The notes under the pieces are model-generated. The model was not told the DNA's origin, did not search any database, and saw only the letters and a list, made by a program, of their open reading frames with translations. The position numbers were made by a program, and so were the translations under genes. This document shows, in pieces, positions 1-64,000 of a stretch of 64,000 bases of DNA. Each line of letters opens with the position of its first letter. The first letter of the stretch is position 1. Source of the stretch: Hydrolagus colliei. Taxonomy: Eukaryota. The stretch covers positions 14,756,001 through 14,820,000 of the forward strand of contig CM068756.1 in the NCBI GenBank assembly GCA_035084275.1, given 5' to 3'.

Positions 1-129
1 GACTTCAATCCTCAAAGAAGCGCAAGATCACAGCAAAATGAGTTGCCCACTAAAAGAACAGCCCAGCAGGACAGAAAACAGGAAAATGGCGCTCACCAGC
101 AGAGGTCACTCCATTCAGTTGTGCTCAAC

Positions 130-260
130 TATGATTCAGGTAGAGACTACCCATCCTATTGGGAATATGTCAAATATATGTGCCCACTGTGGAGCCATGA
201 AATGGGCAATAGAAGTTCCTTCCATGTATTGCTTGCTTGGCAAGGTGGAACCGGAGTGAC
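130..260 (+). mobile_element. Helitron relic, N-terminal Cys-rich segment of RepHel
   Basis: Translation IGNMSNICAHCGAMKWAIEVPSMYCLLGKV resembles the Helitron IG.M...C..C.A.KW..E...CC..GKV motif (recognised from memory of the family). Confidence 0.6.
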
Positions 261-270
261 TCACAGAGCC

Positions 271-1152
271 AACAACAACAACAATTTACATTTATAGAGC
301 GCCTTTCACGTCGGGAGGACGTCCCAAGGCGCTGAACAGGAGGCGTGTGACCCGAGCTGGGAGGGGAGTGTTTGGGAAGGGGTGAAACACGAAGGGGAGG
401 TAAAAGAGTTCGGGGCGGAACAAAAGGCACGATCGAAGAGGAAAGTCTTCAAACCGGCCTTGAAAGAGGAAAGGGAAGAGACGAAACGGAGGGATTGAGG
501 GATGGCATTCCATAAGGTGGGAGCGGAGAAACTGAAGGCCTGGCCTCCAATGATGGGGCGGTTCGGGCGGGGGGCTTGGAGCAGGCCAAGTCCTGTTGAA
601 CGGAGGGTCCGGGTGGGCGTGTAGGGGGAGAGTAGATCGGTTAGGTAGGATGGGGCAAGGCCGTGTAAGGCCTTGTAGGTGAGGACAAGGATCTTAAACT
701 CGATCCTCTGGAGGATGGGGAGCCAGTGGAGACGGGCGAGGGTGGGGGTTATGTGGTCGCGGAGGCGGGTGCGGGATAGTACACGGGCTGCAGAGTTTTG
801 GATGGCCTGCAACCTATGAATGGAGGAACTGGAGAGGCCGACTAGGAGAGAATTTCCGTAGTCCAGCCGTGAGGTGAAGTATGCATGCACGAGTGTTTCG
901 GCAGCGCGGGGGGTAAGATAGTTGCGGAGCCTGGCAATGTTGCGTAGGTGGAAATAGGCGGTGCCGGTCAAGGCGCGGATGTGGGGGAGGAAGGAAAGTT
1001 TTTGATCGAACATGATGCCGAGGTTCCTGATTGGCTTTGTGAGGTGGAGAGTGCAACCTTGGATATTGAGGCTGGCAGCGCCCGATGTGCGGAGGCGCTG
1101 GCTTGAGCCAATCAGGAGGGCCTCGGTCTTATTCACGTTCAATTGCAAAAAG
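271..1152 (-). mobile_element. L2 LINE, young 5'-truncated copy (ORF2 C-terminus + 3' tail)
   Basis: Minus-strand ORF with [10 protein letters not shown] and [22 protein letters not shown]; ends in ...GTGAAAGGCGCT... + (TTG)n tail at 271-285. Confidence 0.92.
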
Positions 1153-1875
1153 TGTTCATGTGTGGAGAAGATGAGCCTCAGGACAAACATGTGAATCTAT
1201 ATACAGTACATGGTGGCTCTGCAAATGGGGCTAATGCCAATCTCCTTCTGGAAATTTGGGATAGCAAAATTCCAGTGAATCCAAAGATGGCCAAATTGAG
1301 AGTCCCAAAGGTTGTGGGGGGATTGTTCAAGATACAGCAGAGCTCAAAAGCAAACCTGAACCTCATCCACAACATCACAAATCATAGTGTTTGTATGAAC
1401 GAACAATCCTTGCTCCAAAAAATGAGTATCCCAGTGAGATCAATTCCCAGCGACCCAATGCCATTTCTAGCCAAAAAAACTGTACAAGTCCATACGTTTC
1501 TGACAATGAAAATGCGATTAAAATGCGATTTATCCAACAGAGTTTTCAAACTCTTTGGAGTCACGTGGTATGTCTCCACACAAACCTATACTGAAGGTTG
1601 GATGATAATCATGCTGCTAATGTATCTAGATGCACCAAAGCTATGCGGTTGTTGGTAAACCAATTAATGCCACATATTACAGAAGCAACTATTCTGATGG
1701 ATCAGTTCAAAGGGGAAGATATATTCATTATTCACATCTGAACGCTCCAAAGTGACTGCCCATTTGAATTCAAAAGGCTACAATTCCCTGTTCAAATGTG
1801 CTCTACCATGACAATTAACAAAGCACAGGGGCAGAATTCAAAGGTTGTTTTTGTCTACATAGAAGCCTTGCAATA
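1153..1875 (+). mobile_element. Helitron relic, PIF1-type helicase C-terminal part (stops and frameshifts)
   Basis: Motifs LRTNM, IMLLMYLDAPKLC, SDCPFEFKRLQFPVQMCSTMTINKAQGQ match Helitron helicase motifs. Confidence 0.8.
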
Positions 1876-1884
1876 ACTCGAGTA

Positions 1885-2290
1885 TTTGCTGGATCACACA
1901 GTAAACCCCTTCAGTACGCATAGCAGAATGGGGTCAATTTCCACATGTACACGGATGACACCCAATTCTATCTCTCTGCCTCCATCCTCGATTCCAGGAC
2001 AACTGTCATACGTCAAGTGCTGGATGAGAGACAACTTTCTACAGCTGAACATCAACAAGAATGAAGACCTTCTGATTGGCTCGCACCAGTGCCTCCACAC
2101 CTCAGGCATTGACAGCATCTGCATCCACGAGTGCACATTCCACCTCACCAAGCCAGTCAGAAACCTGGGTGTCTTGCTCAACCTTCAATTATCTTTTCTC
2201 CCACATATCTGTGTCATGACCAGCTCTGCCTTCCACCCACTCCACAACATGTGTCCAACTCCACTACTGCCTCACCCATGTGTCCAACTT
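1885..2290 (+). mobile_element. Old L2 RT fragment
   Basis: Decayed [13 protein letters not shown] / [15 protein letters not shown] segment homologous to the young L2 copies. Confidence 0.75.
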
Positions 2291-2324
2291 TGCCACACTG
2301 AGAACTCAGTTTGGATTGAGAATT

Positions 2325-2640
2325 TAATAATAATAATAATCCTTGCATTTGATATAGTGCTGTTCACGTCTTCTAGACGTCTCAAAGCACTTCACAGAAT
2401 ATACCATAAAGTGAATTGACTGTATATATGTGGATGAAATGCAGCAGCAATTTGCACCCCACAGTATCTGACAAACAGTCGTGGATTGAAGTGAACAATT
2501 TATTATTGCTTTTTTTGAGGGACTATTATCAGCTGTGTGGAGTAAGGAAAATTGCCCAAAGCTTTGCCCTGGATGGGGTTCAACCCAGGTCTCTCGCTTG
2601 TAAAGTGTGTGCTCTAGCCACCAAACTACATGGCTCCACA
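2325..2640 (-). mobile_element. tRNA-headed SINE with L2-like tail (Deu/SacSINE-like)
   Basis: Reverse complement of the SINE at 44953-45275; (TTA)n tail. Confidence 0.8.
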
Positions 2641-2712
2641 AGTTAGTTAATACAGTTAGGTAACTAACTAGGTTCGTTGAATAACTGAAAGTAATCAACT
2701 TTGATGTAATCA

Positions 2713-3658
2713 ACCATCGATGTTCTGACAGCATGTCTGTCTGACATTGAGTCCTGGACGAGGGACAACTTCCTCCAATTGAACGTGAGCAAGGCCGAGG
2801 CCCTCCTGATTGGCTCAAGCCAGCGCCTCCGCACATCGGGCGCTGCCAGCCTCAACATCCAAGGCTGTACTCTCCACGTCACAAAGCAAGTCAGGAACCT
2901 CGGCATCACGTTCGACCATAAACTCTCCTTCCTCCCCCACATCCGTGCCTTGACCGGCACCGCTTATTTCCACCTGCGCAACATTGCCAGACTCCGCAAC
3001 TACCTCACCCCCCACGCTGCCGAAACACTCGTGCACGCGTACATCACCTCATGGCTGGACTACGGAAACTCTCTCCTCGTCGGCCTCCCCACTTCCTCCA
3101 TTCACAGGCTGCAGGTCATCCAAAACTCTGCAGCCCGTGTACTATCCCGCACCCGCCTCCGCGACCACATAACCCCCACCCTCGCCCGTCTCCACTGGCT
3201 CCCCATCCGCCAGAGGATCAAATTCAAGATCCTCGTCCTCACTTTCAAGGCCTTACACGGCCTTGCCCCGCCCTACTTAACCGACTTACTTTCCCCCTAC
3301 ACGCCCACCCGGACCCTCCGTTCAGCAGGACTTGGCCTGCTCCAAGCCCCCCGCCCGAACCGCCCCACCATTGGAGGCCGGGCTTTCAGTTTTTCCGCTC
3401 CCACCCCGTGGAATTCCATCCCCCAATCCCTCCGTCTTGTTTCTTCCCTTTCCTCTTTCAAGGCCGGTTTGAAGACTTTCCTCTTTGACCGTGCCTTTTG
3501 TTCCCCACCGAATTTTTCGACCTCCCCTACATGTTTCACCCCTTCCCGAACACCCCCCTCACAGCTCGAGTCACACGCCTCCTGTGCAGCGCCTTGGGAC
3601 GTCCTCCCGACGTGAAAGGCGCTTTATAAGTTTAAGTTGTTGTTGTTGTTGTTGTTGT
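2713..3658 (+). mobile_element. L2 LINE, young 5'-truncated copy
   Basis: 278-aa open ORF2 fragment, same family as 271-1152; (TTG)n tail at about 3637-3658. Confidence 0.92.
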
Positions 3659-3774
3659 TAATAACATTACCACAAACTTTGATTGTTTCTTTCAGATGGA
3701 GTTTAAGCTTCCAATAAAATAACTGAAAGTAAATAACTTTTAAGTGGACAACTGTAAATGCCAGAGAACCCTCC

Positions 3775-3835
3775 GAGCCAATCGTATGACCTGACAGAGA
3801 CAGGAAGTCAGTTATCATTGCCTCATATAAAATCT
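3775..3835 (+). promoter_or_regulatory. Gene A putative promoter (CCAAT, ETS core ACAGGAAGTC, TATAAA)
   Basis: CCAAT 3778-3782, ACAGGAAGTC 3800-3809, TATAAA 3826-3831; same order upstream of gene B. Confidence 0.5.
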
Positions 3836-3902
3836 TAAACAACTACAATTACTTACTTCTGAGCAGTAATAAGTTCATCTTTGGTCTCAACACGCGGTGA
3901 GA

Positions 3903-3957
3903 ATGTTGGAGAGTTATGTGTTTCAGTATGTATATCTGATTGGGATTATTTCCACAG
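3903..3957 (+). CDS. Gene A exon 1, leader MLESYVFQYVYLIGIIST-G
   Basis: ATG + 18 codons + phase-1 donor G|GTGCGT; same size in all paralogs. Confidence 0.8.
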
Positions 3958-4108
3958 GTGCGTGTTCATTCTATACCCCAATTTGCCGAAAATGGAAATA
4001 AATGACGTAATATAATATTATTTTTATTGATAGAATAAGTCTCTGTGCATTACTTTGTCTTTCACTGTAATTCTCTTTCTAATTAACGTTTGAATTTATT
4101 TCTGATAG

Positions 4109-4429
4109 TTGTTGATGGTACAATGATCAGAGTGACCCAAATCCCAGATCATATGGAGGCAATTAGAGGCACTAACGTTACCTTCCACTGCATGTTTCCT
4201 GACGCTCAATCCAACTCACGTGTAAAAGTTTACTGGTTGAAAGAGGGAGAGAATAGCTACCTGCATACAAGGGAGGATAAAAGACAACTGTTTGAGTTTG
4301 AAAGTGAACAAAAAAGCTTCTTTAAACTCCAAAATGTGAATCTCCAGGACTCTGGTGTGTATCATTGTGTTCTCGTGCTTCAGGGGAAAATAGCGGCCAG
4401 TGGACCTGGATCACGCCTGGATGTATGGG
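4109..4429 (+). CDS. Gene A exon 2, Ig V-set domain with J-like end (GPGSRLDV)
   Basis: AG acceptor; C-x14-W; DSGVYHC; phase-1 donor GTAGGT; 321 nt. Confidence 0.92.
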
Positions 4430-5794
4430 GTAGGTATGGTTTCAGTGAAGAACGGCAATATTCCAAATTAGATTTTGAGCCAAAAACTCTGACCATGTGT
4501 GAAGGACATTTTCATTATTTTTAGAATATGAAACAGGTGTTTCAAAATGTTATCCTTTAAAATGAATCTTCCTGGGGCCAGATGGGGTCTGCTTGGAGAT
4601 GACTCCCGAATTATTCACTTGACAATAGAATGTCTGAATCATATCAACCCTCTGCAATGGCCTCAGTCATTGGTCCAGCTCTTAACCCAGGCAGGGCTGC
4701 TGTATTCTGGGGCATGACTTTTGCCAGCCTAGTTCATCAGTTGGACTAAGAGAGACAGGCTTGTCATTCTGGGCAGGCTGATAACATTGAACCTGTTAAC
4801 ATTAACTCTGCAGGTAATATAGCCCTCATGGATACGGTTACGTCACATAGATCATGCACTCATATGCAACAGTGAATCTTAATTTTTAATTTTATTATTC
4901 TTATCATATTCTTACATGTTTGGAAAGCATGTGCTAAAGTGTTAGCTGGGAATGTTGTTCAGCGCTACATTACCAGCAGTGTCTTTATTCGGATAAGATC
5001 GCCATTTGATATCAACAGTAAAAAGATGATACCTTTTGAAAAGAGTGCCTCCCGGTGTGCCAATGAACATATCCACAATTTTATCTCCAGACAGAATTTT
5101 CTCCAGATAAAATTGTACATACAAAAAAGCTTTGTGATGTGATTTGAGGGATTTCAACTTACTGAGAATCTATATCAAATGCAAGGATATTTAAAACATA
5201 ATTTTGTAAAGATTTGGACTATTTAAAACTCCAAGTTTTCATTAAATATGATTTAAATCATCAACTAAATAGATTTAGTTAAATATAATGTCAGTAATTA
5301 ATTATTTCTTCATTTCACTGAGAATGAATACAATATCAGCATTGGCTACATTGCTGTTGTGATTGTCTGTGTGGCTCAAACATTATTTTCTTCTCCGGAA
5401 TTTCAATCTATAACTATAAAACAGTTTTTCTTATTACCCCAGTACCAGGCATGGATAAATGAAACGAACAAATTTGTTTGAATGGGGATATATATCAGAA
5501 TTGTGAAAAATAATATTTTATTATGCGGAGATTGAGACATTCAATGTGATAACTTTACATTCTATATTTATTCATTTTTGAGTGGAACTTTAGTGATAGA
5601 GTATCGTTCCCGAGACAAATTTTATAGTTGTTATTGATGGCGAACAAATCAAAATCAGAACTAAAGATTTACAAAGCAAATCAATCATACTCAAGATTCT
5701 GTATTGAAACAAATGGTATACAAATCATAATACAGTTTAATCTCCACCAACTGATGAAACTTTTTGTAATTCTGCTGCACCATTTGTTCTACAG

Positions 5795-6106
5795 TTCCTC
5801 CAACTCCACTGAAGATTTTCTCAAAAATTCCTAAAATAGGTTTGCAAGACACTCTGACTCTTGTGTGTGAAACCACTGCATTTTATCCAGAGAATCTTAA
5901 CCTCACTTGGTATAAAAATGGCACCAAAATTCCATCTGGAATGAATATCTCTAAACAGCGGAATGCAGAGGGATTGTATGAAGTTTCAAGCTTTGTGGAA
6001 GCGAACAAGCCTGTCCAAAGTGGGGTTGTTTATACCTGTCAGGTTTCTCACATCAGCCTTCAGATTCCAGAAATTGCCAACTACACAGTTGAGTTCTCCA
6101 ACACAG
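5795..6106 (+). CDS. Gene A exon 3, Ig C1-set domain
   Basis: LVCETTAFYPENLNLTWYKNG...GLYEVSS...YTCQVSH; AG/GT sites, phase 1. Confidence 0.92.
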
Positions 6107-6479
6107 GTAGGATGCCAGTAATCTTACTGTCATAATAAAATTTAAAATCTGTATTTTTTTCAAAAGAATATTTCCTACTATTAATTACAGCAAATTAGGT
6201 AAAATCCACTTATTCTTTACATGCAATCATATATATATATATATATCTGCATGATTTTCTTTCAAATGCTCTATGCAATATATCCTGTGAAGCATTGTAA
6301 GACTTGCTCTCTGTGTGAAAGGCATGGTATTCAAGAATTATTTACCGTTATGTAGTGCATCATTAACAATAAATTACATTTGTACAGTCTTTCACAATCA
6401 TTGGCATATTCTGTTTACAACACTAAATGGAATGAACTAATACTGTTTTACCTTTTTCTTTGTATTATTATTGGAATAG

Positions 6480-6584
6480 GAAATAATATTGAAGTCTATC
6501 AAATACTAATATCTGGATGTGCAGGAGTGACATTTCTCGTACTTTTAATCATTGTAATGTCATGGCGATTAACAAAAAGGAAAG
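6480..6584 (+). CDS. Gene A exon 4, uncharged TM (ILISGCAGVTFLVLLIIVMSW-RLTKRK)
   Basis: Hydrophobic run followed by basic stop-transfer residues; AG/GTAAGA, phase 1. Confidence 0.85.
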
Positions 6585-7448
6585 GTAAGATACATTTAGG
6601 TTTTAATTAGGCTTTAATTTTATTTTTCTTTTAACGTAATACTTCAATGATTAACTTAACAGGTCCATGGGTGGCACGGCTATTAATGTGGTTGAAAGGA
6701 TAAAGAATAAAGCAATGTGATACTTTTATACCACTGAAATTTATGTTGCAAACACCATACTGGTAATTTAATTAGATGTTCGTTTACAGCAGAAGTTTAC
6801 TCTGGACAACAAATGTCTCAAGTCTTCTCATATCTATATGTATTGGTTGAAATGTGAGTATAGGGGGCTACAGGATGGTGGGGTGGGGGGGGGGGGTGGG
6901 AGGAAGGTTTTAAGGCAAGGTGGAGAAAGTGAGGGAGTGTGTTCCAGAGATTTGGGGTATAGTGGCTGAAAGTGTGACCTGTGATGGTGGGACACTGGGT
7001 GCGATGGTGAGCAGGGGCCGGCTGCCAATCAAGAAGAAGCACTGGGTGGTGGACTGCGGAGTGCGGAGGTCAGAGAGGTAGGGAGGTGCCAGAGAGTGAA
7101 TGGATTTGAAAACCTGCGTGAGGACCTAGATTCAGCAATTTAGTTTAGAGTAAGGCAGGTGCAAATCTTTGCCACTACTATTCCAAGACAATCTATGCAG
7201 TTCCCAAGTCTCCAATCTGGCTAAACTGAGCCTAATGCTTTCCCACCATCTCTTTTTATTGTACAGTTAACAGTAAAGGAAGATTGTTGCTGCCCTTATC
7301 CTGCAATAGTAAGCTTTTATATTTTATAAATCGTAGCTGAAAGCTATTGGGCAGGCAAACAGTTTTAGTTCGCTCACCCATTTTCATGGGCGTATAAGAT
7401 AATATGAAAATTCTGTACATTTCACTTTTTGAATTGTTTTCGTTTCAG

Positions 7449-7492
7449 GCTCGCACAGAAAGCTGAATGGGTGTGATGTTTGTGGAAAGCAG
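7449..7492 (+). CDS. Gene A exon 5, 44-nt cytoplasmic exon (GSHRKLNGCDVCGKQ)
   Basis: Same length, phase and similar sequence as the 44-nt exons of D and E. Confidence 0.8.
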
Positions 7493-8225
7493 GTAAAGCA
7501 CAGAATTAATTTGAGAAGATGTTTCCATGTTACAATGGAATAAGATTTGTGTTGTAATGATGTCAGTATATTTGGAACAGGGACTGAATATTCTCACCAT
7601 TGTTAACGTTGAATGCCTCATTTACCCGCTTCCATTACTTCTAATTATTGCCCCCCTTCACTGTGTCATTCCAATGTTTTCTGTAAGCTATCCATCTGGT
7701 TAGTATATGGTATGAGGTGTAATGAAGCACTGTTGCATAAATCTGCGTAAAACAGTGCAAGTTGTATGTTAAATATTTGAAACATGGCAGCTGATGTTTA
7801 TTTCTATTACATGGCATAAGAGCTGTGATGTATATAACAACAACAACAACAACTTTGATTTATATAGAAGTTGTATATTGCACAGATATGTGATTTTATT
7901 ATACAATGTTTAATAGCAGGCATGAGCATTGTGTTTATAATGGCTTCTGAAAATATTAGCTGTATTTTGAGGTACAGAAAACTACTGTTGCGAGACTCTT
8001 CCTTGACTATTTTCAGGTGCACGTGAATATGAGGTTTGGTGAGAGGTGAACAGATACCTGTATCTGGGTCTCTATTACAGATTCATTGCATTTAGCCGGC
8101 CTCCACACAGATTGTAAAACAAGTCAAGTTTCCAAATTAATATTCAGATGCTGTATTGCTTAACCAGCAGCGGAGACAAGTAAAGACCAGGGACCAACCA
8201 AATAACCACACCTTGTGTTTTATAG

Positions 8226-8312
8226 AAAATCCATGAAGAGACGTATGAGACAGTGGAATATGTCCCATCTGATTTGAAAAGACATCCAGGGAAAGTGGCA
8301 GTAGGTGCCAAG
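8226..8312 (+). CDS. Gene A cytoplasmic cassette exon 'a' (KIHEETYETVEYVPSDLKRHPGKVAVGAK), ITIM degenerate
   Basis: Homologous to ETVAYATLDLK of gene D; phase-0 donor AAG|GTACAT at the homologous position; read-through stop at 8333. Confidence 0.55.
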
Positions 8313-8800
8313 GTACATAAAATTGTGATATAGATTCTTTATAACTAATATGATATCCGGTGATATCAAGTAAAATTGAACTAACATTTATTTTTTAGGA
8401 TAAGCTTGTTTGTGTAATACGATAACTTTTCCTCCTACTATATTTCATCCTCTCCTCAGCCGCTTGTCTGAATTCTGGTAGATTTGCAGGGTAGTGTCCA
8501 AGTAGTCCAAATAGGCAAAATATGTGATATCACCAATAGAACATGCCTACAGTGATATTAATAACCGTTTCCCATCAGTCAATTAGCATTGCACAAACTA
8601 AGAGATATCACATCTTGTTGGATGTATCATAGAACGGAGACCATCTACTGTGACGTCTGGCTTCATGAGTCTGAGTTTAGCATTGGGTGGTTCTTTACTA
8701 GATGAACAACAGGGTCAAATAGTTACTTTTGAAGATTTGAAGATTTCTACATGCTGATAAAATGAGTTAGTAACTGGAATCTCAACCATTCCCTTCACAG

Positions 8801-8980
8801 ACCAAACAAGTGACAGACGGTAACATGCTGACGTATGCAAGTTTGGACTTGTCTGGCTCCAAAACAAAGGGAAAGAGAAATCCTGAATGCAGTGATAGTA
8901 AAACAGAATATGCCCAGATACACGTGAGAAAGCATAGAGTCGCAGAACCAACCAACTACAAGGAACCAACAGTAGCATAA
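8801..8980 (+). CDS. Gene A terminal exon 'b' with ITIM LTYASL and ITSM TEYAQI
   Basis: CACAG acceptor; TKQVTDGNMLTYASLDLSGSK...KTEYAQIHVRK...stop; homologous to 59146-59352. Confidence 0.85.
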   Translation, partial: TKQVTDGNMLTYASLDLSGSKTKGKRNPECSDSKTEYAQIHVRKHRVAEPTNYKEPTVA

Positions 8981-10389
8981 TGGTACAATGGGGACAGAAA
9001 CAAATTTATCTATGTTGGTACTGTTGTGTTATGCATAGCATATCAGGCCTGTTTTTGCTAATCTGATATCGTATCTCAAACAGACCTATAGTTATTTGCA
9101 TCGTTACGTTTTTTGTCCATTCTTGCGTGGCCTCCATCCTTCAGAAGAGTTCCAGATACGTGTCCTCAATTTTAAATCTCACCACCATCTTGCACACCAT
9201 ACCTCTGCAACCTTCATCAACCCTAAAAATCCACCCTGCCCACTGCTCAGTGAGCACTGACCTGCTCCACGTTCCCTGTCACACTTTTGATAGTCAGGAT
9301 TTCAGCCTATCTGCTCCCCCTCTCTGGAACTCTCACTGGAAGACCATTTGCCTTGTGCCTTCCCTCGCTTCATTTAAGGTCCATTTTAAGACTTCCTCTT
9401 TCATCTCACACTTCATCATCCACTCCCCACACCTTCATTGAGGTACTCCCTCCTCCCAAATTGTTTTGTCTGCTGGGTTTTATTTTTAAAAAAGGAAGTA
9501 TCTATTGCTGATCATGGCAATATTACATTGCTTCATTGCTTAAAAAAAAGTGTCATGTTTAATCCTAACATTACAATGTCTCTAAATGTAACCATGAATA
9601 CTTTAACCAAAAATAACTGATAAAGCACCACACAAATACCAATAAAACTATGTAATCTATTTAAAAGAGATGGGTGTAATGGTGCATTTTTTCAAACAAC
9701 CATTTCATAAGGAATAATAATCCTTGCATTTGATGTAGTTATAATAAGAAACCTTGCATTTGATATAGCGCTTTTCACAGAATATGAAACACATCTCAAA
9801 GCGCTTCACAGAATATACTGTAAAGTGAATTGATATATTTGTGGGCGAAATGCCAGAGCCAATTGGGCACAGCAATCCCACAAACAGTTGCTGACCTATA
9901 TTATTATTGTGTTTTTTTTTGGATGGATTATTGTTAGCGTCTTGAGTAAGGAAACTTGCCCAAGGTTTTGCCCTGATTTGCCTGGTTTTGAAACACAGGT
10001 CTCACGCTTATAAGGCGAGTGCTCTAACCATTAAGCTGCAGGAGCATGCAGTTATTGCCTGATCACATTGTCCAGACAGTAAACACTTCACAGTAAGTGT
10101 GGCTGTATTCTGTGGGTAAAATCAGTAGACAATCTGGGCTCAACAAAGTCCCATAAACAGTCATGTAGTGAGTGACCAATTCTATTTCGGGAAATGTTGG
10201 TCAGGACACTGGGAGAATCTCCCTTCTCTTTTCCAATAGTGCCTTGAAATCTTTAGGGTCCACTTGAACAGGCAGACAGGACCTCGGTTTAACGTCTCAT
10301 CCAAAACGCGATCAGAATTAATAAAACACATTTTGCGCTTTCAAACACTTCATCTCTAGAATAGCAACAAACTGCTATGTCTCATGTGT

Positions 10390-10655
10390 TACTTTGAGAG
10401 TTTGTTACCACAATCAGATGCAATCTGTGATAAGGTTAAACAGTGGACGTTCCAATGGTCGTGTATCTGCTTAAACACACTGAAACGGAAGTATCAAAAT
10501 TTTCAAAGGCTGTTATTTTTACTACGCTTGCCAGTGACGTATATAGTTCCACTGCAAGCTTCTCACTGCATGTGATTAAATATAGAATGCGATTTATTGA
10601 CCTATGTCCTTCTATTCGCAGTTAATATATTTGGTGTTACTCACTATGTAGTGAT
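10390..10655 (+). pseudogene. Decayed V-set exon remnant
   Basis: Frameshifted VVYLLK ... SFSLHV ... NIECDLLTYV (DxxxY spacing); homologous to blocks at 22.5, 48.2 and 60.4 kb. Confidence 0.45.
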
Positions 10656-11247
10656 TCTATTGATTGCTGAAAGAGTTTCTATGATTATACGGAAGTGTCT
10701 CTCCTCATAAATTAAATAAGAACATTGCAGGTCAACTTAATGAAGAAAATTAAGTTTTTGAATTGCCATAAACTCCTAAATATTTTATCATGATACATTT
10801 CTGTTTCTATAACCATGGTCATTACCACTGCAAATTATTTGTCACAAATTACATGTCACCCACCTTCCCCCAATAAAACATTAAACCATTCCAAAGAAAT
10901 AATTATTTCACTAAATACTACTTCAGCAACAAACCATTTCTCCAGTCTACTGAGGAGGAATATAAAGGAGTTTCTCAGCTGTATTGTGACACAGTTCAAA
11001 ATCTATTTTCTTGTCCTGAGTTTTCATCTCCAATTCCATTCCAACTATAAGACTATATAATCACAGAAATAATATGTAGCTAAACTTCCTATTGCTACCA
11101 TTTACATGTGCATAACAGATTTGAGTGGAACATTATGATTTACATGAATTGTGGGAGCTGAAAAGAAAAACAATTTGCACAGAAGTTATGTAATTCTGCT
11201 CAGTGATCAGTTCCACCAACTGTATTGGTGGAACTGTAATTCTACAG

Positions 11248-11290
11248 TTCCACCAATACAGTTGATGATTTTCCCTACACTTCCTAAATG
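11248..11290 (+). pseudogene. Truncated C1 exon stub (VPPIQLMIFPTLPK)
   Basis: TTCTACAG|TTCCACCAATACAGTTGATGATTTTC matches C1 exon start TTCTACAG|TTCCTCCAACTCCACTGAAGATTTTC; cut off by L2-derived sequence. Confidence 0.6.
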
Positions 11291-11299
11291 CGACCCATT

Positions 11300-12400
11300 T
11301 GCATCTCTGACTGTCCTGTGTTAAACACGAGCATATTACCCCAAGAATCTCAGTTTTTGAGACCGTGGAACATTCAATCCTCCTCCACTGCCTCTCCTCT
11401 CACCTCAACCTTCAAGGTTCGGTCCTTGACTCTTTCCGGTCTTATCACACACCATCTCCAATTTGTTTCCACTAACAGTTTCTCTTCCAGCTCCCAAACC
11501 AACACATGCTTGACCCTGGTCCTATCTTCTTCAACCTCTACATGATCCCCTTGGTGACACCATCCATCAGCAGACATGTACATGGATGACACCTAACTCT
11601 ATCCCTGCCTCCATCCTTAATTCCAGGAAAACTGGAGTCCTGACAGATTGGCTGTCAGACATCAAGTAATAGATGAGAGATAACTTTCTATAGTTGAATG
11701 TCAGAAAAATTTAGGCCCTCCTGATTGGCTCATGCCAGTGCCTCTGCACCTCAATTACTGGCAGCATCAACATCCATGGATGCACACTCCATCTCACCAA
11801 TCCAGTTAGAAACCTTAGGTGTCTTCTTTGACCCTGAAATGTTCTTTCTCCCCCATATCAGCTCTGTATTCCACCACCTCTGTCCTAGTCAGTCACTGCC
11901 TCACCCCTTAGGCCACAAAACTGTCACACATGCTTTTGTAACCTCAAAGCCTGACTACGGCATCTCCCTCCTTGCTGGCCTCCTCAATTCTTCCCTCCAC
12001 AAGCTACAGATCACCCTAAACCTCACACTTGCCCAGCTCCACTGGCTCCCCACCCCTCAAAGGATAGAATTCAAAATTCTCTTCCTCATCTACCAGGCTC
12101 TCCATTCACATGACCACCCTTACCACTCTAACCAGATGATCCCTTATCAACCTGCCTGCTCTGTCCATTCGATAGGCCCCTAACTGCTGCATATCTCCTG
12201 TCTGACCAGCCCTATGATTGGTGGCTGGGCTTTTAGCCTCTCTGACTCTACCCTTTGGAACTCCATGCCATAATACCTTCACCTTACTCCCTCCCTTGCC
12301 TCATTCATGGCTAGAATCAATGGCTACTCTTCAATCATATCTGCAGCTGCCCTCCTACATATTTAATTCTGTTGTTCAACTGCTGGGACGTTGCGTTTAT
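11300..12400 (+). mobile_element. Old L2 LINE fragment
   Basis: Decayed RT (MYMDD for YADD), [27 protein letters not shown]. Confidence 0.8.
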
Positions 12401-12489
12401 CCAGGCCTTGATGTCCATCAAAAAAGCTGACGAGATATAATAATAACTTTTACGTGGACAAAAGCTGTTGCAAATCCCATTGAACACTC

Positions 12490-12550
12490 AACCAATCATC
12501 TAAACTGACAGTGACAGGAAGTCAGTCATCATTGCCTTATATATAAAATC
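12490..12550 (+). promoter_or_regulatory. Gene B putative promoter (CCAAT, ACAGGAAGTC, TATAAA)
   Basis: Same motif order as upstream of gene A. Confidence 0.5.
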
Positions 12551-12612
12551 TTAAACAACTACAATTACTTACTACTGAATAATAATAGCTTCATCTTTAG
12601 TCTCAACACGTG

Positions 12613-12673
12613 ATGAGAATGTTGGCGAGTTATGTGTTTCAGTGTGTATATCTGATCGGGATTACATCCACGG
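12613..12673 (+). CDS. Gene B exon 1, leader (MR)MLASYVFQCVYLIGITST-G
   Basis: In-frame ATGs at 12613 and 12619; donor G|GTGCGT. Confidence 0.8.
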
Positions 12674-12778
12674 GTGCGTATTCCTTCTATATGCCAATTC
12701 GCCCAAAAGGGAACAAAATTACATAAATTTATACTTTTTATTCTCTTTCTAATTAGCATTTGAAATTATTTCTGATAG

Positions 12779-13099
12779 TTGTTGACGGTACAATGACCAG
12801 AGTGACCCAACTCCCCGACCATGTGGAGGCAATTAGAGGCACTAACGTTACCTTTCAGTGCATGTTTCCTGACACTCAATCCAACCTGCGTACAAAAATG
12901 TATTGGTGGAAGCAGGAAGACAATGGATACCTGCATACGAAGCCGGATAAAAGAAAACTGTTTGGGTTTGACAGCAAACAAAGCAGCTTCTTTAAGCTCC
13001 TAAATGTGAGTCACCAGGACTCTGGTGTGTATCAGTGTGCCCTCATGATTGAGGGAAAATTAGTGGCCAGTGGACCTGGATCACATCTGGTTGTATGCG
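12779..13099 (+). CDS. Gene B exon 2, Ig V-set domain with J-like end (GPGSHLVV)
   Basis: C, W and DSGVYQC motifs; 321 nt; AG/GT, phase 1. Confidence 0.92.
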
Positions 13100-14704
13100 G
13101 TAGGTATGGAATATTCCAAATTCGATATGGTGCCAAAAGTTATGGATGAAGAATATTTTTGTTATCATTTTAAGAATATGAATTGGGTGTTTCACAGTGT
13201 TTTCCTTTAAAATGTATCCTCTTGGGGGGAGGTGGGATCTGCTTGGAGCTGAATTAGTTCCAGGGTAACAAGCTTGCAAAACAAAGTCTGAAACAAGTAA
13301 ATTCTCTGCAGTGGTCGAGGTAATATGATCCTGAGCCAGGCAGGTTTGCAATACTCCAAAGCACTTCTGGTGATAGCCCAGCCAGCCTGACTGATCAACT
13401 AGGGTTAGGGATGGTTCCCACTCAGCTTCTGTTAAACCTACAAGTCAAAGCCCTAATGGTTACAGTTGTACTCGATGGACAACAGTGAGAAACCTTCGGA
13501 GACAGTGGCGAGCGATGGGGTATTATCTGTTTAGATGCCAACAGTACCCCAACAAGCACTCTGGGGTCCCCAAGCCTTGGCTTTTGCCAGCATGTGCGTA
13601 ATACCCTGTGGAATTACTAACCCAACAATAATGATAAAAACTTGGATTGATCCCTCCACGCTGGGTGGCATCTCAGAGCACTTCACAATAACAGGTCTCG
13701 GGGCCGAGCCATTGGTCGAAAAGAAAGGTCTTTAGCCGAGATCTGAAGGTAGGAAGAGATGGGTGAGGTGAAGGGAGTGAGGAAGGGAGTTCCAGAGCCT
13801 CGGGGCCACCGATGGTCGACATAGGAACAGGATGGTTCTATTTGGGAAGGCAGTGTATTACATTCCAATAAATAGGAATTTCCACGTGTGGATGAGATAC
13901 ATGGTTTGGTTTAGATACTCTTAAGTACATATCAGACTGCTGGCTCATCACAAATTGTCTTTAAAAAAGCTTTACTAAATAATCTACAATTTTGTCTCCA
14001 GATAAAATTACACATTCAAAATGCTAGTTGTGCATTTGAGGCATTTTGAATTAGAAGGCCCTATAACAAATATAAAGATTTTAAATTTGGTTTTTAAGAT
14101 TTAGACAATATAAAACTAAAACTTGCATGAAATGCAATTCCAGTAAACAATTAAATACACTTAGTTAAATAGAGTATTATACTTAACTATTTGTTCATCT
14201 TTCTGAGGAGAAAAACAATAGAATATATCAGCATTGGCTACATTGCTGTTGTGACCATCTATATGGCTCGATAATTATATTCTTCTCCGGAATTTCACTC
14301 CATAACTCTAGAACAATCCATTTTTTTATTGTTCCATGTATAGAAAAACAATACAAGATCAAATTTGTATAATGTGAAGATGCCATCGGAATTTTGGAAA
14401 ATAATATTTTATTTAGTGGAGATTCAGATATTCAATGAAAATGTGTGCTTTCTTTTTAGTGTATCTGTTTATTTGGGGGTGGGGGGGAGAACTGTAGTGA
14501 CAATGGCTCTTTCCCAAAATAACTTTATAGTTGTTATCGATGGGAAACAAATCAAAGTTAGAACTAACTATTTCTTTAAATGTTAAGCAAATAATAAACC
14601 AGTATCAAAATACTGTGAAAGGAATAGTATGCATATTGTAATGCAATTTTATCTCCACTAACAGATGTAAATTTTGTAATTTTGCTGTACTGTTTGCTCT
14701 ACAG

Positions 14705-15016
14705 TTTCTCCAACTCCACTGAAGATTTTATCCCAAATTCCTAAAATAGGTTTGCAAGACACTCTGACTCTTGTGTGTGAAACCACTGCATATTATCCAG
14801 AGAATCTTAACCTCACTTGGTATAAAAATGGCACTAAAATTACATCTGGATTAAATATCTCTAAACAGCAGAATGCAGAGGGATTGTATGAAGCTTCAAG
14901 CTTTGTGGAAGCGAACAAGCCTGTCCAAAGTGGGGTTGTTTATACCTGTCAGGTTTCTCACATCAGCCTTCAGATTCCAGAAATTGCCAACTACACAGTT
15001 CAGTTCTCCGACCCAG
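14705..15016 (+). CDS. Gene B exon 3, Ig C1-set domain
   Basis: LVCETTAYYPENLNLTWYKNG...YTCQVSH; 312 nt as in gene A; donor GTAAGA. Confidence 0.92.
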
Positions 15017-15477
15017 GTAAGATGCCAACCATCTGATTGTCAATTAATGTTAATAGTTTCACACGCTCCTATTATCTGATTATATTTCTTGCATGTGTAT
15101 GAGGTGATGTAATTCCCAAACATTGTTTCTATTGTATTGGTGTGTCCGGATTTGACTGCTCATTTTCACTGAAATGGGAATGAGATCCAGAGATTACTCC
15201 ATGGATGCGTCCAGCTATCAGTTTAGAATGATGATAATAATAATTTTCAGTGTCCTTCCCTTTGATATAACAATGTATTATGTCATTGATACATCTCAAA
15301 ATGCTTTGCATAATACATTTTAAAGTGGATTGTTTGTCTCCACAATTTCTCCTAAATTGAGCATTTTGACCCATGCTCAGTTTTCCTGTAGAAAAATGCT
15401 GAGAAGTCAACTGTGAATACACTTTCATATGTATATAATTAAAATAATATATAGTACATTATATACATTATAGTATC

Positions 15478-15760
15478 ATAATAATCCTTGCTTTTGATAT
15501 AGTGCTTTTGACAACATATCAATGTCTCAGAACGCCTCACAGAACATACTGTAAAGTGAATTGATTGTATATTTGTGGGCGAAACGCGGCAGACGATTGC
15601 GCACAGCAGCGTCCCACAAACAGTCGTGGATTGAAATGACCAATTTCTCTTATTGTGGGTTTTTTGGATGGATTATTATTAGGCAGGTGGGGTAAGGAAA
15701 ATTGCCCAAAGTTTTGCCCTGACCTGCCTGGATTTGAACATAGGTCTCATGCTTGTAAGA
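15478..15760 (-). mobile_element. tRNA/Deu-type SINE
   Basis: Homologous to the other SINE copies in the window. Confidence 0.75.
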
Positions 15761-15899
15761 CAAATGTTCCAACCTCACTATATATTGCACTCTTCATGCA
15801 GGTCAGTGTATGGGACACTGCACAGTTGGGGGCTTGGAAGCTGAGGGTGATCATAGCTGCCGCCAAATGGGGAATTGTTAAAGCGGTATTAAAAATAAT

Positions 15900-16310
15900 T
15901 AGAAAGGTGGCAAAGTGGAGGGATTAAGGCAGTGATTTGCAAAGATTAGAGTCACAGCACTGAAAGCACACTCAATGATTATGGTCATTGGACTTTCCCC
16001 AGGCTTGCCTATGCCATCTGTGTAAAGGGGGTGCCAGAGAAATGAGGTCAGAGAGGTTGGGGGCTGCCCGGGTATTAAGGGATTTGTACATGAGGCTGAA
16101 GATTCTGAATTCTATACCTTCGGAGTTAAGAAGGAGACCAGGATCATCAGCATGCAGGTTTTGGAAATGTGAGGAAATGAGTAGCCCAGATTTGGATGAA
16201 TTAGACTTGTGCATTGTCGAACTGGGTGGATCAATAAGGAGTGTGTTTGTAGTCAATGCAAAAGATGTGGAAACGGGTTTCAGCAGCATCTGGTGTATTG
16301 TAAAATTCAG
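15900..16310 (-). mobile_element. Old L2 fragment
   Basis: GIEFRIFSLMYKSL segment homologous to L2 ORF2. Confidence 0.65.
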
Positions 16311-17217
16311 TTGTCTTTCTCTTTTCCAAATAATTTACATTTGCCAAGTTTCTTTACTCGACATGCCTCTGATTATGTAGCAGTAGTTAGGAATCTGGTT
16401 GTTATTCAATTAATAGATCATTTTTCCTGAAGTGATAATCCCTCAAAACAAATTTGGTCACACGATGCATGACTGTTTGTGGTACACTGCTGTGCACAAT
16501 TGGCTGCAGCATTTCGCTTACAAAATATACAATCAGTTCACTATCAGTCCATTCTGTGAAGTTTGAGGAGATGTCTGAAAGACGCTATAACAAGTGCAAA
16601 GATTAATAATAATTGACTTGACATTTAATCTCTATTAGGAACGTAGGAATTAGAAGCAGGTGTCAGCCATTCGACCTCTTAAGGTGTCCCACCATTCAAT
16701 AAATTCATGGTTTATTTTCTAATCTAACTCTATCTACCCACCTTATCCCCATATCCCTTAATCCCTCTATCCATTAGAAATCTATCAATCTATCAATCTC
16801 TTAGAATCCAGTGGTGTTTGACTTGGTATATAATGGTTTGCCACTCTTCCTGGCCTGCTCCGCATCCATCACCCTAACCACCCAACCATCGGCGCCCGGA
16901 CTTTTAACCTCTCTGCTCCCACACTATGGAACTCCATCCCACAGGCCCTCCGCCTCAATTCCTCCCTTTCCTCCTTCAAGGTCGGTCTCTTCTACGACAC
17001 CTACGGCTCTCCCACTAACTCTTCCCCCTCTCCTTCCCCCTGCCCCAACCCTCCAGCCCCCCCCACACCCCCCCCCCCCCCCCCACCCCCACGGCTTGGG
17101 TGTTGTTGATTTTTTTGTTCAGTCTAAACCAATTAATTTCATTTCAGCTGAGCATCACCAAGAGCACACAGACTCGTGGTTCTGTTTTTATTTATGATTA
17201 TTATTATTACTTCATAG

Positions 17218-17333
17218 GTTCTGATGGAAAATCCTATACTATAATTACCAGGTTTACATGGAGTGTGTTGGTAATACTACTCTTGACCATCATTGTTGTG
17301 GACCATTTCAGAATTCATCCCATTCAAACGTAA
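17218..17333 (+). CDS. Gene B terminal exon, TM with Arg and short tail (GSDGKSYTIITRFTWSVLVILLLTIIVVDHFRIHPIQT*)
   Basis: CATAG acceptor, phase 1; R-x16-D pattern shared with gene C; stop TAA at 17333. Confidence 0.8.
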
Positions 17334-18619
17334 AATATTTATTGCTTTTTGAGAATGATGCTGTTTTAATATTAAATTGTTTGTGGTGCTGAACAAAAAA
17401 GCTGAAATATATTTTTATATCATTATTTAAATATAATAATAATAATCCTTGCATTTGATAGAATGTTATGATGCAAAGCACTTCACATTATTATTATTGT
17501 AAAGCAAACTGACTGTATATTTTGTGGTCAAAATGTGGTGGTCAATTGAAACTCAGCAGTGCTCTACAAGTAGTCGTGACCATCTTTTTAGGGATTATTA
17601 CTCCAAAAAAGAATCTGCCAATTGTCTAACAACTGGGTTCCAACTTGCTGTGGCGCAACAGAGGCATGTAGAGTAAAGAAACTTGCCCAAAATTACTCCC
17701 CACCAAATTTAAATACTGTATGTTGATGCGGTAGTGGATTAATCTTTCTTTCCTACAATTTGAGCAAGTTTGTAAAGTGAATTGCATTATAGTTGGTTTT
17801 AAACAACGTGAATAAAATAGGGTAACAAATTGATGCTTCCACATTTGGGTGAAGGATGCTTGGCAAATTATAATAATAATAATCCTTGCATTTGATATAG
17901 CTCTTTTCACGTCTTCTAGATGTCTCAAAGCGCTTCACACAATATACTGTAAAGTGAATTGATGTATATATTTGTGGGAGAAATGTGGCAGTCAATTGTG
18001 CATAGCAGTGTCTCAAAAACAGTCATGGATTGAAATGATCAATTAATTTTTTGGGGACGGATTATACGAGAAACAGATTTTTCTATTTCTCGCATAATCC
18101 ATTACAAACAGAATTTGCAAACAGATGTCACATAAAAGACCACTATTATGTCGAAAGTTGTGAATAGTGAAGTCAATAACATAATTAATAATTCACCAAT
18201 ATTCATAATTGTATTCTGTTATAGATCGTATAAGAAAGAAGAGGCAAATGTCCATTCGCAGTACAACTGAAAAATCAAGGGAATGTACAGTTTACATCTA
18301 AGCGCATGAGAAGAAAACCATGTGTGTTATATTTGAAAAGAAAAATACAAACCTCAAATTCATCTGTGCATTATTGTTATTATTACAGTTATTGCTGTCA
18401 TCATCCATAATAATATCCTTTAATCTGTTATATTGCATAATTACATTGAAGCATTTCAAAGGAAATTGATGAGACACACACTGATTAACTATATTGTAGG
18501 CAAATGTGGGCACTAATTTCTGCACAGCAGAGTCTTACCAACAATGAAATTAATGGTAATTGATGAGATTTTGCATTTGTAAAGTTATGAATAGAAATGT
18601 AGCTTTTCAAAAAATAATA

Positions 18620-19740
18620 CAACAACAACAACAATTTACATTTATATAGCGCCTTTCACGTCGGGAGGACGTCCCAAGGCGCTAAACAAGAGGCGTGTGA
18701 CCCGAGCTGGGTGGGGAGTGTTTGGGAAGGGGTGAAACACGAAGGGGAGGTAAAAGAGTTCGGGGTGGAACAAAAGGCACGATCGAAGAGGAAAGTCTTC
18801 AAATCGGCGAGGAAAGGGAAGAGGTGAAATGGAGGGATTGAGGGATGGCATTCCATAAGATGGGAGCGGAGAAACTGAAGGCCCGGCCTCCGATGGTGGG
18901 GCGGTTCGGGCGGGGGGCTTGGAGCAGGCCAAGTCCTGTTGAACGGAGGGTGCGGGTGGGCGTATAGGGGGAGAGTAGATCGGCTAGGTAGGATGGGGCA
19001 AGGCCGTGTAAGGCCTTGTAGGTGAGGACGAGGATCTTAAATTCGATCCTCTGGAGGATGAGGAGCCAGTGGAGACGGGCGAGGGTGGGGGTTATGTGGT
19101 CACGGAGGCGGGTGCGGGATAGTACACGGGCTGCAGAGTTTTGGATGGTCTGCAGCCTATGAATGGAGGAACTGGGGAGGCCGGCTAGGAGAGAGTTTCC
19201 GTAGTCCAGCCGTGAGGTGATGTATGCGTGCACGAGTGTTTCGGCAGCGCGGGGGATAAGATAATTACGGAGCCTGGCAATGTTGCGCAGATGGAAATAG
19301 GCGGTGCCGGTCAAGGCGCGGATGTGGGGGAGGAAGGAAAGTTTTTGATCGCACATGATCCTGAGGTTCCTGACTGGCTTTGTGAGGTGGAGAGTGCAGC
19401 CTTGGATGTTGAGGCTGGCAGCGCCCGATGTGCGGAGGCGCTGCCTTGAGCCAATCAGGAGGGCCTCGGTCTTACTCACGTTCAATTGCAAAAAGTTGTC
19501 CCTCGTCCACGATTCGATGTCGGACAGACATGCTGTCAGAACATCGATGGTCTGGGGGTTGAGGGATGAGGCAGAAAGGTACAACTGGGTGTCATCCGCA
19601 TACATGTGGAAATTTACCCCATGTCTGCGGATGACGTCGCCCAGGGGGAGCGTGTAAAGTGTGAAAAGAAGGGGACCGAGGACAGAGCCCTGAGGGACGC
19701 CGTGGGAAACTGTGCGGGGGTTTGATGAAAAGCCATTGGA
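18620..19740 (-). mobile_element. L2 LINE, young 5'-truncated copy including RT YADD
   Basis: 322-aa ORF with [13 protein letters not shown] and MYADDTQLY; (TTG)n tail; same family as 271-1152 and 2713-3658. Confidence 0.95.
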
Positions 19741-22529
19741 AGAAACAAAATGTAAACGATGGGTCAAATAAGAAACAAGGTTTCAAGAGACAAACTTAAA
19801 TTACGTCAAATCTCTGTACTGTGTATTTCTGCGTCGGGACGTCCTCCCATCGTGATAGGCGCTATATAAATGTATTTATTGATTGAATTATTGAATACTA
19901 TGGAATAATTTCTGACAAGGACAAAAACATGTATCACTTTTTTGAGAATTACTTTTCATATCAATTATCTCAAATTGCTTTCAATAAAATATTAGCTGAA
20001 TTTGATATGTTGGTTTGTTTCATGACTAAATGTTCGCCTTGCACAAAGGAGTCAGCCACATACTGTGAGGTCGTGTTTCAAAATGTCGACCAATTTTTAA
20101 TTTTGCTGTTTTCCTGTTTGTATTTTATGTGAGTATCTTACACTTATCTACCCAAGAACAACAACAAGTTACAGCTATATGTAGCACACACAGTGATTGA
20201 CAGTGGCAGAGCATGATGCCGAACTAAGGGAGGGGGAAGGTGACCATAGGTCGTCACAGTCGAAGAGGAAGGTCTTTAGATGCGACCTGAAGATGGGGAA
20301 GGAGAGGACAAGGCAAAGGGATAAGGAAGATATGGGGAAGTAAGGAGAGCTGTGGGTTGAAGCTGATGTCTAGGTTTCACACTGGTTTGGTATGGGCTGG
20401 GGAATTTAAGGAGATAAGAGCCACAGGACAGTAAACATTGATGGGAGCTAATGAGTATGGCTTCCATCTTGTCCACATTCAGCCAATACACCGCAAACTC
20501 TGGAACACTCTTCTTCTATTTGTGTGCTTTGTTCTTTCCTTCCCCCATCTTTAGGTTATGATGAAGATCTTCGATTCAACCATGCCTATGGTCACCTTAC
20601 GCTTCCCCCGGCTTGGTGTCAAGCTCTACCACGGTTGAGCTCCCTGGGCCACGATCCTGAATGAGGGAAGGGCAGGGAATGGCCAGGGAAGAGCCAGTTA
20701 CAGTAGCAAGGCCAAGGTAGTATTGTTCTGTTCATGTTTGTAATGTTTTGTAGGGTGTGTTTCAATAAGTAAGAATAAACCCAGCTTCAGCCAATAGGGC
20801 ATCATCAGTTCTTTCCACACCTAAAGAGTTAAGATCAGTGCATAGGTCTTTCTCTAACAAACCACAATACTGGCAGTATAAGTCATAGTTTTGGATAACT
20901 AACACATTCTTCATTAGTGGAAGTAAGGGTAAGAATTTGTGTGTTTTGGTTCACAACTATTGCTTGCCGTAACTTGCCATTGATATCGCTGCCTGAAATG
21001 CTTTCCCACTGCTCGTCCAGTTAGGACCACTCCACCAATTCAGGCTTTGGCTTGCAGGATTAACAGGAGCTGAGTGGAATGATTCCCTGTCCCCTGTGAC
21101 TGGTCTGCATCTTCAAAACATGCTGCTGAGCCAGGCTGACTGTGTTGGAATCAGTAATTCTATGGAGATCTGTGGAACAACCTGGTGTAGGAACCAAACC
21201 ACCGAGCCCGCCATTGATGGTGAGATCAATTCCCATATTCCTTTGTGAAACATATCATCTTGAAGCCGCCCATTCACCAACTATGAGAACCGACTCCCTG
21301 CCCCATAACCCCCCCCCCCCCCCCCCCCCACCCCCCCCCCCCCACCCCCCCCCCCCCCACCCCCACCCGTGTCAATACCAAATTTTGCGATAGATTCAGA
21401 AATGTTAAGTTTCAAAGGATAACTCAAGTTTACACCAGAGCAGCCTCAACAACCTCAAGAACATCAGTGCATCATTTTCATATTGGGCGTAGACATTTCA
21501 AACCAATCATGCAAATTGTGACAATTGGAGCTGAACTGGTGAAGGTGAAAGACTTGGCAAAGGAAATTAGGATGAAATATTCTGCCGGTGTCTTTCAGCC
21601 AGGCGGGGCCACAGTATTCCAGGGCACATTTGATAACAGATCGGCGAGATTGGCTCATCGGTAAACTCGGAGGACCATATCTTTGACCGGCGCAGAGAAT
21701 CTTCCCAATCACCTCCTGTTAATTCTGAAAATGAAAGCTAATAAACCTACTAAAAATAATAAAATAATAATCCTTGCATTTGATATAACGCTTTTCACAT
21801 CTTATCGACGTCTCAAAGCACTTCACAGAATATACTGTAAAGTGAATTGACTGTATATTTGTGGGCGAAATGTTTACTTACTAGCTGTACAACAGCAGAA
21901 AGCTTGCTGTACAATGCTTTCAATGACAAGCTGTGTGGTTTTTTGCATGTTGAACTCTAATTGTACCAACGTGCACATTCTGGAATTTCCAATCATTGGC
22001 TCTTGCCTAATCTTACCTAATCCTCCCATAAACAGAGTGAATCCCTCTGAGGAGAGATTGTGCAATCCGTGGGTATTTCAAGGTGTAGATGTAATGGATG
22101 GAACTCTCAGTCTGCTTTAGGTAATCTTAAGCAAAGTAATGGTTTCATATGTCAGACAACCTATTGACCGAAAACAAAATGAAACATTGGATTTAATACT
22201 GGCCTTGGCCTGCCAGTAAAATAAAGAAATGGTCAGATATTTCAATTTAATTTGAAAACGTAAATGCATCACAATAATAAGTTTGCCAAGTGTTGGGTTA
22301 GAATAATAGAGGCGGACTAATTTGCCTCTATATATATTAAACACCTGTTATTACTCTATTATTATCTCTCAAAAGTAACTTAGTTCTTGGTCTATACGGT
22401 ATAAATTACATAACGGTTATAGAAACAAATTAATAAAAAATATAATCACTCTAAAATGCTGCAAAGTTCAATTATGATATGTAAATCACATTTTCTGCCT
22501 GATTCATCTTGCCTCTTCAATAAAGTTGC

Positions 22530-22800
22530 AGAAGGCCTATATGTCTTCAGTTGGTTTGAAACCTTTTTAAATAACATACCGCGCAATTCATCTGCTGCAG
22601 TGAAAAAGCTAAAGTGTGGACGGTCTGTCGGTCACGTATCAACTAAAATGGACCTAACAGGATGTAGCTAATCTCTCCCTAGAGTTGTTTATGACGACAA
22701 GAATAAAAAAAACATTACCAAAGTCTCGCTCCTCACATTAAATATAGAGTGTGTGGTGAGTAGCAGTAGCTGTTACGCAAATACTATTGCAACAACACAT
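22530..22800 (+). pseudogene. Decayed V-set exon remnant
   Basis: Nucleotide homology to the 10.4, 48.2 and 60.4 kb blocks; multiple stops. Confidence 0.35.
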
Positions 22801-23616
22801 TTGCTCACACATCAAGTACAAGCTCATTATGGCCATGTTCAAGCAGGTTTCTGGTTCTGCCTGGACTGCATAATTAATACATTATCTTTCCCATTCATTC
22901 ACACATGTTGTTCAAGGCCAGGTTTTCTGAAAATATTTTCTTGGGATTGGGTAACTCATATGTCCGATGTTGCTGTCATATGCTGCGAAATAGTCATTTT
23001 GGAGTTAAACACAAATAATCTTCTGGTAGATTCCAGTCTAATATCAATACCAATGCAAGATTAGTGAAATATAATCATATGATTTGCTCCGTATTCCAAG
23101 ATGTTTCTGGTTTGTTGTTTCTATCATTTATCAGTGTAAACTGCATGAGATTAAACTCTATCCTTCTATCAAAAATTACTTATGAAGTTGCTCAATGCAG
23201 GGAAAAAGTATGTTGTATAACTGGCTGTGTTTATAGTGACTCAATATGTTTGACTTATGATTGTACATGTTGTAAGAACATAGATCTCATGAAATTATCC
23301 TTGGTTGCAGATACCTTTTAAAACGGACCTGACTCCTAAACAATTTAATTTGGTAGTTGGTAAATGGGCTTAATTGTTTAATTTAGTAAACAGAACTCTG
23401 AGGATTATTTAAAATACAATTTATCTGTCATCTTTGTTGCCAATAAGTCACGAGAATCTAGTCACTCTTCACGTAGACAACTGTTATCCACTCGCAAAAC
23501 AAAAATAGGCGAATCTAAGTTCTTGAACATGAACTGGAAATTGAACGTCACTCCACAATTTTTATGTCAAGCAATTACAATCCCTTGTTACAACAAGTGA
23601 CACTTTCAAGGATAGA

Positions 23617-23671
23617 ATGTTGGTGAGGTTTGAGCTTCAGCAAGTGTATCTGATAGGAATGATTTTTGCAG
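23617..23671 (+). CDS. Orphan or alternative leader exon MLVRFELQQVYLIGMIFA-G
   Basis: ATG + 18 codons + G|GTGTGT; family-like promoter motif GGAAATTGAACGTCAC about 70 nt upstream; no V exon of its own. Confidence 0.65.
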
Positions 23672-23804
23672 GTGTGTGTTTGTAGTATATTTCAATTTTC
23701 TGAAAAAGAACATAGAGGAAGCAGTTCTATGTACTTCAGCAATTTACATAAAGTTAACCAATCCAGTTATCCATTTACATAGAATTGTTTGCGTCAGGCA
23801 ATCA

Positions 23805-24180
23805 GAACATAAGAACATAAGAACCAGGAGCAGGAGTAGGCCATTCGGCCCCTCGAGCCTGCCCCTCCATTTGATAAGATCAGGGCTGATCTTCTGACCT
23901 AACTCTAATTACCTGCCTTATCCTCATATTCCCTAACCTCTCTATATTTTAAAAATCTATCAGTCTCAGCCTTGAAAATGTGTTCAAGGACTGAGTATCT
24001 ACAGCCTTCTGGGGTAGTGAATTCCATAAATTCACTACCCTTTGAGTGAAGAAATGATTCCTCAACTCTGTTCTAAAAGGCTGACCCTTAATTTTAAGAT
24101 TATGACCCCTGGTTATAGATTCTCCTACCAGGGGAAACAGTCCCTCACTGTCTACTTTATCTAGCCCTTTAAGAATTTTA
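23805..24180 (-). mobile_element. CR1-clade LINE 3' fragment
   Basis: KGLDKVDSEGLFPLVGESITRGHNLKI...FFTQRVVNLWNSLP; (TTATGTTC)n tail. Confidence 0.85.
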
Positions 24181-24659
24181 AATCTCAGATACACAAATTG
24201 CACCTTTCACTGTATCTTGGCCTTCGTTGAACCTAACTCATATATGAAAGTACTAGTATGTCCAAAACTGGCAATAATAATAATAGTAATCCGGAGGGAG
24301 GTCGAAAAACAAGGGCATACAAAAGGAAACAATTTTGGGTTTGGAAGTAAAAATAAAGGTTTCTTTCAGCTTTTTAATGTCAGCCTATGACTGGATTTAT
24401 CAGGAGAAAATAGCAAGTTAGTGAACCTCAATCACATCTATATATGTATAGACAGAAACCTTCCTGCATGGCTCCTGTCAGCAACTAAATACATCACAAT
24501 AACAAAATTCTATTTGTAGAGCACCTTTCGCTTTGTAGGACATCCCAAGATGCTGAACAGTCAGGGATCAGGTGGGGTGGGGTGGGTGGTGGGTTGGGGT
24601 GGGGTGGGGATGCAGGGTTTGGATGAGGGAGGTCAGAGAGATGACAGAAAATTAAACAT

Positions 24660-24995
24660 TTATTTATCCTGTATATCCCGATTCCAAAGAGGATCGCATT
24701 CAAGATCCTTGTCCACAGGTTCAAGGCCATCCACGGCCTTGCACACTCCTACCTCTCTGACTTGCTGACCTCCTATCAACCTGTCCACTCCCTCTGTTCG
24801 GCAGGCACCGGCCTACTCTATGTCTCCGGGCCGACTCCCCCTACCATTGGTGGCCGAGCTTTCAGCTTCTCTGCTCCCCCACGCCACCCCATGCTTAGGA
24901 ACTCCATCCAACAATTCCTTCACCTTGCTCCCTTTCTTGCCTCCTTGAAGGCCAATCTATAGACTTACCTTTTTGACCATGCCTTCAGTTGCTTC
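24660..24995 (+). mobile_element. Old L2 3' fragment
   Basis: [13 protein letters not shown] motif as in the young L2 copies. Confidence 0.7.
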
Positions 24996-25232
24996 TCAGA
25001 GAGTCCTAAATTTCAGATATATTTTATTTGTCATCTATATTTCCATAAAATATAGAATTCCAGTTTCCCTTTCATCAGACAAATGCCACATATCAATGAC
25101 ACTCAACACAAGAAATCGAACTCCCGCATCCACAGACTGGACGTCAAACGTCACTGACGCATATCTCAACTCAAGGAACTCCAAACTCTGTGTTACAAAC
25201 CAGCGACAGCTTCAGGACTTGTATCAGTCAGG

Positions 25233-25287
25233 ATGTTGGCGTGTCTTGTGTTACACCACCTGTCTCTAACAGGAATATTTACCAAAG
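25233..25287 (+). CDS. Gene C exon 1, leader MLACLVLHHLSLTGIFTK-G
   Basis: ATG + 18 codons, donor G|GTTTGT as in D and E. Confidence 0.8.
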
Positions 25288-26209
25288 GTTTGTGCTTATT
25301 CTATATCCACATTTGCTGAAAATCTATTTATTTTATTATATAAAGTCAGTTTTTCAATTTAACACGTATCTTCTGAGTTAGAAGTTGTATTTCAAGAGCA
25401 CATTGAGGCTTTAACTGACAAAGTCTGGGATTACACTACAAGGCAATGCTTGGATACTGCTGCATTGTTGAAGGTGTAGGCTTTTGTTTTAGACTTTAAA
25501 TCAAGTCCCATTTGGCATGGAAATATTGGGAAAGTATGTCCGATGTTCTTACCAACATAACCCCGGTAAAACTGTTTATTCACTTAATGGCTGTTTGTGG
25601 GACAAATTGGTTGGCTGCCTCGGTCCACAACAAAATACATACTTACCACATTTTAGAGTACTGTACATGCTGCGAAGGGTTGTGATGGGACTTTCCAATG
25701 TTAAATGCACAATATCAAATGAAAGGATTTTTAATTATATCTGGATCTTCTCTAGTATATTTGTCTTCACTATGTTATTACTGTATTTATAATTCATGTT
25801 TGAATTTAATCCTGATAGTTTTCATGGTACTTTTGATGAATCCAATACCTCGAACACCAGGCTTTCATCAGAAGTGCAGAAGTCAAAGTTTATTCCACCT
25901 CTTGCTAACCCCAATTTGTATCTTTGTTCATTATACTATTGTCCCTGAGTCTGATGCTTGGGGGTTCAAACCCCACGTCAGGTCTCGGAACTCATAGAGT
26001 CGAGGCTGATATCTGCCAACTCATTAATCAATTAAATGAACAATAATAACATTTTACAACATGTCCTGTGAAGCTCTTAGAGAGGTCTCTGCAATACTAT
26101 GGACACAAAATCTAATGTAAAGATTATTAATTGTCTCTATCATGCTCTGTCTGTATATTTCTTCATTATGTTTTTGATGCTAATCAATGTTTTAATTTAT
26201 TTCTGATAG

Positions 26210-26530
26210 TAGCTGATGGTGCTTTTATCAAAGTGACCCAGTACCCCGAACACCAGGCTGTAAGCAGAGGTGCTGATGTCAAGTTCTACTGTGCCTTCCC
26301 TCTCCCTGATCACAACTCGTATGTTAGAGTCCACTGGTGGAAGCAAGGCGAGCGTCAATACATACACACGAGACCCAATAACAGGATAAATATTGGTTTT
26401 GACAGTAAATCATGTGGCCTATTGCAACTCCATCATGCCACTGTCCAGGACTCCAGAGTCTATCACTGTACAGTAGTTATTCGGGGGGAAATGGCAAGAA
26501 ATGGAACTGGATCACAGTTAACTGTATACG
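26210..26530 (+). CDS. Gene C exon 2, Ig V-set domain (GTGSQLTV end; DSRVYHC)
   Basis: 321 nt; C, W, C conserved; AG/GTAAGT. Confidence 0.92.
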
Positions 26531-26911
26531 GTAAGTAAGAATACAAGTTGCTTAAAGTGGAAAAATCTCAAAACGTTTCCGTGCATTTATAACGATTTCT
26601 AGTGAATACGTTACAGATACAAACACAGTAGTCATGTGCACAGAACCCATGTAAATGAATAAATATATATTTTGGAGACCGGTTGGACACCCCCGTTCTT
26701 ACCAATAATTTACCGCTACATTTACTTTATTTGTGTCTACTGAAAAGACATACACATTTCCAGTTAACATTTCATCCTAAAACAGCACCTTCAATAATAT
26801 AGTCAAAAATATAAAATAGAAATAAGACACAATTATGGTACATCAAAAACTGAGTAAAGTTTAATCCAGCAACTGAATCCATGTAACTAGACTCTGTTAT
26901 TTCTTCTACAG

Positions 26912-27229
26912 TTCCTCCAGATCCACTGAAGATAGAGCACACAGCTCCTCAAAAAAATACAGCTACATCGCTGACCCTTGTGTGCAAAACAGCTGCATTT
27001 TATCCGGAGAATCTGACCCTCACTTGGCATAAAAATGGGACTGAAATTCCAACTGGGATAATTACCACTAAACAACAGAATACAGATGGACTTTATGAAG
27101 TTTCCAGCTCTTTGGAGGAGATTCAGCCTGTCGTGAGTGGGCTTGTTTATACCTGTCGGGTTTCCCATCTTAATAACCAGACGGCAGAAATTGCCTATAC
27201 TGTTCCTCCTCGAGATACACAAAGAGAAG
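26912..27229 (+). CDS. Gene C exon 3, Ig C1-set domain
   Basis: LVCKTAAFYPENLTLTWHKNG...YTCRVSH; predicted GC donor AG|GCAAGT. Confidence 0.88.
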
Positions 27230-28219
27230 GCAAGTGGATTTGTGCTAACTATTTTTACTGGAATGTTTGCTTCTTTTATTCTGCATTTTAAAATATAGCC
27301 ATACAATTTACATCACATAAATTACCTGTAATAACAATTAATAATCCTAGATTTGATATAAGACTTTCACGTTCGGAAGACATCTCAACAAGCTTCACAG
27401 GTTACACTGAATTGTATGGCAACGTGACAACTAATTTCCACACAGCAATGTTCCATAAATAGCCATGAAGTGAATGACCGAGATAATTTGGGGGATTATT
27501 AACCAGAGCAGCTTCTCTTTTCGAACCATGCCATGGAAAGTCAATTAGTTAACAATTTTACAGAAATATAACATTATAGTAATCGGCACCATAATTGATA
27601 GGCATGATTTACACTCCCCTTAATAATAAATAATACTCTTTATATTTCATTTAAGAGGCGTTCAATACGGGAGAATGCCTCATAGCGCTTCGCATGACAT
27701 AATGTAAAGTGTATTGATTGCATTTTGTGAGAAAACACAACGGACAACAGTATCCCCAAAACAATAATAAATAAATGATAAATTGTATGTGGATGATTCT
27801 TGGCCAGGGGACAGAAGAACCCTCTTCACTTTTAAAATAGTGCAGTACCTATTGTCCAATTGAAAAATATGAGCTTTCATATATTGAAATATATGAGCCT
27901 AAGGATGGTACCTATAGATATAAATTAGTCAAGTTTTATTGGAGAATATATTAACTGCAGGCAATGTAAATCAATATACTGCACTGTAATTTGCCTGTAA
28001 AAATGCTAAAATCTCAGCTTTAAAATAGTTTACTTCTAATGAATGTGAGCAGGAACTGTTGCCAACTTGCACACAGCAACGTTCCATAAATGGCCATATG
28101 AAGTGCACAATCAATTTCATTTAGGACCAGAGCCAAGAGCAGTTTCTCTTTTCCAATAGTGCCATGGTTTCATTAACACCCACTTCAACAGGCAGAGATA
28201 ATCTGGGTTCATAATTGCA

Positions 28220-28515
28220 TAGGGCTGCAGCTCATTGGTGAGAGCACTCGCCTAGCACGTGAAAGACATGGGTTTGATTCCTGGCCGGGCGAAACCTTAG
28301 GCAAGTTTCCCTCCCCCACATCGTAATAATACCGCAAGAAATGAAAACAATAATAATTTAGTCACTCAATCCATAACTTTTTGTGGGACACTGCTGTGCA
28401 CAGTTGGCTGACATGTTTCTCCCACATAATACACAGTCAATCCACTTTACAGTATATTTTGTGAAGCGCTTTGAGAAGTATCAAAGATGTGAAAAGCGAT
28501 ATTTGAAATGCAATG
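28220..28515 (+). mobile_element. tRNA/Deu-type SINE
   Basis: A-box-like GCAGCTCATTGG and B-box-like GTTTGATTCC; L2-like tail. Confidence 0.75.
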
Positions 28516-28918
28516 TTTATGAACAATAAAATCTCATTTGAAACAGACTCAACATTAAATGGAGAATCTTTGAACTGTACAGATTGCAAATTAATGACAC
28601 TTGCCCCTGACACATTTAAATCTCAGCTTTCAAATATTTACTGTGTGATGAATGTGAGAATGGATTCTATATTTGTATCCCATTATAATTTTTGTTATTA
28701 CATTCTAATATTGTGTCCACGATATCTAATTGTTTCCTCCAATAATGATGATTCCTTATAAAATGTTGCACAGAGGGTCGACTGTGCGTCAATGCTGACC
28801 TGTATTTGAACATCATATTTTCCTGCCGGTGCTCAAGCTTGACCAGTTAATGACTGTGTACAGTATTAAACACTATCAGGCAGAGCACACAGCTTCATGT
28901 GGTTGCTTTATTTTGCAG

Positions 28919-29023
28919 GTTCTCACAATGCAATTACAATTATTCGGCTTACCTTTGGAGTATTCATAATCCTACTGCTGGCCATCATCATCGTGGACTA
29001 TATCCGATTTTTTCCACTTTAAA
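28919..29023 (+). CDS. Gene C exon 4, TM with Arg (GSHNAITIIRLTFGVFIILLLAIIIVDYIRFFHFK-G)
   Basis: TTTTGCAG acceptor, donor GTGAGA; homologous to the gene B TM; terminal exon unresolved. Confidence 0.82.
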
Positions 29024-29721
29024 GGTGAGACAGCTATTGACTTTAGTGACTTCAATTTCTTCCATTAAAAAATATTTGCTGAGTCTAGAATAACAGCAGG
29101 AGCTGAAGTGAGAAATATAAATTCCTAGTCGGTAATATATTCCGAGACTTTGTGAAAGGAATTGTGTTGCGATGTTGAAGCATTTCCAATTCTGTGGTAC
29201 AGATCTGCAAATTAAAAAAAAAAATTATTGATAGACAAATAATTGAAAATAATGTAGCAACAGAGTATGTACAGAAATAATTTTAAATTCCAGCTCAAAA
29301 AATCCTCAAGTATCTGTACAGTGGATGACTGCACTAACTGAACAAATTAACTTAAATTACGGTATGATGCGACATTAAGCATCGCATTGAAACTAATATT
29401 ATTCTTTTAGGTTCTGATTTTTAGGTGATGAATTTCAGTTTTTATTTCTAATTTGTGTTTACTGTATTGATCACCTAACACTATGTTCTTAAACGTTTCA
29501 AAAATAGCTTTATCTTTCCAGATCTTCTAATTATATTAGAAGTTCTAAGTGAACTGAAACAGAAAACTAATTGTTGTGGATAGTAAAAATATATATTTTT
29601 AGAAAGACTATTATTTATTTAACTTGATGAAAATTCAGTTAATTAGGAATGTTCATAAGGTGTAAATAAATATGCAAGATCCTGTTGTTTAAAATATGCC
29701 TTACACAAAACAGTAATTTAT

Positions 29722-30710
29722 ATGCTGTTTGTAATCTACATCAATGATCTGGACTTGGGTGTACGGAGTACAGTTTCCAAGTTTGCAGATGACACTAAGT
29801 TAGGGAGAATAGTAAATAGTGAGGAGGATAGTAGCCATCTGCAAGAGGATATAGACAAATTGGTAAAGTGGGCAGACACATGGCAGATGAAGTTTAATGC
29901 AGAGAAGTGTGAGGTGATGCATTTTGGGAGAAGAAATGAAGGGAGGCAATATAGGCTAGATAGTAAAATTTTAAATGGTGTGAAGGAACAGAGAGACCTA
30001 GGGATTTGTGTTAGTGACTCTTTGAAGGTGGCAGGACAGGTAGACAAGGCTGTTAAGAAGGCATATGGGATACTAGGCTTTATAAATAGGGGTATAGAGT
30101 ACAAAAGTCAGGAAGTGCTGACTAACCTCTACAAGACTTTGGTGAGGCCTCAGCTGGAATACTGTGTTCAATTCTGGTCACCACATTACAGAAAGGATGT
30201 GAAGACATTGGAAAGGGTACAAAGAAGATTTACTAGGATGGTGCCAAGATTGAGGGACTTCAGCTATGAGGAGAGGCTAGATAGGCTAGGGTTATTCTCT
30301 CTGGAGCAGAGAAGATTGAGGGGAGACCTAATAGAGGTTTATAAAATCATGAGGGGTTTGACAGGGCAAATAGAGAAAAACTATTTCCACTCGTGGGCGA
30401 ATCTGTGACTCGTGGTCACAGATTTAAAGTAGTTTCAAGGCGAAGTAGAGGCGAGCTGAGGAGAATTTTTTTCACTCAGCGAGTTGTTCGAATCTGGAAT
30501 GCATTGCCTGAAAAGGTGGTGGAGGCTGATTCAATAACAACTTTTAAAAGGGAATTAGATCTTTATTTAGGGAGAACAGGTCTATTAGGCTATGGGGAGC
30601 GGGCAGGGCAGTGGGATTGAATTGCTCTTTTCAAAGAGCCGGCACAGACTAGATGGGCCGAATGGCCTCCTTTTGTGCCGTAAAATTCTATGAATCTATG
30701 AATCTATGAA
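29722..30710 (+). mobile_element. CR1-clade LINE, 5'-truncated (RT C-terminus + 3' UTR)
   Basis: LFVIYINDLD...KFADDTKLG...LVRPQLEYCVQFWSP; one frameshift near 30360; (TCTATGAA)n tail. Confidence 0.95.
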
Positions 30711-32389
30711 TATATTACAGTATATAGGAATTAATGAAGTCAATAATGGGAATAATTATTTAGCAATAATCAGAAATGTTTCCCTTATCATAAGAAGCAA
30801 TGACAAATCACTGTGTGCAAGAAAACAGAACCAATGGAGAATGCACATTACATGTTCCAGTCAGCAGGGAAATAAATAGAATGTATTGAACATAGAGAGA
30901 AATTCACTACTCTTGAATTTACTGATACATTACCAAACTACCAAACAATGCAAGCAGTTATTGTTGAAAACAGCAATGTTACACAGTGTTATAACTACAA
31001 ACATGGTTTTATGAAATGTGAAACGTTTCAATTTTTAATAGATTTCTTTAAATCACTAAATAGTCTGTGTCCTTTCCATTTTGTGGAAGTTCTGTGTTAT
31101 ACTAGTAGTCAATGCAAATATGTCTACAAGCTAGAGACTAATATCAAATATTATACATAAATATTATATACTATATATTATACATATAATCATGTGTCCT
31201 ATTCATTTTCATCAATGAAATTCAATAAAATATTATTGAATTTAAAGTATCCATTAATGCACCTGCAGAGTTTCTCCACTTTACAGCATGTCTTGTGAGG
31301 ACATCCTTTTGGCGTGGCATGAAACTAAATAATAATCCTTGCATTTGATGTAGTGAAAAAAATAATAAATTGGTTAATTCAATCAACGATTGTTTGTTAC
31401 ACACTGTTGTGTGCCATTTGCTGCTGTGTTTCACCCAAAAATATAGTGTCAATTCACTTTTCAGTATATTTGGTGAAGCGCTTTGAGACATCCAGAAGAT
31501 GTGAAAAGTTATATATTCAATGCAAGGATTATTATTGTTATTACAGTATTATCACGTACTTGAGACATCCCAAAGTGCTTCACAAAATATACAGTACTGT
31601 GAAGCGTAGTGACTGTGTATTTTGCAGGGATGTCAAGAACCGTATTAGGATGATGATGAATATTCAATGACTGATTCAATGACAACTTTGCTTTCATGTA
31701 AGGAGTGTACCAAATGCCTTACTTAAAAATGATCACATAATCCAGTGTTTCTGATTTCAATTGAACAGTGCTGTGCATGGAAAATGGTTAAAGTTTTAGT
31801 GCTAGGTGTGTTTATTTCATCATTTCACTGTTATCCATGCTGCTCAATACTATAATTATTAACCTGCCTTTCCCTGGTTTCCTTTACAGTTCATTGGCAT
31901 CGTGAAGGTGATAGTCCATGAGAAGAGCTGGTAGAAATCTTGCTTCTGAGACAGGGGAAGTTTCAAACCATACATTAAGATTTCAAATTCCCTTCATTGT
32001 TGAGGCACTTTTGTGGCTGTTGCGGGTGCTGTTCTCTGGATGACATCAAAAACCAATGTTCTGTGTGTCTGTTTAGTTGGACCATAAAGATCCCAAGGGA
32101 CTTTTCAAAAAGTGAAGGAAGTTTCTCTTGGAGTCCTGGCATCCAGTTAAATTTGTTTATTCACTTGATGTTATTATTATGTTTATTTGTTGGACGTTGC
32201 TGTGCACAAATTGAATGCTGTCTTGTCTAATAAAATCCACCATCAGCACACATTATAGTAAATCCTACTAAGTGTACTGAGAGTCATACCAACATGGAAG
32301 ACGCTGTATGAAATGCAGGAATTTTTTGAAGCATAATCCATGATTTTCAGCAGGTAAATCTTATTGTGAGGCTGGACAACAAGATCTCG

Positions 32390-32530
32390 AAAGAAAGCAC
32401 AAAGTACTGCAGATGCTGAAAATCTGAAACAACAACAGAAGTCACTGGGAACACTCAGCAGGGCAGGCAGCATCTATGGAGAAAGGAAAGTTAGTCAATA
32501 TTTCAGGTCCACGACCCTTCATCAGAACTC
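32390..32530. repeat. Short interspersed repeat fragment, second copy at 57231-57372
   Basis: Shared CAGATGCTG..AATCTGAAAC...CTCAGCAGG..CAGCATC.ATGGAG; family not assigned. Confidence 0.6.
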
Positions 32531-33179
32531 AAAGATTCAGTTTTCATCGGATTATTTTGAAAAGAAGAACTCAATATTTTAAATTCCCCAGCACATTTTT
32601 TGTGATGTAGTTACATATAATTACTGTGTATAGAATTTTGAAATACAAAACAGGGCATTGAACCCAACTTGTTGTTACCAGGCTCTACATGAGCCTCAAA
32701 CCCTTCTTAAAAAAAGCTTATTCATTATCTCTTTATGTGTGTTTACTGAAAATACAAATCATCAACTGTAAATTCAGGTGAGGAAACCCCTATTTTTTCT
32801 TTAGATTTTCTGTAAATGTTTCCATTTCGTACATTTCAATGAGTAGATGAAACGTTCCCAGCTGATGCAGAGAGAAATAAGTTTGAATAGTAAAGTTCCA
32901 TTAAGATACAATAGATTGAAATTACCACCCGCCTACACATTGCTAGAAATGCAAATGTAGAATGCTCCAAATTGATATCAAACATACCACGATCATATTA
33001 GCCTATTATATTTTAGCACAATTATCACAGGAGAGTGAAGATTTCAACTATTCCTACAAAATGTGACCTTGAAGGTAATTGTTTTATTTTTTTAAATGGA
33101 AATACCAAAGTGAAGGACCAATATTCACTAAACAGACAACTTGGTTGAAAATAATTATTGTTTAAAATAATTGTATATT

Positions 33180-33490
33180 TAATAATAATAATAATCCTTT
33201 CATTTGATATAGCGTTTTTTACATCTTCTAGACATCTCAAAGCGTTTCACAGAATATACCTTACAGTGAATTGACTGTTTATTTGTGGGCAAAACATGGC
33301 AGCCAATTGCACACAGCAGTGTCCCACATATAGTAGTGGATTGAAACGAGCAATTTTTTTTTGTCTTGATGGATTATTATCAGGCGTGTGGATTCAGGAA
33401 ACTTGCCCAAGGTTACACCTTGCCTGGAATCAAACCCTGGTTTCCTGCTTGTAAGGCGAGAGCTCTAACTACTGAGCTACAGGACTCCAC
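33180..33490 (-). mobile_element. tRNA/Deu-type SINE, near full length
   Basis: Reverse complement of 44953-45275 including the tRNA head. Confidence 0.85.
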
Positions 33491-34035
33491 TGTAATATAT
33501 TGTAATATAAATATTTTATATTCTACCTTAGACCTGTAATTATACTGCTGAATGACTGTTGTATAGGAAGCTTGTATACTACTGCTTTGTGTTCCCTATT
33601 CCGAACAAAGCTTAGAAATAAAATTTTGTAAATGTGTTATTTGTTCTATTCCATTTATTTCAGTTGTTCCCAAATAATGCACTTTTGTGAAAGGTAATGT
33701 CATTCAAAATAGCTGGTCTCTCAATTGTGAAGGGTGCTTGGTTAAATAATTAGGCGAGCGTGCTCTGAATGAATTTCGTACAATTACCTCATTGAGTCTT
33801 TCACGGTATATTCACCCTAATATGTAGCATTAGTGCACTATGACATCAGACACAAATCAAGTATGTTTTTTCTGAACTACATTTGGAAGAATAAGCTATA
33901 AATTTAAAAATTGGATTCTGTAATTTATGGCTGATATAGGGAGTTGATGCTATTTCAGTCTTTATGTCATACTGGATTTGAACATTTGTGTTACAGAACA
34001 AAGATGTAATGATGAAGAGAAGACAGTGGAATCCA

Positions 34036-34257
34036 GCTAAAACATAGATATAAATGATTTTATACGACATTAATTCAAGCCATATTAAATAGATTTAACA
34101 TTGAGTTAATAACTATGAGTTTATTTGTGCATTGCTGCTGTTAATGGCTAAAACATAGATATAAATGATTTTATACGACATTAATTCAAGCCATATTAAA
34201 TAGATTTAACATTGAGTTAATAACTATGAGCTTATTTGTGCATTGCTGCTGTTAATG
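34036..34257. repeat. 111-bp tandem duplication (2 copies, 1 mismatch)
   Basis: 34036-34146 and 34147-34257 compared by eye. Confidence 0.9.
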
Positions 34258-37200
34258 ATAACCTTAATACAGTAATACTGATCATCATAGAATCTTACAG
34301 CACAAAAGGCCCAACGTGTCAGTGCTGGCTCTTTGAAAAGAGCAATCCAAAGTCAATCCCACTCCCCGGCTCTCTCCCCATAACCCTGTGCTCCCCAAAT
34401 AACCATTCACGTCTCTTTTAAATGTTGTTATCGAATCGGCCTTCACCACCTTTCAGGCACTAAAATAACAATCCTAACAAACAAACAGAAATACAAGCCA
34501 ATGTTATTTGAGAGTGATTGGTCAGGATACCACAGAAACTCAGGAACTTGGAACTCATCGTCTCTGCTAATCATCTGACTCCATATTGCCAAGTGAGCCA
34601 AGCTGACACCCAAGGCCAGATTATGGGGCAGAGGGGGGAAGTTAGATCACATTCAGGAGCCCTTTGAACTATGCATGCAAAATATGTAACAATATCTAAT
34701 TTAGATACTTTCTTGCATGACTTCATAGTTGCAAACATGTCAACTGCAAGATCAACGATATTGTGGGCACAATAGACACGATTGCTTGTCCATTCACTCT
34801 ATCTGGGATCACTGGTTAATTGAGCGATTTTTGGATGAGACTTATCTTTGCGAACAAGTGTTCACCTTCACAGAGCCGGTACTGGTAATATTTAGAATAT
34901 ATGAAATGTAATTGCTATTTGGGAAATATTGATTCCACCAAGTAATTGTATTTAATATACCTCAGCATTTCTCGCTGAATTTTGTCACTTGGATTATGTG
35001 AAATCCAGAACGAGCGCAAATTGATCGACACTGTCTTTATTAAAATATATTTATAGCGTTTCTAAGATAAACTCTATCGCTGCAGAATATGACATCTATT
35101 CTCTACTGTTATGTTGATGGACCTTCTGGAGATATGACTATATGACTAAATGTCTCTAGCTCTGCCTCATTGGGTGTCACTCACGGTTAGCCTCTCACCA
35201 GGTTGTATGAGGCACAAGGCAGCTGGGGCCACTCTCATACTCGGGACGCCCCTTATACCCCAAGGCCCCCCCCCACAGACGGTGCTCCCCTCCCGTCCTC
35301 AGACCCAGGGGCTCCTCTCAGACGCAGACTCCCTTCAGAACCTGGGACCCAGCCACCCCCCCATCAGACCTCGAGTATATAAACCATGGTTTACCTGTTG
35401 ATTGGTTAATCCAGTCTTTTTGATACATTTAATCTTTTGTTTCTTTCAATATTCTATCCTACTTTCATACCTGAACTGAAACAAAGTAGAACTGACCTCT
35501 CCACCGGGTGTCAGACTTCATGGCTTCATCAAGTTTGACTTGTGAGCCTTGATTACCACAAAGTATATAACTCTAAGCATACATATTCACACAACTGCTG
35601 GGCAGTCATCCTGCCACAAACCAGCTATCAGACCTAGAACTGCATTATAGACTGAGCAGGCCTTTGATAATGTAAGTGGAGTGTGAGATTCCAATGGGTA
35701 TTTTATGATGAAGTGTGAACTAACTAGTTTTCCGATCTTTGGTGTTACAGACAAACGTAGGAATCCTGTAACTCGGCAGATACACTGTCCTGGACTTCTC
35801 AGACTCCAATAAAACTACAAGGGGCTCAAAATCTGAATATACTGAGATACAGTTGAGGGAGTATAAGAGAGGGATATCTACAATGAAGCAAGAATAAGAA
35901 ATGCCCAATAAATGACTCAGAGCTATTTGTATATTATTTGTAATACTGGTCAGACTCTGGGTATATATCAAGGATTATTATTATTAAACAGTAAAACCTT
36001 AATAATCCAGCACGGTTGGGGCACTCAATGCCCAGATTTCGGAGATTGCCTATATTTAGAACCTACCCTAGAAATGGCTGGGGAAGCCCCATGGGTGCTG
36101 TAAACAAAGCACTGACATGGAAAAAATGCACGAGTGGCAATCACAGCACCAGATAACAGAGTGACGAAAGCGTGAACTGCAAGCAGCTGTTCTGAATTTG
36201 AGGGTATTTGCTGACTTCGGAAGAAGATGAATGCTGTATGTATTTTCAAATCTTACGGATTTAGCAAGTTGCCGGCTTTTGGAATGTTGGATTATCGAGG
36301 TTTTACTGTATTGTTACTCATGCAACTGTAGTTTATTGAATCATAAAATATCACAACACAAAACAGACATGTTGGTGAATTATATCTGCAATAGTGCTTT
36401 ACCCTGCATGAACCAACAATCTCATAATCTGTTCACTCCCCTGAACATTCCTCCTTTTCAAGAGAATTCCACATTCCCGTCGACTGCGTAAATGTTCTAA
36501 ACGCTGCTTTGCCTTTTATCTTAAATTGGTGTCCTATCGCCACTGACAGGTCAACAAGTGCAATGCGTATTAATGTTTACTCCTATTTTAGTTTTCATTC
36601 AATAAAATAAAACTTATAATATGAAGCACTATTCCAAGTGGAACCCATGTCACAAGATTGATGCTCTCTTCCTTGTCTCTGGTCAGCTCATTCTCACTTT
36701 AGCAATGATGGCATCAACCGTGCAGAAAAACAACAACTTGCATTTATGTAATGGTCCCTGTGTGGGATACTATCCAAGATTGCTTGACATTGGCAGAGCA
36801 CAACACAGAGCTACCAATAGGGAATAGAGGGCATGAGGACATGCAGAAGGCCAGAACCACTCAAGTGGAGACAGTGGGTTGTAGTTCGGGGGGTAAGCAG
36901 GTCGGTGATGTAGGAAGGTGCCATGGCATGAAGGGATTTGAAAATGAGTATGACGATCTTGAAGTCGATCTGTTCAGCAACAAGGAACCATTGAAGCTTG
37001 GCTAGGACTAATGTGAGACATGCCTTTTGTAGAGCAGGTCCAGAACCTTGTTATCTTGTTTGATGCTCGACTCTCATTCAAACCTCACATAGGTGTTCTC
37101 ATTCTCTCAGCTTTCCCTTACCTCTGCAATAATGTATGCCTCTCAACTCCATTAGCATTCTTGCCCTCCCCTGGATGCTTATCTATGAGTTTCAATAAAC

Positions 37201-38799
37201 TTCGTGGCAATAAACTCTGAGACTCTGCTTGCCAGACTCCTCAATCTTGCCTGCAAAGTTGCAGTTGAATCAGAACTCTGCCTTTACACAACCAGGCTCG
37301 CCAAGCCTATCACATAGAGATGACATGCCCACAGAGTGAGAATAGAGTCAAAAGCTTGCCAAGCCTCTTGTGGGGGTTGGAATCGGCTACAAGATATGAT
37401 TGTAGATGGTCTTCCGCTCTTTTGCTTTCCACATTTTTGAATCTCACTGACAAAGGTTCTCGCTCTCAGAGACGGTTTAAGACTTCAAATTACTCGGTCA
37501 ATTTTCTTAGGGGATGCGTCACTGATGGTAAGTTTCATAAGTACGCATACGCAATTTTATTTTACGCAACAATTAACTTTCGGCGGGTGCAATGCCTCTA
37601 TAGGCAGACTGTGGAGAGCTCTGGTGTTCGCTATACAGATACATTATTTAACAAAAGACAAGAGCACAGCACACTCAAATTCTCCCATTTTGATGATTTT
37701 TGCATTACTTTTGTGGCTCACAATATGAGGGGCCTGTTGGTGCATTGCAGCAATTGCACCGACGTTAGAAAACCCCTCTGTTCCCTCTTCTAGACGAATG
37801 GGTCCTCTGTTTCTGTCACTGAGGAGGTTCTAATTCTCTGGTCACCATATAGCATCAACCTTACCTTTGCTGGGCCAGCATCCATGACCCACGCACTTCT
37901 GTCATTCACGGTTGGATGGTAGAATGAACTCAATTGAAAACTTACCTAATTCAATAAGTTATTTTTATTCCAATTTGTATGTAGCGAAATATCTTTTCTT
38001 ATAGTGATTCTGCTTCTTTTTTGGGGGTTGATATAGCAATGATCCTTTGCTGTCTATTCACAGTAAGCACACTTTACAGTATATTCTGATAAACACTTTG
38101 AGACATCTCGAAGACATGATAAGGCACTTTATCAAATGTAAGAAAGCCCTTCATTCTCTGCCTGCTCCCTGCCTCTCAGACCTCCTCACCCAGCATGTTC
38201 GCTTGACTGTCATTGATCTGCTGCTCATCACACACTCCGCCTAACAATCAGAAGTCATGCTTCCAGCCACTGTGCCGTGAATTTCTGGAAAACACTCACT
38301 CAATCCTTCCCCATTGCACTCCCTCTCCCTTTTTTCAAGTCCCGCCTGAAAATCTTCCTCTTCCACCATGCTTATGCACCCCTGTATCTGAAACCATGCC
38401 ACACACCCCAACTGGAAAGGCCTCTGACAACCCCCTGTGTGGAGACCCTACATAGATGCAACATTGTTGTAGTTGTCATTATCATACGTCTCGGTTTCTC
38501 TGTTCCATCATTAGTGGCGATGACTTCAGCAACTATAACAGAACCTCTGGAGCTACCTGCTCAATCTCTCTGCCGTGTTCCATCTTTGCACATTTTCAGA
38601 TTGCACCTGAAGAGTTTTCCACTATTCCTACAGTGACCTTGATATCATAAAAATGTTTATTTTGTGTCAACGTTTGACAGATATGTGTGTATCATTGGAT
38701 ACATGCAGTCTAAAGCTGAACTAATGATCTACAAGCAGCGAGTGTGACCTAGCCCTACCCAATCCAGGGGGCACTGACCACAGGTGACCGTTTTAATTT

Positions 38800-40330
38800 T
38801 CAGATCTATTCACAATAGAGTTGGGTGTCATCCGCACACATGTGACCATGTTTGTGGGTAATGTCACCAACAGGAATCATTAGATATTGAAAAGTAGGGG
38901 GCCAAGTAGAGTGCTGGAGGATGCCGCAGGTGACAGTGCCGGGCCTGGAGGAGAAGCCATTGCTTGGTGACAAAATGGATTCCATGCGACAGGTAAGAGT
39001 CGAACCAGGCAAGGGCAGGTCTATGAGGAACGAGGAGAGGTGGCGTAGGAGGATGGAGTGGTTGACAGTGTTGAAAGCAGCAGAGCTGTCAAGGAAGATA
39101 AGGAGGCAGAGAGATCCCTGATCACAGAGGTTTAAAATGCCATTGAAGACTTTGACCAGGGCTGTGTCCGTGTTATAGGCAACATGGACGCCAGATTGGA
39201 GGGATTTAATGAGTAATGGTGAGAAAGGAAGGAGCGAACCTGGGACCCAACAACTCATTTAGAGCCTTGGAGAGAAATGGGAGGTTGGAGATGGGCTGAG
39301 AGCAGAAGAATAGGGATGGGTCCAACAAAGGTTTTTTCAGGATCAGGTGGTTGACGGCTGTTTCTGGATGGGTGGGAATAGCACTAGTTGATAAGGAGAG
39401 GTTGATGATGTAGGTTACGAGGGGGAACTAGATGGTGGAGCTGGGAGATGTGGTGAGAGCTGGGGATGGGTTTGAGGGAACAGGTGGTGAGTTTCATTTT
39501 CAGGATGGCAGTAGAGAGGGTGAAGGGAGAGATTGGGTCAAAGCTGTATAGTGGTGGGTGGGGGTCGATCCTGATGGATCGGTAATGGGAGGATAGTGGT
39601 AGATGAGGTATAGCAACAACAACATCAAAATTAGATTTATTGCATGACTTTCAGGTCGGAAGGATGTCCCAAAGCGTTGAACAATCAGGTCGGAGAGTAG
39701 GAGAGGTGGAAGAGTTAGGATGGGAGCAGAAGGCACGGTCGACGAGGAAGGTCTTGAGACCGGCCTTGAAGGAGGAAAGAGAGGAAGTGAGGCAAAGGGT
39801 TTACGGGATGGAGTTCCACAGTGTGGGATCAGAGAGGCTGGAAGTCCAGCCACCGATGGTGGGGTGGTTAAGGCGGAGGACGCAGAGCAGGCCAGAGCCT
39901 GCTGAGTGGAGAGGAAGGGCGGGCTGATAGGAAGATAGCAGGTCGGAGAGATAGGCGGGGTCAAGGCCGTAAATGGCCTTGAAGGTGAGGGTGAGGATCT
40001 TCAAATTGATCCTCTGGTGGATGGGGAGCCAGTGGAGATGGGCGAGGGTGGGAGTGATGTGGTCACGGAGCCTGGTATGGGAAAGAACACGAGCTGCAGA
40101 GTTCTGAATGATCTACAGCCTATGAAAGGAGGAGCTAGGAAGGCTGACGAAGAGAGAGTTCCAGTAGTCGAGCCTTGAAGTGATAAAGGCGTGGGTGAGA
40201 GTTTCAGCGGCATGGGGGGTGAGGTAGTGGTGGAGTTTGGCAAAAATATTGCAAAGGTGGTGGAAGGCTGGTGGCTGAATGGATCCCCTCGATTTTAGAT
40301 TTGAGGATCCAGGATCTCCTCACAGTTGGA
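38800..40330 (-). mobile_element. Older L2 fragments (RT region and 3' end)
   Basis: LIFLDSSAAFNTVNHSILL, MCADDTQLY, PTIGGWTSSLSDPTLWNSIP. Confidence 0.8.
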
Positions 40331-40789
40331 ATTGGAGGAAAGGATGGGTGATACATGGGAAGATGGCTAGAGGAAATGATTAGTGTTGGAGAAGAGGAGA
40401 CTGGGGTTATCCTTCAACTCCAAGATTCACTTGCAGTAGAAGGAACACTTGGCAGGGGCAAGGGTGGAGCGGTAGGTCTATCCAGCGAGATCTACTGACG
40501 AAATGGTTAAATCCTTTAAATAAATGTAGTCTTATATCCACCTCATATTATTGGTCTAATAAGAGGATGTTTTCTATAGGGTTCAGATGGAGGGAACACT
40601 TTGGAGAAATTTTCCATTAACTATAATTAGTTGTGATTTAAAGAAATTATCCCACACAGTAAGAGACGCATTCATCGTTCAGTAAATTCATGGGAATCTT
40701 GACAGTTACGTTCAGATATAGTTTATTCTTCATCTTTGCTACTGATAAAACATATAATTCCAGTCACCCTTTAATCATAGAATTATACA

Positions 40790-41340
40790 ACAATAAAATA
40801 TTGCAGCATAGCAGTCAGCCCATCGTGCTTGTTCCAAAAGTTTCGCAATCAGTTCCACTCTCCCACACTTTCACCATATCTTTGCAATTTCAACTACCTA
40901 TCTGTTAAAAGTTGTTATTGAATATGCTTCCACCAACCTTTCATGAAGTGTTTAAGGACTGTCTCTGTGTAAAAAGAACTATCCTAATCTCCCTTCTGCT
41001 TCTTTTGCCAATTATCTTAAATCTATGATCCTAAGTTACCGAACCACAGCTAAGGGAAACGCTTAATCCCTACCTACTTTATCAAAATCCCTTATAATTT
41101 TGAGCACCTCTTGTCAATCACCTCTTAATCTTCTGTGCTTTTAGGAGAAGAATCCCATTTTCTCTAGTCTCTCCACATAACTGAAGTCCCATGGTACCAT
41201 CCGCTCAACACCCACTCCAAGGACTGGATATCCTTCCTGAATTGTGGTGCCTAGAATTAGGCAAAGTACTCAAGCTGAGGCCTAACCAATGACTTGCAAA
41301 GGTTTAGCAGAACTTTGTCACCTTTGCATTCTATGCCTCT
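40790..41340 (-). mobile_element. Old CR1 fragment directly upstream of the gene D promoter
   Basis: Homologous to CR1-type 3' sequence; orthologous piece at 53270-53580 upstream of gene E. Confidence 0.6.
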
Positions 41341-41359
41341 ATTTGTAAAGCCAGGCAAC

Positions 41360-41450
41360 TTATTTTGCAAATGTCACCCAATCCAGCAAACCAATCTTGT
41401 GAGCTGATGCATACAGGAAATCAAACGTCACTGCCACTTATCTCATTCAA
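41360..41450 (+). promoter_or_regulatory. Gene D putative promoter (TTGCAAAT, CCAAT, CAGGAAAT, AACGTCA, TTATCT)
   Basis: Motif block conserved with 53595-53690 upstream of gene E. Confidence 0.45.
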
Positions 41451-41513
41451 GCAACTGCAACCCCATTTTTACAGACTAGCAAGAGCTTCAGTTAGTCTTA
41501 ACAGAAAATCAGA

Positions 41514-41568
41514 ATGTTGACGCTTTTCATATTTCACCGTCTAACTTTAATAGGAATAATTTCCAAAG
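41514..41568 (+). CDS. Gene D exon 1, leader MLTLFIFHRLTLIGIISK-G
   Basis: ATG + 18 codons + G|GTTTGT. Confidence 0.8.
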
Positions 41569-41899
41569 GTTTGTGGTTGCGCAATTCAATTTGCTGATAA
41601 ATAACAAAGATGATGTCTGTTTGAAAAGCGAAAGGGGTTTCTTGCAGTGTGATTGCCAACAATCCAGCAATCCGTGGTTTTTTGGGGGACATTGCTGTAC
41701 GCAATTTCGCTGGCTCATCTGCCAACTAAATGTATAGTTAAACATTTTTGCAGTATACTCTGCAAAGCACTTGGAAAGGTGTTTGCAATATTCAAAATGC
41801 TATATCAAGGATGATTAATTGTGTCTGTATCATGCTCTGTCCATATATTTCTTCATTGAGTTTTCGGTTCTAATCTTTGTTTTACTTTATTTCTGATAG

Positions 41900-42220
41900 T
41901 AGCTGATGGTGCTTTTACCAAAGTGACCCAGTACCCCGAACACAAGGCTGTAAGCAGAGGTGCTGATGTCAAGTTCTACTGTGCCTTCCCTCTCCCTGAT
42001 CACAACTCATATGTTAGAGTCCACTGGTGGAAGCAAGGCGAGCGTCAATACATACACACGAGACCCAATAACAGGATAAATATTGGTTTTGACAGTAAAT
42101 CATGTGGCCTATTGCAACTCCATCATGCCACTGTCCAGGACTCCGGAGTCTATCACTGTACAGTAGTTATTCGGGGGGAAATGGCAAGAAATGGAACTGG
42201 ATCACAGTTAACTGTATACG
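41900..42220 (+). CDS. Gene D exon 2, Ig V-set domain (DSGVYHC, GTGSQLTV)
   Basis: 321 nt; 4 nt different from gene C V exon. Confidence 0.92.
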
Positions 42221-42611
42221 GTAAGTGAGAATACAAGTTGCTTATAGTGCAAAAATCTCAAAACTCTTCAGCGTGTTTATAATGACTTGTAGTGAATATT
42301 TTATGGATACAAACTTGGTAGTCATGTGCACAGAACCAGCCATTAAGTAAATAAATGTATATCTTGGAGGCTATTAGGACACCAGTACACACTCCCTTTT
42401 CTTTACAGTAATCTCTCTACATTTACTATATTTGTGTCTACTGAAAAGACATACACATTTCCAGTTAACATTTCATCCCAAAACAGCACCTTCAATAATA
42501 TAGTCAAAAATATAAAATAGAAATAAGACACAATTATGGTAACATGAAAAACTGAGTAAAGTTTAATCCAGCAACTGAATCCATGTAAATAGACTGTTAT
42601 TTCTTCTACAG

Positions 42612-42929
42612 TTCCTCCAGATCCACTGAAGATAGAGCACACAGCTCCTCAAAAAAATACAGCTACATCGCTGACCCTTGTGTGCAAAACAGCTGCATTT
42701 TATCCGGAGAATCTGACCCTCACTTGGCATAAAAATGGGACTGAAATTCCAACCGGGATAATTACCACTAAACAACAGAATACAGATGGACTTTATGAAG
42801 TTTCCAGCTCTTTGGAGGAGATACAGCCTGTCGTGAGTGGGCTTGTTTATACCTGTCGGGTTTCCCATCTTAATAACCAGACAGCAGAAATTGCCTATAC
42901 TGTTCCTCCTCGAGATACACAAAGTGAAG
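42612..42929 (+). CDS. Gene D exon 3, Ig C1-set domain
   Basis: 318 nt; predicted GC donor AG|GCAAGT. Confidence 0.88.
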
Positions 42930-44021
42930 GCAAGTGGATTTGTGTTAACTATTTTTACTGGAATGTTTGCTTCTTTTATTCTGCATTTTAAAATATAGCT
43001 ATACAATTTACATCACATAAATTACCTGTAATAACAATTAATAATCCTAGATTTGATATAAGACTTTCACGTTCGGAAGACATCTCAACAAGCTTCACAG
43101 GTTACACTGAATTGTATGGCAACGTGACAACTAATTTCCACTCACCAATGTTCCATAAATAGTCATGAAGTGAACGACCAAGATAATTTGGGGGATTATT
43201 AACCAGAGCACCAGAGCAGCTTCTCTTTTCGAATCAAGCCATAGAAAGTCAATTAGTCAACAGTTTTAAAGGAATATAATGTTTGCTTCATTTCAACTCC
43301 CCATAATAATAAATAATAATACTTATATTTGATATACATGGGTTTCAAGTTGGGAAGATATCTCACAGCACAACACATGACATACTGTAAAGTGTAATGA
43401 TTGTATTTCGTAAGTAAATGCAGCGGAGAACAATGTCCCACAAACAACAATAAATAAATGACAAATTATAGATGGGGGGTTCTTGGTCAAATTACAAGAG
43501 AATTATCGTCTATTTTAAAATTGTGTCACCGTAGCTAACATCCACTTGGAAAATATGAGCTCGAATTAACATCCATCCAAAGGACGGTACCTATAAATAT
43601 TAAATATTAAATTTTTAATAACGAATATGTTAACTGCAGAGAATGTAAAACAATATAATTCAACTTCTAATGAATGTGAGCAGGTTTTGTTTATTTCCAT
43701 CACACACTATTTTCATGAGTTAATATTATGCATCATGTATACTTTCTCTGAATACATTAAATATAGTTATTTGAAAATTTCCATCAAAATACCTGCTCCA
43801 AAGATGATTGCAATTGTGTTTAGTTTGGATCTGAGTGTTTCCCCTGAAACCAGAGCTGAGTTCGGGAACTGAGCCTGTGGGCTACATACGGTGGCAGGTT
43901 TCATGTTACATGCACGGTTTATGGAATACTAACAATACAATTATCTGGGTATTTGTTCATCCCTCTCCCTTACACCTTAGTAACAATAATGAATAATTCT
44001 CATGTTTCATCTTTTTTATAG

Positions 44022-44111
44022 GGAGCGCATTGACAACTTCACAGATTGCTGGTTTTGTTGTAGGTGGACTTGCACTTTTGGTGTTTATTATAATCATTGG
44101 GCAAATGAAAG
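44022..44111 (+). CDS. Gene D exon 4, uncharged TM (QIAGFVVGGLALLVFIIIIG-QMK)
   Basis: AG/GTAAGA, phase 1; paralog at 56622-56711. Confidence 0.85.
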
Positions 44112-44284
44112 GTAAGAGTTTGTTTCTTTTTGTTCCAGTTAGTTGTAAAAGCTAAATTGTAATCAATTTCTGGGTGAGAGTCAACTTTCTACAGTTTTCT
44201 ACCGAAGCCCTACTGATTGGTCCACTCTAGCACCTCCGCAACTCAGTCACTGGCAGCAACAGCATCTATAGATGCACATTTTTG

Positions 44285-44430
44285 AAAAATAGAGGGATTA
44301 GGGGATATGGGGATAGGGCAGGTAATCAAAGTTAGGAGAAGATCAGCCATGATCTTGTTGAATGGCGGAGCAGGCTCGAAAGGCCGAATGGCCTACTACT
44401 GCTCCTAATTCTTATGTTCTTATGTTCTTA
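44285..44430 (+). mobile_element. CR1 3' end fragment
   Basis: GGCCGAATGGCCTACT... + (TTATGTTC)n tail. Confidence 0.7.
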
Positions 44431-44858
44431 TTTCACGTCACCAATCCAGTCAGGAACCTGGGCAACTTGTTTCATCCTGAACTGTGCTTTCTCCCCCTAA
44501 ATTTGTGCTATGACCTGCACTGCCTTCCACCACCTCCACAACATTGTCCATCTCTGTCACTGCCTCAATCCTCAGGCAGCTGAAACCAACTTGTTTCACC
44601 ATGAGGCGTGATATTTTTAAACCATTCTTGCAATATGTAAATTTAAATATCAGATCTTTTTTTAAATCGAGAAGGTCAGGCAAAGCACCAAGACTCATAC
44701 CTCGTTAATAGGAGCAACAGAAAGGGAGCCAGATAGATTGGGTTGGTTTCAAATGTTTATACATTTAAATATGAAAGGTGTTGCGTTACTTCTACCAAAA
44801 CAAATTTAGAAATAGGAGAATAGTAAATAATTTAGTCAATAAGGTTTTTTCTTTTTAG

Positions 44859-44902
44859 GGTTACACAGGAAGCATAATTTATCGGACCATCGTGGCAAGC
44901 AG
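44859..44902 (+). CDS. Gene D exon 5, 44-nt cytoplasmic exon (GLHRKHNLSDHRGKQ)
   Basis: AG/GTAATT; paralogs in A and E. Confidence 0.82.
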
Positions 44903-44952
44903 GTAATTAAAAGAGTTATCCAGTTTGCTGCTTCATGTCTGAAATGTGGTTA

Positions 44953-45275
44953 GTGGAGCTCCTGTAGCTCAGTGGTTAGAGCACTCGCCTTACAAGTGTG
45001 AGATCTGTGTTCGAATCCAGGCAGGTCAAGGTGAAACCTTTTGCAAGTTTCCTTACTCCACACACCTAAAAATAATCCGTCCAAAAATCACACAATAATA
45101 AAATTGGTCATTTCAATCCATGACTGTTTGTGGGACACTGCTGTGCACAATTGGCTGCTGCGTTTTGCCCACAAATATACAGTCAATTCACTTTAAAGTA
45201 CTGTATATTCTGTCAAGCGCTTTGAGACGTCGATAAGATGTGAAAAGCGCTATAATCAAATGCAAGGATTATTAT
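44953..45275 (+). mobile_element. tRNA-headed Deu-type SINE, full length
   Basis: A-box TAGCTCAGTGG, B-box GTTCGAATCC, core CTGCTGTGCACAATTGGCTGC, L2-like tail GCGCTTTGAGACG...GTGAAAAGCGCTATA + (TTA)n. Confidence 0.88.
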
Positions 45276-45560
45276 AATTTTTAGTAGCAAAATTTAACTT
45301 TACAATATCTCTTTTGAAGCACTTTGGGACATCTAAACCACATGATAAAGTGGGGGTTATCATTATATTTTAATGTATTTCTTACAAGTCAGTATGGTTT
45401 CACTGGGCAATTCAAACTGGGTTCACACTGACACAAGGTAAAACTGCAAGGGACCAACCATATGCATATAATATCACAGCTAAAGACAACTCGAAGGTTT
45501 CTAGAGAAAGATTCCTAAATAATTGCATGACAATTAAATGTTGCATATTGCGATTTACAG

Positions 45561-45737
45561 GGGGTGCAGGTATCAGAGGCTGAGACGGTGGCTTATGCCA
45601 CATTGGATTTGAAAATTTTTAAGAAACGTTCAAGACCCAAGCATCAAGAGGAGAGAACAGTGTATGCACAGGTAGAGCTGAAAATCACAAACTCCAGTTA
45701 TAAATCAGTTATCCAATGTCAATTATTACCAAAGTAA
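45561..45737 (+). CDS. Gene D cassette exon 'a' with ITIM VAYATL and ITSM TVYAQV (read-through stop)
   Basis: TTACAG acceptor, phase 0; internal donor CAG|GTAGAG at 45671/45672; stop TAA 45735-45737. Confidence 0.85.
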   Translation, partial: GVQVSEAETVAYATLDLKIFKKRSRPKHQEERTVYAQVELKITNSSYKSVIQCQLLPK

Positions 45738-45769
45738 ATAGTTTAAATTGCTTTAGTTGATACAACAAC

Positions 45770-46190
45770 AAACTTACACTTGTATTGCACCGTTCACATC
45801 AGGAAGATGTCCCAGGGCACTGGACAGTCATTGTTTCAGACCCGAGCTGGGATTGCGGATGGGGAGAGTAGAGGAAAAAGCGGGGATTTGGGATGATCGT
45901 CGAAGTGAAGGGTTTTGAGGAGGAACTTGAAGAAGGCCAGGAAGAGGCAGAGCGACAGCAGGATGGAATTCCAAAGTTTGGAGACAGAGTGGCTGAAAGC
46001 TCTCTCACTAAAAAGAGAGAGTTGTGGGGCGGGTGGGTCGGGGGACATGGAGCAGGCCGGAGTCTGCTGAGCAGAGGGTGTGACCGGGGTTAGTAGGGGT
46101 TTAGGGGATCGCAGATGTAGGGTGGGGCAAGGCCATGGCGGGCTTTGAATGTGAGGACCCAAACCTTGAATTGGATTCTCTGGGTGATGT
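45770..46190 (-). mobile_element. Old L2 3' fragment
   Basis: ERAFSHSVSKLWNSI; L2-type tail. Confidence 0.7.
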
Positions 46191-46907
46191 GGAAATATGT
46201 TTAAATTTTTTTATGCATTGCTGCATGAAAGAGTTGAGTTTCCCTCCTCCAATCTTTGAGCACCTTATCAGGCGCTGAACAGACTTCACATACGGTTACA
46301 CAGATCGTCCATTACAGAATTTAGCCACATCCATGTATGATCCTGGTGCTCTGACAGTGAACAGACTATAAACACAAACTAAACTAGAATAGCCCATATC
46401 ATCTATAGATCCATAAATATTGCTTCTTTAGTTTGGGCCAATGCATTCGTCAGCATTGCAAATCATTTTGAGTTTTTCTCTTGATGTGAATGCTGCTATT
46501 TCAAAGAGAATTGTATTGTTTTTGTTGTGGAAACATCCTGAATTTAAATTCTGCTCTCTCGTCATCAATCCAAGCTATAGATTATAATAAGTATTTTGTA
46601 GACCAGATTCTGGAGTCCAGACAGACTATAAAACCAAATAGATTGGAAAATCCAGTATTATCTAAAAATCTATATATATTACTCCTTCAGTTTGGGCCAT
46701 CACCTTCGTCAGCATTGTCAAGCGTTTTAAGTCAATCTCTTGGTGTGATTGCTGCTATGTCAAAGAGAATTGTACAGTTTTTGTGGCAGAAGGATGCTGA
46801 GTTCAACAGGAGTTCTCTCCGCATGAATCGAAGATGGAGATTATAGCAAGTATTGTGTAAGTTGTTCTTAATCTTCCCATCAAGAGTGAACAAAATTGAC
46901 TTTACAG

Positions 46908-47124
46908 ACCAAGCAAGGTCTGTAAAGTCAATTGTACCCCAAACAAGCTGACGTACGCTACTCTGGAGTTTTCGGGATCCAAGAAAACAGGAAAATGTAA
47001 ACGTATTGAGAAGGATACCCAGTATGCTGAAATACAGTTGAGAAACTACAGAGAGGTAGGGGCGATATCACCAGACACATACAGTCACAATAATCAAAGT
47101 CACTTGTTAGTGTGGCCTTCATGG
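46908..47124 (+). pseudogene. Gene D cassette exon 'b' (LTYATL / TQYAEI), disrupted at its 5' end
   Basis: Near-identical to 59146-59352 but reads TKQGL* from the acceptor because 7 nt are replaced by 17 nt. Confidence 0.75.
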
Positions 47125-48174
47125 AGACTGGTTTCACATGTTTGCCTGGCTGCCTGCATTACTCTACCTATGTACTATAATTAGTTTCAGCCTGGCTCAG
47201 TTGGTAGATCTCTCAGCTCGGGTTGGGGTCTGAGATTTATCCCATTTTCCTTGTTTGGATGCAGAGCAATGTGCATTTTCACTAGTCTATGCATTCAGAA
47301 GTTATCTAATAGCCTCTTTAATTTTCTGTGATTATTTCAAATATGCATCCACTGCCTAATCACTGGCCACCACTGGGGGGTAAAAAGTATTAGTGTCACT
47401 TCATTATTTTAGTGTCCATTCAACAAAATACTTTAAATTGAAAAGTAACTCTGTACTTAACTTAATACTGTATTTGGTTAACACGCAGCATTTGATGTGA
47501 ACATGTTTATCTCTTACCTGATAACATAATTGTGCCTAAACATTTTTTCACAACAATTAAAATCACCTGAATAAAACTAGCAATACTTTATAAATGGTAG
47601 ACGACAGAAACGGATGTCCTACTTATCTTCCATATATTATTTACAGATCAATCAGTGGACATCCGGTAACAAGTGAATTTGCCTTGCTCTAAGAAAATAG
47701 GAAAGCCTTATTGACGAGAATAATGTACAGGTGAGGAACAGCAATGCAGCAGAAGCAAACAAAGGGCACCAAACACCCATGATGTTACAATTATATGTTC
47801 ACATTGTGATTGTTCAAGCAAAATAGTTCTTGTTCCCTACTAATGGAGAAATGACTTTCGTCGCCCTTGTTGCTAATCCATCAGCACCTCTCATGTAGTT
47901 ACATCTTTTATGTTTTAAATTATTTTAATTTGTTTCTTGCAGGGGCAAAATGCATCCTAGTTATATCTATCACTGTGCAAATATTAACCCAAGATCTTTT
48001 AAACTTAACAAGCACATGATTTAATTACTCATAATTATTATAATTATAAAAAATCTCTTTATATTTGTTGGAGATAATCCTGTATCATATTTGTCAACTT
48101 TTTTTAATTAAAGAACAATTATGAAGGTTGCTTTTTTTCCTTTAATAACAGTACCCTGTCATTCTTCACAAATT

Positions 48175-48470
48175 AGTATGGGTTAACTTCAAAGTTAATT
48201 AACAAAATATAGCGCAACCCTTCTTCTGCAGTGAAAATGTTCAAGTGTGGGTATTCTGTTGTACGTTTATCTGCTAAAGTGTACCAGACAGGAAATGACT
48301 GAGATTCCGCTTGTGTTGTTTTTGCGGCTTATGAAAGTAATAATAAATAATTCCATTACAAGCTCTCGCTGTCACACACCAAATATAGAGTGTGGTTTAT
48401 TGTTCTCGTAGTTCATGCAATAATTGTTGCTCAGCTTTGATCAGTGGCTGTACTCTTAATAGAACAATAG
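48175..48470 (+). pseudogene. Decayed V-set exon remnant (possible V of pseudogene F)
   Basis: YSATLLLQ*KCSSVGILLYVYLLK; homologous to the 60.4 kb block. Confidence 0.4.
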
Positions 48471-48959
48471 GCACCCACTCACAGTTCCTGTGTGAGCTCT
48501 CTCTGAATATCCTTTATTGATTAACTTTACTCTAGTTTACTTTACTGTAACTCTCATTCCCTACAGTAAAGTCTGGACTGTGCATTGGATTCGAAGCAAA
48601 CTCATAGCTCTCCTGCTAAATTGTCTACACTATTCTGTCCCATAAATGATCTTTGGACACGGTTTTCTAAATGCATCATCTGGAGATTTTTAAATTTCAA
48701 TGCAATTTATATGCATATGGTGCCTTCCACATCACAAATAGTTTGATAAAAGTTGATGAAATGACTTGCTATAAAAGCCACACTGATATGTGAACTCAGG
48801 GTTGGGATTCCAGTGGGTGAGGACAGAATGACAACCTAAATAGGTTCTACAACAAGAACAATTTTCACTTATATGCACTTCTAAGTCATTCACTTATAAG
48901 CTCTTCTAAGGCACTTAACAGGGGAGAGGGTTTGGGAGGCGGGGGGCGGGGGGGCGTGT

Positions 48960-49720
48960 AGTGGCTTAAAGTGTGACCACCAATGGTGGAGCAGAGGGCA
49001 CAAGGAACAAGCGGGAGGCCAGTGTGGTGGTGCAGGGGGTGAATTGGGGTGTGAGGAAGTTGGAGAGATAGGGAGATCCCTAGCAGTTAAGTGATTTGAA
49101 CATAAGTGTGAAGGTCTTGAATTCGATTTGTTCAGTGGTGGAGAACCTGACCAGAACTTGTAAGATGGGGAAACAGAGTTTAATCTGGGTAAAGTACGTG
49201 GTCAGCGGAGTTCTGAATGAGCTGGATTTGGGGGAAAAGAGAAGCTGGGGTGACCAGCGTGGAATATCTTTGTATAATCCATGCGGAGGTGACAAACACA
49301 TGCACGAAGGTTTTGGTTTCATTTGGGGGTCAGGTATAGTCAAAGGTAGGCAATATGTGGTGGTGGAAGAAGGCAATCCTGGACACAGAACAGAAGTGGT
49401 GGAGGAAAGACAGTGGGGAGTCGAACCAGATGCCTATATTGCGCACTAGTTCAGTGAGGCTGAGGGAGAGCGCAGGGAGGTTGAGAAGTTCAGATCTGCA
49501 GGAGTGGAGACATTGACAGCAGCCAACGAGTATGGATTATGTACTGTCCACATTCAGCAGCAGGAAGTTTGCACTCATCCATGTCCCATTGTCTGCCAGA
49601 AACGCTGATAGCACATCGGAGTCCATACTAGAGAAGGCAAAGGTTTGTTTGTCATCCCAATACATGTGGAAGTTTACCTTGTGTCAGCATTATCAAGAGG
49701 GAGCATCTATACGAGGATTG
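48960..49720 (-). mobile_element. Old L2 fragment
   Basis: EQIEFKTFTLMFKSL; decayed YADD region near 49660. Confidence 0.7.
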
Positions 49721-51443
49721 ATATAACTGCGTTTTTAAACATGTAAAATAAATACCAGTTGTTTTGCTGATTACAGTGCAATCTCCTGACTTATTAACTG
49801 TTGAAATACTAATAGTTATAGTTTCCAATGCGTCAATAAAGCATGGAAGTGTGCGTCTCAGAAAATGAGAACATAAGAATATAAAACAGAAAATAAATAA
49901 GCTCTGCCCTCTGGTGTGGGAAGCCAAAACGACTAATCGGATATTCAGTTATTAGAGACCTTTTTTCTCTGCAATTAACGTTATCCCAGCGCCTTGGGAT
50001 GTGCTCTCGACATGAAAGGCACTCTATCAATGCAATTTTGTTGTTGTTGTTATCAATCTAATACTTCACAGCTCAACAGTCTTCACAGACAGAGTTCTGT
50101 AAGATTATTGGAGATATTGAGCCACTTGTATGACAACAACAATAACAAAATAAAATTTGTATAGCATGCGAGGATGTTGCAAGCCATAACACCTTGTATA
50201 AAAAGATCCTGCTGATATAGAACAGTTGAAAATATGCTGACATGCTCATTTCTAGGAAGGATGGTTATAAGACAGTTGCAATGGCTGAAGTGGAGAGTAG
50301 AGTTAATAAAAGAGTGAACGGCGATTGTTTACAAAGAAGACAGAATAGAATAAACAATCATCATTTAGATTATTGAAATCCACTGTTGAAATATGTTGTA
50401 TAATGATCATATTGGTTGATACAGTGCCAAACACAAAAACAGTTCAAATGCAATTACTGTCAACTACATTGCGCAGTTGTAGCAAAAATCCCAAGTCATA
50501 TTTTGCACAGTAGGATATCACAAGCATTCAATAAGTTAAGAAGATCAACATATTGGGAAAAAATCTTGTTTTAAACGTAGTCATAGGTGCACCAGAACAG
50601 ATGTTGGTTTACTGTTTCAGCTGCAAAATATGAACTGAAGTCCAAACATTGCATTTGAACAATGCTTCAAACTATAAAACTAAAAAATACAGCAAGCGGA
50701 TTCTTGCCCTGCCATATAGAATATGAATTTGGTAAGCCCTTAATGTTTGATGTTTAATCGAGTTAGATTTCTTGTTGTCTACCATTGAATTGACACTTTT
50801 AATATTGAATTGAAAAAAAAACACTTAAGATTAAAAGAACTGTTGACATTGTTAAAATGATTGACACACTGTCATGGTTTGCAGCGCCAACCTGTGGTAT
50901 TTTGAGGAAAACGAAGCGTTTGTGGTAAAGGTGGGTTCAAACTCCACATTATTTCCTTCAACCGTCAGCTGGTCAATAGCATTAAATATAATCCTCTTGT
51001 CCGTCATTACATCATAAACTGTCAACCACATGTCAGGCTTCACAGCTTCATCAAGGCTTCACGTGTGAGCCTTGAGTGCTGCAAATTATGTAATTCTAGC
51101 AACGTAAATTCACACAACACCTGGGCAGCGTCCCTGCCATAAACCAGCTATCAGGCCTAGAACTCCATTTTGTACTGTGGAGGCCTTTTTTGCAATGGAA
51201 AAAGAGTTTGAAATTCCAATGGGTGTTTCACTATATTTTTCAGAATTTTTTTATAAGGAGTGAAAAATTCATTTTCCAATCCTTGTTATACAGATAAACA
51301 TGGGAAGCCTCTAACTCTGTAGTTACACAGTGTTGCAGAGAAATTAATTTGATATCTATTAGAATTATATTATGTGAAATATACAAACTATGTTAATGCC
51401 CTGAACTGAGTGATTTGATTCTGGTCCATTATCCATCGTACAG

Positions 51444-51747
51444 CCATCTCCACTCAACATTTTCTCTAGGGTTCCTGCAAGATTCTCATCTGTCCTTTTG
51501 GCTCTTGTCAGTGAAACTAACATGTTTTACCCAGAGAATTTCAATCTCTCAGGGTGTAAAAACAACATTGAGATATAATCTGGAACAAATATCACTAAGC
51601 AGCAGAATGCAGAGGGACTGTATGAAGCCTTCACCTCTGTAACAGAGAAACAGACTGTCCAGACCGAGACTGTCAAGTACCGGTATCTCACCCCAGCCTC
51701 CAGACCCCAGAAATGACCAACTATAGGGTTAACTTGTTTGATCATGG
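51444..51747 (+). pseudogene. Pseudogene F, C1 exon (frameshift, stop, first Cys and Trp lost)
   Basis: LVSETNMFYPENFNLSG...EI*SGTNITKQQNAEGLYEA, clearly homologous to the A/B C1 exon. Confidence 0.85.
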
Positions 51748-53024
51748 TAGGAAACTAACAATCTCACTCATGGCTACATTTTCATAGGAATATTTCCATA
51801 TACTCATCAAATTAGTTGCATTGTTTGTTTTTATGTAAAATCTGGAAAATAATCAGGAAAATAATTAAGTTTTAAAGACTTGTCTACAAGACTTCCTTTC
51901 CTGAAGCAGGACGTTTGTCAATCATTCAGTCTTATTTGAGACAGTTAGTCTCAAATAATTTGAATTAGACATAATTAAATAATTGGCTATTTTAATCAAC
52001 ATCGCAAATGATTCATACAGGTAATGTCCAGTCAATCTATTTGATAATATACTGTGTGAAGCGCTTTGAGACGTGCCTACAAATGACAAGCACTGTATCA
52101 AATGCAAGTTTTCTTTTAATATAATGTCAATTTTCTATGGAAAATATTTGATACACTGATCTTGTGAAAACAATGTTTCTTTTTAAATTCGAGCAACAAC
52201 TTTCTATTATTTGCTACTATTTTTTCAGGAAAACAAACAAAGAATGTATAATACAGAACAATTGCACTTAATTAATTTTAATTATTTAATCTCCACTTGC
52301 AGTTATATAATAATAATAATCCTTGCATTTGTTATAGCGCTTTCCACATCTTATCAACGTCCCATAGTGCTTCACAGAATATACTGTAAAGTGAATTGAC
52401 TGTATATATATTTGTGGGCGATAGTGGGAGCTGCCGAAAAGTGTTGTAAACTACAGAACAACAAATATCCACAAAATAACTTGTAAACTGTTTTCAGTCT
52501 GCAGTAAAATTATTGTTTTGTTGGATAACGGATGGGTAAATCTTGACGTTAGTTCATATAAAATTGATGCCATTGGAGTTCTTGTCTTTCAAATATTTTA
52601 TCTTTAACTGTCATATTTAGTCGAAATCCAAACTGGTGCATGCCTTAATGCTTTTTTGGGTGGACACACCATAAATTATTCCAACTCTCATTCTAGGCAT
52701 GAAGCTATATTGCAGTTGAATGCCATCACGGTAAGCACAAATTGCATAAGAACATAAGAAATGTTAAATGAAAATAAACAAGGTCCCTTTAGTTCACCTT
52801 ACACCTTCCTGGCGGTCACATGCATAGATATCCCAAACTATACTACTATATCCCATTATGTTATTTCCCAAACAAATCTATGTTTGAAACTACTCTTCTG
52901 AAATCGTCTGTGGAACTACCCTTTGTATTAAATCCTATGGAGCACTGTGAGATATTCTCCCAATGTGAAAGGCGTTGTGAGGATTATAAGAACATAAGTC
53001 TCACTGTTCTATTTTCCTTTGTAG

Positions 53025-53137
53025 GTTATGATGATAAATCATATGCAATTGCAATTTCCCAATTTCCATCAAGCATGTTGCTAATGCTGCTCATGATTAT
53101 CATCATTGTGGACAATTTCAGAAGTAATCCTCTTTAA
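53025..53137 (+). pseudogene. Pseudogene F, TM exon of gene-B type (Arg replaced by Gln)
   Basis: GYDDKSYAIAISQFPSSMLLMLLMIIIIVDNFRSNPL* aligns with the gene B TM exon. Confidence 0.75.
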
Positions 53138-53750
53138 ATGTAACATATTCATTTGTTTTTAACCATTTGGTATAATTCCAAAGTGTTTACAGTTGGTAGA
53201 ATAACTGCCGGTTCAGAAATGAGCAGTGTATGATCATCGTTATTAAAATATTTTGTGACTTTCTATTAGAGTCAGATATTGTACCTTCCCTAACTACTTT
53301 ATCAGAATCCCTCATAATTTTGAGCACCTTTTTTCAATTATCCCTTAACTTTCTCTGCTCTTAGGAGAACTATTCCAATTTCTCTAATCTCTCCACATAA
53401 CTAAAGCCCTCATCCCTGAAACCATTCTGATAAATCTCACCTGCACACTCTCTGAGGAATTGATATTCCTCGTAAAGCGCAGTGCCTAGAATTAGACACA
53501 GTACCCCAGCTAAGGCCTAACCAATAACACATAAGGGTTCAGCAGAATTTTCTCACATTTGCACCCTATACCTCTATTTATGAAGCCTGACAATATTTTT
53601 TGCAAATGTCATCCAATCTAACGAACCAATCTCGTGAGCTGATGTGCACAGGAAATCAAACGTCATTGCCACTTATCTCACTCAAGCAATTGCAACCCTT
53701 CTTTTTTACAGACTAGTAAGAGCTTCAGTTGGTCTCAGTGCAAAATCAGA

Positions 53751-53805
53751 ATGTTGGCGCTTCTTGTGTTTCACCGACTATCTTTAATTGGAATCATTTC
53801 TAAAG
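53751..53805 (+). CDS. Gene E exon 1, leader MLALLVFHRLSLIGIISK-G
   Basis: ATG + 18 codons + G|GTTTGT. Confidence 0.8.
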
Positions 53806-54361
53806 GTTTGTGGTTGCACAACTCAATTTGCTGATAAATAACAAAGACGATGTATATCTTCTAGTTGTATCCATTCATATAAAATCAACAGTCAGCCTTG
53901 CTCAGTTAGACATACTGCAGTCCCTGAGTCTGAAGATTGTGGGTTCAAGTCCAATGTCTGGACGTAGAACTCTTACAATCACGGCTGACACTAAATTTCA
54001 ATGCTTGGACTATTGGAGTTGCCATGATGAGATGAAATAATGAAGGTTCTGTCTGCCTGTTCAGATAGAAGTTTACAAATTCCTTGGCCTTTTTGAAAAG
54101 AGAAGGGCGTTTCTCGCAGTTCGCTGGCCATCAAACCCCCAAAAAGGTTGGTGATTTCATATCATGGCTGTTTCTGGGACATTGCTGTATGCAAATTTAT
54201 TGCCTCATCTGCAGTATATTCCGCAAAGTCTTTGGAAAGGTGTTTGCAATATTAAGGACACAATGTCAAAGTTGATTAATTTGGTTTCTACCTTGCTCTC
54301 TGTGTGTACATCTCTTCATTGTGTTCTGTTCATAATCATTTTAAAAAATTATTTCTGATAG

Positions 54362-54676
54362 TAGCTGATGGAGCTTTGATCAAACAGTACCCCAAACACC
54401 AGGCTGTAATCAGAAGTACAGATGTCAAGTTGTACTGTGCCTTCCCTCTCCCTGATCCCAACTCGTATGTTAAAGTGCACTGGTGGAAGCAAGGCGAGAG
54501 TCGATATCTGCAACGTATGCCTGATAAGAGGAAAACATTCCGTTTTGACAGTAAATCATGCGGCCTATTTCAGCTCAATGATACCACACTTCAGGACTCT
54601 GGAGTCTATTACTGCACGCTGATTATTGATCAGAAAATGGTAGGAAATGGAACTGGATCACAGTTAACTGTATATG
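54362..54676 (+). CDS. Gene E exon 2, Ig V-set domain (DSGVYYC, GTGSQLTV)
   Basis: 315 nt; lacks the two codons VT of KVTQYP. Confidence 0.9.
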
Positions 54677-55039
54677 GTAAGTGAGAATACAAGATGTTTC
54701 AAGTGGAAAAATCTCAAAACTCTTCAACTCATTTGGATATTGTATATTCAATATTTTAGAAATGCAAATGTGGTAGTCATATGTGCATAACCAACCACGA
54801 GGTAAAAAACTAAATATATATTTTGGAGGCCAGTTGGACACCAGTAGACACTCCATTTTATTTCCATTAATGCCTTTCCACGTTTACTATATTTAGTGTC
54901 TACTATAAAGGCATACATATTCTCGGTGAACATTTCTTCCAAAAACAACAACTTCGGCAGTGTAATTTAAAAACATAAAATGCAAACAAATGCAAGTAAT
55001 GTTGTAAGATCAGATTCTGCTTCATTATTTGTTCTACAG

Positions 55040-55357
55040 TTCCTCCAGATCCGCTGAAGATAGAGCACACAACTCCTCAAAAAGATTCACCCACATCTCT
55101 GTCCCTTGTGTGCAAAACAGCTGCATTTTACCCAGAGAATCTGACCCTCACTTGGCATAAAAATGGGACTGAAATTCCAACCGGGATAATTACCACTAAA
55201 CAACAGAATACAGATGGACTTTATGAAGTTTCCAGCTCTTTGGAGGAGATACAGCCTGTCGTGATTGGGCTTGTTTATACCTGTCGGGTTTCCCATCTTA
55301 ATAACCAGACAGCAGAAATTACCTACACTGTTCCTCCTCGAGATACACAAAGAGAAG
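55040..55357 (+). CDS. Gene E exon 3, Ig C1-set domain
   Basis: 318 nt; predicted GC donor AG|GCAAGT. Confidence 0.88.
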
Positions 55358-56621
55358 GCAAGTGGATTTGTGTTAACTATTCTTTTAAAATGTTTCCTTC
55401 TTTTATTCTGCGTCTTAAAATCTAACCATTCAATTTACTTCACATAAAATGCATGTTATAACAAGTAGCAATCCTATATTTGATATAAAGAATTCAGGTC
55501 TGGAAGTTGTGTAAACACTCTTCACAGGTGACACTGTATTTGTAGGCCAATGTGGCAACCAATTTGCACACAGCAATATTCCATAAATATCTATCAAGTG
55601 AACGACTGAGATAATTTGGGGGATTATTAACCAGAGCACCATAGCAGCTTCTCTTTTCAAATCCTGCCATAGCAAGTGAATTAGTTAACTGTCTGATAAG
55701 AACATAACCTTCTATTAATCTGCACCATGGTGTATAGGTAGTGTTTGCTTCTTTTAAACTCCCTGTAATAATAAATAATAACCCTTATATTTTGTATAAG
55801 AGGCTTCCAGGTCAGGAGGATATCTCATAGCACTTCACACGATATACTATAAAGTGTAATGATTGTATTGTGTAAGTAAATACAGCAAACAACAAAATGC
55901 TACAAACAACAATAAATAAATTATAAATTGTAAATGGGGGATTCTTGGTCAGATGACAGAAACTCTTTTAAAATAGTATGATAATATCTGTCGTCCATTT
56001 GGGAACTATGAGCTTGAATAAACATCCATCGGTACCTGTCAATATGAAATATTGAAGTTTTAATGGAGAATTCATTATCTGCAAAGAACATGAAACAATA
56101 TAATTTGCCTCTGAAAATGTTAAAATCTCAGCTTTCAATATTTAATTGATAATGAATGTGAGGAGGAATTTATTCCATCCTATGCTATTTTATGGATTAA
56201 TATTATGTATTCTGTATACTTTCTCTCGTGCAATGTATACAGTTATTGCTACAGAAATATCTGCTGCATGGCTTATTACAATTCTGCTTGGTTTGGAACT
56301 GAACTCAGTGTTTCTCCTGAAACCAGAGCTGAGTTTGGGAGCTGAGCCTGTGGGCTACACACACAGGTTTCACGTTACCATAGCACAGTTTAGAATACAA
56401 ACAATACAATTAACTACGTATCTGCCCATCCCCGTCCCTCAGTAACAATAAATTAATAATTTATTTTAAAAAGGTAAACCTGAATTCGCAATCGAGGCAG
56501 GAGACAAATCATTGAAATGTCCCACAAACATGATCATGATTTCTCCTGAAATTATTAATTTCAGGTGGTTTGTATAATTATCAAAATTATGAATAATTCT
56601 CAAGTTTCTTTTTTTATGTAG

Positions 56622-56711
56622 GGAGTCGCTTTCAAAAAATACAGATTGCTGGTTTTGTTGTAGGTGGACTAGCCTTCTTGGTACTTTTGGTAATCATTGG
56701 GAAAAAGAAAG
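56622..56711 (+). CDS. Gene E exon 4, uncharged TM (QIAGFVVGGLAFLVLLVIIG-KKK)
   Basis: AG/GTAAGA, phase 1. Confidence 0.85.
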
Positions 56712-57501
56712 GTAAGAGTTCGGATTTTTTTCTGGTTAGTTGTAAATGCTTAATTCTAATATAACATTTGAATGTGTAATTGAAACATTGACACAGAATG
56801 AAAAAATGGAGAAGTAATATTTTCCCTGGCTAGGCGATAAGCTCTTCTCCAACACCGTCATGTATGGCATTACAAAATACAAGTTGTTTGTTGTTATACA
56901 AAACTGTGTTAAACTTTAGAGAGTACTGACAAGCGTTCAGAAATTTTTTTAAAAACTCACATTTCAGTAAATCAAATTGGTTGCACTTTTACCATTAGCA
57001 AATCATAGATTACAACAGCTGCGTGGAATCTGTGGGAAATGCTCTCAGAATGGATGTCAAACAGGTCTGCCCACAGAAGCATGTTTTTCACAAGTGTAGG
57101 CGTGATATTTTAAAACCATTCTTGCAAAACATAAATTCAAATATCAGGCTTTTTTACATTGAGAATGTGAGGTGAAGCACCAATAATTGTACATGATTGT
57201 TGATGGGGTAACAGAAAGAGAGCTAGATAGACAAAACACAGATTCCCAGCTACAGATGCTGGGAATCTGAAACAAAAACAAAAATTGCTGGGGAAACTCA
57301 GCAGGTCAAACAGCATCCATGGAGAAAGGAAAAAGAGTCAATGTTTCGGGTCTACAAGCCTTCGTCAGGACTGATAGATTGGGTTGGGTTTTAAAAGCTT
57401 GTATGTTTAATTATGAAAGGTGTTGCATCACTTCTACCAAAATATATTTAGAAATAGGAGAAGAGTAAATATTTTCGTGAATAAGTTTCATTTCTTTTTA
57501 G

Positions 57502-57545
57502 GATTATGCAGGAAACATAATTTATCGGACCATCATGGCAAGCAG
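57502..57545 (+). CDS. Gene E exon 5, 44-nt cytoplasmic exon (GLCRKHNLSDHHGKQ)
   Basis: AG/GTAATT. Confidence 0.82.
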
Positions 57546-58517
57546 GTAATTAAAATAATTATCCAATTTTAATTTTCATATCCGAAGTGCGATTAGTAAA
57601 ATGGAACTTTTCTTATGATTGAGAATATTGAGAATATTGAGAATGTTTTGAATGTTTCATAGCAAAACGCTTGTAGTATCCACCTTTCAAGCAAGAGAGC
57701 ACTGCTTTAATTTCTGTGCTGGGATAAACCTTAGGAGTCCTGTTGCTCAGTGGTGAGAGTAATCGTCTTACAAGCAAGCGGGATCGATTCCAGGCATGGC
57801 AAAACCTTGCACAAGTCTCTTTACTCCACATGCCTCATAATAATCCCTCAAGAAAGAAACGATAATAAATTGGTCACTTCAATCCACGACAGTTTGTGGG
57901 ACACTCTGAAGCACTCTGAGACGCTGTCCAGCGTGGAGGGTGCTATCTAAATCGAAGTTATTGTTGTTGTTGTTGATGACACTGCTGTGCGCAATTGGCT
58001 GCCGTGTTTTACGCACAAATATACAGTCAATTAGTTTTACTGGATATTCTGTGAAGTGCTTTTAGACTAAAAACATGAAATGTCAAATGCAAGGATTATT
58101 ATTAGCCACGTTTCCTAACTCCAGTCTTCTGTTTATCTAACACTAAGTAGGAACCCAGTTGTTATTTGACTGGATCACATTCAATAAATGATCCAAAATG
58201 TTTTTAAAAATTGGTCACTCAATTCCCACACATTGATGAGGCGAGTGTTTGTGATGTGTGCATTTAACTGCTGCGTTTAGCCGACAAAATGCATAACCAA
58301 TCCACTTTACAATATCTCTTGTGAAAGGCTTTGGGACATCCAAACCATATGACAGGGTGATATCTCAAATGTGGGAATTGTCATTATATTATAATGTACT
58401 GTATTTCATACAAGTCATTACTATTTCACTGTGCAATTCAGTGTGACTGGAAGCTTTTTTGAAAAAGATTCCCAAATATCTGCATAACAATTTAATGTTG
58501 CAAATTGCAATTCACAG

Positions 58518-58694
58518 GGGGTACAGGGATCAGATGTTGAGAAAGTGGCTTATGCCACACTAGAGTTGAAACGTTCCAAGAAACATTCAAGACCTAAACA
58601 TCAAGAGGAGAGGACAGTGTATGCACAGGTAGGACTGAGAAACACAAACTCCGGACATAAATCATTTATCCAAAGTCAATTATTTCTAGGGTAA
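58518..58694 (+). CDS. Gene E cassette exon 'a' with ITIM VAYATL and ITSM TVYAQV
   Basis: Phase-0 acceptor; internal donor CAG|GTAGGA at 58628/58629; read-through stop at 58694. Confidence 0.85.
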   Translation, partial: GVQGSDVEKVAYATLELKRSKKHSRPKHQEERTVYAQVGLRNTNSGHKSFIQSQLFLG

Positions 58695-59145
58695 ATAGTT
58701 CAAATTGCTTTAGTTGATATGTTTAATATTTTATACATTGCTGCATGAAATAGCTTCCCTCCTCCGATCATCGAGCATTTTATCAGATGCTGATCAGACT
58801 TCGGTTACACAGATCTTCCATTACTTAGCCATACCCATTACATGATTCTGGAGCTCAGACAGACTATAAAACCAAATAGATTGGAAAAGCCAGTATCATC
58901 TAAAAATCTATATATATTACTCCTTCAGTTTGGGCCATCACCTTCGCCAGCATTGTCAAGCGTTTCAAGTCAATCTCTTGACGTGATTGCTGCTATGTCA
59001 AAGAGAATTGTACTGTTTTTGTGGCAGAAGGATGCTGAGTTCAACAGGAGTTCTCTCCGCATGAATCGAAGATGGAGATTATAGCAAGTATTGTGTAGGT
59101 TGTTCTTAATCTTCCCATCAAGAGTGAACAAAATTGACTTTACAG

Positions 59146-59352
59146 ACCAAGCAAGGGGTTATTACCCCAAACAAGCTGACGTACGCTACTCTGGAGTTTT
59201 CGGGATCCAAGAAAACAGGAAAATGTAAACGTATTGAGAAGGATACCCAGTATGCTGAAATACAGGTGAGAAACATCAGAGAGGCAGGGGCAATATCACC
59301 GGACACATACAGTCACAATAATCAAAGTCACTTGTTAGTGTGGCCTTCATAG
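59146..59352 (+). CDS. Gene E cassette exon 'b' with ITIM LTYATL and ITSM TQYAEI
   Basis: TTTACAG acceptor, phase 0, open to stop; homologous to gene A terminal exon. Confidence 0.8.
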   Translation, partial: TKQGVITPNKLTYATLEFSGSKKTGKCKRIEKDTQYAEIQVRNIREAGAISPDTYSHNNQSHLLVWPS

Positions 59353-60419
59353 AGACTTGTTTCACATGTTCGCCTGGCTGCCCGTGTTACTCTACCTGTG
59401 TACCATCATTAGTTTCAGCCTGGCTCAGATGGTAGATCTCTCAGCTCGGGTTGGGGTCTGAGATCTATTCCCTTTTCCTTGTTTGGATGCAGAGCAATGT
59501 GCATTTTCACCAGTCTATGCATTCAGAAGTTATCTAATAGCCTCTTTAATTTTCTGTGAGTATTGCAAATATGTGCCCACTACCTAATCACTGGCCACTA
59601 CTGGGAGGTAAAAAGTATTTGTGTCACTTCATTATATTAGTGTCCATTCAACAAAATACTTAAAATTAAAAAGTATCCCTGCTTCACTTAATATTTGATT
59701 AACACGTGGCATTTCTTCTGAATATATGTTTAGCACTTACCTGGTAATATAATTATGGCTAGAAATGTTTTCACAACAACTAAAATTACCTGAATAAAAC
59801 TAGCAATACTTTATAAATGGTAGACGACAAAAACAGATGTCCTACTTATCTTCCCTATATTATTTACAGATCAATCAGGGAGCAGCCGGTAACAAGTGAA
59901 TTTGCCTCGCTCCAAGGAAATAGGAAAGCCTTATTGACAAGACTGGTGTACTGACCTATAGGTGAGGAACATAGTGCAGCAGAAGCAAACATAAGGCACC
60001 AATTGTCCCATAATGTTACAATTATAAGTTCAAAATCTGATTGTTCAAGCAAAATAGTTCTGGTTCCCTACCAGTGGAGAAATAATTATAGTAGCCCTGT
60101 GTTGCTAATCCATTAACACCTAACAAGCATAACCATAGAATTATTAGTTTAATTATTTTAATAATAATAATAATCATCCTTGCATTTGATATAGCGCTTT
60201 CCATTCTTATCAACGTACCAAAGCGCTTCACAGAATATACTGTAAAGTGAATTGACTGTATATATTTGTGGGCGAATCGCGGCAGCCAATTCCGCACAGC
60301 AGTGTCCCACAAACAGTGGTGGATTGAAATGACCAATTTTTGGAGGGATTATTATTAATTATTTTCAGATGTTTCTTGGAGAGAAACAAGTATCATAGTT
60401 AAATCTATTACTATGCAGA

Positions 60420-60720
60420 ATGTATGGGTTAACTTCAAACTTAATTAACAAAATATGGCGCAATCCTTCTTCTGCAGTGTAAATTTTCAAGTGTGGGCGT
60501 TGTGTTGTTCATGTATCTGCTAAAGTGTACCAGACAGGAAACGGCTGAGATTCCGCTTGTGTTTGTTTTGCTGCTTATGACGGTGATAATAAATGATTCC
60601 ATTACATGCTCTCACTGTCACACACCAAATATAGAGTGTGGTTCATTATTCTCATAGTTCATGCAATAATTGTTGCTCAGCTTTGATCAGTGGCTGTACT
60701 CTTAATATAACAAAGTGCAC
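60420..60720 (+). pseudogene. Decayed V-set exon remnant
   Basis: YGAILLLQCKFSSVGVVLFMYLLK...NIECG...SGCTLNI; Cys-to-end distance 229 nt versus 234 nt in gene A V. Confidence 0.45.
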
Positions 60721-61229
60721 CCGCTCACAGTTCATGTGTGAGCTCACTTTGAATATCCTTTTGTTAATAAGTTTACTGAGGTTTACTTTACTGTATCTCT
60801 CATTCGTTACTGTGCATTGGGTTCGATGCAAACTCATAGCTTTTCTGCTAAATTGTCTACACTATTCTGTCCCATAAACATTCTTTGGGTCGGGTTTTCT
60901 AAATACATCTGCTGAAGATTGGTTTAAATTTCAATGCAATTTATATGTATACAGCACATTCCACGTCACAAATGGTTTGGTAGAACTTGTGAGTGAGCTT
61001 GGGGTGAAAATGGAAAGATGTCGGAATGTACAATCACGGAGGTACGTTTTAAAATGTTCCTTAATTAAATAGAGGGAAGGGAGAGAGAAGAGATAAATGA
61101 GAAAGGCTGCATGTTCCTAAATTTAACTAAAAAAGCACAGCAGAAGTTTACATTGGATATCAATCGAGAGCCAATGTGTCCTCAGGTCTCCATATTCATA
61201 GAATTATTCCAATCTAATTAGGTTCTACA

Positions 61230-61490
61230 ACAATAATAATAATCCTTGCATTTGATATAGTGCTTTTCACATGTTCCAGATATCTCAAAGCGCTTCACAG
61301 AATATACAGTAAAGTGAATTGACTGTATATTTGTGGGCTAATTGTGCACAGCAGTGTCCCACAAACAATTGTGGATTGAAGTGACCAATTTTCTTTTTTT
61401 TTGGGTGGGGGAGGGATTATTATTAGGCGTGTAGAGTAAGGAAACTTGCCCAAGGTTTTGCCCTGACCTTCCTGGATTCTTGTGAGTTCC
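61230..61490 (-). mobile_element. tRNA/Deu-type SINE
   Basis: Homologous to the other copies. Confidence 0.75.
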
Positions 61491-61539
61491 ACTTCAAGTA
61501 TGTATATAGAAGGGGTCAACAACACCAACAATTCACACT

Positions 61540-62290
61540 TATATAATGCTCTCCAAATAGGGTAGCATTTAAGTCGCTTAAGAATGCAGAACGATGGAGG
61601 GTAGTGGGTGGGGGGGAATGCCTGGGGAGTGAGGAGGTTGGAGAGATAGGGAGGTGCCAGGCAGGCAGGAGGTGCCAGGGATTTGAACATGAGTGTGAGG
61701 ATCTTGAATTTCAACCTTTAATTTGTGGGGAGCCTGGCCAGAACTTGGGGATACGGAGGTTGGCACAGATAAGTATATGGGCAGCAGAGTTCTGAAAGAG
61801 CTGGGTTTTGGGAAAAGTGAATCTAGGGAGACCAGCAAGGAGTACATTTGAGTAATGCTGGCGGGAGCTGACAAACACATGCATGAGAGTTTTGGCTTCA
61901 GGCTATGTGGTGGTGATGGGAAAAGGAGGTCCTGATCAAGGAGCAGATGTGGTGGAGGATGAATAATGGGGAGGCTGAACCAGAGACCTAGATTGTGTAC
62001 TGGTTCAGTGATACTGAAGGAGAGTACAAGGAGGTTGAGAAACAAGTGAAAATGTTGACATGAGCCAGCGAGTATGGCTCCACATTCCATCTGCAGGAAT
62101 CCACATTCAGCTGCAGGAAGTTTGAACACATCCACGCGACAATGTCTCTCAGAAAAACTTGTAGCACATTGGTGGACTTGGAGTCCACACATGATGAAAC
62201 AAAGGAGGTTTGTTTATCATCCCCTTACAGGTGGAAATTTACCCTAGAAGGCTTTGCCAAGAGGGAGCATCTACATGAGGATTGATGTAA
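61540..62290 (-). mobile_element. Old L2 fragment
   Basis: AWMCSNFLQLNVD; KFKILTLMFKSL; paralog of 48960-49720 within the duplicated unit. Confidence 0.75.
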
Positions 62291-63436
62291 CTGTGTCTCA
62301 AATCTGTAAAGTAAATACCTGTTGATTTACTGATTACAGTGCTATCTGCTGACTTATTGAGTGTTGAAATACTAACAGTTATAGTTTCCAACAAGTCGAC
62401 AAAGCAACTTGTACGGAAGTGTGCATCTCAGGAAAAAATAAGATCTACCCTCTTCTGTGGGAAGGGAAAATGACTAACCCAGTTATTAGCGTCTTTTTTT
62501 CGCTGCAAATAACTTTTTAAATCTAATAGTTCACACCTCAACAATCTGTCCAGCCACCATTCTGTAAGATTGCTGAAGACATTGAGCTACTTGTACAACA
62601 ACAACAGCAAGCAGAACAAAATAACATTTGTTTGGTGCCTTTCATGTTGGGAGGATTTTCCTGGCGTAACACCTTGTAAAGATCCTACTGTTATAAAGAA
62701 TATTTGAAAATAGGTTAACATGCTCATTTCTAGGAAGACAGTAGCAAAAAATAACCAATTGAAAAATGCAAAGTCTGAAGGGGGGGAATAGAATCAACTA
62801 AAGAGAGAAAGGTGGTTCTTTACACAGAATACAAAATTTAAAAAAGTCATAATTTAGATTATTGAAAATTAACTATTTGAAGGATTGTTGAAGGATGTTT
62901 GAAGGATTCTTCCAGTTGTGTACTAATCATATCATTAGATACAGCGCTAATAACACAAAAGGTTGAAATGCAATTATTCTCACGTATTATTGCATATTTC
63001 AGACAGTAGGATATTGCAAGCATTTAAGAAGTTAAGAAGATCAACATGTTGGGAAAAAAAATCTTCTTTCAAACTTAGTCATAGGTGCACCTGAACCTGT
63101 CCATTTACCGTTTCAGCTGCAAAATATGAGCTCAAGTCCAAACATTGCGTTTGACCAGTGAAACCTGCTTCTCCAGAGAGAGGAGTGCTTCAAACAGAAC
63201 TGATCTTAAATCACAACTTTATCTGTCTCATATTTATCACAAAATCTTCCCTCTTAACACAAAATTTATTCTACTCTCCACCCCGTAGTAGTCATGAAAG
63301 TTAAGGGTTGCAGAGAAGAGCAACTCTGTGTCAGAAGTCACATCCAAGCAACGATTTTTGTTGGTGGATTTATGTTTCTTTCACATTGCAATAAATGAAA
63401 TGTAAAGAGGGAGGCAAATCTACAACATACATCAAG

Positions 63437-63560
63437 CAGGGCCGTACGCAGGATTTTTTTTGGGGGGGTGCGAATTGCTAGTGATGGGACCAACAATGGC
63501 CGGGGGCTTGCGGGCTGCCCCCGAAGCCCCCTCGAGGTCTCCGACGTTTTACACAGTTTA
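63437..63560. mobile_element. Possible non-autonomous DNA transposon end
   Basis: Starts CAGGGCCGTACGCAGGATTTTTTTTGGGGGGG, a typical MITE/hAT-like terminus; partner TIR not seen in the window. Confidence 0.35.
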
Positions 63561-64000
63561 AGGTCTTATTTAATCGGTTCAGAAGATCCAATATGAACGG
63601 TAAATGTTTCATGCCCTTGGTGTTTAAGAGCATCATTATTTATTCAGTGTTTATATTTTCCCCGGTAGTCCGTGTCTAATTGGGAAGGTCGAATGTGTTC
63701 GCCGATAAAAGCAAACACGATTGTTGACTCGATGATGTAAGGAATGCGAACGATAAAGTAAATTACAATCCAATTAACACAGTACAATGACGAATGCTTG
63801 ATAAATGTATGCGTATAGAGAAAATGATCATAAACTACAGATTGACGGTAATTAATAAGTTGTTCTGCATTGTTATCCTAAGACTAAATTTCTTTCGGAC
63901 TGTAATGAACAATAATGTAAGAGTAAAGTATGAATGATGTGCTCAGATATTCCAGCAAAGCAAATTTTATAAAAGACAAGAAAATATACAGAAACTGAAA

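Follow-up and report, generated by a model that had tools for sequence, protein, structure and literature searches.

A tandem cluster of probable SIRP-like paired receptors with germline-joined V(J)-C1 ectodomains in Hydrolagus colliei

SIRPs contain two C1 domains, and SIRP-beta relies on a central lysine in its transmembrane (TM) segment and on DAP12, rather than on an outer arginine. The KIR, LILR and teleost NITR genes form tandem clusters that undergo fast birth and death and include pseudogenes; their activating genes are derived from inhibitory ones, and ectodomain sequence is exchanged between the two types. The ectodomains of these receptors are C2/I-set or V-only (NITRs have a V domain, or a V plus an I-type domain), and we know of no C1-set domain in any of the three. 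In cartilaginous fish, the UrIg and UrIg2 chains have 3–11 C domains, form Fc-like dimers and are encoded in single or low copy (PMC12227049, PDB 9dmx), and UrIg2 likewise is VJ-type with a canonical split leader (PMC12227049).

Reading of the whole 64-kb window of Hydrolagus colliei DNA, the stretch analysed here, placed five intact receptor genes (A–E) on the + strand at 3903-59352 (Table 1). An initial annotation had claimed five intact genes within the same limits, and both hold exactly: all five were recovered on the + strand with intact ORFs and consistent exon phases, the ATG of gene A lying at 3903 and the stop codon of gene E ending at 59352. Each gene has a 55-nt leader exon of phase 1, followed by a V exon of 315–321 nt that contains the last four residues of the split leader and ends in frame with the J-like strand GxGSxLxV previously proposed for all five genes (GPGSRLDV in A, GPGSHLVV in B, GTGSQLTV in C, D and E). 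The single C1 exon (312–318 nt) carries the motifs FYPENL, LTW and YTC(Q/R)VSH. Pfam V-set (E = 1e-6 to 3e-9) and C1-set (E = 1e-12 to 3e-16) domains were found in 4/4 proteins tested, values at which the domain assignment is not a chance result and which sustain the claim of one true C1-set exon per gene. An AF2 model (pLDDT 88.8, pTM 0.80) predicts a V + C1 fold for the ectodomain, like that of light chains and SIRP-alpha D1-D2. With V and J in one exon and no recombination signal sequences (RSS) found within the 64-kb window, genes A–E are germline-joined, non-rearranging V(J)-C1 receptors.

The splicing of these exon chains is predicted from the genomic sequence, with AG/GT or AG/GC splice sites across A–E. 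In C, D and E the C1 exon ends AAG/GCAAGT, a GC donor that is the sole phase-compatible one. A, D and E carry, after the TM exon and ahead of the tail exons, a conserved 44-nt cytoplasmic exon, which the initial annotation had overlooked and which is required because the reading frame is otherwise lost. Both the GC donors and this exon are predictions from phase and conservation.

Table 1. Receptor genes, decayed exon sets and shared tract of the cluster, in positions of the 64-kb window
Feature	Position	Strand	Type	Exons and remarks
Gene A	3903..8980	+	Inhibitory, 367 aa	3903-3957 leader; 4109-4429 V with J; 5795-6106 C1; 6480-6584 neutral TM; 7449-7492 (44-nt); 8226-8312 degenerate ITIM, VEYVPS; 8801-8980 LTYASL + TEYAQI, stop. 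ORF intact, all splice sites AG/GT, Pfam V-set + C1-set
C1 pseudo-exon fragment	11247..11357	+		In-frame stop
Gene B	12619..17333	+	Activating type, 267 aa	12619-12673 leader; 12779-13099 V with J; 14705-15016 C1; 17218-17333 TM YTIITRFTWSVLVILLLTIIVVDHFRIHPIQT, stop
Pseudogene	23617..24387	+		23617-23679 leader-like exon; 24187-24387 decayed V exon
Gene C	25233..29022	+	Activating type, 265 aa	25233-25287 leader; 26210-26530 V with J; 26912-27229 C1 (GC donor); 28919-29022 TM AITIIRLTFGVFIILLLAIIIVDYIRFFPL, stop
C/D near-identical tract	C 26227..27412, D about 41915-43100	+		95-100% in most 100-nt windows
Last cytoplasmic (ITIM/ITSM) exon relic	35757..35900	+		Stop in frame ahead of RYTVLDF...SEYTEIQL
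Gene D	41514..46925	+	Inhibitory, 318 aa	41514-41568; 41900-42220 V with J; 42612-42929 C1 (GC donor); 44022-44111 neutral TM; 44859-44902; 45561-45671 (VAYATL ... TVYAQ); 46908-46925 (TKQGL, stop)
Pseudogene	51420..53137	+	Activating type	51420-51748 C1, stop + frame shift
TM exon of the same pseudogene	53024-53137	+		AIAISQFPSSMLLMLLMIIIIVDNFRSNPL; Gln at expected Arg position
Gene E	53751..59352	+	Inhibitory, 379 aa	53751-53805; 54362-54676 V with J; 55040-55357 C1 (GC donor); 56622-56711 neutral TM; 57502-57545; 58518-58628 (VAYATL ... TVYAQ); 59146-59352 (LTYATL ITIM, TQYAEI ITSM, stop)

The TM segments of A, D and E are uncharged, and their tails hold one or two copies of a unit in which an ITIM, V/L-x-Y-A-T/S-L, is followed, after ~23 residues, by TVYAQT or T-x-Y-A-x-I. 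The gene A tail has one ITIM (LTYASL) and one ITSM (TEYAQI). In gene E the tail combines the ITIMs VAYATL and LTYATL with TVYAQT and a single canonical ITSM, TQYAEI, and in gene D it retains VAYATL and TVYAQT only. Coding sequence for LTYATL/TQYAEI lies out of frame in D (46936-47121), which lacks the second ITIM/ITSM because a 10-nt indel relative to E gives a stop after TKQGL. The neutral TMs with ITIM + ITSM tails ascribed earlier to all three genes are thus present in A and E, while D keeps the neutral TM and the ITIM and loses the ITSM to the frame shift. A TVYAQV motif arises only by intron read-through, the spliced motif being TVYAQT. ITIM tails recur in most other family members.

Genes B and C have the TM arginine and short tail attributed to them: the arginine lies in the outer third of both TMs (TIITRFTWSV..., ITIIRLTFGV...), an aspartate lies at the inner end (motif R-x16-IIVDH/Y), and the stop codon follows 8–11 residues past the TM. 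The motif R-x16-IIVDH is also found in proteins of Callorhinchus, Heterodontus and Heptranchias and in several further family members.

Genes C and D are 98.8% identical at the nucleotide level in the V exon (dS = 0.015) and 98.7% in the C1 exon (dS = 0.040), and their TM/tail modules differ; for the paralogues A and B the corresponding identities are 83.8% and 95.5%. The near-identical tract of C and D takes in the V and C1 exons, most of the intron that separates them and some 180 nt past the C1 exon; in the V-C1 intron, at 26527-26713, identity dips to 82% and 65%. Outside the tract the two genes are 61–87% identical, and their leader exons 71%. This pattern indicates homogenisation of the ectodomain between a predicted activating and a predicted inhibitory gene, and near-identical V/C1 exons in two such genes are the classic signature of paired receptors. 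The relic of an ITIM/ITSM exon 6.7 kb downstream of activating-type gene C also argues for pairing. The fish paired-receptor system with activating and inhibitory versions that the initial annotation had envisaged is supported.

We consider it likely that these genes form a tandem cluster encoding type I membrane receptors of non-rearranging V(J)-C1 build, restricted to Chondrichthyes and forming SIRP-like inhibitory/activating pairs. Ligand binding would fall to the V domains of A–E. Src-family kinases would phosphorylate the paired tail tyrosines of A, D and E, and the phosphotyrosines, by analogy with SIRP-alpha, could then dock SHP-1/SHP-2 through their tandem SH2 domains and so dampen activation. 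The TM arginine of B and C would pair with the TM aspartate of an ITAM adaptor; because this arginine is in the outer leaflet, an adaptor of the FcR-gamma/CD3-zeta type is likelier than DAP12. The adaptor would signal on through Syk/ZAP-70. As the ectodomains of C and D are nearly identical, one ligand would be read with opposite signals.

A first homologue search found 38 sequences, 38/38 from chimaera and sharks, and the best matches to the window proteins came from Callorhinchus (48–73% identity). A profile search covering 1.84 billion representative sequences, with clusters defined at 50% identity, returned about 85 clusters with V-C1 in a single stretch. Chondrichthyes was the source of 14/14 family clusters looked up, and the first V-C1 match outside this group was a lungfish ‘SIRP gamma-like’ protein. 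The family scores 80–160 bits with its own V and C1 profiles versus ≤54 bits for the nearest outsiders, and is monophyletic in the C1 tree (support 100/99) and the V tree (94/96). Homologues from Callorhinchus, sharks and rays, except for a few models in which the C1 is duplicated, share the one-C1 architecture, rather than the additional C1 exons that the initial annotation had thought might contradict its reading. Automatic NCBI names are inconsistent (often SIRP-alpha-like, also SIRP-beta-like, tapasin-related, IgL-like, NCR3LG1-like and CD276), and no paper devoted to the family was found in literature that included part of the key work on shark NCR3, B7H6 and UrIg. The genes belong to a large multigene V(J)-C1 receptor family, restricted to sharks, rays and chimaeras and apparently unstudied, homologues of which are already listed in public annotation.

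The SIRPs are the closest relatives known for this family, which probably shares ancestry with them through its C1 domain and tail but forms a lineage of its own, with a single C1 and a distinct V type. In family and SIRPs alike, the germline V carries a J-like strand and precedes one or more C1-set domains, inhibitory and activating members occur as pairs whose ectodomains are nearly identical, and the inhibitory tail has two ITIM + spacer + second Tyr units, collinear with the four tyrosines of SIRP-alpha. The best PDB sequence matches are SIRP-alpha 2wng (8.8e-19) and SIRP-gamma (1.3e-18), and SIRP-alpha gives the best global superposition with the AF2 model (TMq 0.68 at an rmsd of 4.2 Å; TMq 0.40–0.45 for Fab light chains). 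The gene E tail aligns best with that of SIRP-alpha (score 65, z 7.7, four Tyr motifs collinear), versus z 4.6 for CD33 and 3.4 for PECAM1, which bears out, and goes beyond, an earlier suggestion of SIRP/PD-1-like tail logic; as many unrelated inhibitory receptors carry an ITIM-spacer-ITSM cassette, the similarity may reflect a shared cassette and not orthology. In the C1 tree the family is sister to the SIRP C1 domains with weak support (82/64) and human SIRP D3 is placed elsewhere on a long branch; by profile scoring, B7H6 C, Ig lambda C, MHC II beta2 and SIRP D3 lie at roughly equal distances from the family C1.

It is possible, though we doubt it, that these proteins are true SIRPs, co-orthologues of SIRP-alpha and SIRP-beta minus one C1, in which case the jawed-vertebrate ancestor would already have had a SIRP system, perhaps including a CD47-like ligand. 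In favour, besides the PDB matches, structural fit, tail alignment and C1-tree position, are the many homologues named SIRP-alpha-like or SIRP-beta-like by NCBI and one ray model, P0046, with V-C1-C1, whose C1 copies are near-identical and may thus stem from recent exon duplication or an assembly artefact. Against it stand the weakly supported C1 sister relation and the V domain, which resembles SIRP D1 neither by profile score (16.5 bits for SIRP-alpha D1) nor in the V tree, where SIRP D1 groups with Ig V, away from the family. In addition, the activating TM has an outer Arg and an inner Asp (R-x16-IIVDH) instead of the central Lys of SIRP-beta, there is one C1 where SIRPs have two, and the family is greatly expanded and confined to Chondrichthyes.

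Classification of the family as UrIg, NKp30 or B7H6 was rejected. That its members survive from an antigen-receptor precursor of the UrIg kind, as V + C1 chains pairing like TCR/Ig with a V near the RAG-invaded lineage, is very unlikely. The VJ-C1 organisation and canonical split leader do resemble antigen-receptor genes, a Cys is present where V and C1 join in several members, Foldseek by E-value puts Fab light chains first, and UrIg2 (9dmx), which shares VJ in one exon, C1-type constant domains and a cartilaginous-fish origin, is among the best PDB matches (per-domain scores low, 21–23 bits). However, the V tree sets the family apart from Ig V, the C1 tree puts it with SIRP and B7 and not with Ig/TCR C domains, chain pairing is hypothetical, and the tails are typical of innate paired receptors; UrIg and UrIg2 differ in their multiple C domains and in having no ITIM/charged-TM pairing.

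We regard as very improbable indeed a family of shark NCR3 (NKp30) members carrying an extra C1 domain. Both have a non-rearranging VJ-type V with a GxGT/S motif (GNGTRLVV in NKp30) and an outer-leaflet TM arginine in activating forms, and against the family V profile NKp30 V reaches 28 bits, more than SIRP D1, and it falls with the family in an unresolved part of the V tree. The earlier label ‘NKp30-type V’ is weakly supported, and 28 bits is far below the scores within the family (80 bits or more). NKp30 has no C domain and is MHC-linked, whereas the family includes ITIM forms; ray genes named NCR3-like by NCBI sit in the MHC class III region adjoining ddah2, names of the family type are absent from the MHC gene tables examined, and the white shark member maps to a record of 193.5 Mb while the MHC is on chr19. 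An identity as B7H6-like ligands shown to other cells is extremely improbable, since, for all the shared V-C1 ectodomain, the B7H6 C domain (the top-scoring single reference C domain, 52 bits), the single-stretch PDB match (54.6 bits) and the NCR3LG1-like or CD276 names of some homologues, the V of B7H6 reaches just 11.7 bits and has no Gly-x-Gly J bulge, and charged-TM/short-tail forms beside ITIM-tail forms are the hallmark of signalling receptors, not of B7 ligands.

Four decayed exon sets lie beside the five intact genes. Tandem clustering, fast birth and death with pseudogenes, a probable origin of activating genes from inhibitory ones and ectodomain exchange between these types recall KIR, LILR and NITR, from which the family differs by its C1-set domain. 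The pseudogene at 51420-53137 is an orthologue-like counterpart of Callorhinchus P0004 (64–70% amino acid identity).

With the exons of gene A as the query, tblastn located five groups, each composed of a leader, a V, and a C1 exon, on the + strand (3903-59352), plus decayed copies, in AT-rich vertebrate DNA containing LINE reverse-transcriptase fragments. Models of the five intact genes, A to E, were assembled from reading frames and splice signals, and all of their exon joins are predicted ones. In each gene, the leader exon measures 55 nt (phase 1), and the V exon (315-321 nt) opens by encoding the final four signal-peptide residues. Such a split leader is typical for antigen-receptor V genes and is likewise emphasised for UrIg2 (PMC12227049). 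The single V exon is closed in all five genes by an in-frame J-like strand of the form GxGSxLxV (GPGSRLDV in A, GPGSHLVV in B, GTGSQLTV in C, D, and E). Each gene has exactly one C1 exon of 312-318 nt, which displays the motifs VPPTPLKI..., LTLVCET/KTA(A)FYPENL, LTWYKNG, GLYEVSS, and VYTC(Q/R)VSH. Proteins A, B, C, and E match the Pfam C1-set with E-values of 1e-12 to 3e-16 and the V-set with E-values of 1e-6 to 3e-9; the ectodomain of D is near-identical to that of C. A scan of the window revealed 0 sites resembling recombination signal sequences (RSSs), against 0.2 expected in shuffles. As V and J are, moreover, contiguous in one exon, genes A-E are therefore germline-joined. The initial annotation had described a cluster of five non-rearranging VJ-C1 genes, and both the cluster, with corrections, and its architecture are confirmed.

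In C, D, and E alike, the C1 exon ends in AAG/GCAAGT (the slash marks the exon end). No donor other than this GC donor is compatible in phase after the C1 exon in these genes. When this donor is skipped, C (27230-27291) and D (42930-42991) continue as '...EGKWIC(A/V)NYFYWNVCFFYSAF' up to a stop, a predicted TM-less end also written '...GKWICANYFYWNVCFFYSAF'. The Callorhinchus orthologue model P0009 terminates at the same place with '...SKGKWIRVNYSYWNVSFFYSAS', and 15 of the 20 residues are identical, while the corresponding tail in E (55358-55425) has diverged. The read-through form may represent a conserved TM-less isoform that is either secreted or lipid-anchored.

The five genes carry two types of transmembrane and tail modules. 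B and C possess one final exon (YTIITRFTWSVLVILLLTIIVVDHFRIHPIQT in B and AITIIRLTFGVFIILLLAIIIVDYIRFFPL in C, each followed by the stop codon), in which the TM contains not only the Arg noted in the initial annotation, located in the outer third, but also an Asp at the inner end. This Asp belongs to an Asp-His/Tyr pair (IIVDH/IIVDY) at the cytoplasmic end of the activating TM (17218-17333 in B, 28919-29022 in C). The TMs of A, D, and E are uncharged. Their TM exons end in phase 1 and their ITIM exons start in phase 0, and an enumeration of phase-changing mini-exons identified the same 44-nt exon in all three (GSHRKLNGCDVCGKQ, GLHRKHNLSDHRGKQ, and GLCRKHNLSDHHGKQ, respectively), which matches the 'GSHRNQNRLNHCEEQ' segment of Callorhinchus proteins. 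Given this exon, the strong acceptor 8226 of gene A is in frame, and a weak acceptor at 8239 was dropped.

The tail of A (367 aa) contains the ITIM LTYASL, the ITSM TEYAQI, and a degenerate copy of the first unit, VEYVPS; ETYETV of the same gene was rejected as an ITSM, as its Thr is at -1 instead of -2. The tail of E (379 aa) carries VAYATL, TVYAQT, LTYATL, and TQYAEI. That of D (318 aa) carries VAYATL and TVYAQT and, as a 10-nt indel changes the frame of its last exon, ends with TKQGL. Neutral TMs with ITIM+ITSM tails had been ascribed to all three genes: the neutral TMs stand, as does the ITIM+ITSM tail in A and E, but the tail of D is shortened by the indel. A previously listed 'TVYAQV' motif appears only if the intron is read through and has to be withdrawn, all homologous proteins displaying the spliced form 'EERTVYAQTKQG'.

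By analogy with established ITIM/ITSM and charged-TM receptors, from which the following mechanism is drawn, the paired tyrosines in the tails of A, D, and E would become phosphorylated. Their spacing of 23-25 residues suits tandem SH2 domains, so SHP-1/SHP-2 would be recruited to these tails, whereas an ITAM adaptor would be required by B and C. The Arg of B and C is located three to four residues into the TM, a position that resembles that in receptors using FcR-gamma or CD3-zeta (NKp46, NKp30, Fc-alpha-RI, LILRA, GPVI) and not the central charge of DAP12 partners such as SIRP-beta. The outer Arg and the inner Asp-His/Tyr pair are kept from chimaeras to sharks, being present in the homologous proteins P0004, P0023, P0031, P0079, P0083, P0098, P0100, and P0149, which argues for a conserved partner.

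Genes of opposite sign share closely similar ectodomains. Between activating C and inhibitory D, nucleotide identity is 98.8% in V and 98.7% in C1, and dS is 0.015-0.04. The tract 26227-27412 of C is 95-100% identical to D in most windows, with lower values in part of the V-C1 intron; identity is 71% between the leader exons, and the similarity drops sharply beyond about 27500. This pattern indicates that the ectodomain has recently been homogenised between C and D. Inhibitory A and activating B make up a second pair (83.8% identity in V, 95.5% in C1). The window thus contains what generically defines a paired cluster, namely tandem genes with similar ectodomains and opposite TM/tail modules (C/D and A/B), and the core of the original interpretation, that of paired non-rearranging VJ-C1 receptors, is supported. 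The dS values of V far exceed those of C1 in both A/B (0.26 and 0.037) and C/E (0.34 and 0.13); either the C1 exons would have been homogenised more recently or the V exons kept apart.

The remains of further genes are listed in the table together with other features of the window. As the relic of an ITIM/ITSM exon lies downstream of C, the sequence suggests that this activating gene descends from an inhibitory one. The relic, the pseudogene, and the two decayed fragments all fit birth-and-death evolution in which activating genes would arise from inhibitory ones.

Decayed receptor copies, repeats, and other features of the window
Feature	Position	Strand	Remark
LINE-type fragment	306-1190	-	
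LINE-type fragment	2779-3615	+	
Decayed fragment	11247-11357	+	
LINE-type fragment	18799-19767	-	
Poly-C tract	21309-21368		60 nt
Decayed fragment	23617-24387	+	
LINE-type fragment	29722-30408	+	
Perfect two-copy tandem duplication	34036-34257		111-nt unit
Decayed ITIM/ITSM last exon	35757-35900	+	'RYTVLDFSDSNKTTRGSKSEYTEIQLREYK', in-frame stop before it; 6.7 kb downstream of C
LINE-type fragment	38806-39258	-	
Activating-type pseudogene	51420-53137	+	Gln in place of TM Arg

The receptors belong to a larger family. The gene A query matched 38 proteins, all from Callorhinchus or sharks, at 33-57% identity (one short fragment excepted). These homologues share the L-VJ-C1-TM architecture and carry either repeated ITIM units or the R...IIVDH TM; nearly all have one C1 domain, so that orthologues with additional C1 exons, which the initial annotation had named as evidence against its reading, are not what was found. 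When an ectodomain profile was run against 1.84 billion representative proteins, about 85 clusters (50% identity) matched V-C1 in one stretch. V and C1 each score 80-160 bits inside the family and at most 54 bits in the nearest outsiders, and each of the 14 family clusters with a source looked up is from a shark, ray, or chimaera. In Callorhinchus, the closest sequences are 73% identical to the C lineage in V and 64-70% identical to the pseudogene. We infer that the A/B and C/D/E lineages are older than the split between the species of the window and Callorhinchus. Two homology searches confined to the V region and to the tail region yielded 2 hits and 1 hit, respectively, a yield set by the word filter that has no bearing on distant relatives. 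The family is already present in several genomes as automatic predictions with inconsistent names (SIRP-alpha-like, SIRP-beta-1-like, tapasin-related-like, Ig lambda-like, CD276, NCR3LG1-like, MHC class II beta-like). Within the literature covered, full-text searches for SIRP-like genes in sharks yielded nothing relevant, and no paper on the family was found.

The nearest outsiders include a lungfish 'SIRP gamma-like' protein, frog proteins in which V is followed by many C1 domains, and turtle receptors with four to six VJ domains and an ITIM tail. The turtle proteins (P0142, P0108, and P0060; Malaclemys, Chrysemys, Trachemys, Chelonia) are uncharacterised tandem-VJ receptors that have been automatically named FCRL5, pIgR-like, titin-like, or NCAM2, and at least one has the ITIM tail VTYVDL; outside the cartilaginous fish, the family V finds its closest match in their V domains. 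The anuran proteins (P0064, P0090, P0121, and P0145; 1221-2158 aa) are also uncharacterised, and their N-terminal V and many C1-type domains resemble the UrIg/UrIg2 architecture.

The relationships of the ectodomain were examined by sequence, tree, and structure comparisons. A PDB sequence search with the ectodomain returned SIRP-alpha (2wng, 8.8e-19), SIRP-gamma, UrIg2 (9dmx), and B7H6 first. V alone in phmmer gave generic IgSF matches (pIgR, NCAM, Robo, PD-L1), and NKp30 was absent from the best 60. Profile searches of the PDB with V and C1 were discarded, as they were dominated by multi-domain antibodies and titin, the scores of which sum over domains. We used per-domain hmmsearch against a small, partly hand-entered reference set instead, the SIRP-alpha part of which is consistent with the PDB alignment. 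The C1 profile scored 52 bits for B7H6 C, 51 for Ig lambda C, 49 for both HLA-DR beta2 and SIRP-alpha D3, and 48 for the lungfish SIRP-like C1. Given these similar scores, the family has a true C1 domain that is about equally distant from each of the classical ones. The scores with the V profile were: turtle multi-VJ V 52 bits, PD-L1 V 34, NKp30 28, lungfish SIRP V 26, SIRP-alpha D1 16.5, and B7H6 V 11.7.

The C1 tree recovers the family as monophyletic (100/99), with the SIRP C1 domains as its weakly supported (82/64) sister group and the B7 C domains next. In the V tree, it (94/96) falls into an unresolved group with NKp30, turtle V, and B7/frog V domains, whereas SIRP D1 and Ig V form a clade apart from it. 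AlphaFold predicts the ectodomain with confidence (pLDDT 88.8, pTM 0.80). Foldseek ranked Fab light chains first by E-value, but they superpose poorly overall (TM 0.40-0.45, rmsd about 10 A), and the best global superposition is that of SIRP-alpha (TMq 0.68, rmsd 4.2 A). Among six hand-entered ITIM tails, that of SIRP-alpha is the best match to the E tail (score 65, z 7.7), all four tyrosine motifs being in the same order; CD33 (z 4.6) and PECAM1 (z 3.4) score as expected from a widespread ITIM tail cassette.

Combining these comparisons, the family is one of SIRP-like paired non-rearranging VJ-C1 receptors that is restricted to cartilaginous fish and has its own type of V. Like SIRPs, genes A-E encode an N-terminal V-set domain with a germline J-like strand, but SIRPs have two C1 domains and the family has one. 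The inhibitory SIRP tail displays four tyrosines in two ITIM-type pairs, which bind SHP-1/SHP-2; E has four cytoplasmic tyrosine motifs, whereas A and D have two each. In activating SIRPs, the basic TM residue couples to DAP12, and SIRP-beta carries a central Lys in place of the outer Arg and inner Asp of B and C. Ig light chains and TCRs differ in their separate RSS-flanked V and J segments, B7H6 has a B7-type V and lacks the receptor-type TM/tail dichotomy of the family, and UrIg and UrIg2 contain VJ followed by three or more C1-type domains (PMC12227049).

NKp30/NCR3 is a single VJ without a constant domain and is MHC-linked; NCR3-like annotated genes of a ray are located within the MHC, adjoining ddah2. 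As regards synteny with the SIRP locus, the window has no flanking non-family genes, and the Callorhinchus, white shark, and catshark loci examined showed only the family gene. The Callorhinchus cluster is at about 15.5 Mb of MU249845.1 and the catshark cluster at about 91.7 Mb of LR744038.1. The white shark member maps to 104.5 Mb of record CM029971.1 (193.5 Mb). In the white shark, chr19 (NC_054485.1) carries the MHC, and MHC paralogues are found on chr16, 30, 8, 27, and 40. CM029971.1 is too large to be chr19, although it could conceivably be chr8 (MHC paralogue 9). Since this record is not chr19 and the MHC gene tables examined contain no automatic name of the family type, the data argue against the family being the same as the MHC-linked NCR3 family of sharks.

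Few proteins other than Ig, TCR, MHC, and some of their relatives contain C1-set domains, and germline VJ-C1 genes are the raw material in models of antigen-receptor origin (UrIg, UrIg2, NKp30, SIRP). The family could in principle be the surviving, signalling-competent form of an ancestral non-rearranging VJ-C1 receptor that gave rise to SIRPs and was a close relative of the precursor of rearranging receptors. We consider this improbable; if true, cartilaginous fish would preserve both the look and the signalling of a pre-RAG antigen receptor in a large working family. On the preferred, SIRP-like reading, SIRP-type receptors would either gain a deep history that predates bony fish or have a striking parallel. 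Checkpoint receptors of NK or myeloid cells are, to our knowledge, almost unknown in sharks, rays, and chimaeras, and the family would also supply candidates for them. The C/D conversion tract, the ITIM relic, and the Gln pseudogene would make it a clean system for the birth of activating from inhibitory receptors. The family introduces no new principle, and its homologues are already in databases.

The LINE-type fragments occupy the gaps from one receptor gene to the next as well as the two ends of the window. Three of them match the Pfam reverse transcriptase model, and several copies have similar C-terminal ORFs ('LHWLPI..RIEFKIL.L..KAL.GLAP.YL').

Follow-up and report, generated by a model that had tools for sequence, protein, structure and literature searches.

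Probable recent gene conversion between the ligand-binding exons of an activating-type and an inhibitory V-C1 receptor gene in a chimaera

A cluster of two receptor types

The DNA considered here (the window, meaning the whole stretch of 64,000 nucleotides from Hydrolagus colliei that was analysed) reads as a tandem cluster of V-C1 immunoglobulin-superfamily receptor genes of a cartilaginous fish, and within its 64 kb no flanking genes from outside the family were found. The proteins closest to the cluster genes are from the chimaera Callorhinchus milii, no protein of that species matching any window exon at more than 83%, and SINE copies likewise point to a species other than C. milii. Inhibitory-type genes (A, D and E, with an uncharged transmembrane (TM) segment and ITIM tails) alternate along the cluster with activating-type genes (B, C and pseudogene X, with a separate arginine-bearing TM exon and a very short tail), both assignments being made at the level of motifs. 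Genes A to E each have a single C1 exon, placed after V and before TM. Annotation pipelines have no consistent name for the family, which appears as SIRP-like, tapasin-related, CD276, NCR3LG1-like or Ig lambda-like.

The pair of interest consists of genes C and D, which have the same orientation (+) and are 15.7 kb apart; both models are intact, with open reading frames and consensus splice sites. The exons of gene C, of activating type, are:

25233..25287, + strand: leader exon, MLACLVLHHLSLTGIFTK, with phase-1 donor AAAG/GTTTGT
26210-26530, + strand: V exon (Pfam V-set, E=5.7e-9)
26912-27229, + strand: C1 exon (Pfam C1-set, E=6.8e-14)
28919..29022, + strand: TM and tail exon, (G)SHNAITIIRLTFGVFIILLLAIIIVDYIRFFPL and stop, with a good acceptor, phase 1, in frame with C1

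The TM segment of this last exon contains an arginine and is followed by eight cytoplasmic residues without a motif, the exon ending in IIRLTFGVFIILLLAIIIVDYIRFFPL and stop. Homologues of the exon are found after gene B (17218-17333) and in pseudogene X (53025-53137), and no ITIM exon was found downstream of gene C or gene B. Seven further chondrichthyan genera (Scyliorhinus, Heterodontus, Chiloscyllium, Carcharodon, Heptranchias, Mustelus and Callorhinchus) have proteins that keep the R-x16-[D/E]-H module of this exon. As far as seen in this analysis, the module is specific to the present V-C1 family. The C1 donor is GC (GAAG/GCAAGT) in genes C, D and E, and for the C/D pair both expression and the C1-to-TM splice through this donor are predicted.

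Gene D, of inhibitory type, comprises:

41514..41568, + strand: leader exon, MLTLFIFHRLTLIGIISK
41900..42220, + strand: V exon
42612..42929, + strand: C1 exon, with the GC donor
44022..44111, + strand: TM exon, with uncharged TM segment IAGFVVGGLALLVFIIIIG
44859..44902, + strand: short cytoplasmic exon
45561..45737, + strand: cytoplasmic exon carrying VAYATL (ITIM) and TVYAQV (ITIM/ITSM-like)
46942..47040, + strand: putative exon downstream, with a second ITIM-like pair, LTYATL and TQYAEI

A third copy, gene E, also of inhibitory type, was used as comparator:

53751..59283, + strand: gene E
53751-53805, + strand: leader of gene E
~54364-54675, + strand: V exon of gene E
55042-55356, + strand: C1 exon of gene E
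56622-56711, + strand: TM exon of gene E
58518-58673 and 59164-59283, + strand: ITIM exons of gene E

The TM exons of D and E are 80% identical, their first ITIM exons are 73% identical in amino acids, and the putative downstream exon of D is 95% identical in amino acids to the second ITIM exon of E. Motifs of the LTYATL/TQYAEI type are also present in the tails of homologs such as P0004 and P0008.

Mosaic similarity between genes C and D

A preliminary description had counted, by eye, four mismatches in the 321 nt of the two V exons and four in the 318 nt of the C1 exons, and exact counting gives the same figures, without gaps, at 26228, 26254, 26319 and 26455 for V and at 27054, 27123, 27183 and 27225 for C1. 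Eight of 639 exon nucleotides thus differ and 208 of 212 ectodomain residues are identical, the differences being at residues 6, 15, 82 and 211; the BC, C'C'' and FG loops, all three CDR-like loops of the model, are the same in C and D. Of 33 family members, 32 have Gly at residue 82, and the G82R carried by gene C might reflect a loosening of constraint on the activating gene.

Along the gene C sequence this similarity is organised as follows:

26196..26574, + strand: conversion tract 1, the V exon with 14 bp upstream and 44 bp downstream (partner in D, 41886-42264)
26575..26727, + strand: unconverted V-C1 intron block of 153 bp (partner in D, 42265-42428)
26728..27441, + strand: conversion tract 2, the C1 exon with 184 bp of the intron before it and 212 bp of the intron after it (partner in D, 42429-43141)
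27442..27571, + strand: shoulder of intermediate identity, ~91% (partner in D, 43142-43279)
27572..27978, + strand: old paralogous 3′ flank in intron 3 (74% identity, K2P 0.315)

Both tracts are ~98.5% identical and their homologous flanks 73-74%, with 7 differences in the 379 bp of tract 1 (K2P 0.019) and 10 substitutions plus 2 indels in the 714 bp of tract 2 (K2P 0.014). In the block between them 37 of 151 aligned bases differ and there are 15 gap columns (K2P 0.30, 75% identity), an 11-bp stretch common to D and E being absent from C. That part of the V-C1 intron is diverged, as had been noticed, but the piece concerned lies slightly further 3′ than was first given, the first 44 bp of the gene C intron belonging to the V tract. 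In the shoulder 12 of 130 bases differ and there is an 8-bp indel, which sets it apart from tract 2 (P=1.9e-5) as well as from the 3′ flank (P=5.8e-5); it is probably what is left of a tract that was older and longer.

K2P is 0.35 for the 5′ flank, and C/D homology stops at 27978 in C and at 43657 in D. The leaders had been called diverged, which they are (39 of 55 nt and 8 of 18 amino acids match), but they are homologous to each other and to the gene E leader. Divergence likewise holds for intron 1, of which only the last ~170 bp are alignable between C and D, at 73% identity. For the TM exons, however, divergence is the wrong term: these are different, non-homologous exons, with no DNA similarity between the two genes.

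Gene conversion and the competing readings

A Sawyer-type run test, applied to the polymorphic sites, gave two runs of concordant sites, each 32 long, whereas the permutation maximum in 10,000 shuffles was 23 (P<1e-4), and by Fisher test the unconverted block differs from the tracts (P=1.7e-23) and is like the flanks (P=0.75). Silent sites have been homogenised too, dS between C and D being 0.015 for V and 0.040 for C1 (V dS against gene E is 0.34-0.36), and so have introns: tract 2 shows 97.8-99.1% identity in its intron parts, and within the tracts exonic (8/639) and intronic (9/452) differences are indistinguishable (P=0.33). This points to interlocus gene conversion and not to selection or simple duplication. 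That recent duplication of the ectodomain, or long-term purifying selection, could have produced the pattern with no conversion at all is hardly credible. Such a reading gains from the exons being the most similar parts, but along one continuous homologous segment identity is strongly uneven (98.5%/75%/98.6%/91%/74%), in contradiction to the uniformity across exons and introns that would have told against the preliminary account; synonymous sites and tract introns are as similar as replacement sites, and the homologous flanks are ~30% diverged. Flanks that are homologous but old, together with at least four breakpoints, rule out both simple duplication in recent times and one unequal crossover.

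Clusters of paralogues such as this one readily give rise to read-mixing errors, and one paralogue's reads might have been used to build or correct the other, yielding an artificial mosaic. An assembly or polishing artefact of this sort is nevertheless very improbable. The tracts together retain 17 substitutions and 2 indels, evenly spread, and identity falls off by degrees at their edges, as in the shoulder, which is 9% diverged; the window is gap-free, with no N, and an unconverted island of 153 bp inside a 1.4-kb region would be hard to make with long reads. Moreover, the independent C. milii genome has the same near-identity between an activating-type gene and one with a D/E-like leader.

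The latter comparison is at the level of proteins from old gene models (LOC103185940 and LOC103185942). The tail of C. milii P0180 unit 2 matches that of gene C at 19 of 25 positions, P0001 has the D/E-like leader, and the ectodomains of the two differ at 2 of 212 residues, each being ~25% different from the window C/D pair. A maximum-likelihood tree of ectodomains unites window C with window D (100/99) and these with window E (97/95), against P0001 with P0180 unit 2 (98/95). Ectodomains therefore cluster by genome, and tails and leaders by type; the comparison with a sister species, which the preliminary description had asked for, thus agrees at the protein level. Within the window, the C1 exons of A (inhibitory) and B (activating) are 95.5% identical as against 74% in the adjacent intron, and those of D and E have a dS of 0.083 as against 0.36 for V. 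Taken with the shoulder, these two cases indicate from the sequence that conversion is recurrent in the cluster.

Recent homogenisation of the V and C1 exons of an activating-type gene with those of an ITIM-bearing one, as first suggested, is thus borne out by K2P, dS and the gene models, and there is good reason to think that interlocus gene conversion was responsible and gave a matched activating-type/inhibitory pair. C and D are old paralogues: between the leader and a point 750 bp beyond C1 their neutral sites have diverged by ~30%, and their 3′ ends are unrelated. In the mechanism envisaged, sequence of D type or of C type would recently have been copied non-reciprocally onto the other gene during double-strand-break repair, either as two tracts or as one heteroduplex of ~1.25 kb with patchy repair, overwriting the V and C1 exons and leaving untouched 153 bp of the intervening intron. 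The flanks of C, D and E are nearly star-like in their distances, and the tract-to-E distances of the two intron parts (0.23 and 0.40) match neither the D-E nor the C-E flank distances consistently, which favours neither gene as donor. The outcome would be an activating-type and an inhibitory receptor whose ectodomains differ at 4 of 212 residues. Signalling polarity would follow from the motifs of the two genes, and C and D would presumably bind a common ligand and signal with opposite effect, the identical loops giving an indirect hint that the ligand is shared.

Why the tracts lie where they do is a separate matter. That they are exon-centred, as had been stated, is strictly true for V, but tract 2, 2.2 times the length of its exon, runs into both introns and has the shoulder in addition. 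Selection, and not mechanism, would on our reading keep the tracts on the exons, though exon-centring may be partly mechanical, exons being the best-conserved homology. Conversion could also have been real but neutral, the exons merely offering the best pre-existing homology islands of the kind needed for heteroduplex formation, with no selection for ligand matching or for a decoy. This is rather unlikely, though several points favour it: tract 2 reaches far into both introns, a randomly placed tract of its length would have a 32% chance of covering the C1 exon, and C1 has also been homogenised between two inhibitory genes, D and E, where the logic of pairing does not apply. Nor is there an excess of replacements among post-conversion changes (3N:1S for V and 1N:3S for C1). 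The V tract is another matter, fitting its exon to within 14 bp and 44 bp (random covering chance 3.8%) even though before conversion the V exon was not greatly better conserved than introns (between D and E, 81% for the V exon against ~74% for intron), and matching of activating with inhibitory genes recurs in A/B and in the Callorhinchus pair.

Parallels and significance

In domain order there is a parallel with SIRP-alpha and SIRP-beta (and SIRP-gamma), which have a VJ-like V domain and then C1-set domains, in the order V-C1-C1. Paired ITIM-type tyrosines mark the inhibitory SIRP, whereas the activating one has a tail of very few residues and a TM segment with a basic residue. The window genes share with them V followed by C1, an ITIM-bearing inhibitory partner and a short-tailed activating partner with a basic TM residue, but have one C1 domain. 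NCBI automatic names for shark homologues include 'SIRP beta-1-like' and 'tyrosine-protein phosphatase non-receptor type substrate 1-like'. Phmmer searches of PDB gave UrIg2 (8.8e-20), antibody heavy chain (3e-18), SIRP-alpha (6e-17) and SIRP-gamma (2e-15), and the Foldseek matches are to antibody light chains.

With respect to the homogenisation itself, paired leukocyte receptors of opposing function, namely KLRC/NKG2, KLRI, KLRB, Ly49 and PIR, undergo what has been termed merohomogenization (Fossum et al. 2011, PMC3210942). As there, activating and inhibitory partners share one cluster here, and post-speciation homogenisation is mainly of the ligand-binding part, with the signalling parts staying distinct; those receptors, however, are mammalian C-type lectins or Ig-like of C2/I-set, whereas the present ones are chondrichthyan V-C1 with cross-species evidence at the protein level. 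Exon-restricted conversion is known for paired CEACAM receptors in Xenopus (PMC5112662) and for mammalian CEACAM1/CEACAM3 (PMC2832619), and the V tract of C/D behaves in the same way as in Xenopus. The frog partners are in opposite orientation, the activating one having ITAM or ITAM-like motifs (PMC5112662), whereas C and D are in tandem, the TM segment of gene C is charged and its tail free of motifs, and the second tract covers intron as well as the C1 exon. Repeated gene conversion has likewise kept the extracellular exons of the inhibitory/activating pairs Siglec-11/16 and Siglec-5/14 near-identical, which is read as a counter-measure to pathogens engaging the inhibitory partner (PMC5701461, PMC4042635). 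C and D resemble these pairs in their near-identical extracellular exons, but the Siglecs are primate sialic-acid lectins whose ligand class and bacterial interactions are known, and C/D are known here from the genes alone. By analogy, conversion may keep the C/D pair matched for a similar reason, pathogen mimicry of the ligand or a decoy for pathogens.

Since homogenisation of ligand-binding exons is known from mammalian NK and myeloid receptors and from frog CEACAMs, C/D is a further example and involves no new mechanism. In the open literature it was not found described for cartilaginous fish or for the V-C1 family. The pair is a compact and well-delimited instance, with an unconverted island of 153 bp between two tracts, and, provided that it functions, the earliest-branching jawed vertebrates share this mechanism and the selective logic presumed for it. 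The conserved arginine-bearing TM module is a lead to a possible adaptor, candidates being ITAM adaptors of the DAP12, FcR-gamma or CD3-zeta type. A broader proposal, possible but one that we hold tentatively and would not yet bet on, is of a chondrichthyan V-C1 paired-receptor system that predates the holocephalan/elasmobranch split, has R-x16-[D/E]-H as its dedicated activating TM module, and has had its partners repeatedly re-matched by exon-scale conversion; this would have happened independently in two or more chimaera genomes and, within the present cluster, in two or more pairs (C/D and A/B). If that were true, activating counterparts would already have been tracking inhibitory receptors at the base of the jawed vertebrates, and the ligand or pathogen pressure behind the matching would probably also have been in place there.

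Genes of the cluster

The window, with no N, about 39% G+C and many SINE and LINE copies, is a tandem, same-strand cluster of immunoglobulin-superfamily genes. In each gene a leader exon precedes a V-set exon, whose end is J-like (…GTGSQLTVY), and a single C1-set exon, and further exons follow on the 3′ side; the Pfam matches are to V-set (5.7e-9) and C1-set (6.8e-14).

Genes and remnants of the cluster (window coordinates)
Gene A, inhibitory type: V 4109-4429, C1 5795-6106, uncharged TM about 6480-6587, ITIM exon 8822-8938
Loose remnant between genes A and B, C1-like and carrying a stop: 11247-11357
Gene B, activating type: V about 12779-13099, C1 about 14705-15016, arginine-bearing TM exon 17218-17333
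Loose V-like remnant with stops, just 5′ of the gene C leader: 24187-24486
Gene C, activating type: V 26210-26530, C1 26912-27229, TM exon 28919-29022
Gene D, inhibitory type: V 41900-42220, C1 42612-42929, uncharged TM exon 44022-44111, small exon 44859-44902, exon 45561-45737 with the motifs VAYATL and TVYAQV
Pseudogene X, between D and E: C1 remnant 51438-51707 with in-frame stops, activating-type TM exon 53025-53137
Gene E, inhibitory type: V about 54364-54675, C1 55042-55356, TM exon 56622-56711, ITIM exons 58518-58673 and 59164-59283

A V exon for pseudogene X was not found in the window, and the arginine of its TM exon is replaced (…AISQFPSS…). The decayed exon remnants are signs of birth-and-death turnover; from this gene content, X and the loose remnants included, the cluster is therefore one in which inhibitory-type and activating-type genes interleave and turnover is evident. 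Genes D and E belong to a tandem duplication with a unit of about 12.2 kb (41067-50664 against 53287-63160). Its identity is about 76% in the 5′ half and climbs to 85-90% in the 3′ part (46606-47889 against 58844-60121), the second ITIM-like exon being 95% identical in protein between the two.

Two repeat families are also present. A G+C-rich repeat of about 0.9-1.1 kb has four copies, twice as an inverted pair, and is probably the 3′ part of a LINE, because one copy (18799-19767, minus strand) contains an ORF of 322 aa in which a YADD motif resembles that of reverse transcriptases; the C. milii loci have copies too, 74-79% identical. A tRNA-derived SINE has at least 11 copies, 72-85% alike, three of which reach the Rfam tRNA threshold; copies of the same family in the C. 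milii loci resemble one another at 93-96% and the window copies at no more than about 86%, which suggests that the window comes from a species other than C. milii, probably another holocephalan. The region between genes C and D holds a LINE fragment, a 228-aa ORF whose reverse-transcriptase domain (RVT_1) is at the Pfam threshold.

Repeats in the window
G+C-rich repeat: 270-1153 (+)
G+C-rich repeat: 2768-3651 (-)
G+C-rich repeat: 18620-19763
G+C-rich repeat: 39699-40273
SINE: 2322-2639
SINE: 9733-10045
SINE: 15458-15774
SINE: 17866-18065
SINE: 28211-28520
SINE: 31354-31543
SINE: 33153-33491
SINE: 44952-45299
SINE: 57734-57905
SINE: 60128-60341
SINE: 61191-61479
LINE fragment: 29722-30405

In C and D alike the reading frame is intact and the splice sites fit the consensus, every junction as far as the TM exon being in phase 1. 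On the simplest model D yields a product of 334 aa; farther 3′, at 46942-47040, another motif pair, LTYATL/TQYAEI, lies in a putative second ITIM-like exon. For C a product of 265 aa is predicted, in which C1 is joined to an exon encoding SHNAITIIRLTFGVFIILLLAIIIVDYIRFFPL*. No D-like TM exon was found downstream of C by DNA similarity, a hydropathy scan and tblastn locating a different TM exon instead, and no ITIM-like exon was found 3′ of C or B. The TM exons of C and D, described preliminarily as diverged, are indeed unlike, but as different exons and not as diverged copies.

Paralogues of the C-type TM exon lie after B and in X. Its arginine, and an acidic residue 17 positions on with His directly after it, recur in predicted proteins of seven genera (Scyliorhinus, Heterodontus, Chiloscyllium, Carcharodon, Heptranchias, Mustelus and Callorhinchus), and conservation of the exon across the elasmobranch-holocephalan split argues that it would be functional. 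The label ‘activating’ for C-type genes is drawn from the TM motif, by analogy with receptors in which a basic TM residue mediates pairing with an ITAM adaptor, and is to be taken as putative.

A mosaic of identity between genes C and D

Self-BLAST aligns C 26029-27978 with D 41723-43657 as one unbroken homologous segment, with a third copy in gene E. Ungapped comparison gives exactly 4/321 differences between the V exons and 4/318 between the C1 exons, just as had been counted by eye, and along the segment as a whole near-identical tracts alternate with strongly diverged sequence.

Segments of the C-D alignment (coordinates in gene C)
5′ flank, 26029-26195: 73% identical to D, K2P 0.35
Tract 1, 26196-26574: 7/379 differences, K2P 0.019
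Block (diverged intron piece), 26575-26727: 37/151 differences plus indels, K2P 0.30
Tract 2, 26728-27441: 10 substitutions and 2 indels in 714, K2P 0.014
Shoulder, 27442-27571: 12/130 differences plus an 8-bp indel, K2P 0.10
3′ flank, 27572-27978: 74% identical to D, K2P 0.32

In a Sawyer-type analysis of polymorphic sites (10,000 shuffles), C and D agree over 32 consecutive sites in each of two runs, the permutation maximum being 23. The block differs from the tracts (Fisher 1.7e-23) and not from the flanks (P=0.75), while the shoulder differs from both of its neighbours, tract 2 and the 3′ flank. The mosaic is thus real and well delimited. A diverged piece of the V-C1 intron had been reported preliminarily as the whole 5′ half of that intron; the divergence is real and its extent is that of the block. 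Similarly, the proposal that the tracts are centred on exons holds for tract 1, which ends within 14 and 44 bp of the V exon, and does not for tract 2, which is much larger than the C1 exon.

Purifying selection is ruled out as the cause of the likeness, because silent and intron sites are as homogenised as replacement sites: dS between C and D is 0.015 for V and 0.040 for C1, and 394 bp of intron within tract 2 are 97.8-99.1% identical. A simple recent duplication, for which the preliminary description had named uniform identity across exons and introns, is ruled out by sequence about 30% diverged that flanks the tracts at either end and also separates them, all in the same alignment. A single unequal crossover predicts one breakpoint, and at least four are present, which rules it out likewise. 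Within the block, an 11-bp segment and 21 substitution states unite D and E to the exclusion of C, another 13 states are common to C and E, and D-E identity is only 74%; the block is therefore old, unconverted sequence and not an import from a third gene.

The parsimonious reading of the sequence is non-reciprocal transfer between C and D, and the preliminary suggestion of recent conversion is, on the mosaic identity and the silent-site data together, essentially right. Such transfer may have involved either two tracts or a single event, about 1.25 kb long, in which mismatch repair was discontinuous; tracts 1 and 2 are equally diverged (Fisher P=0.61), which fits one patchy event and two events alike. 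Tract divergence is about 5% of that between the paralogues themselves, and the 9% divergence of the shoulder suggests an earlier, longer conversion event. An attempt to polarize the C-D transfer by distances to E gave contradictory donor and recipient signals.

Recurrence in the cluster and, probably, in Callorhinchus

The C1 exons of the ITIM gene A (5795-6106) and the arginine-TM gene B (14705-15016) are 95.5% identical, with dS 0.037. The last 300 bp of the intron before C1 are 74% identical and the V exons 84%, and homology ends abruptly directly after the C1 exon; this looks like an older tract coinciding with the exon, in a second activating/inhibitory pair. Between D and E, dS is 0.083 for the C1 exons versus 0.36 for the V exons, with K2P of 0.23-0.41 in adjacent introns. 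The C1 exon of E (55042-55356) is 95-96% identical to those of C (26914-27228) and D (42614-42928), at dS 0.08-0.13, with flanking introns at only 70-80% and V-exon dS of 0.34-0.36, which suggests homogenisation of the C1 exons across C, D and E. On the A/B and D/E data, C1 exons of this cluster thus undergo conversion commonly, and do so outside activating/inhibitory pairs as well.

No database protein found in protein searches is more than 83% identical to any window exon, and the window's own genes are therefore absent from protein collections. The nearest is C. milii LOC103185940 (P0001), at 77% identity; the remaining relatives are all from sharks, rays and C. milii, under inconsistent automatic names (SIRP-beta-1-like, PTPNS1-like, tapasin-related, CD276, NCR3LG1-like). 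A second C. milii protein, P0180 (LOC103185942), is a fused gene model whose last unit runs V-C1 and then ASYDVMAIPRLAFGVFIILLLAVVIVDHFRFFHL. From the arginine on, this tail matches gene C at 19/25 positions, the in-window paralogue B doing so at 13/25. The leader of P0001 is of D/E type, matching E at 16/18 residues, D at 13/18 and C at 11/18, and P0001 would be the putative inhibitory partner in a C. milii pair.

A sister-species comparison, as envisaged preliminarily, is available at the protein level with C. milii, and in it ectodomains group by genome. The ectodomains of P0001 and of P0180 unit 2 differ at 2/212 residues, each being about 25% from those of window genes C and D. In the ML tree, C and D (100/99) join E (97/95) versus P0001 with P0180 unit 2 (98/95), and A with B (100/99) stands versus P0180 unit 1 with the further family protein P0183. 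From the tree and the tail and leader identities, with old gene models as the material, tails and leaders follow gene type and ectodomains genome. Type-wise tails with genome-wise ectodomains are the classical signature of concerted evolution.

The P0001 locus adjoins LOC103185939 by locus numbering, and directly 5′ of the latter a C. milii stretch (L001, positions 1-6800, MU249845.1:15803286-15810085) contains exons for the TM, cytoplasmic and ITIM parts of a D/E-like gene, which run collinear with D and E over the 3′ half of each (71-82%); current annotation calls no gene there. The old model of LOC103185940 ends after C1, and these exons are probably the 3′ half of that gene. The V and C1 exons of P0001 and P0180 are not in the nine C. 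milii loci at 15.21-15.83 Mb of one 18-Mb scaffold; L001 begins about 200 bp before the TM exon of the D/E-like gene, with the V and C1 exons sought just outside. After C1 there is a GC donor (AAG|GCAAGT) in C (27230-27231), D (42930-42931) and E (about 55358), unlike A and B, which have a GT donor. The P0001 reading frame passes the corresponding C1 end into the intron (…SKGKWIRVNYSYWNVSFFYSAS), as does read-through of the window intron, GKWICVNYFYWNVCFFYSAF*, and a missed GC donor is suspected of having truncated the P0001 model.

Matched ectodomains and known receptor systems

AlphaFold models the D ectodomain with confidence (pLDDT 87.3), and by Foldseek the model has an antibody-light-chain-like V-C1 fold, which is generic and does not discriminate between families. 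C and D differ at four amino acids: residue 6 in the N-terminal segment, 15 in the A′ strand, 82 where the F strand starts and 211 in the stalk. The BC, C′C″ and FG loops of the model are the same in both. Residue 82 (26455), in the D-S-G-V-Y-x-C motif, is Arg in C and Gly in D, E, A and B, as in 32/33 family members; G82R is a derived, non-conservative and unusual change in the activating-type copy. A further V-domain cysteine beyond the canonical pair, at residue 68 (…SKSCGLL…), is present in C, D, E and P0001, whereas A, B and the remaining 31 sequences in the family alignment lack it; this residue might be unpaired.

A random tract of the same length covers the exon in about 4% of cases for the V tract (given its fit of 14 and 44 bp) and in 32% for tract 2. 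The V-tract fit mildly favours, as a post hoc argument, selection on exon matching; alternatively, exons may simply be better substrates for heteroduplex formation, with no selection on matching involved. A link to pathogen mimicry may be drawn by analogy with the CEACAM, Siglec and KIR systems (PMC5112662, PMC5701461, PMC3210942).

The C-D phenomenon matches the ‘merohomogenization’ of paired opposing receptors (PMC3210942) and the frog CEACAM pairs with exon-restricted conversion (PMC5112662). The window proteins are like SIRP-alpha and SIRP-beta in architecture, but with one C1 domain instead of two, and are not filed as SIRPs because in sequence they are no closer to these than to UrIg2 or antibody chains. 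A literature search found nothing specific describing this V-C1 family in cartilaginous fish. The C-D case adds to a known phenomenon and brings no mechanism that is new; what makes it of interest is the lineage, the conservation of the TM module and the evidence for repeated re-matching.
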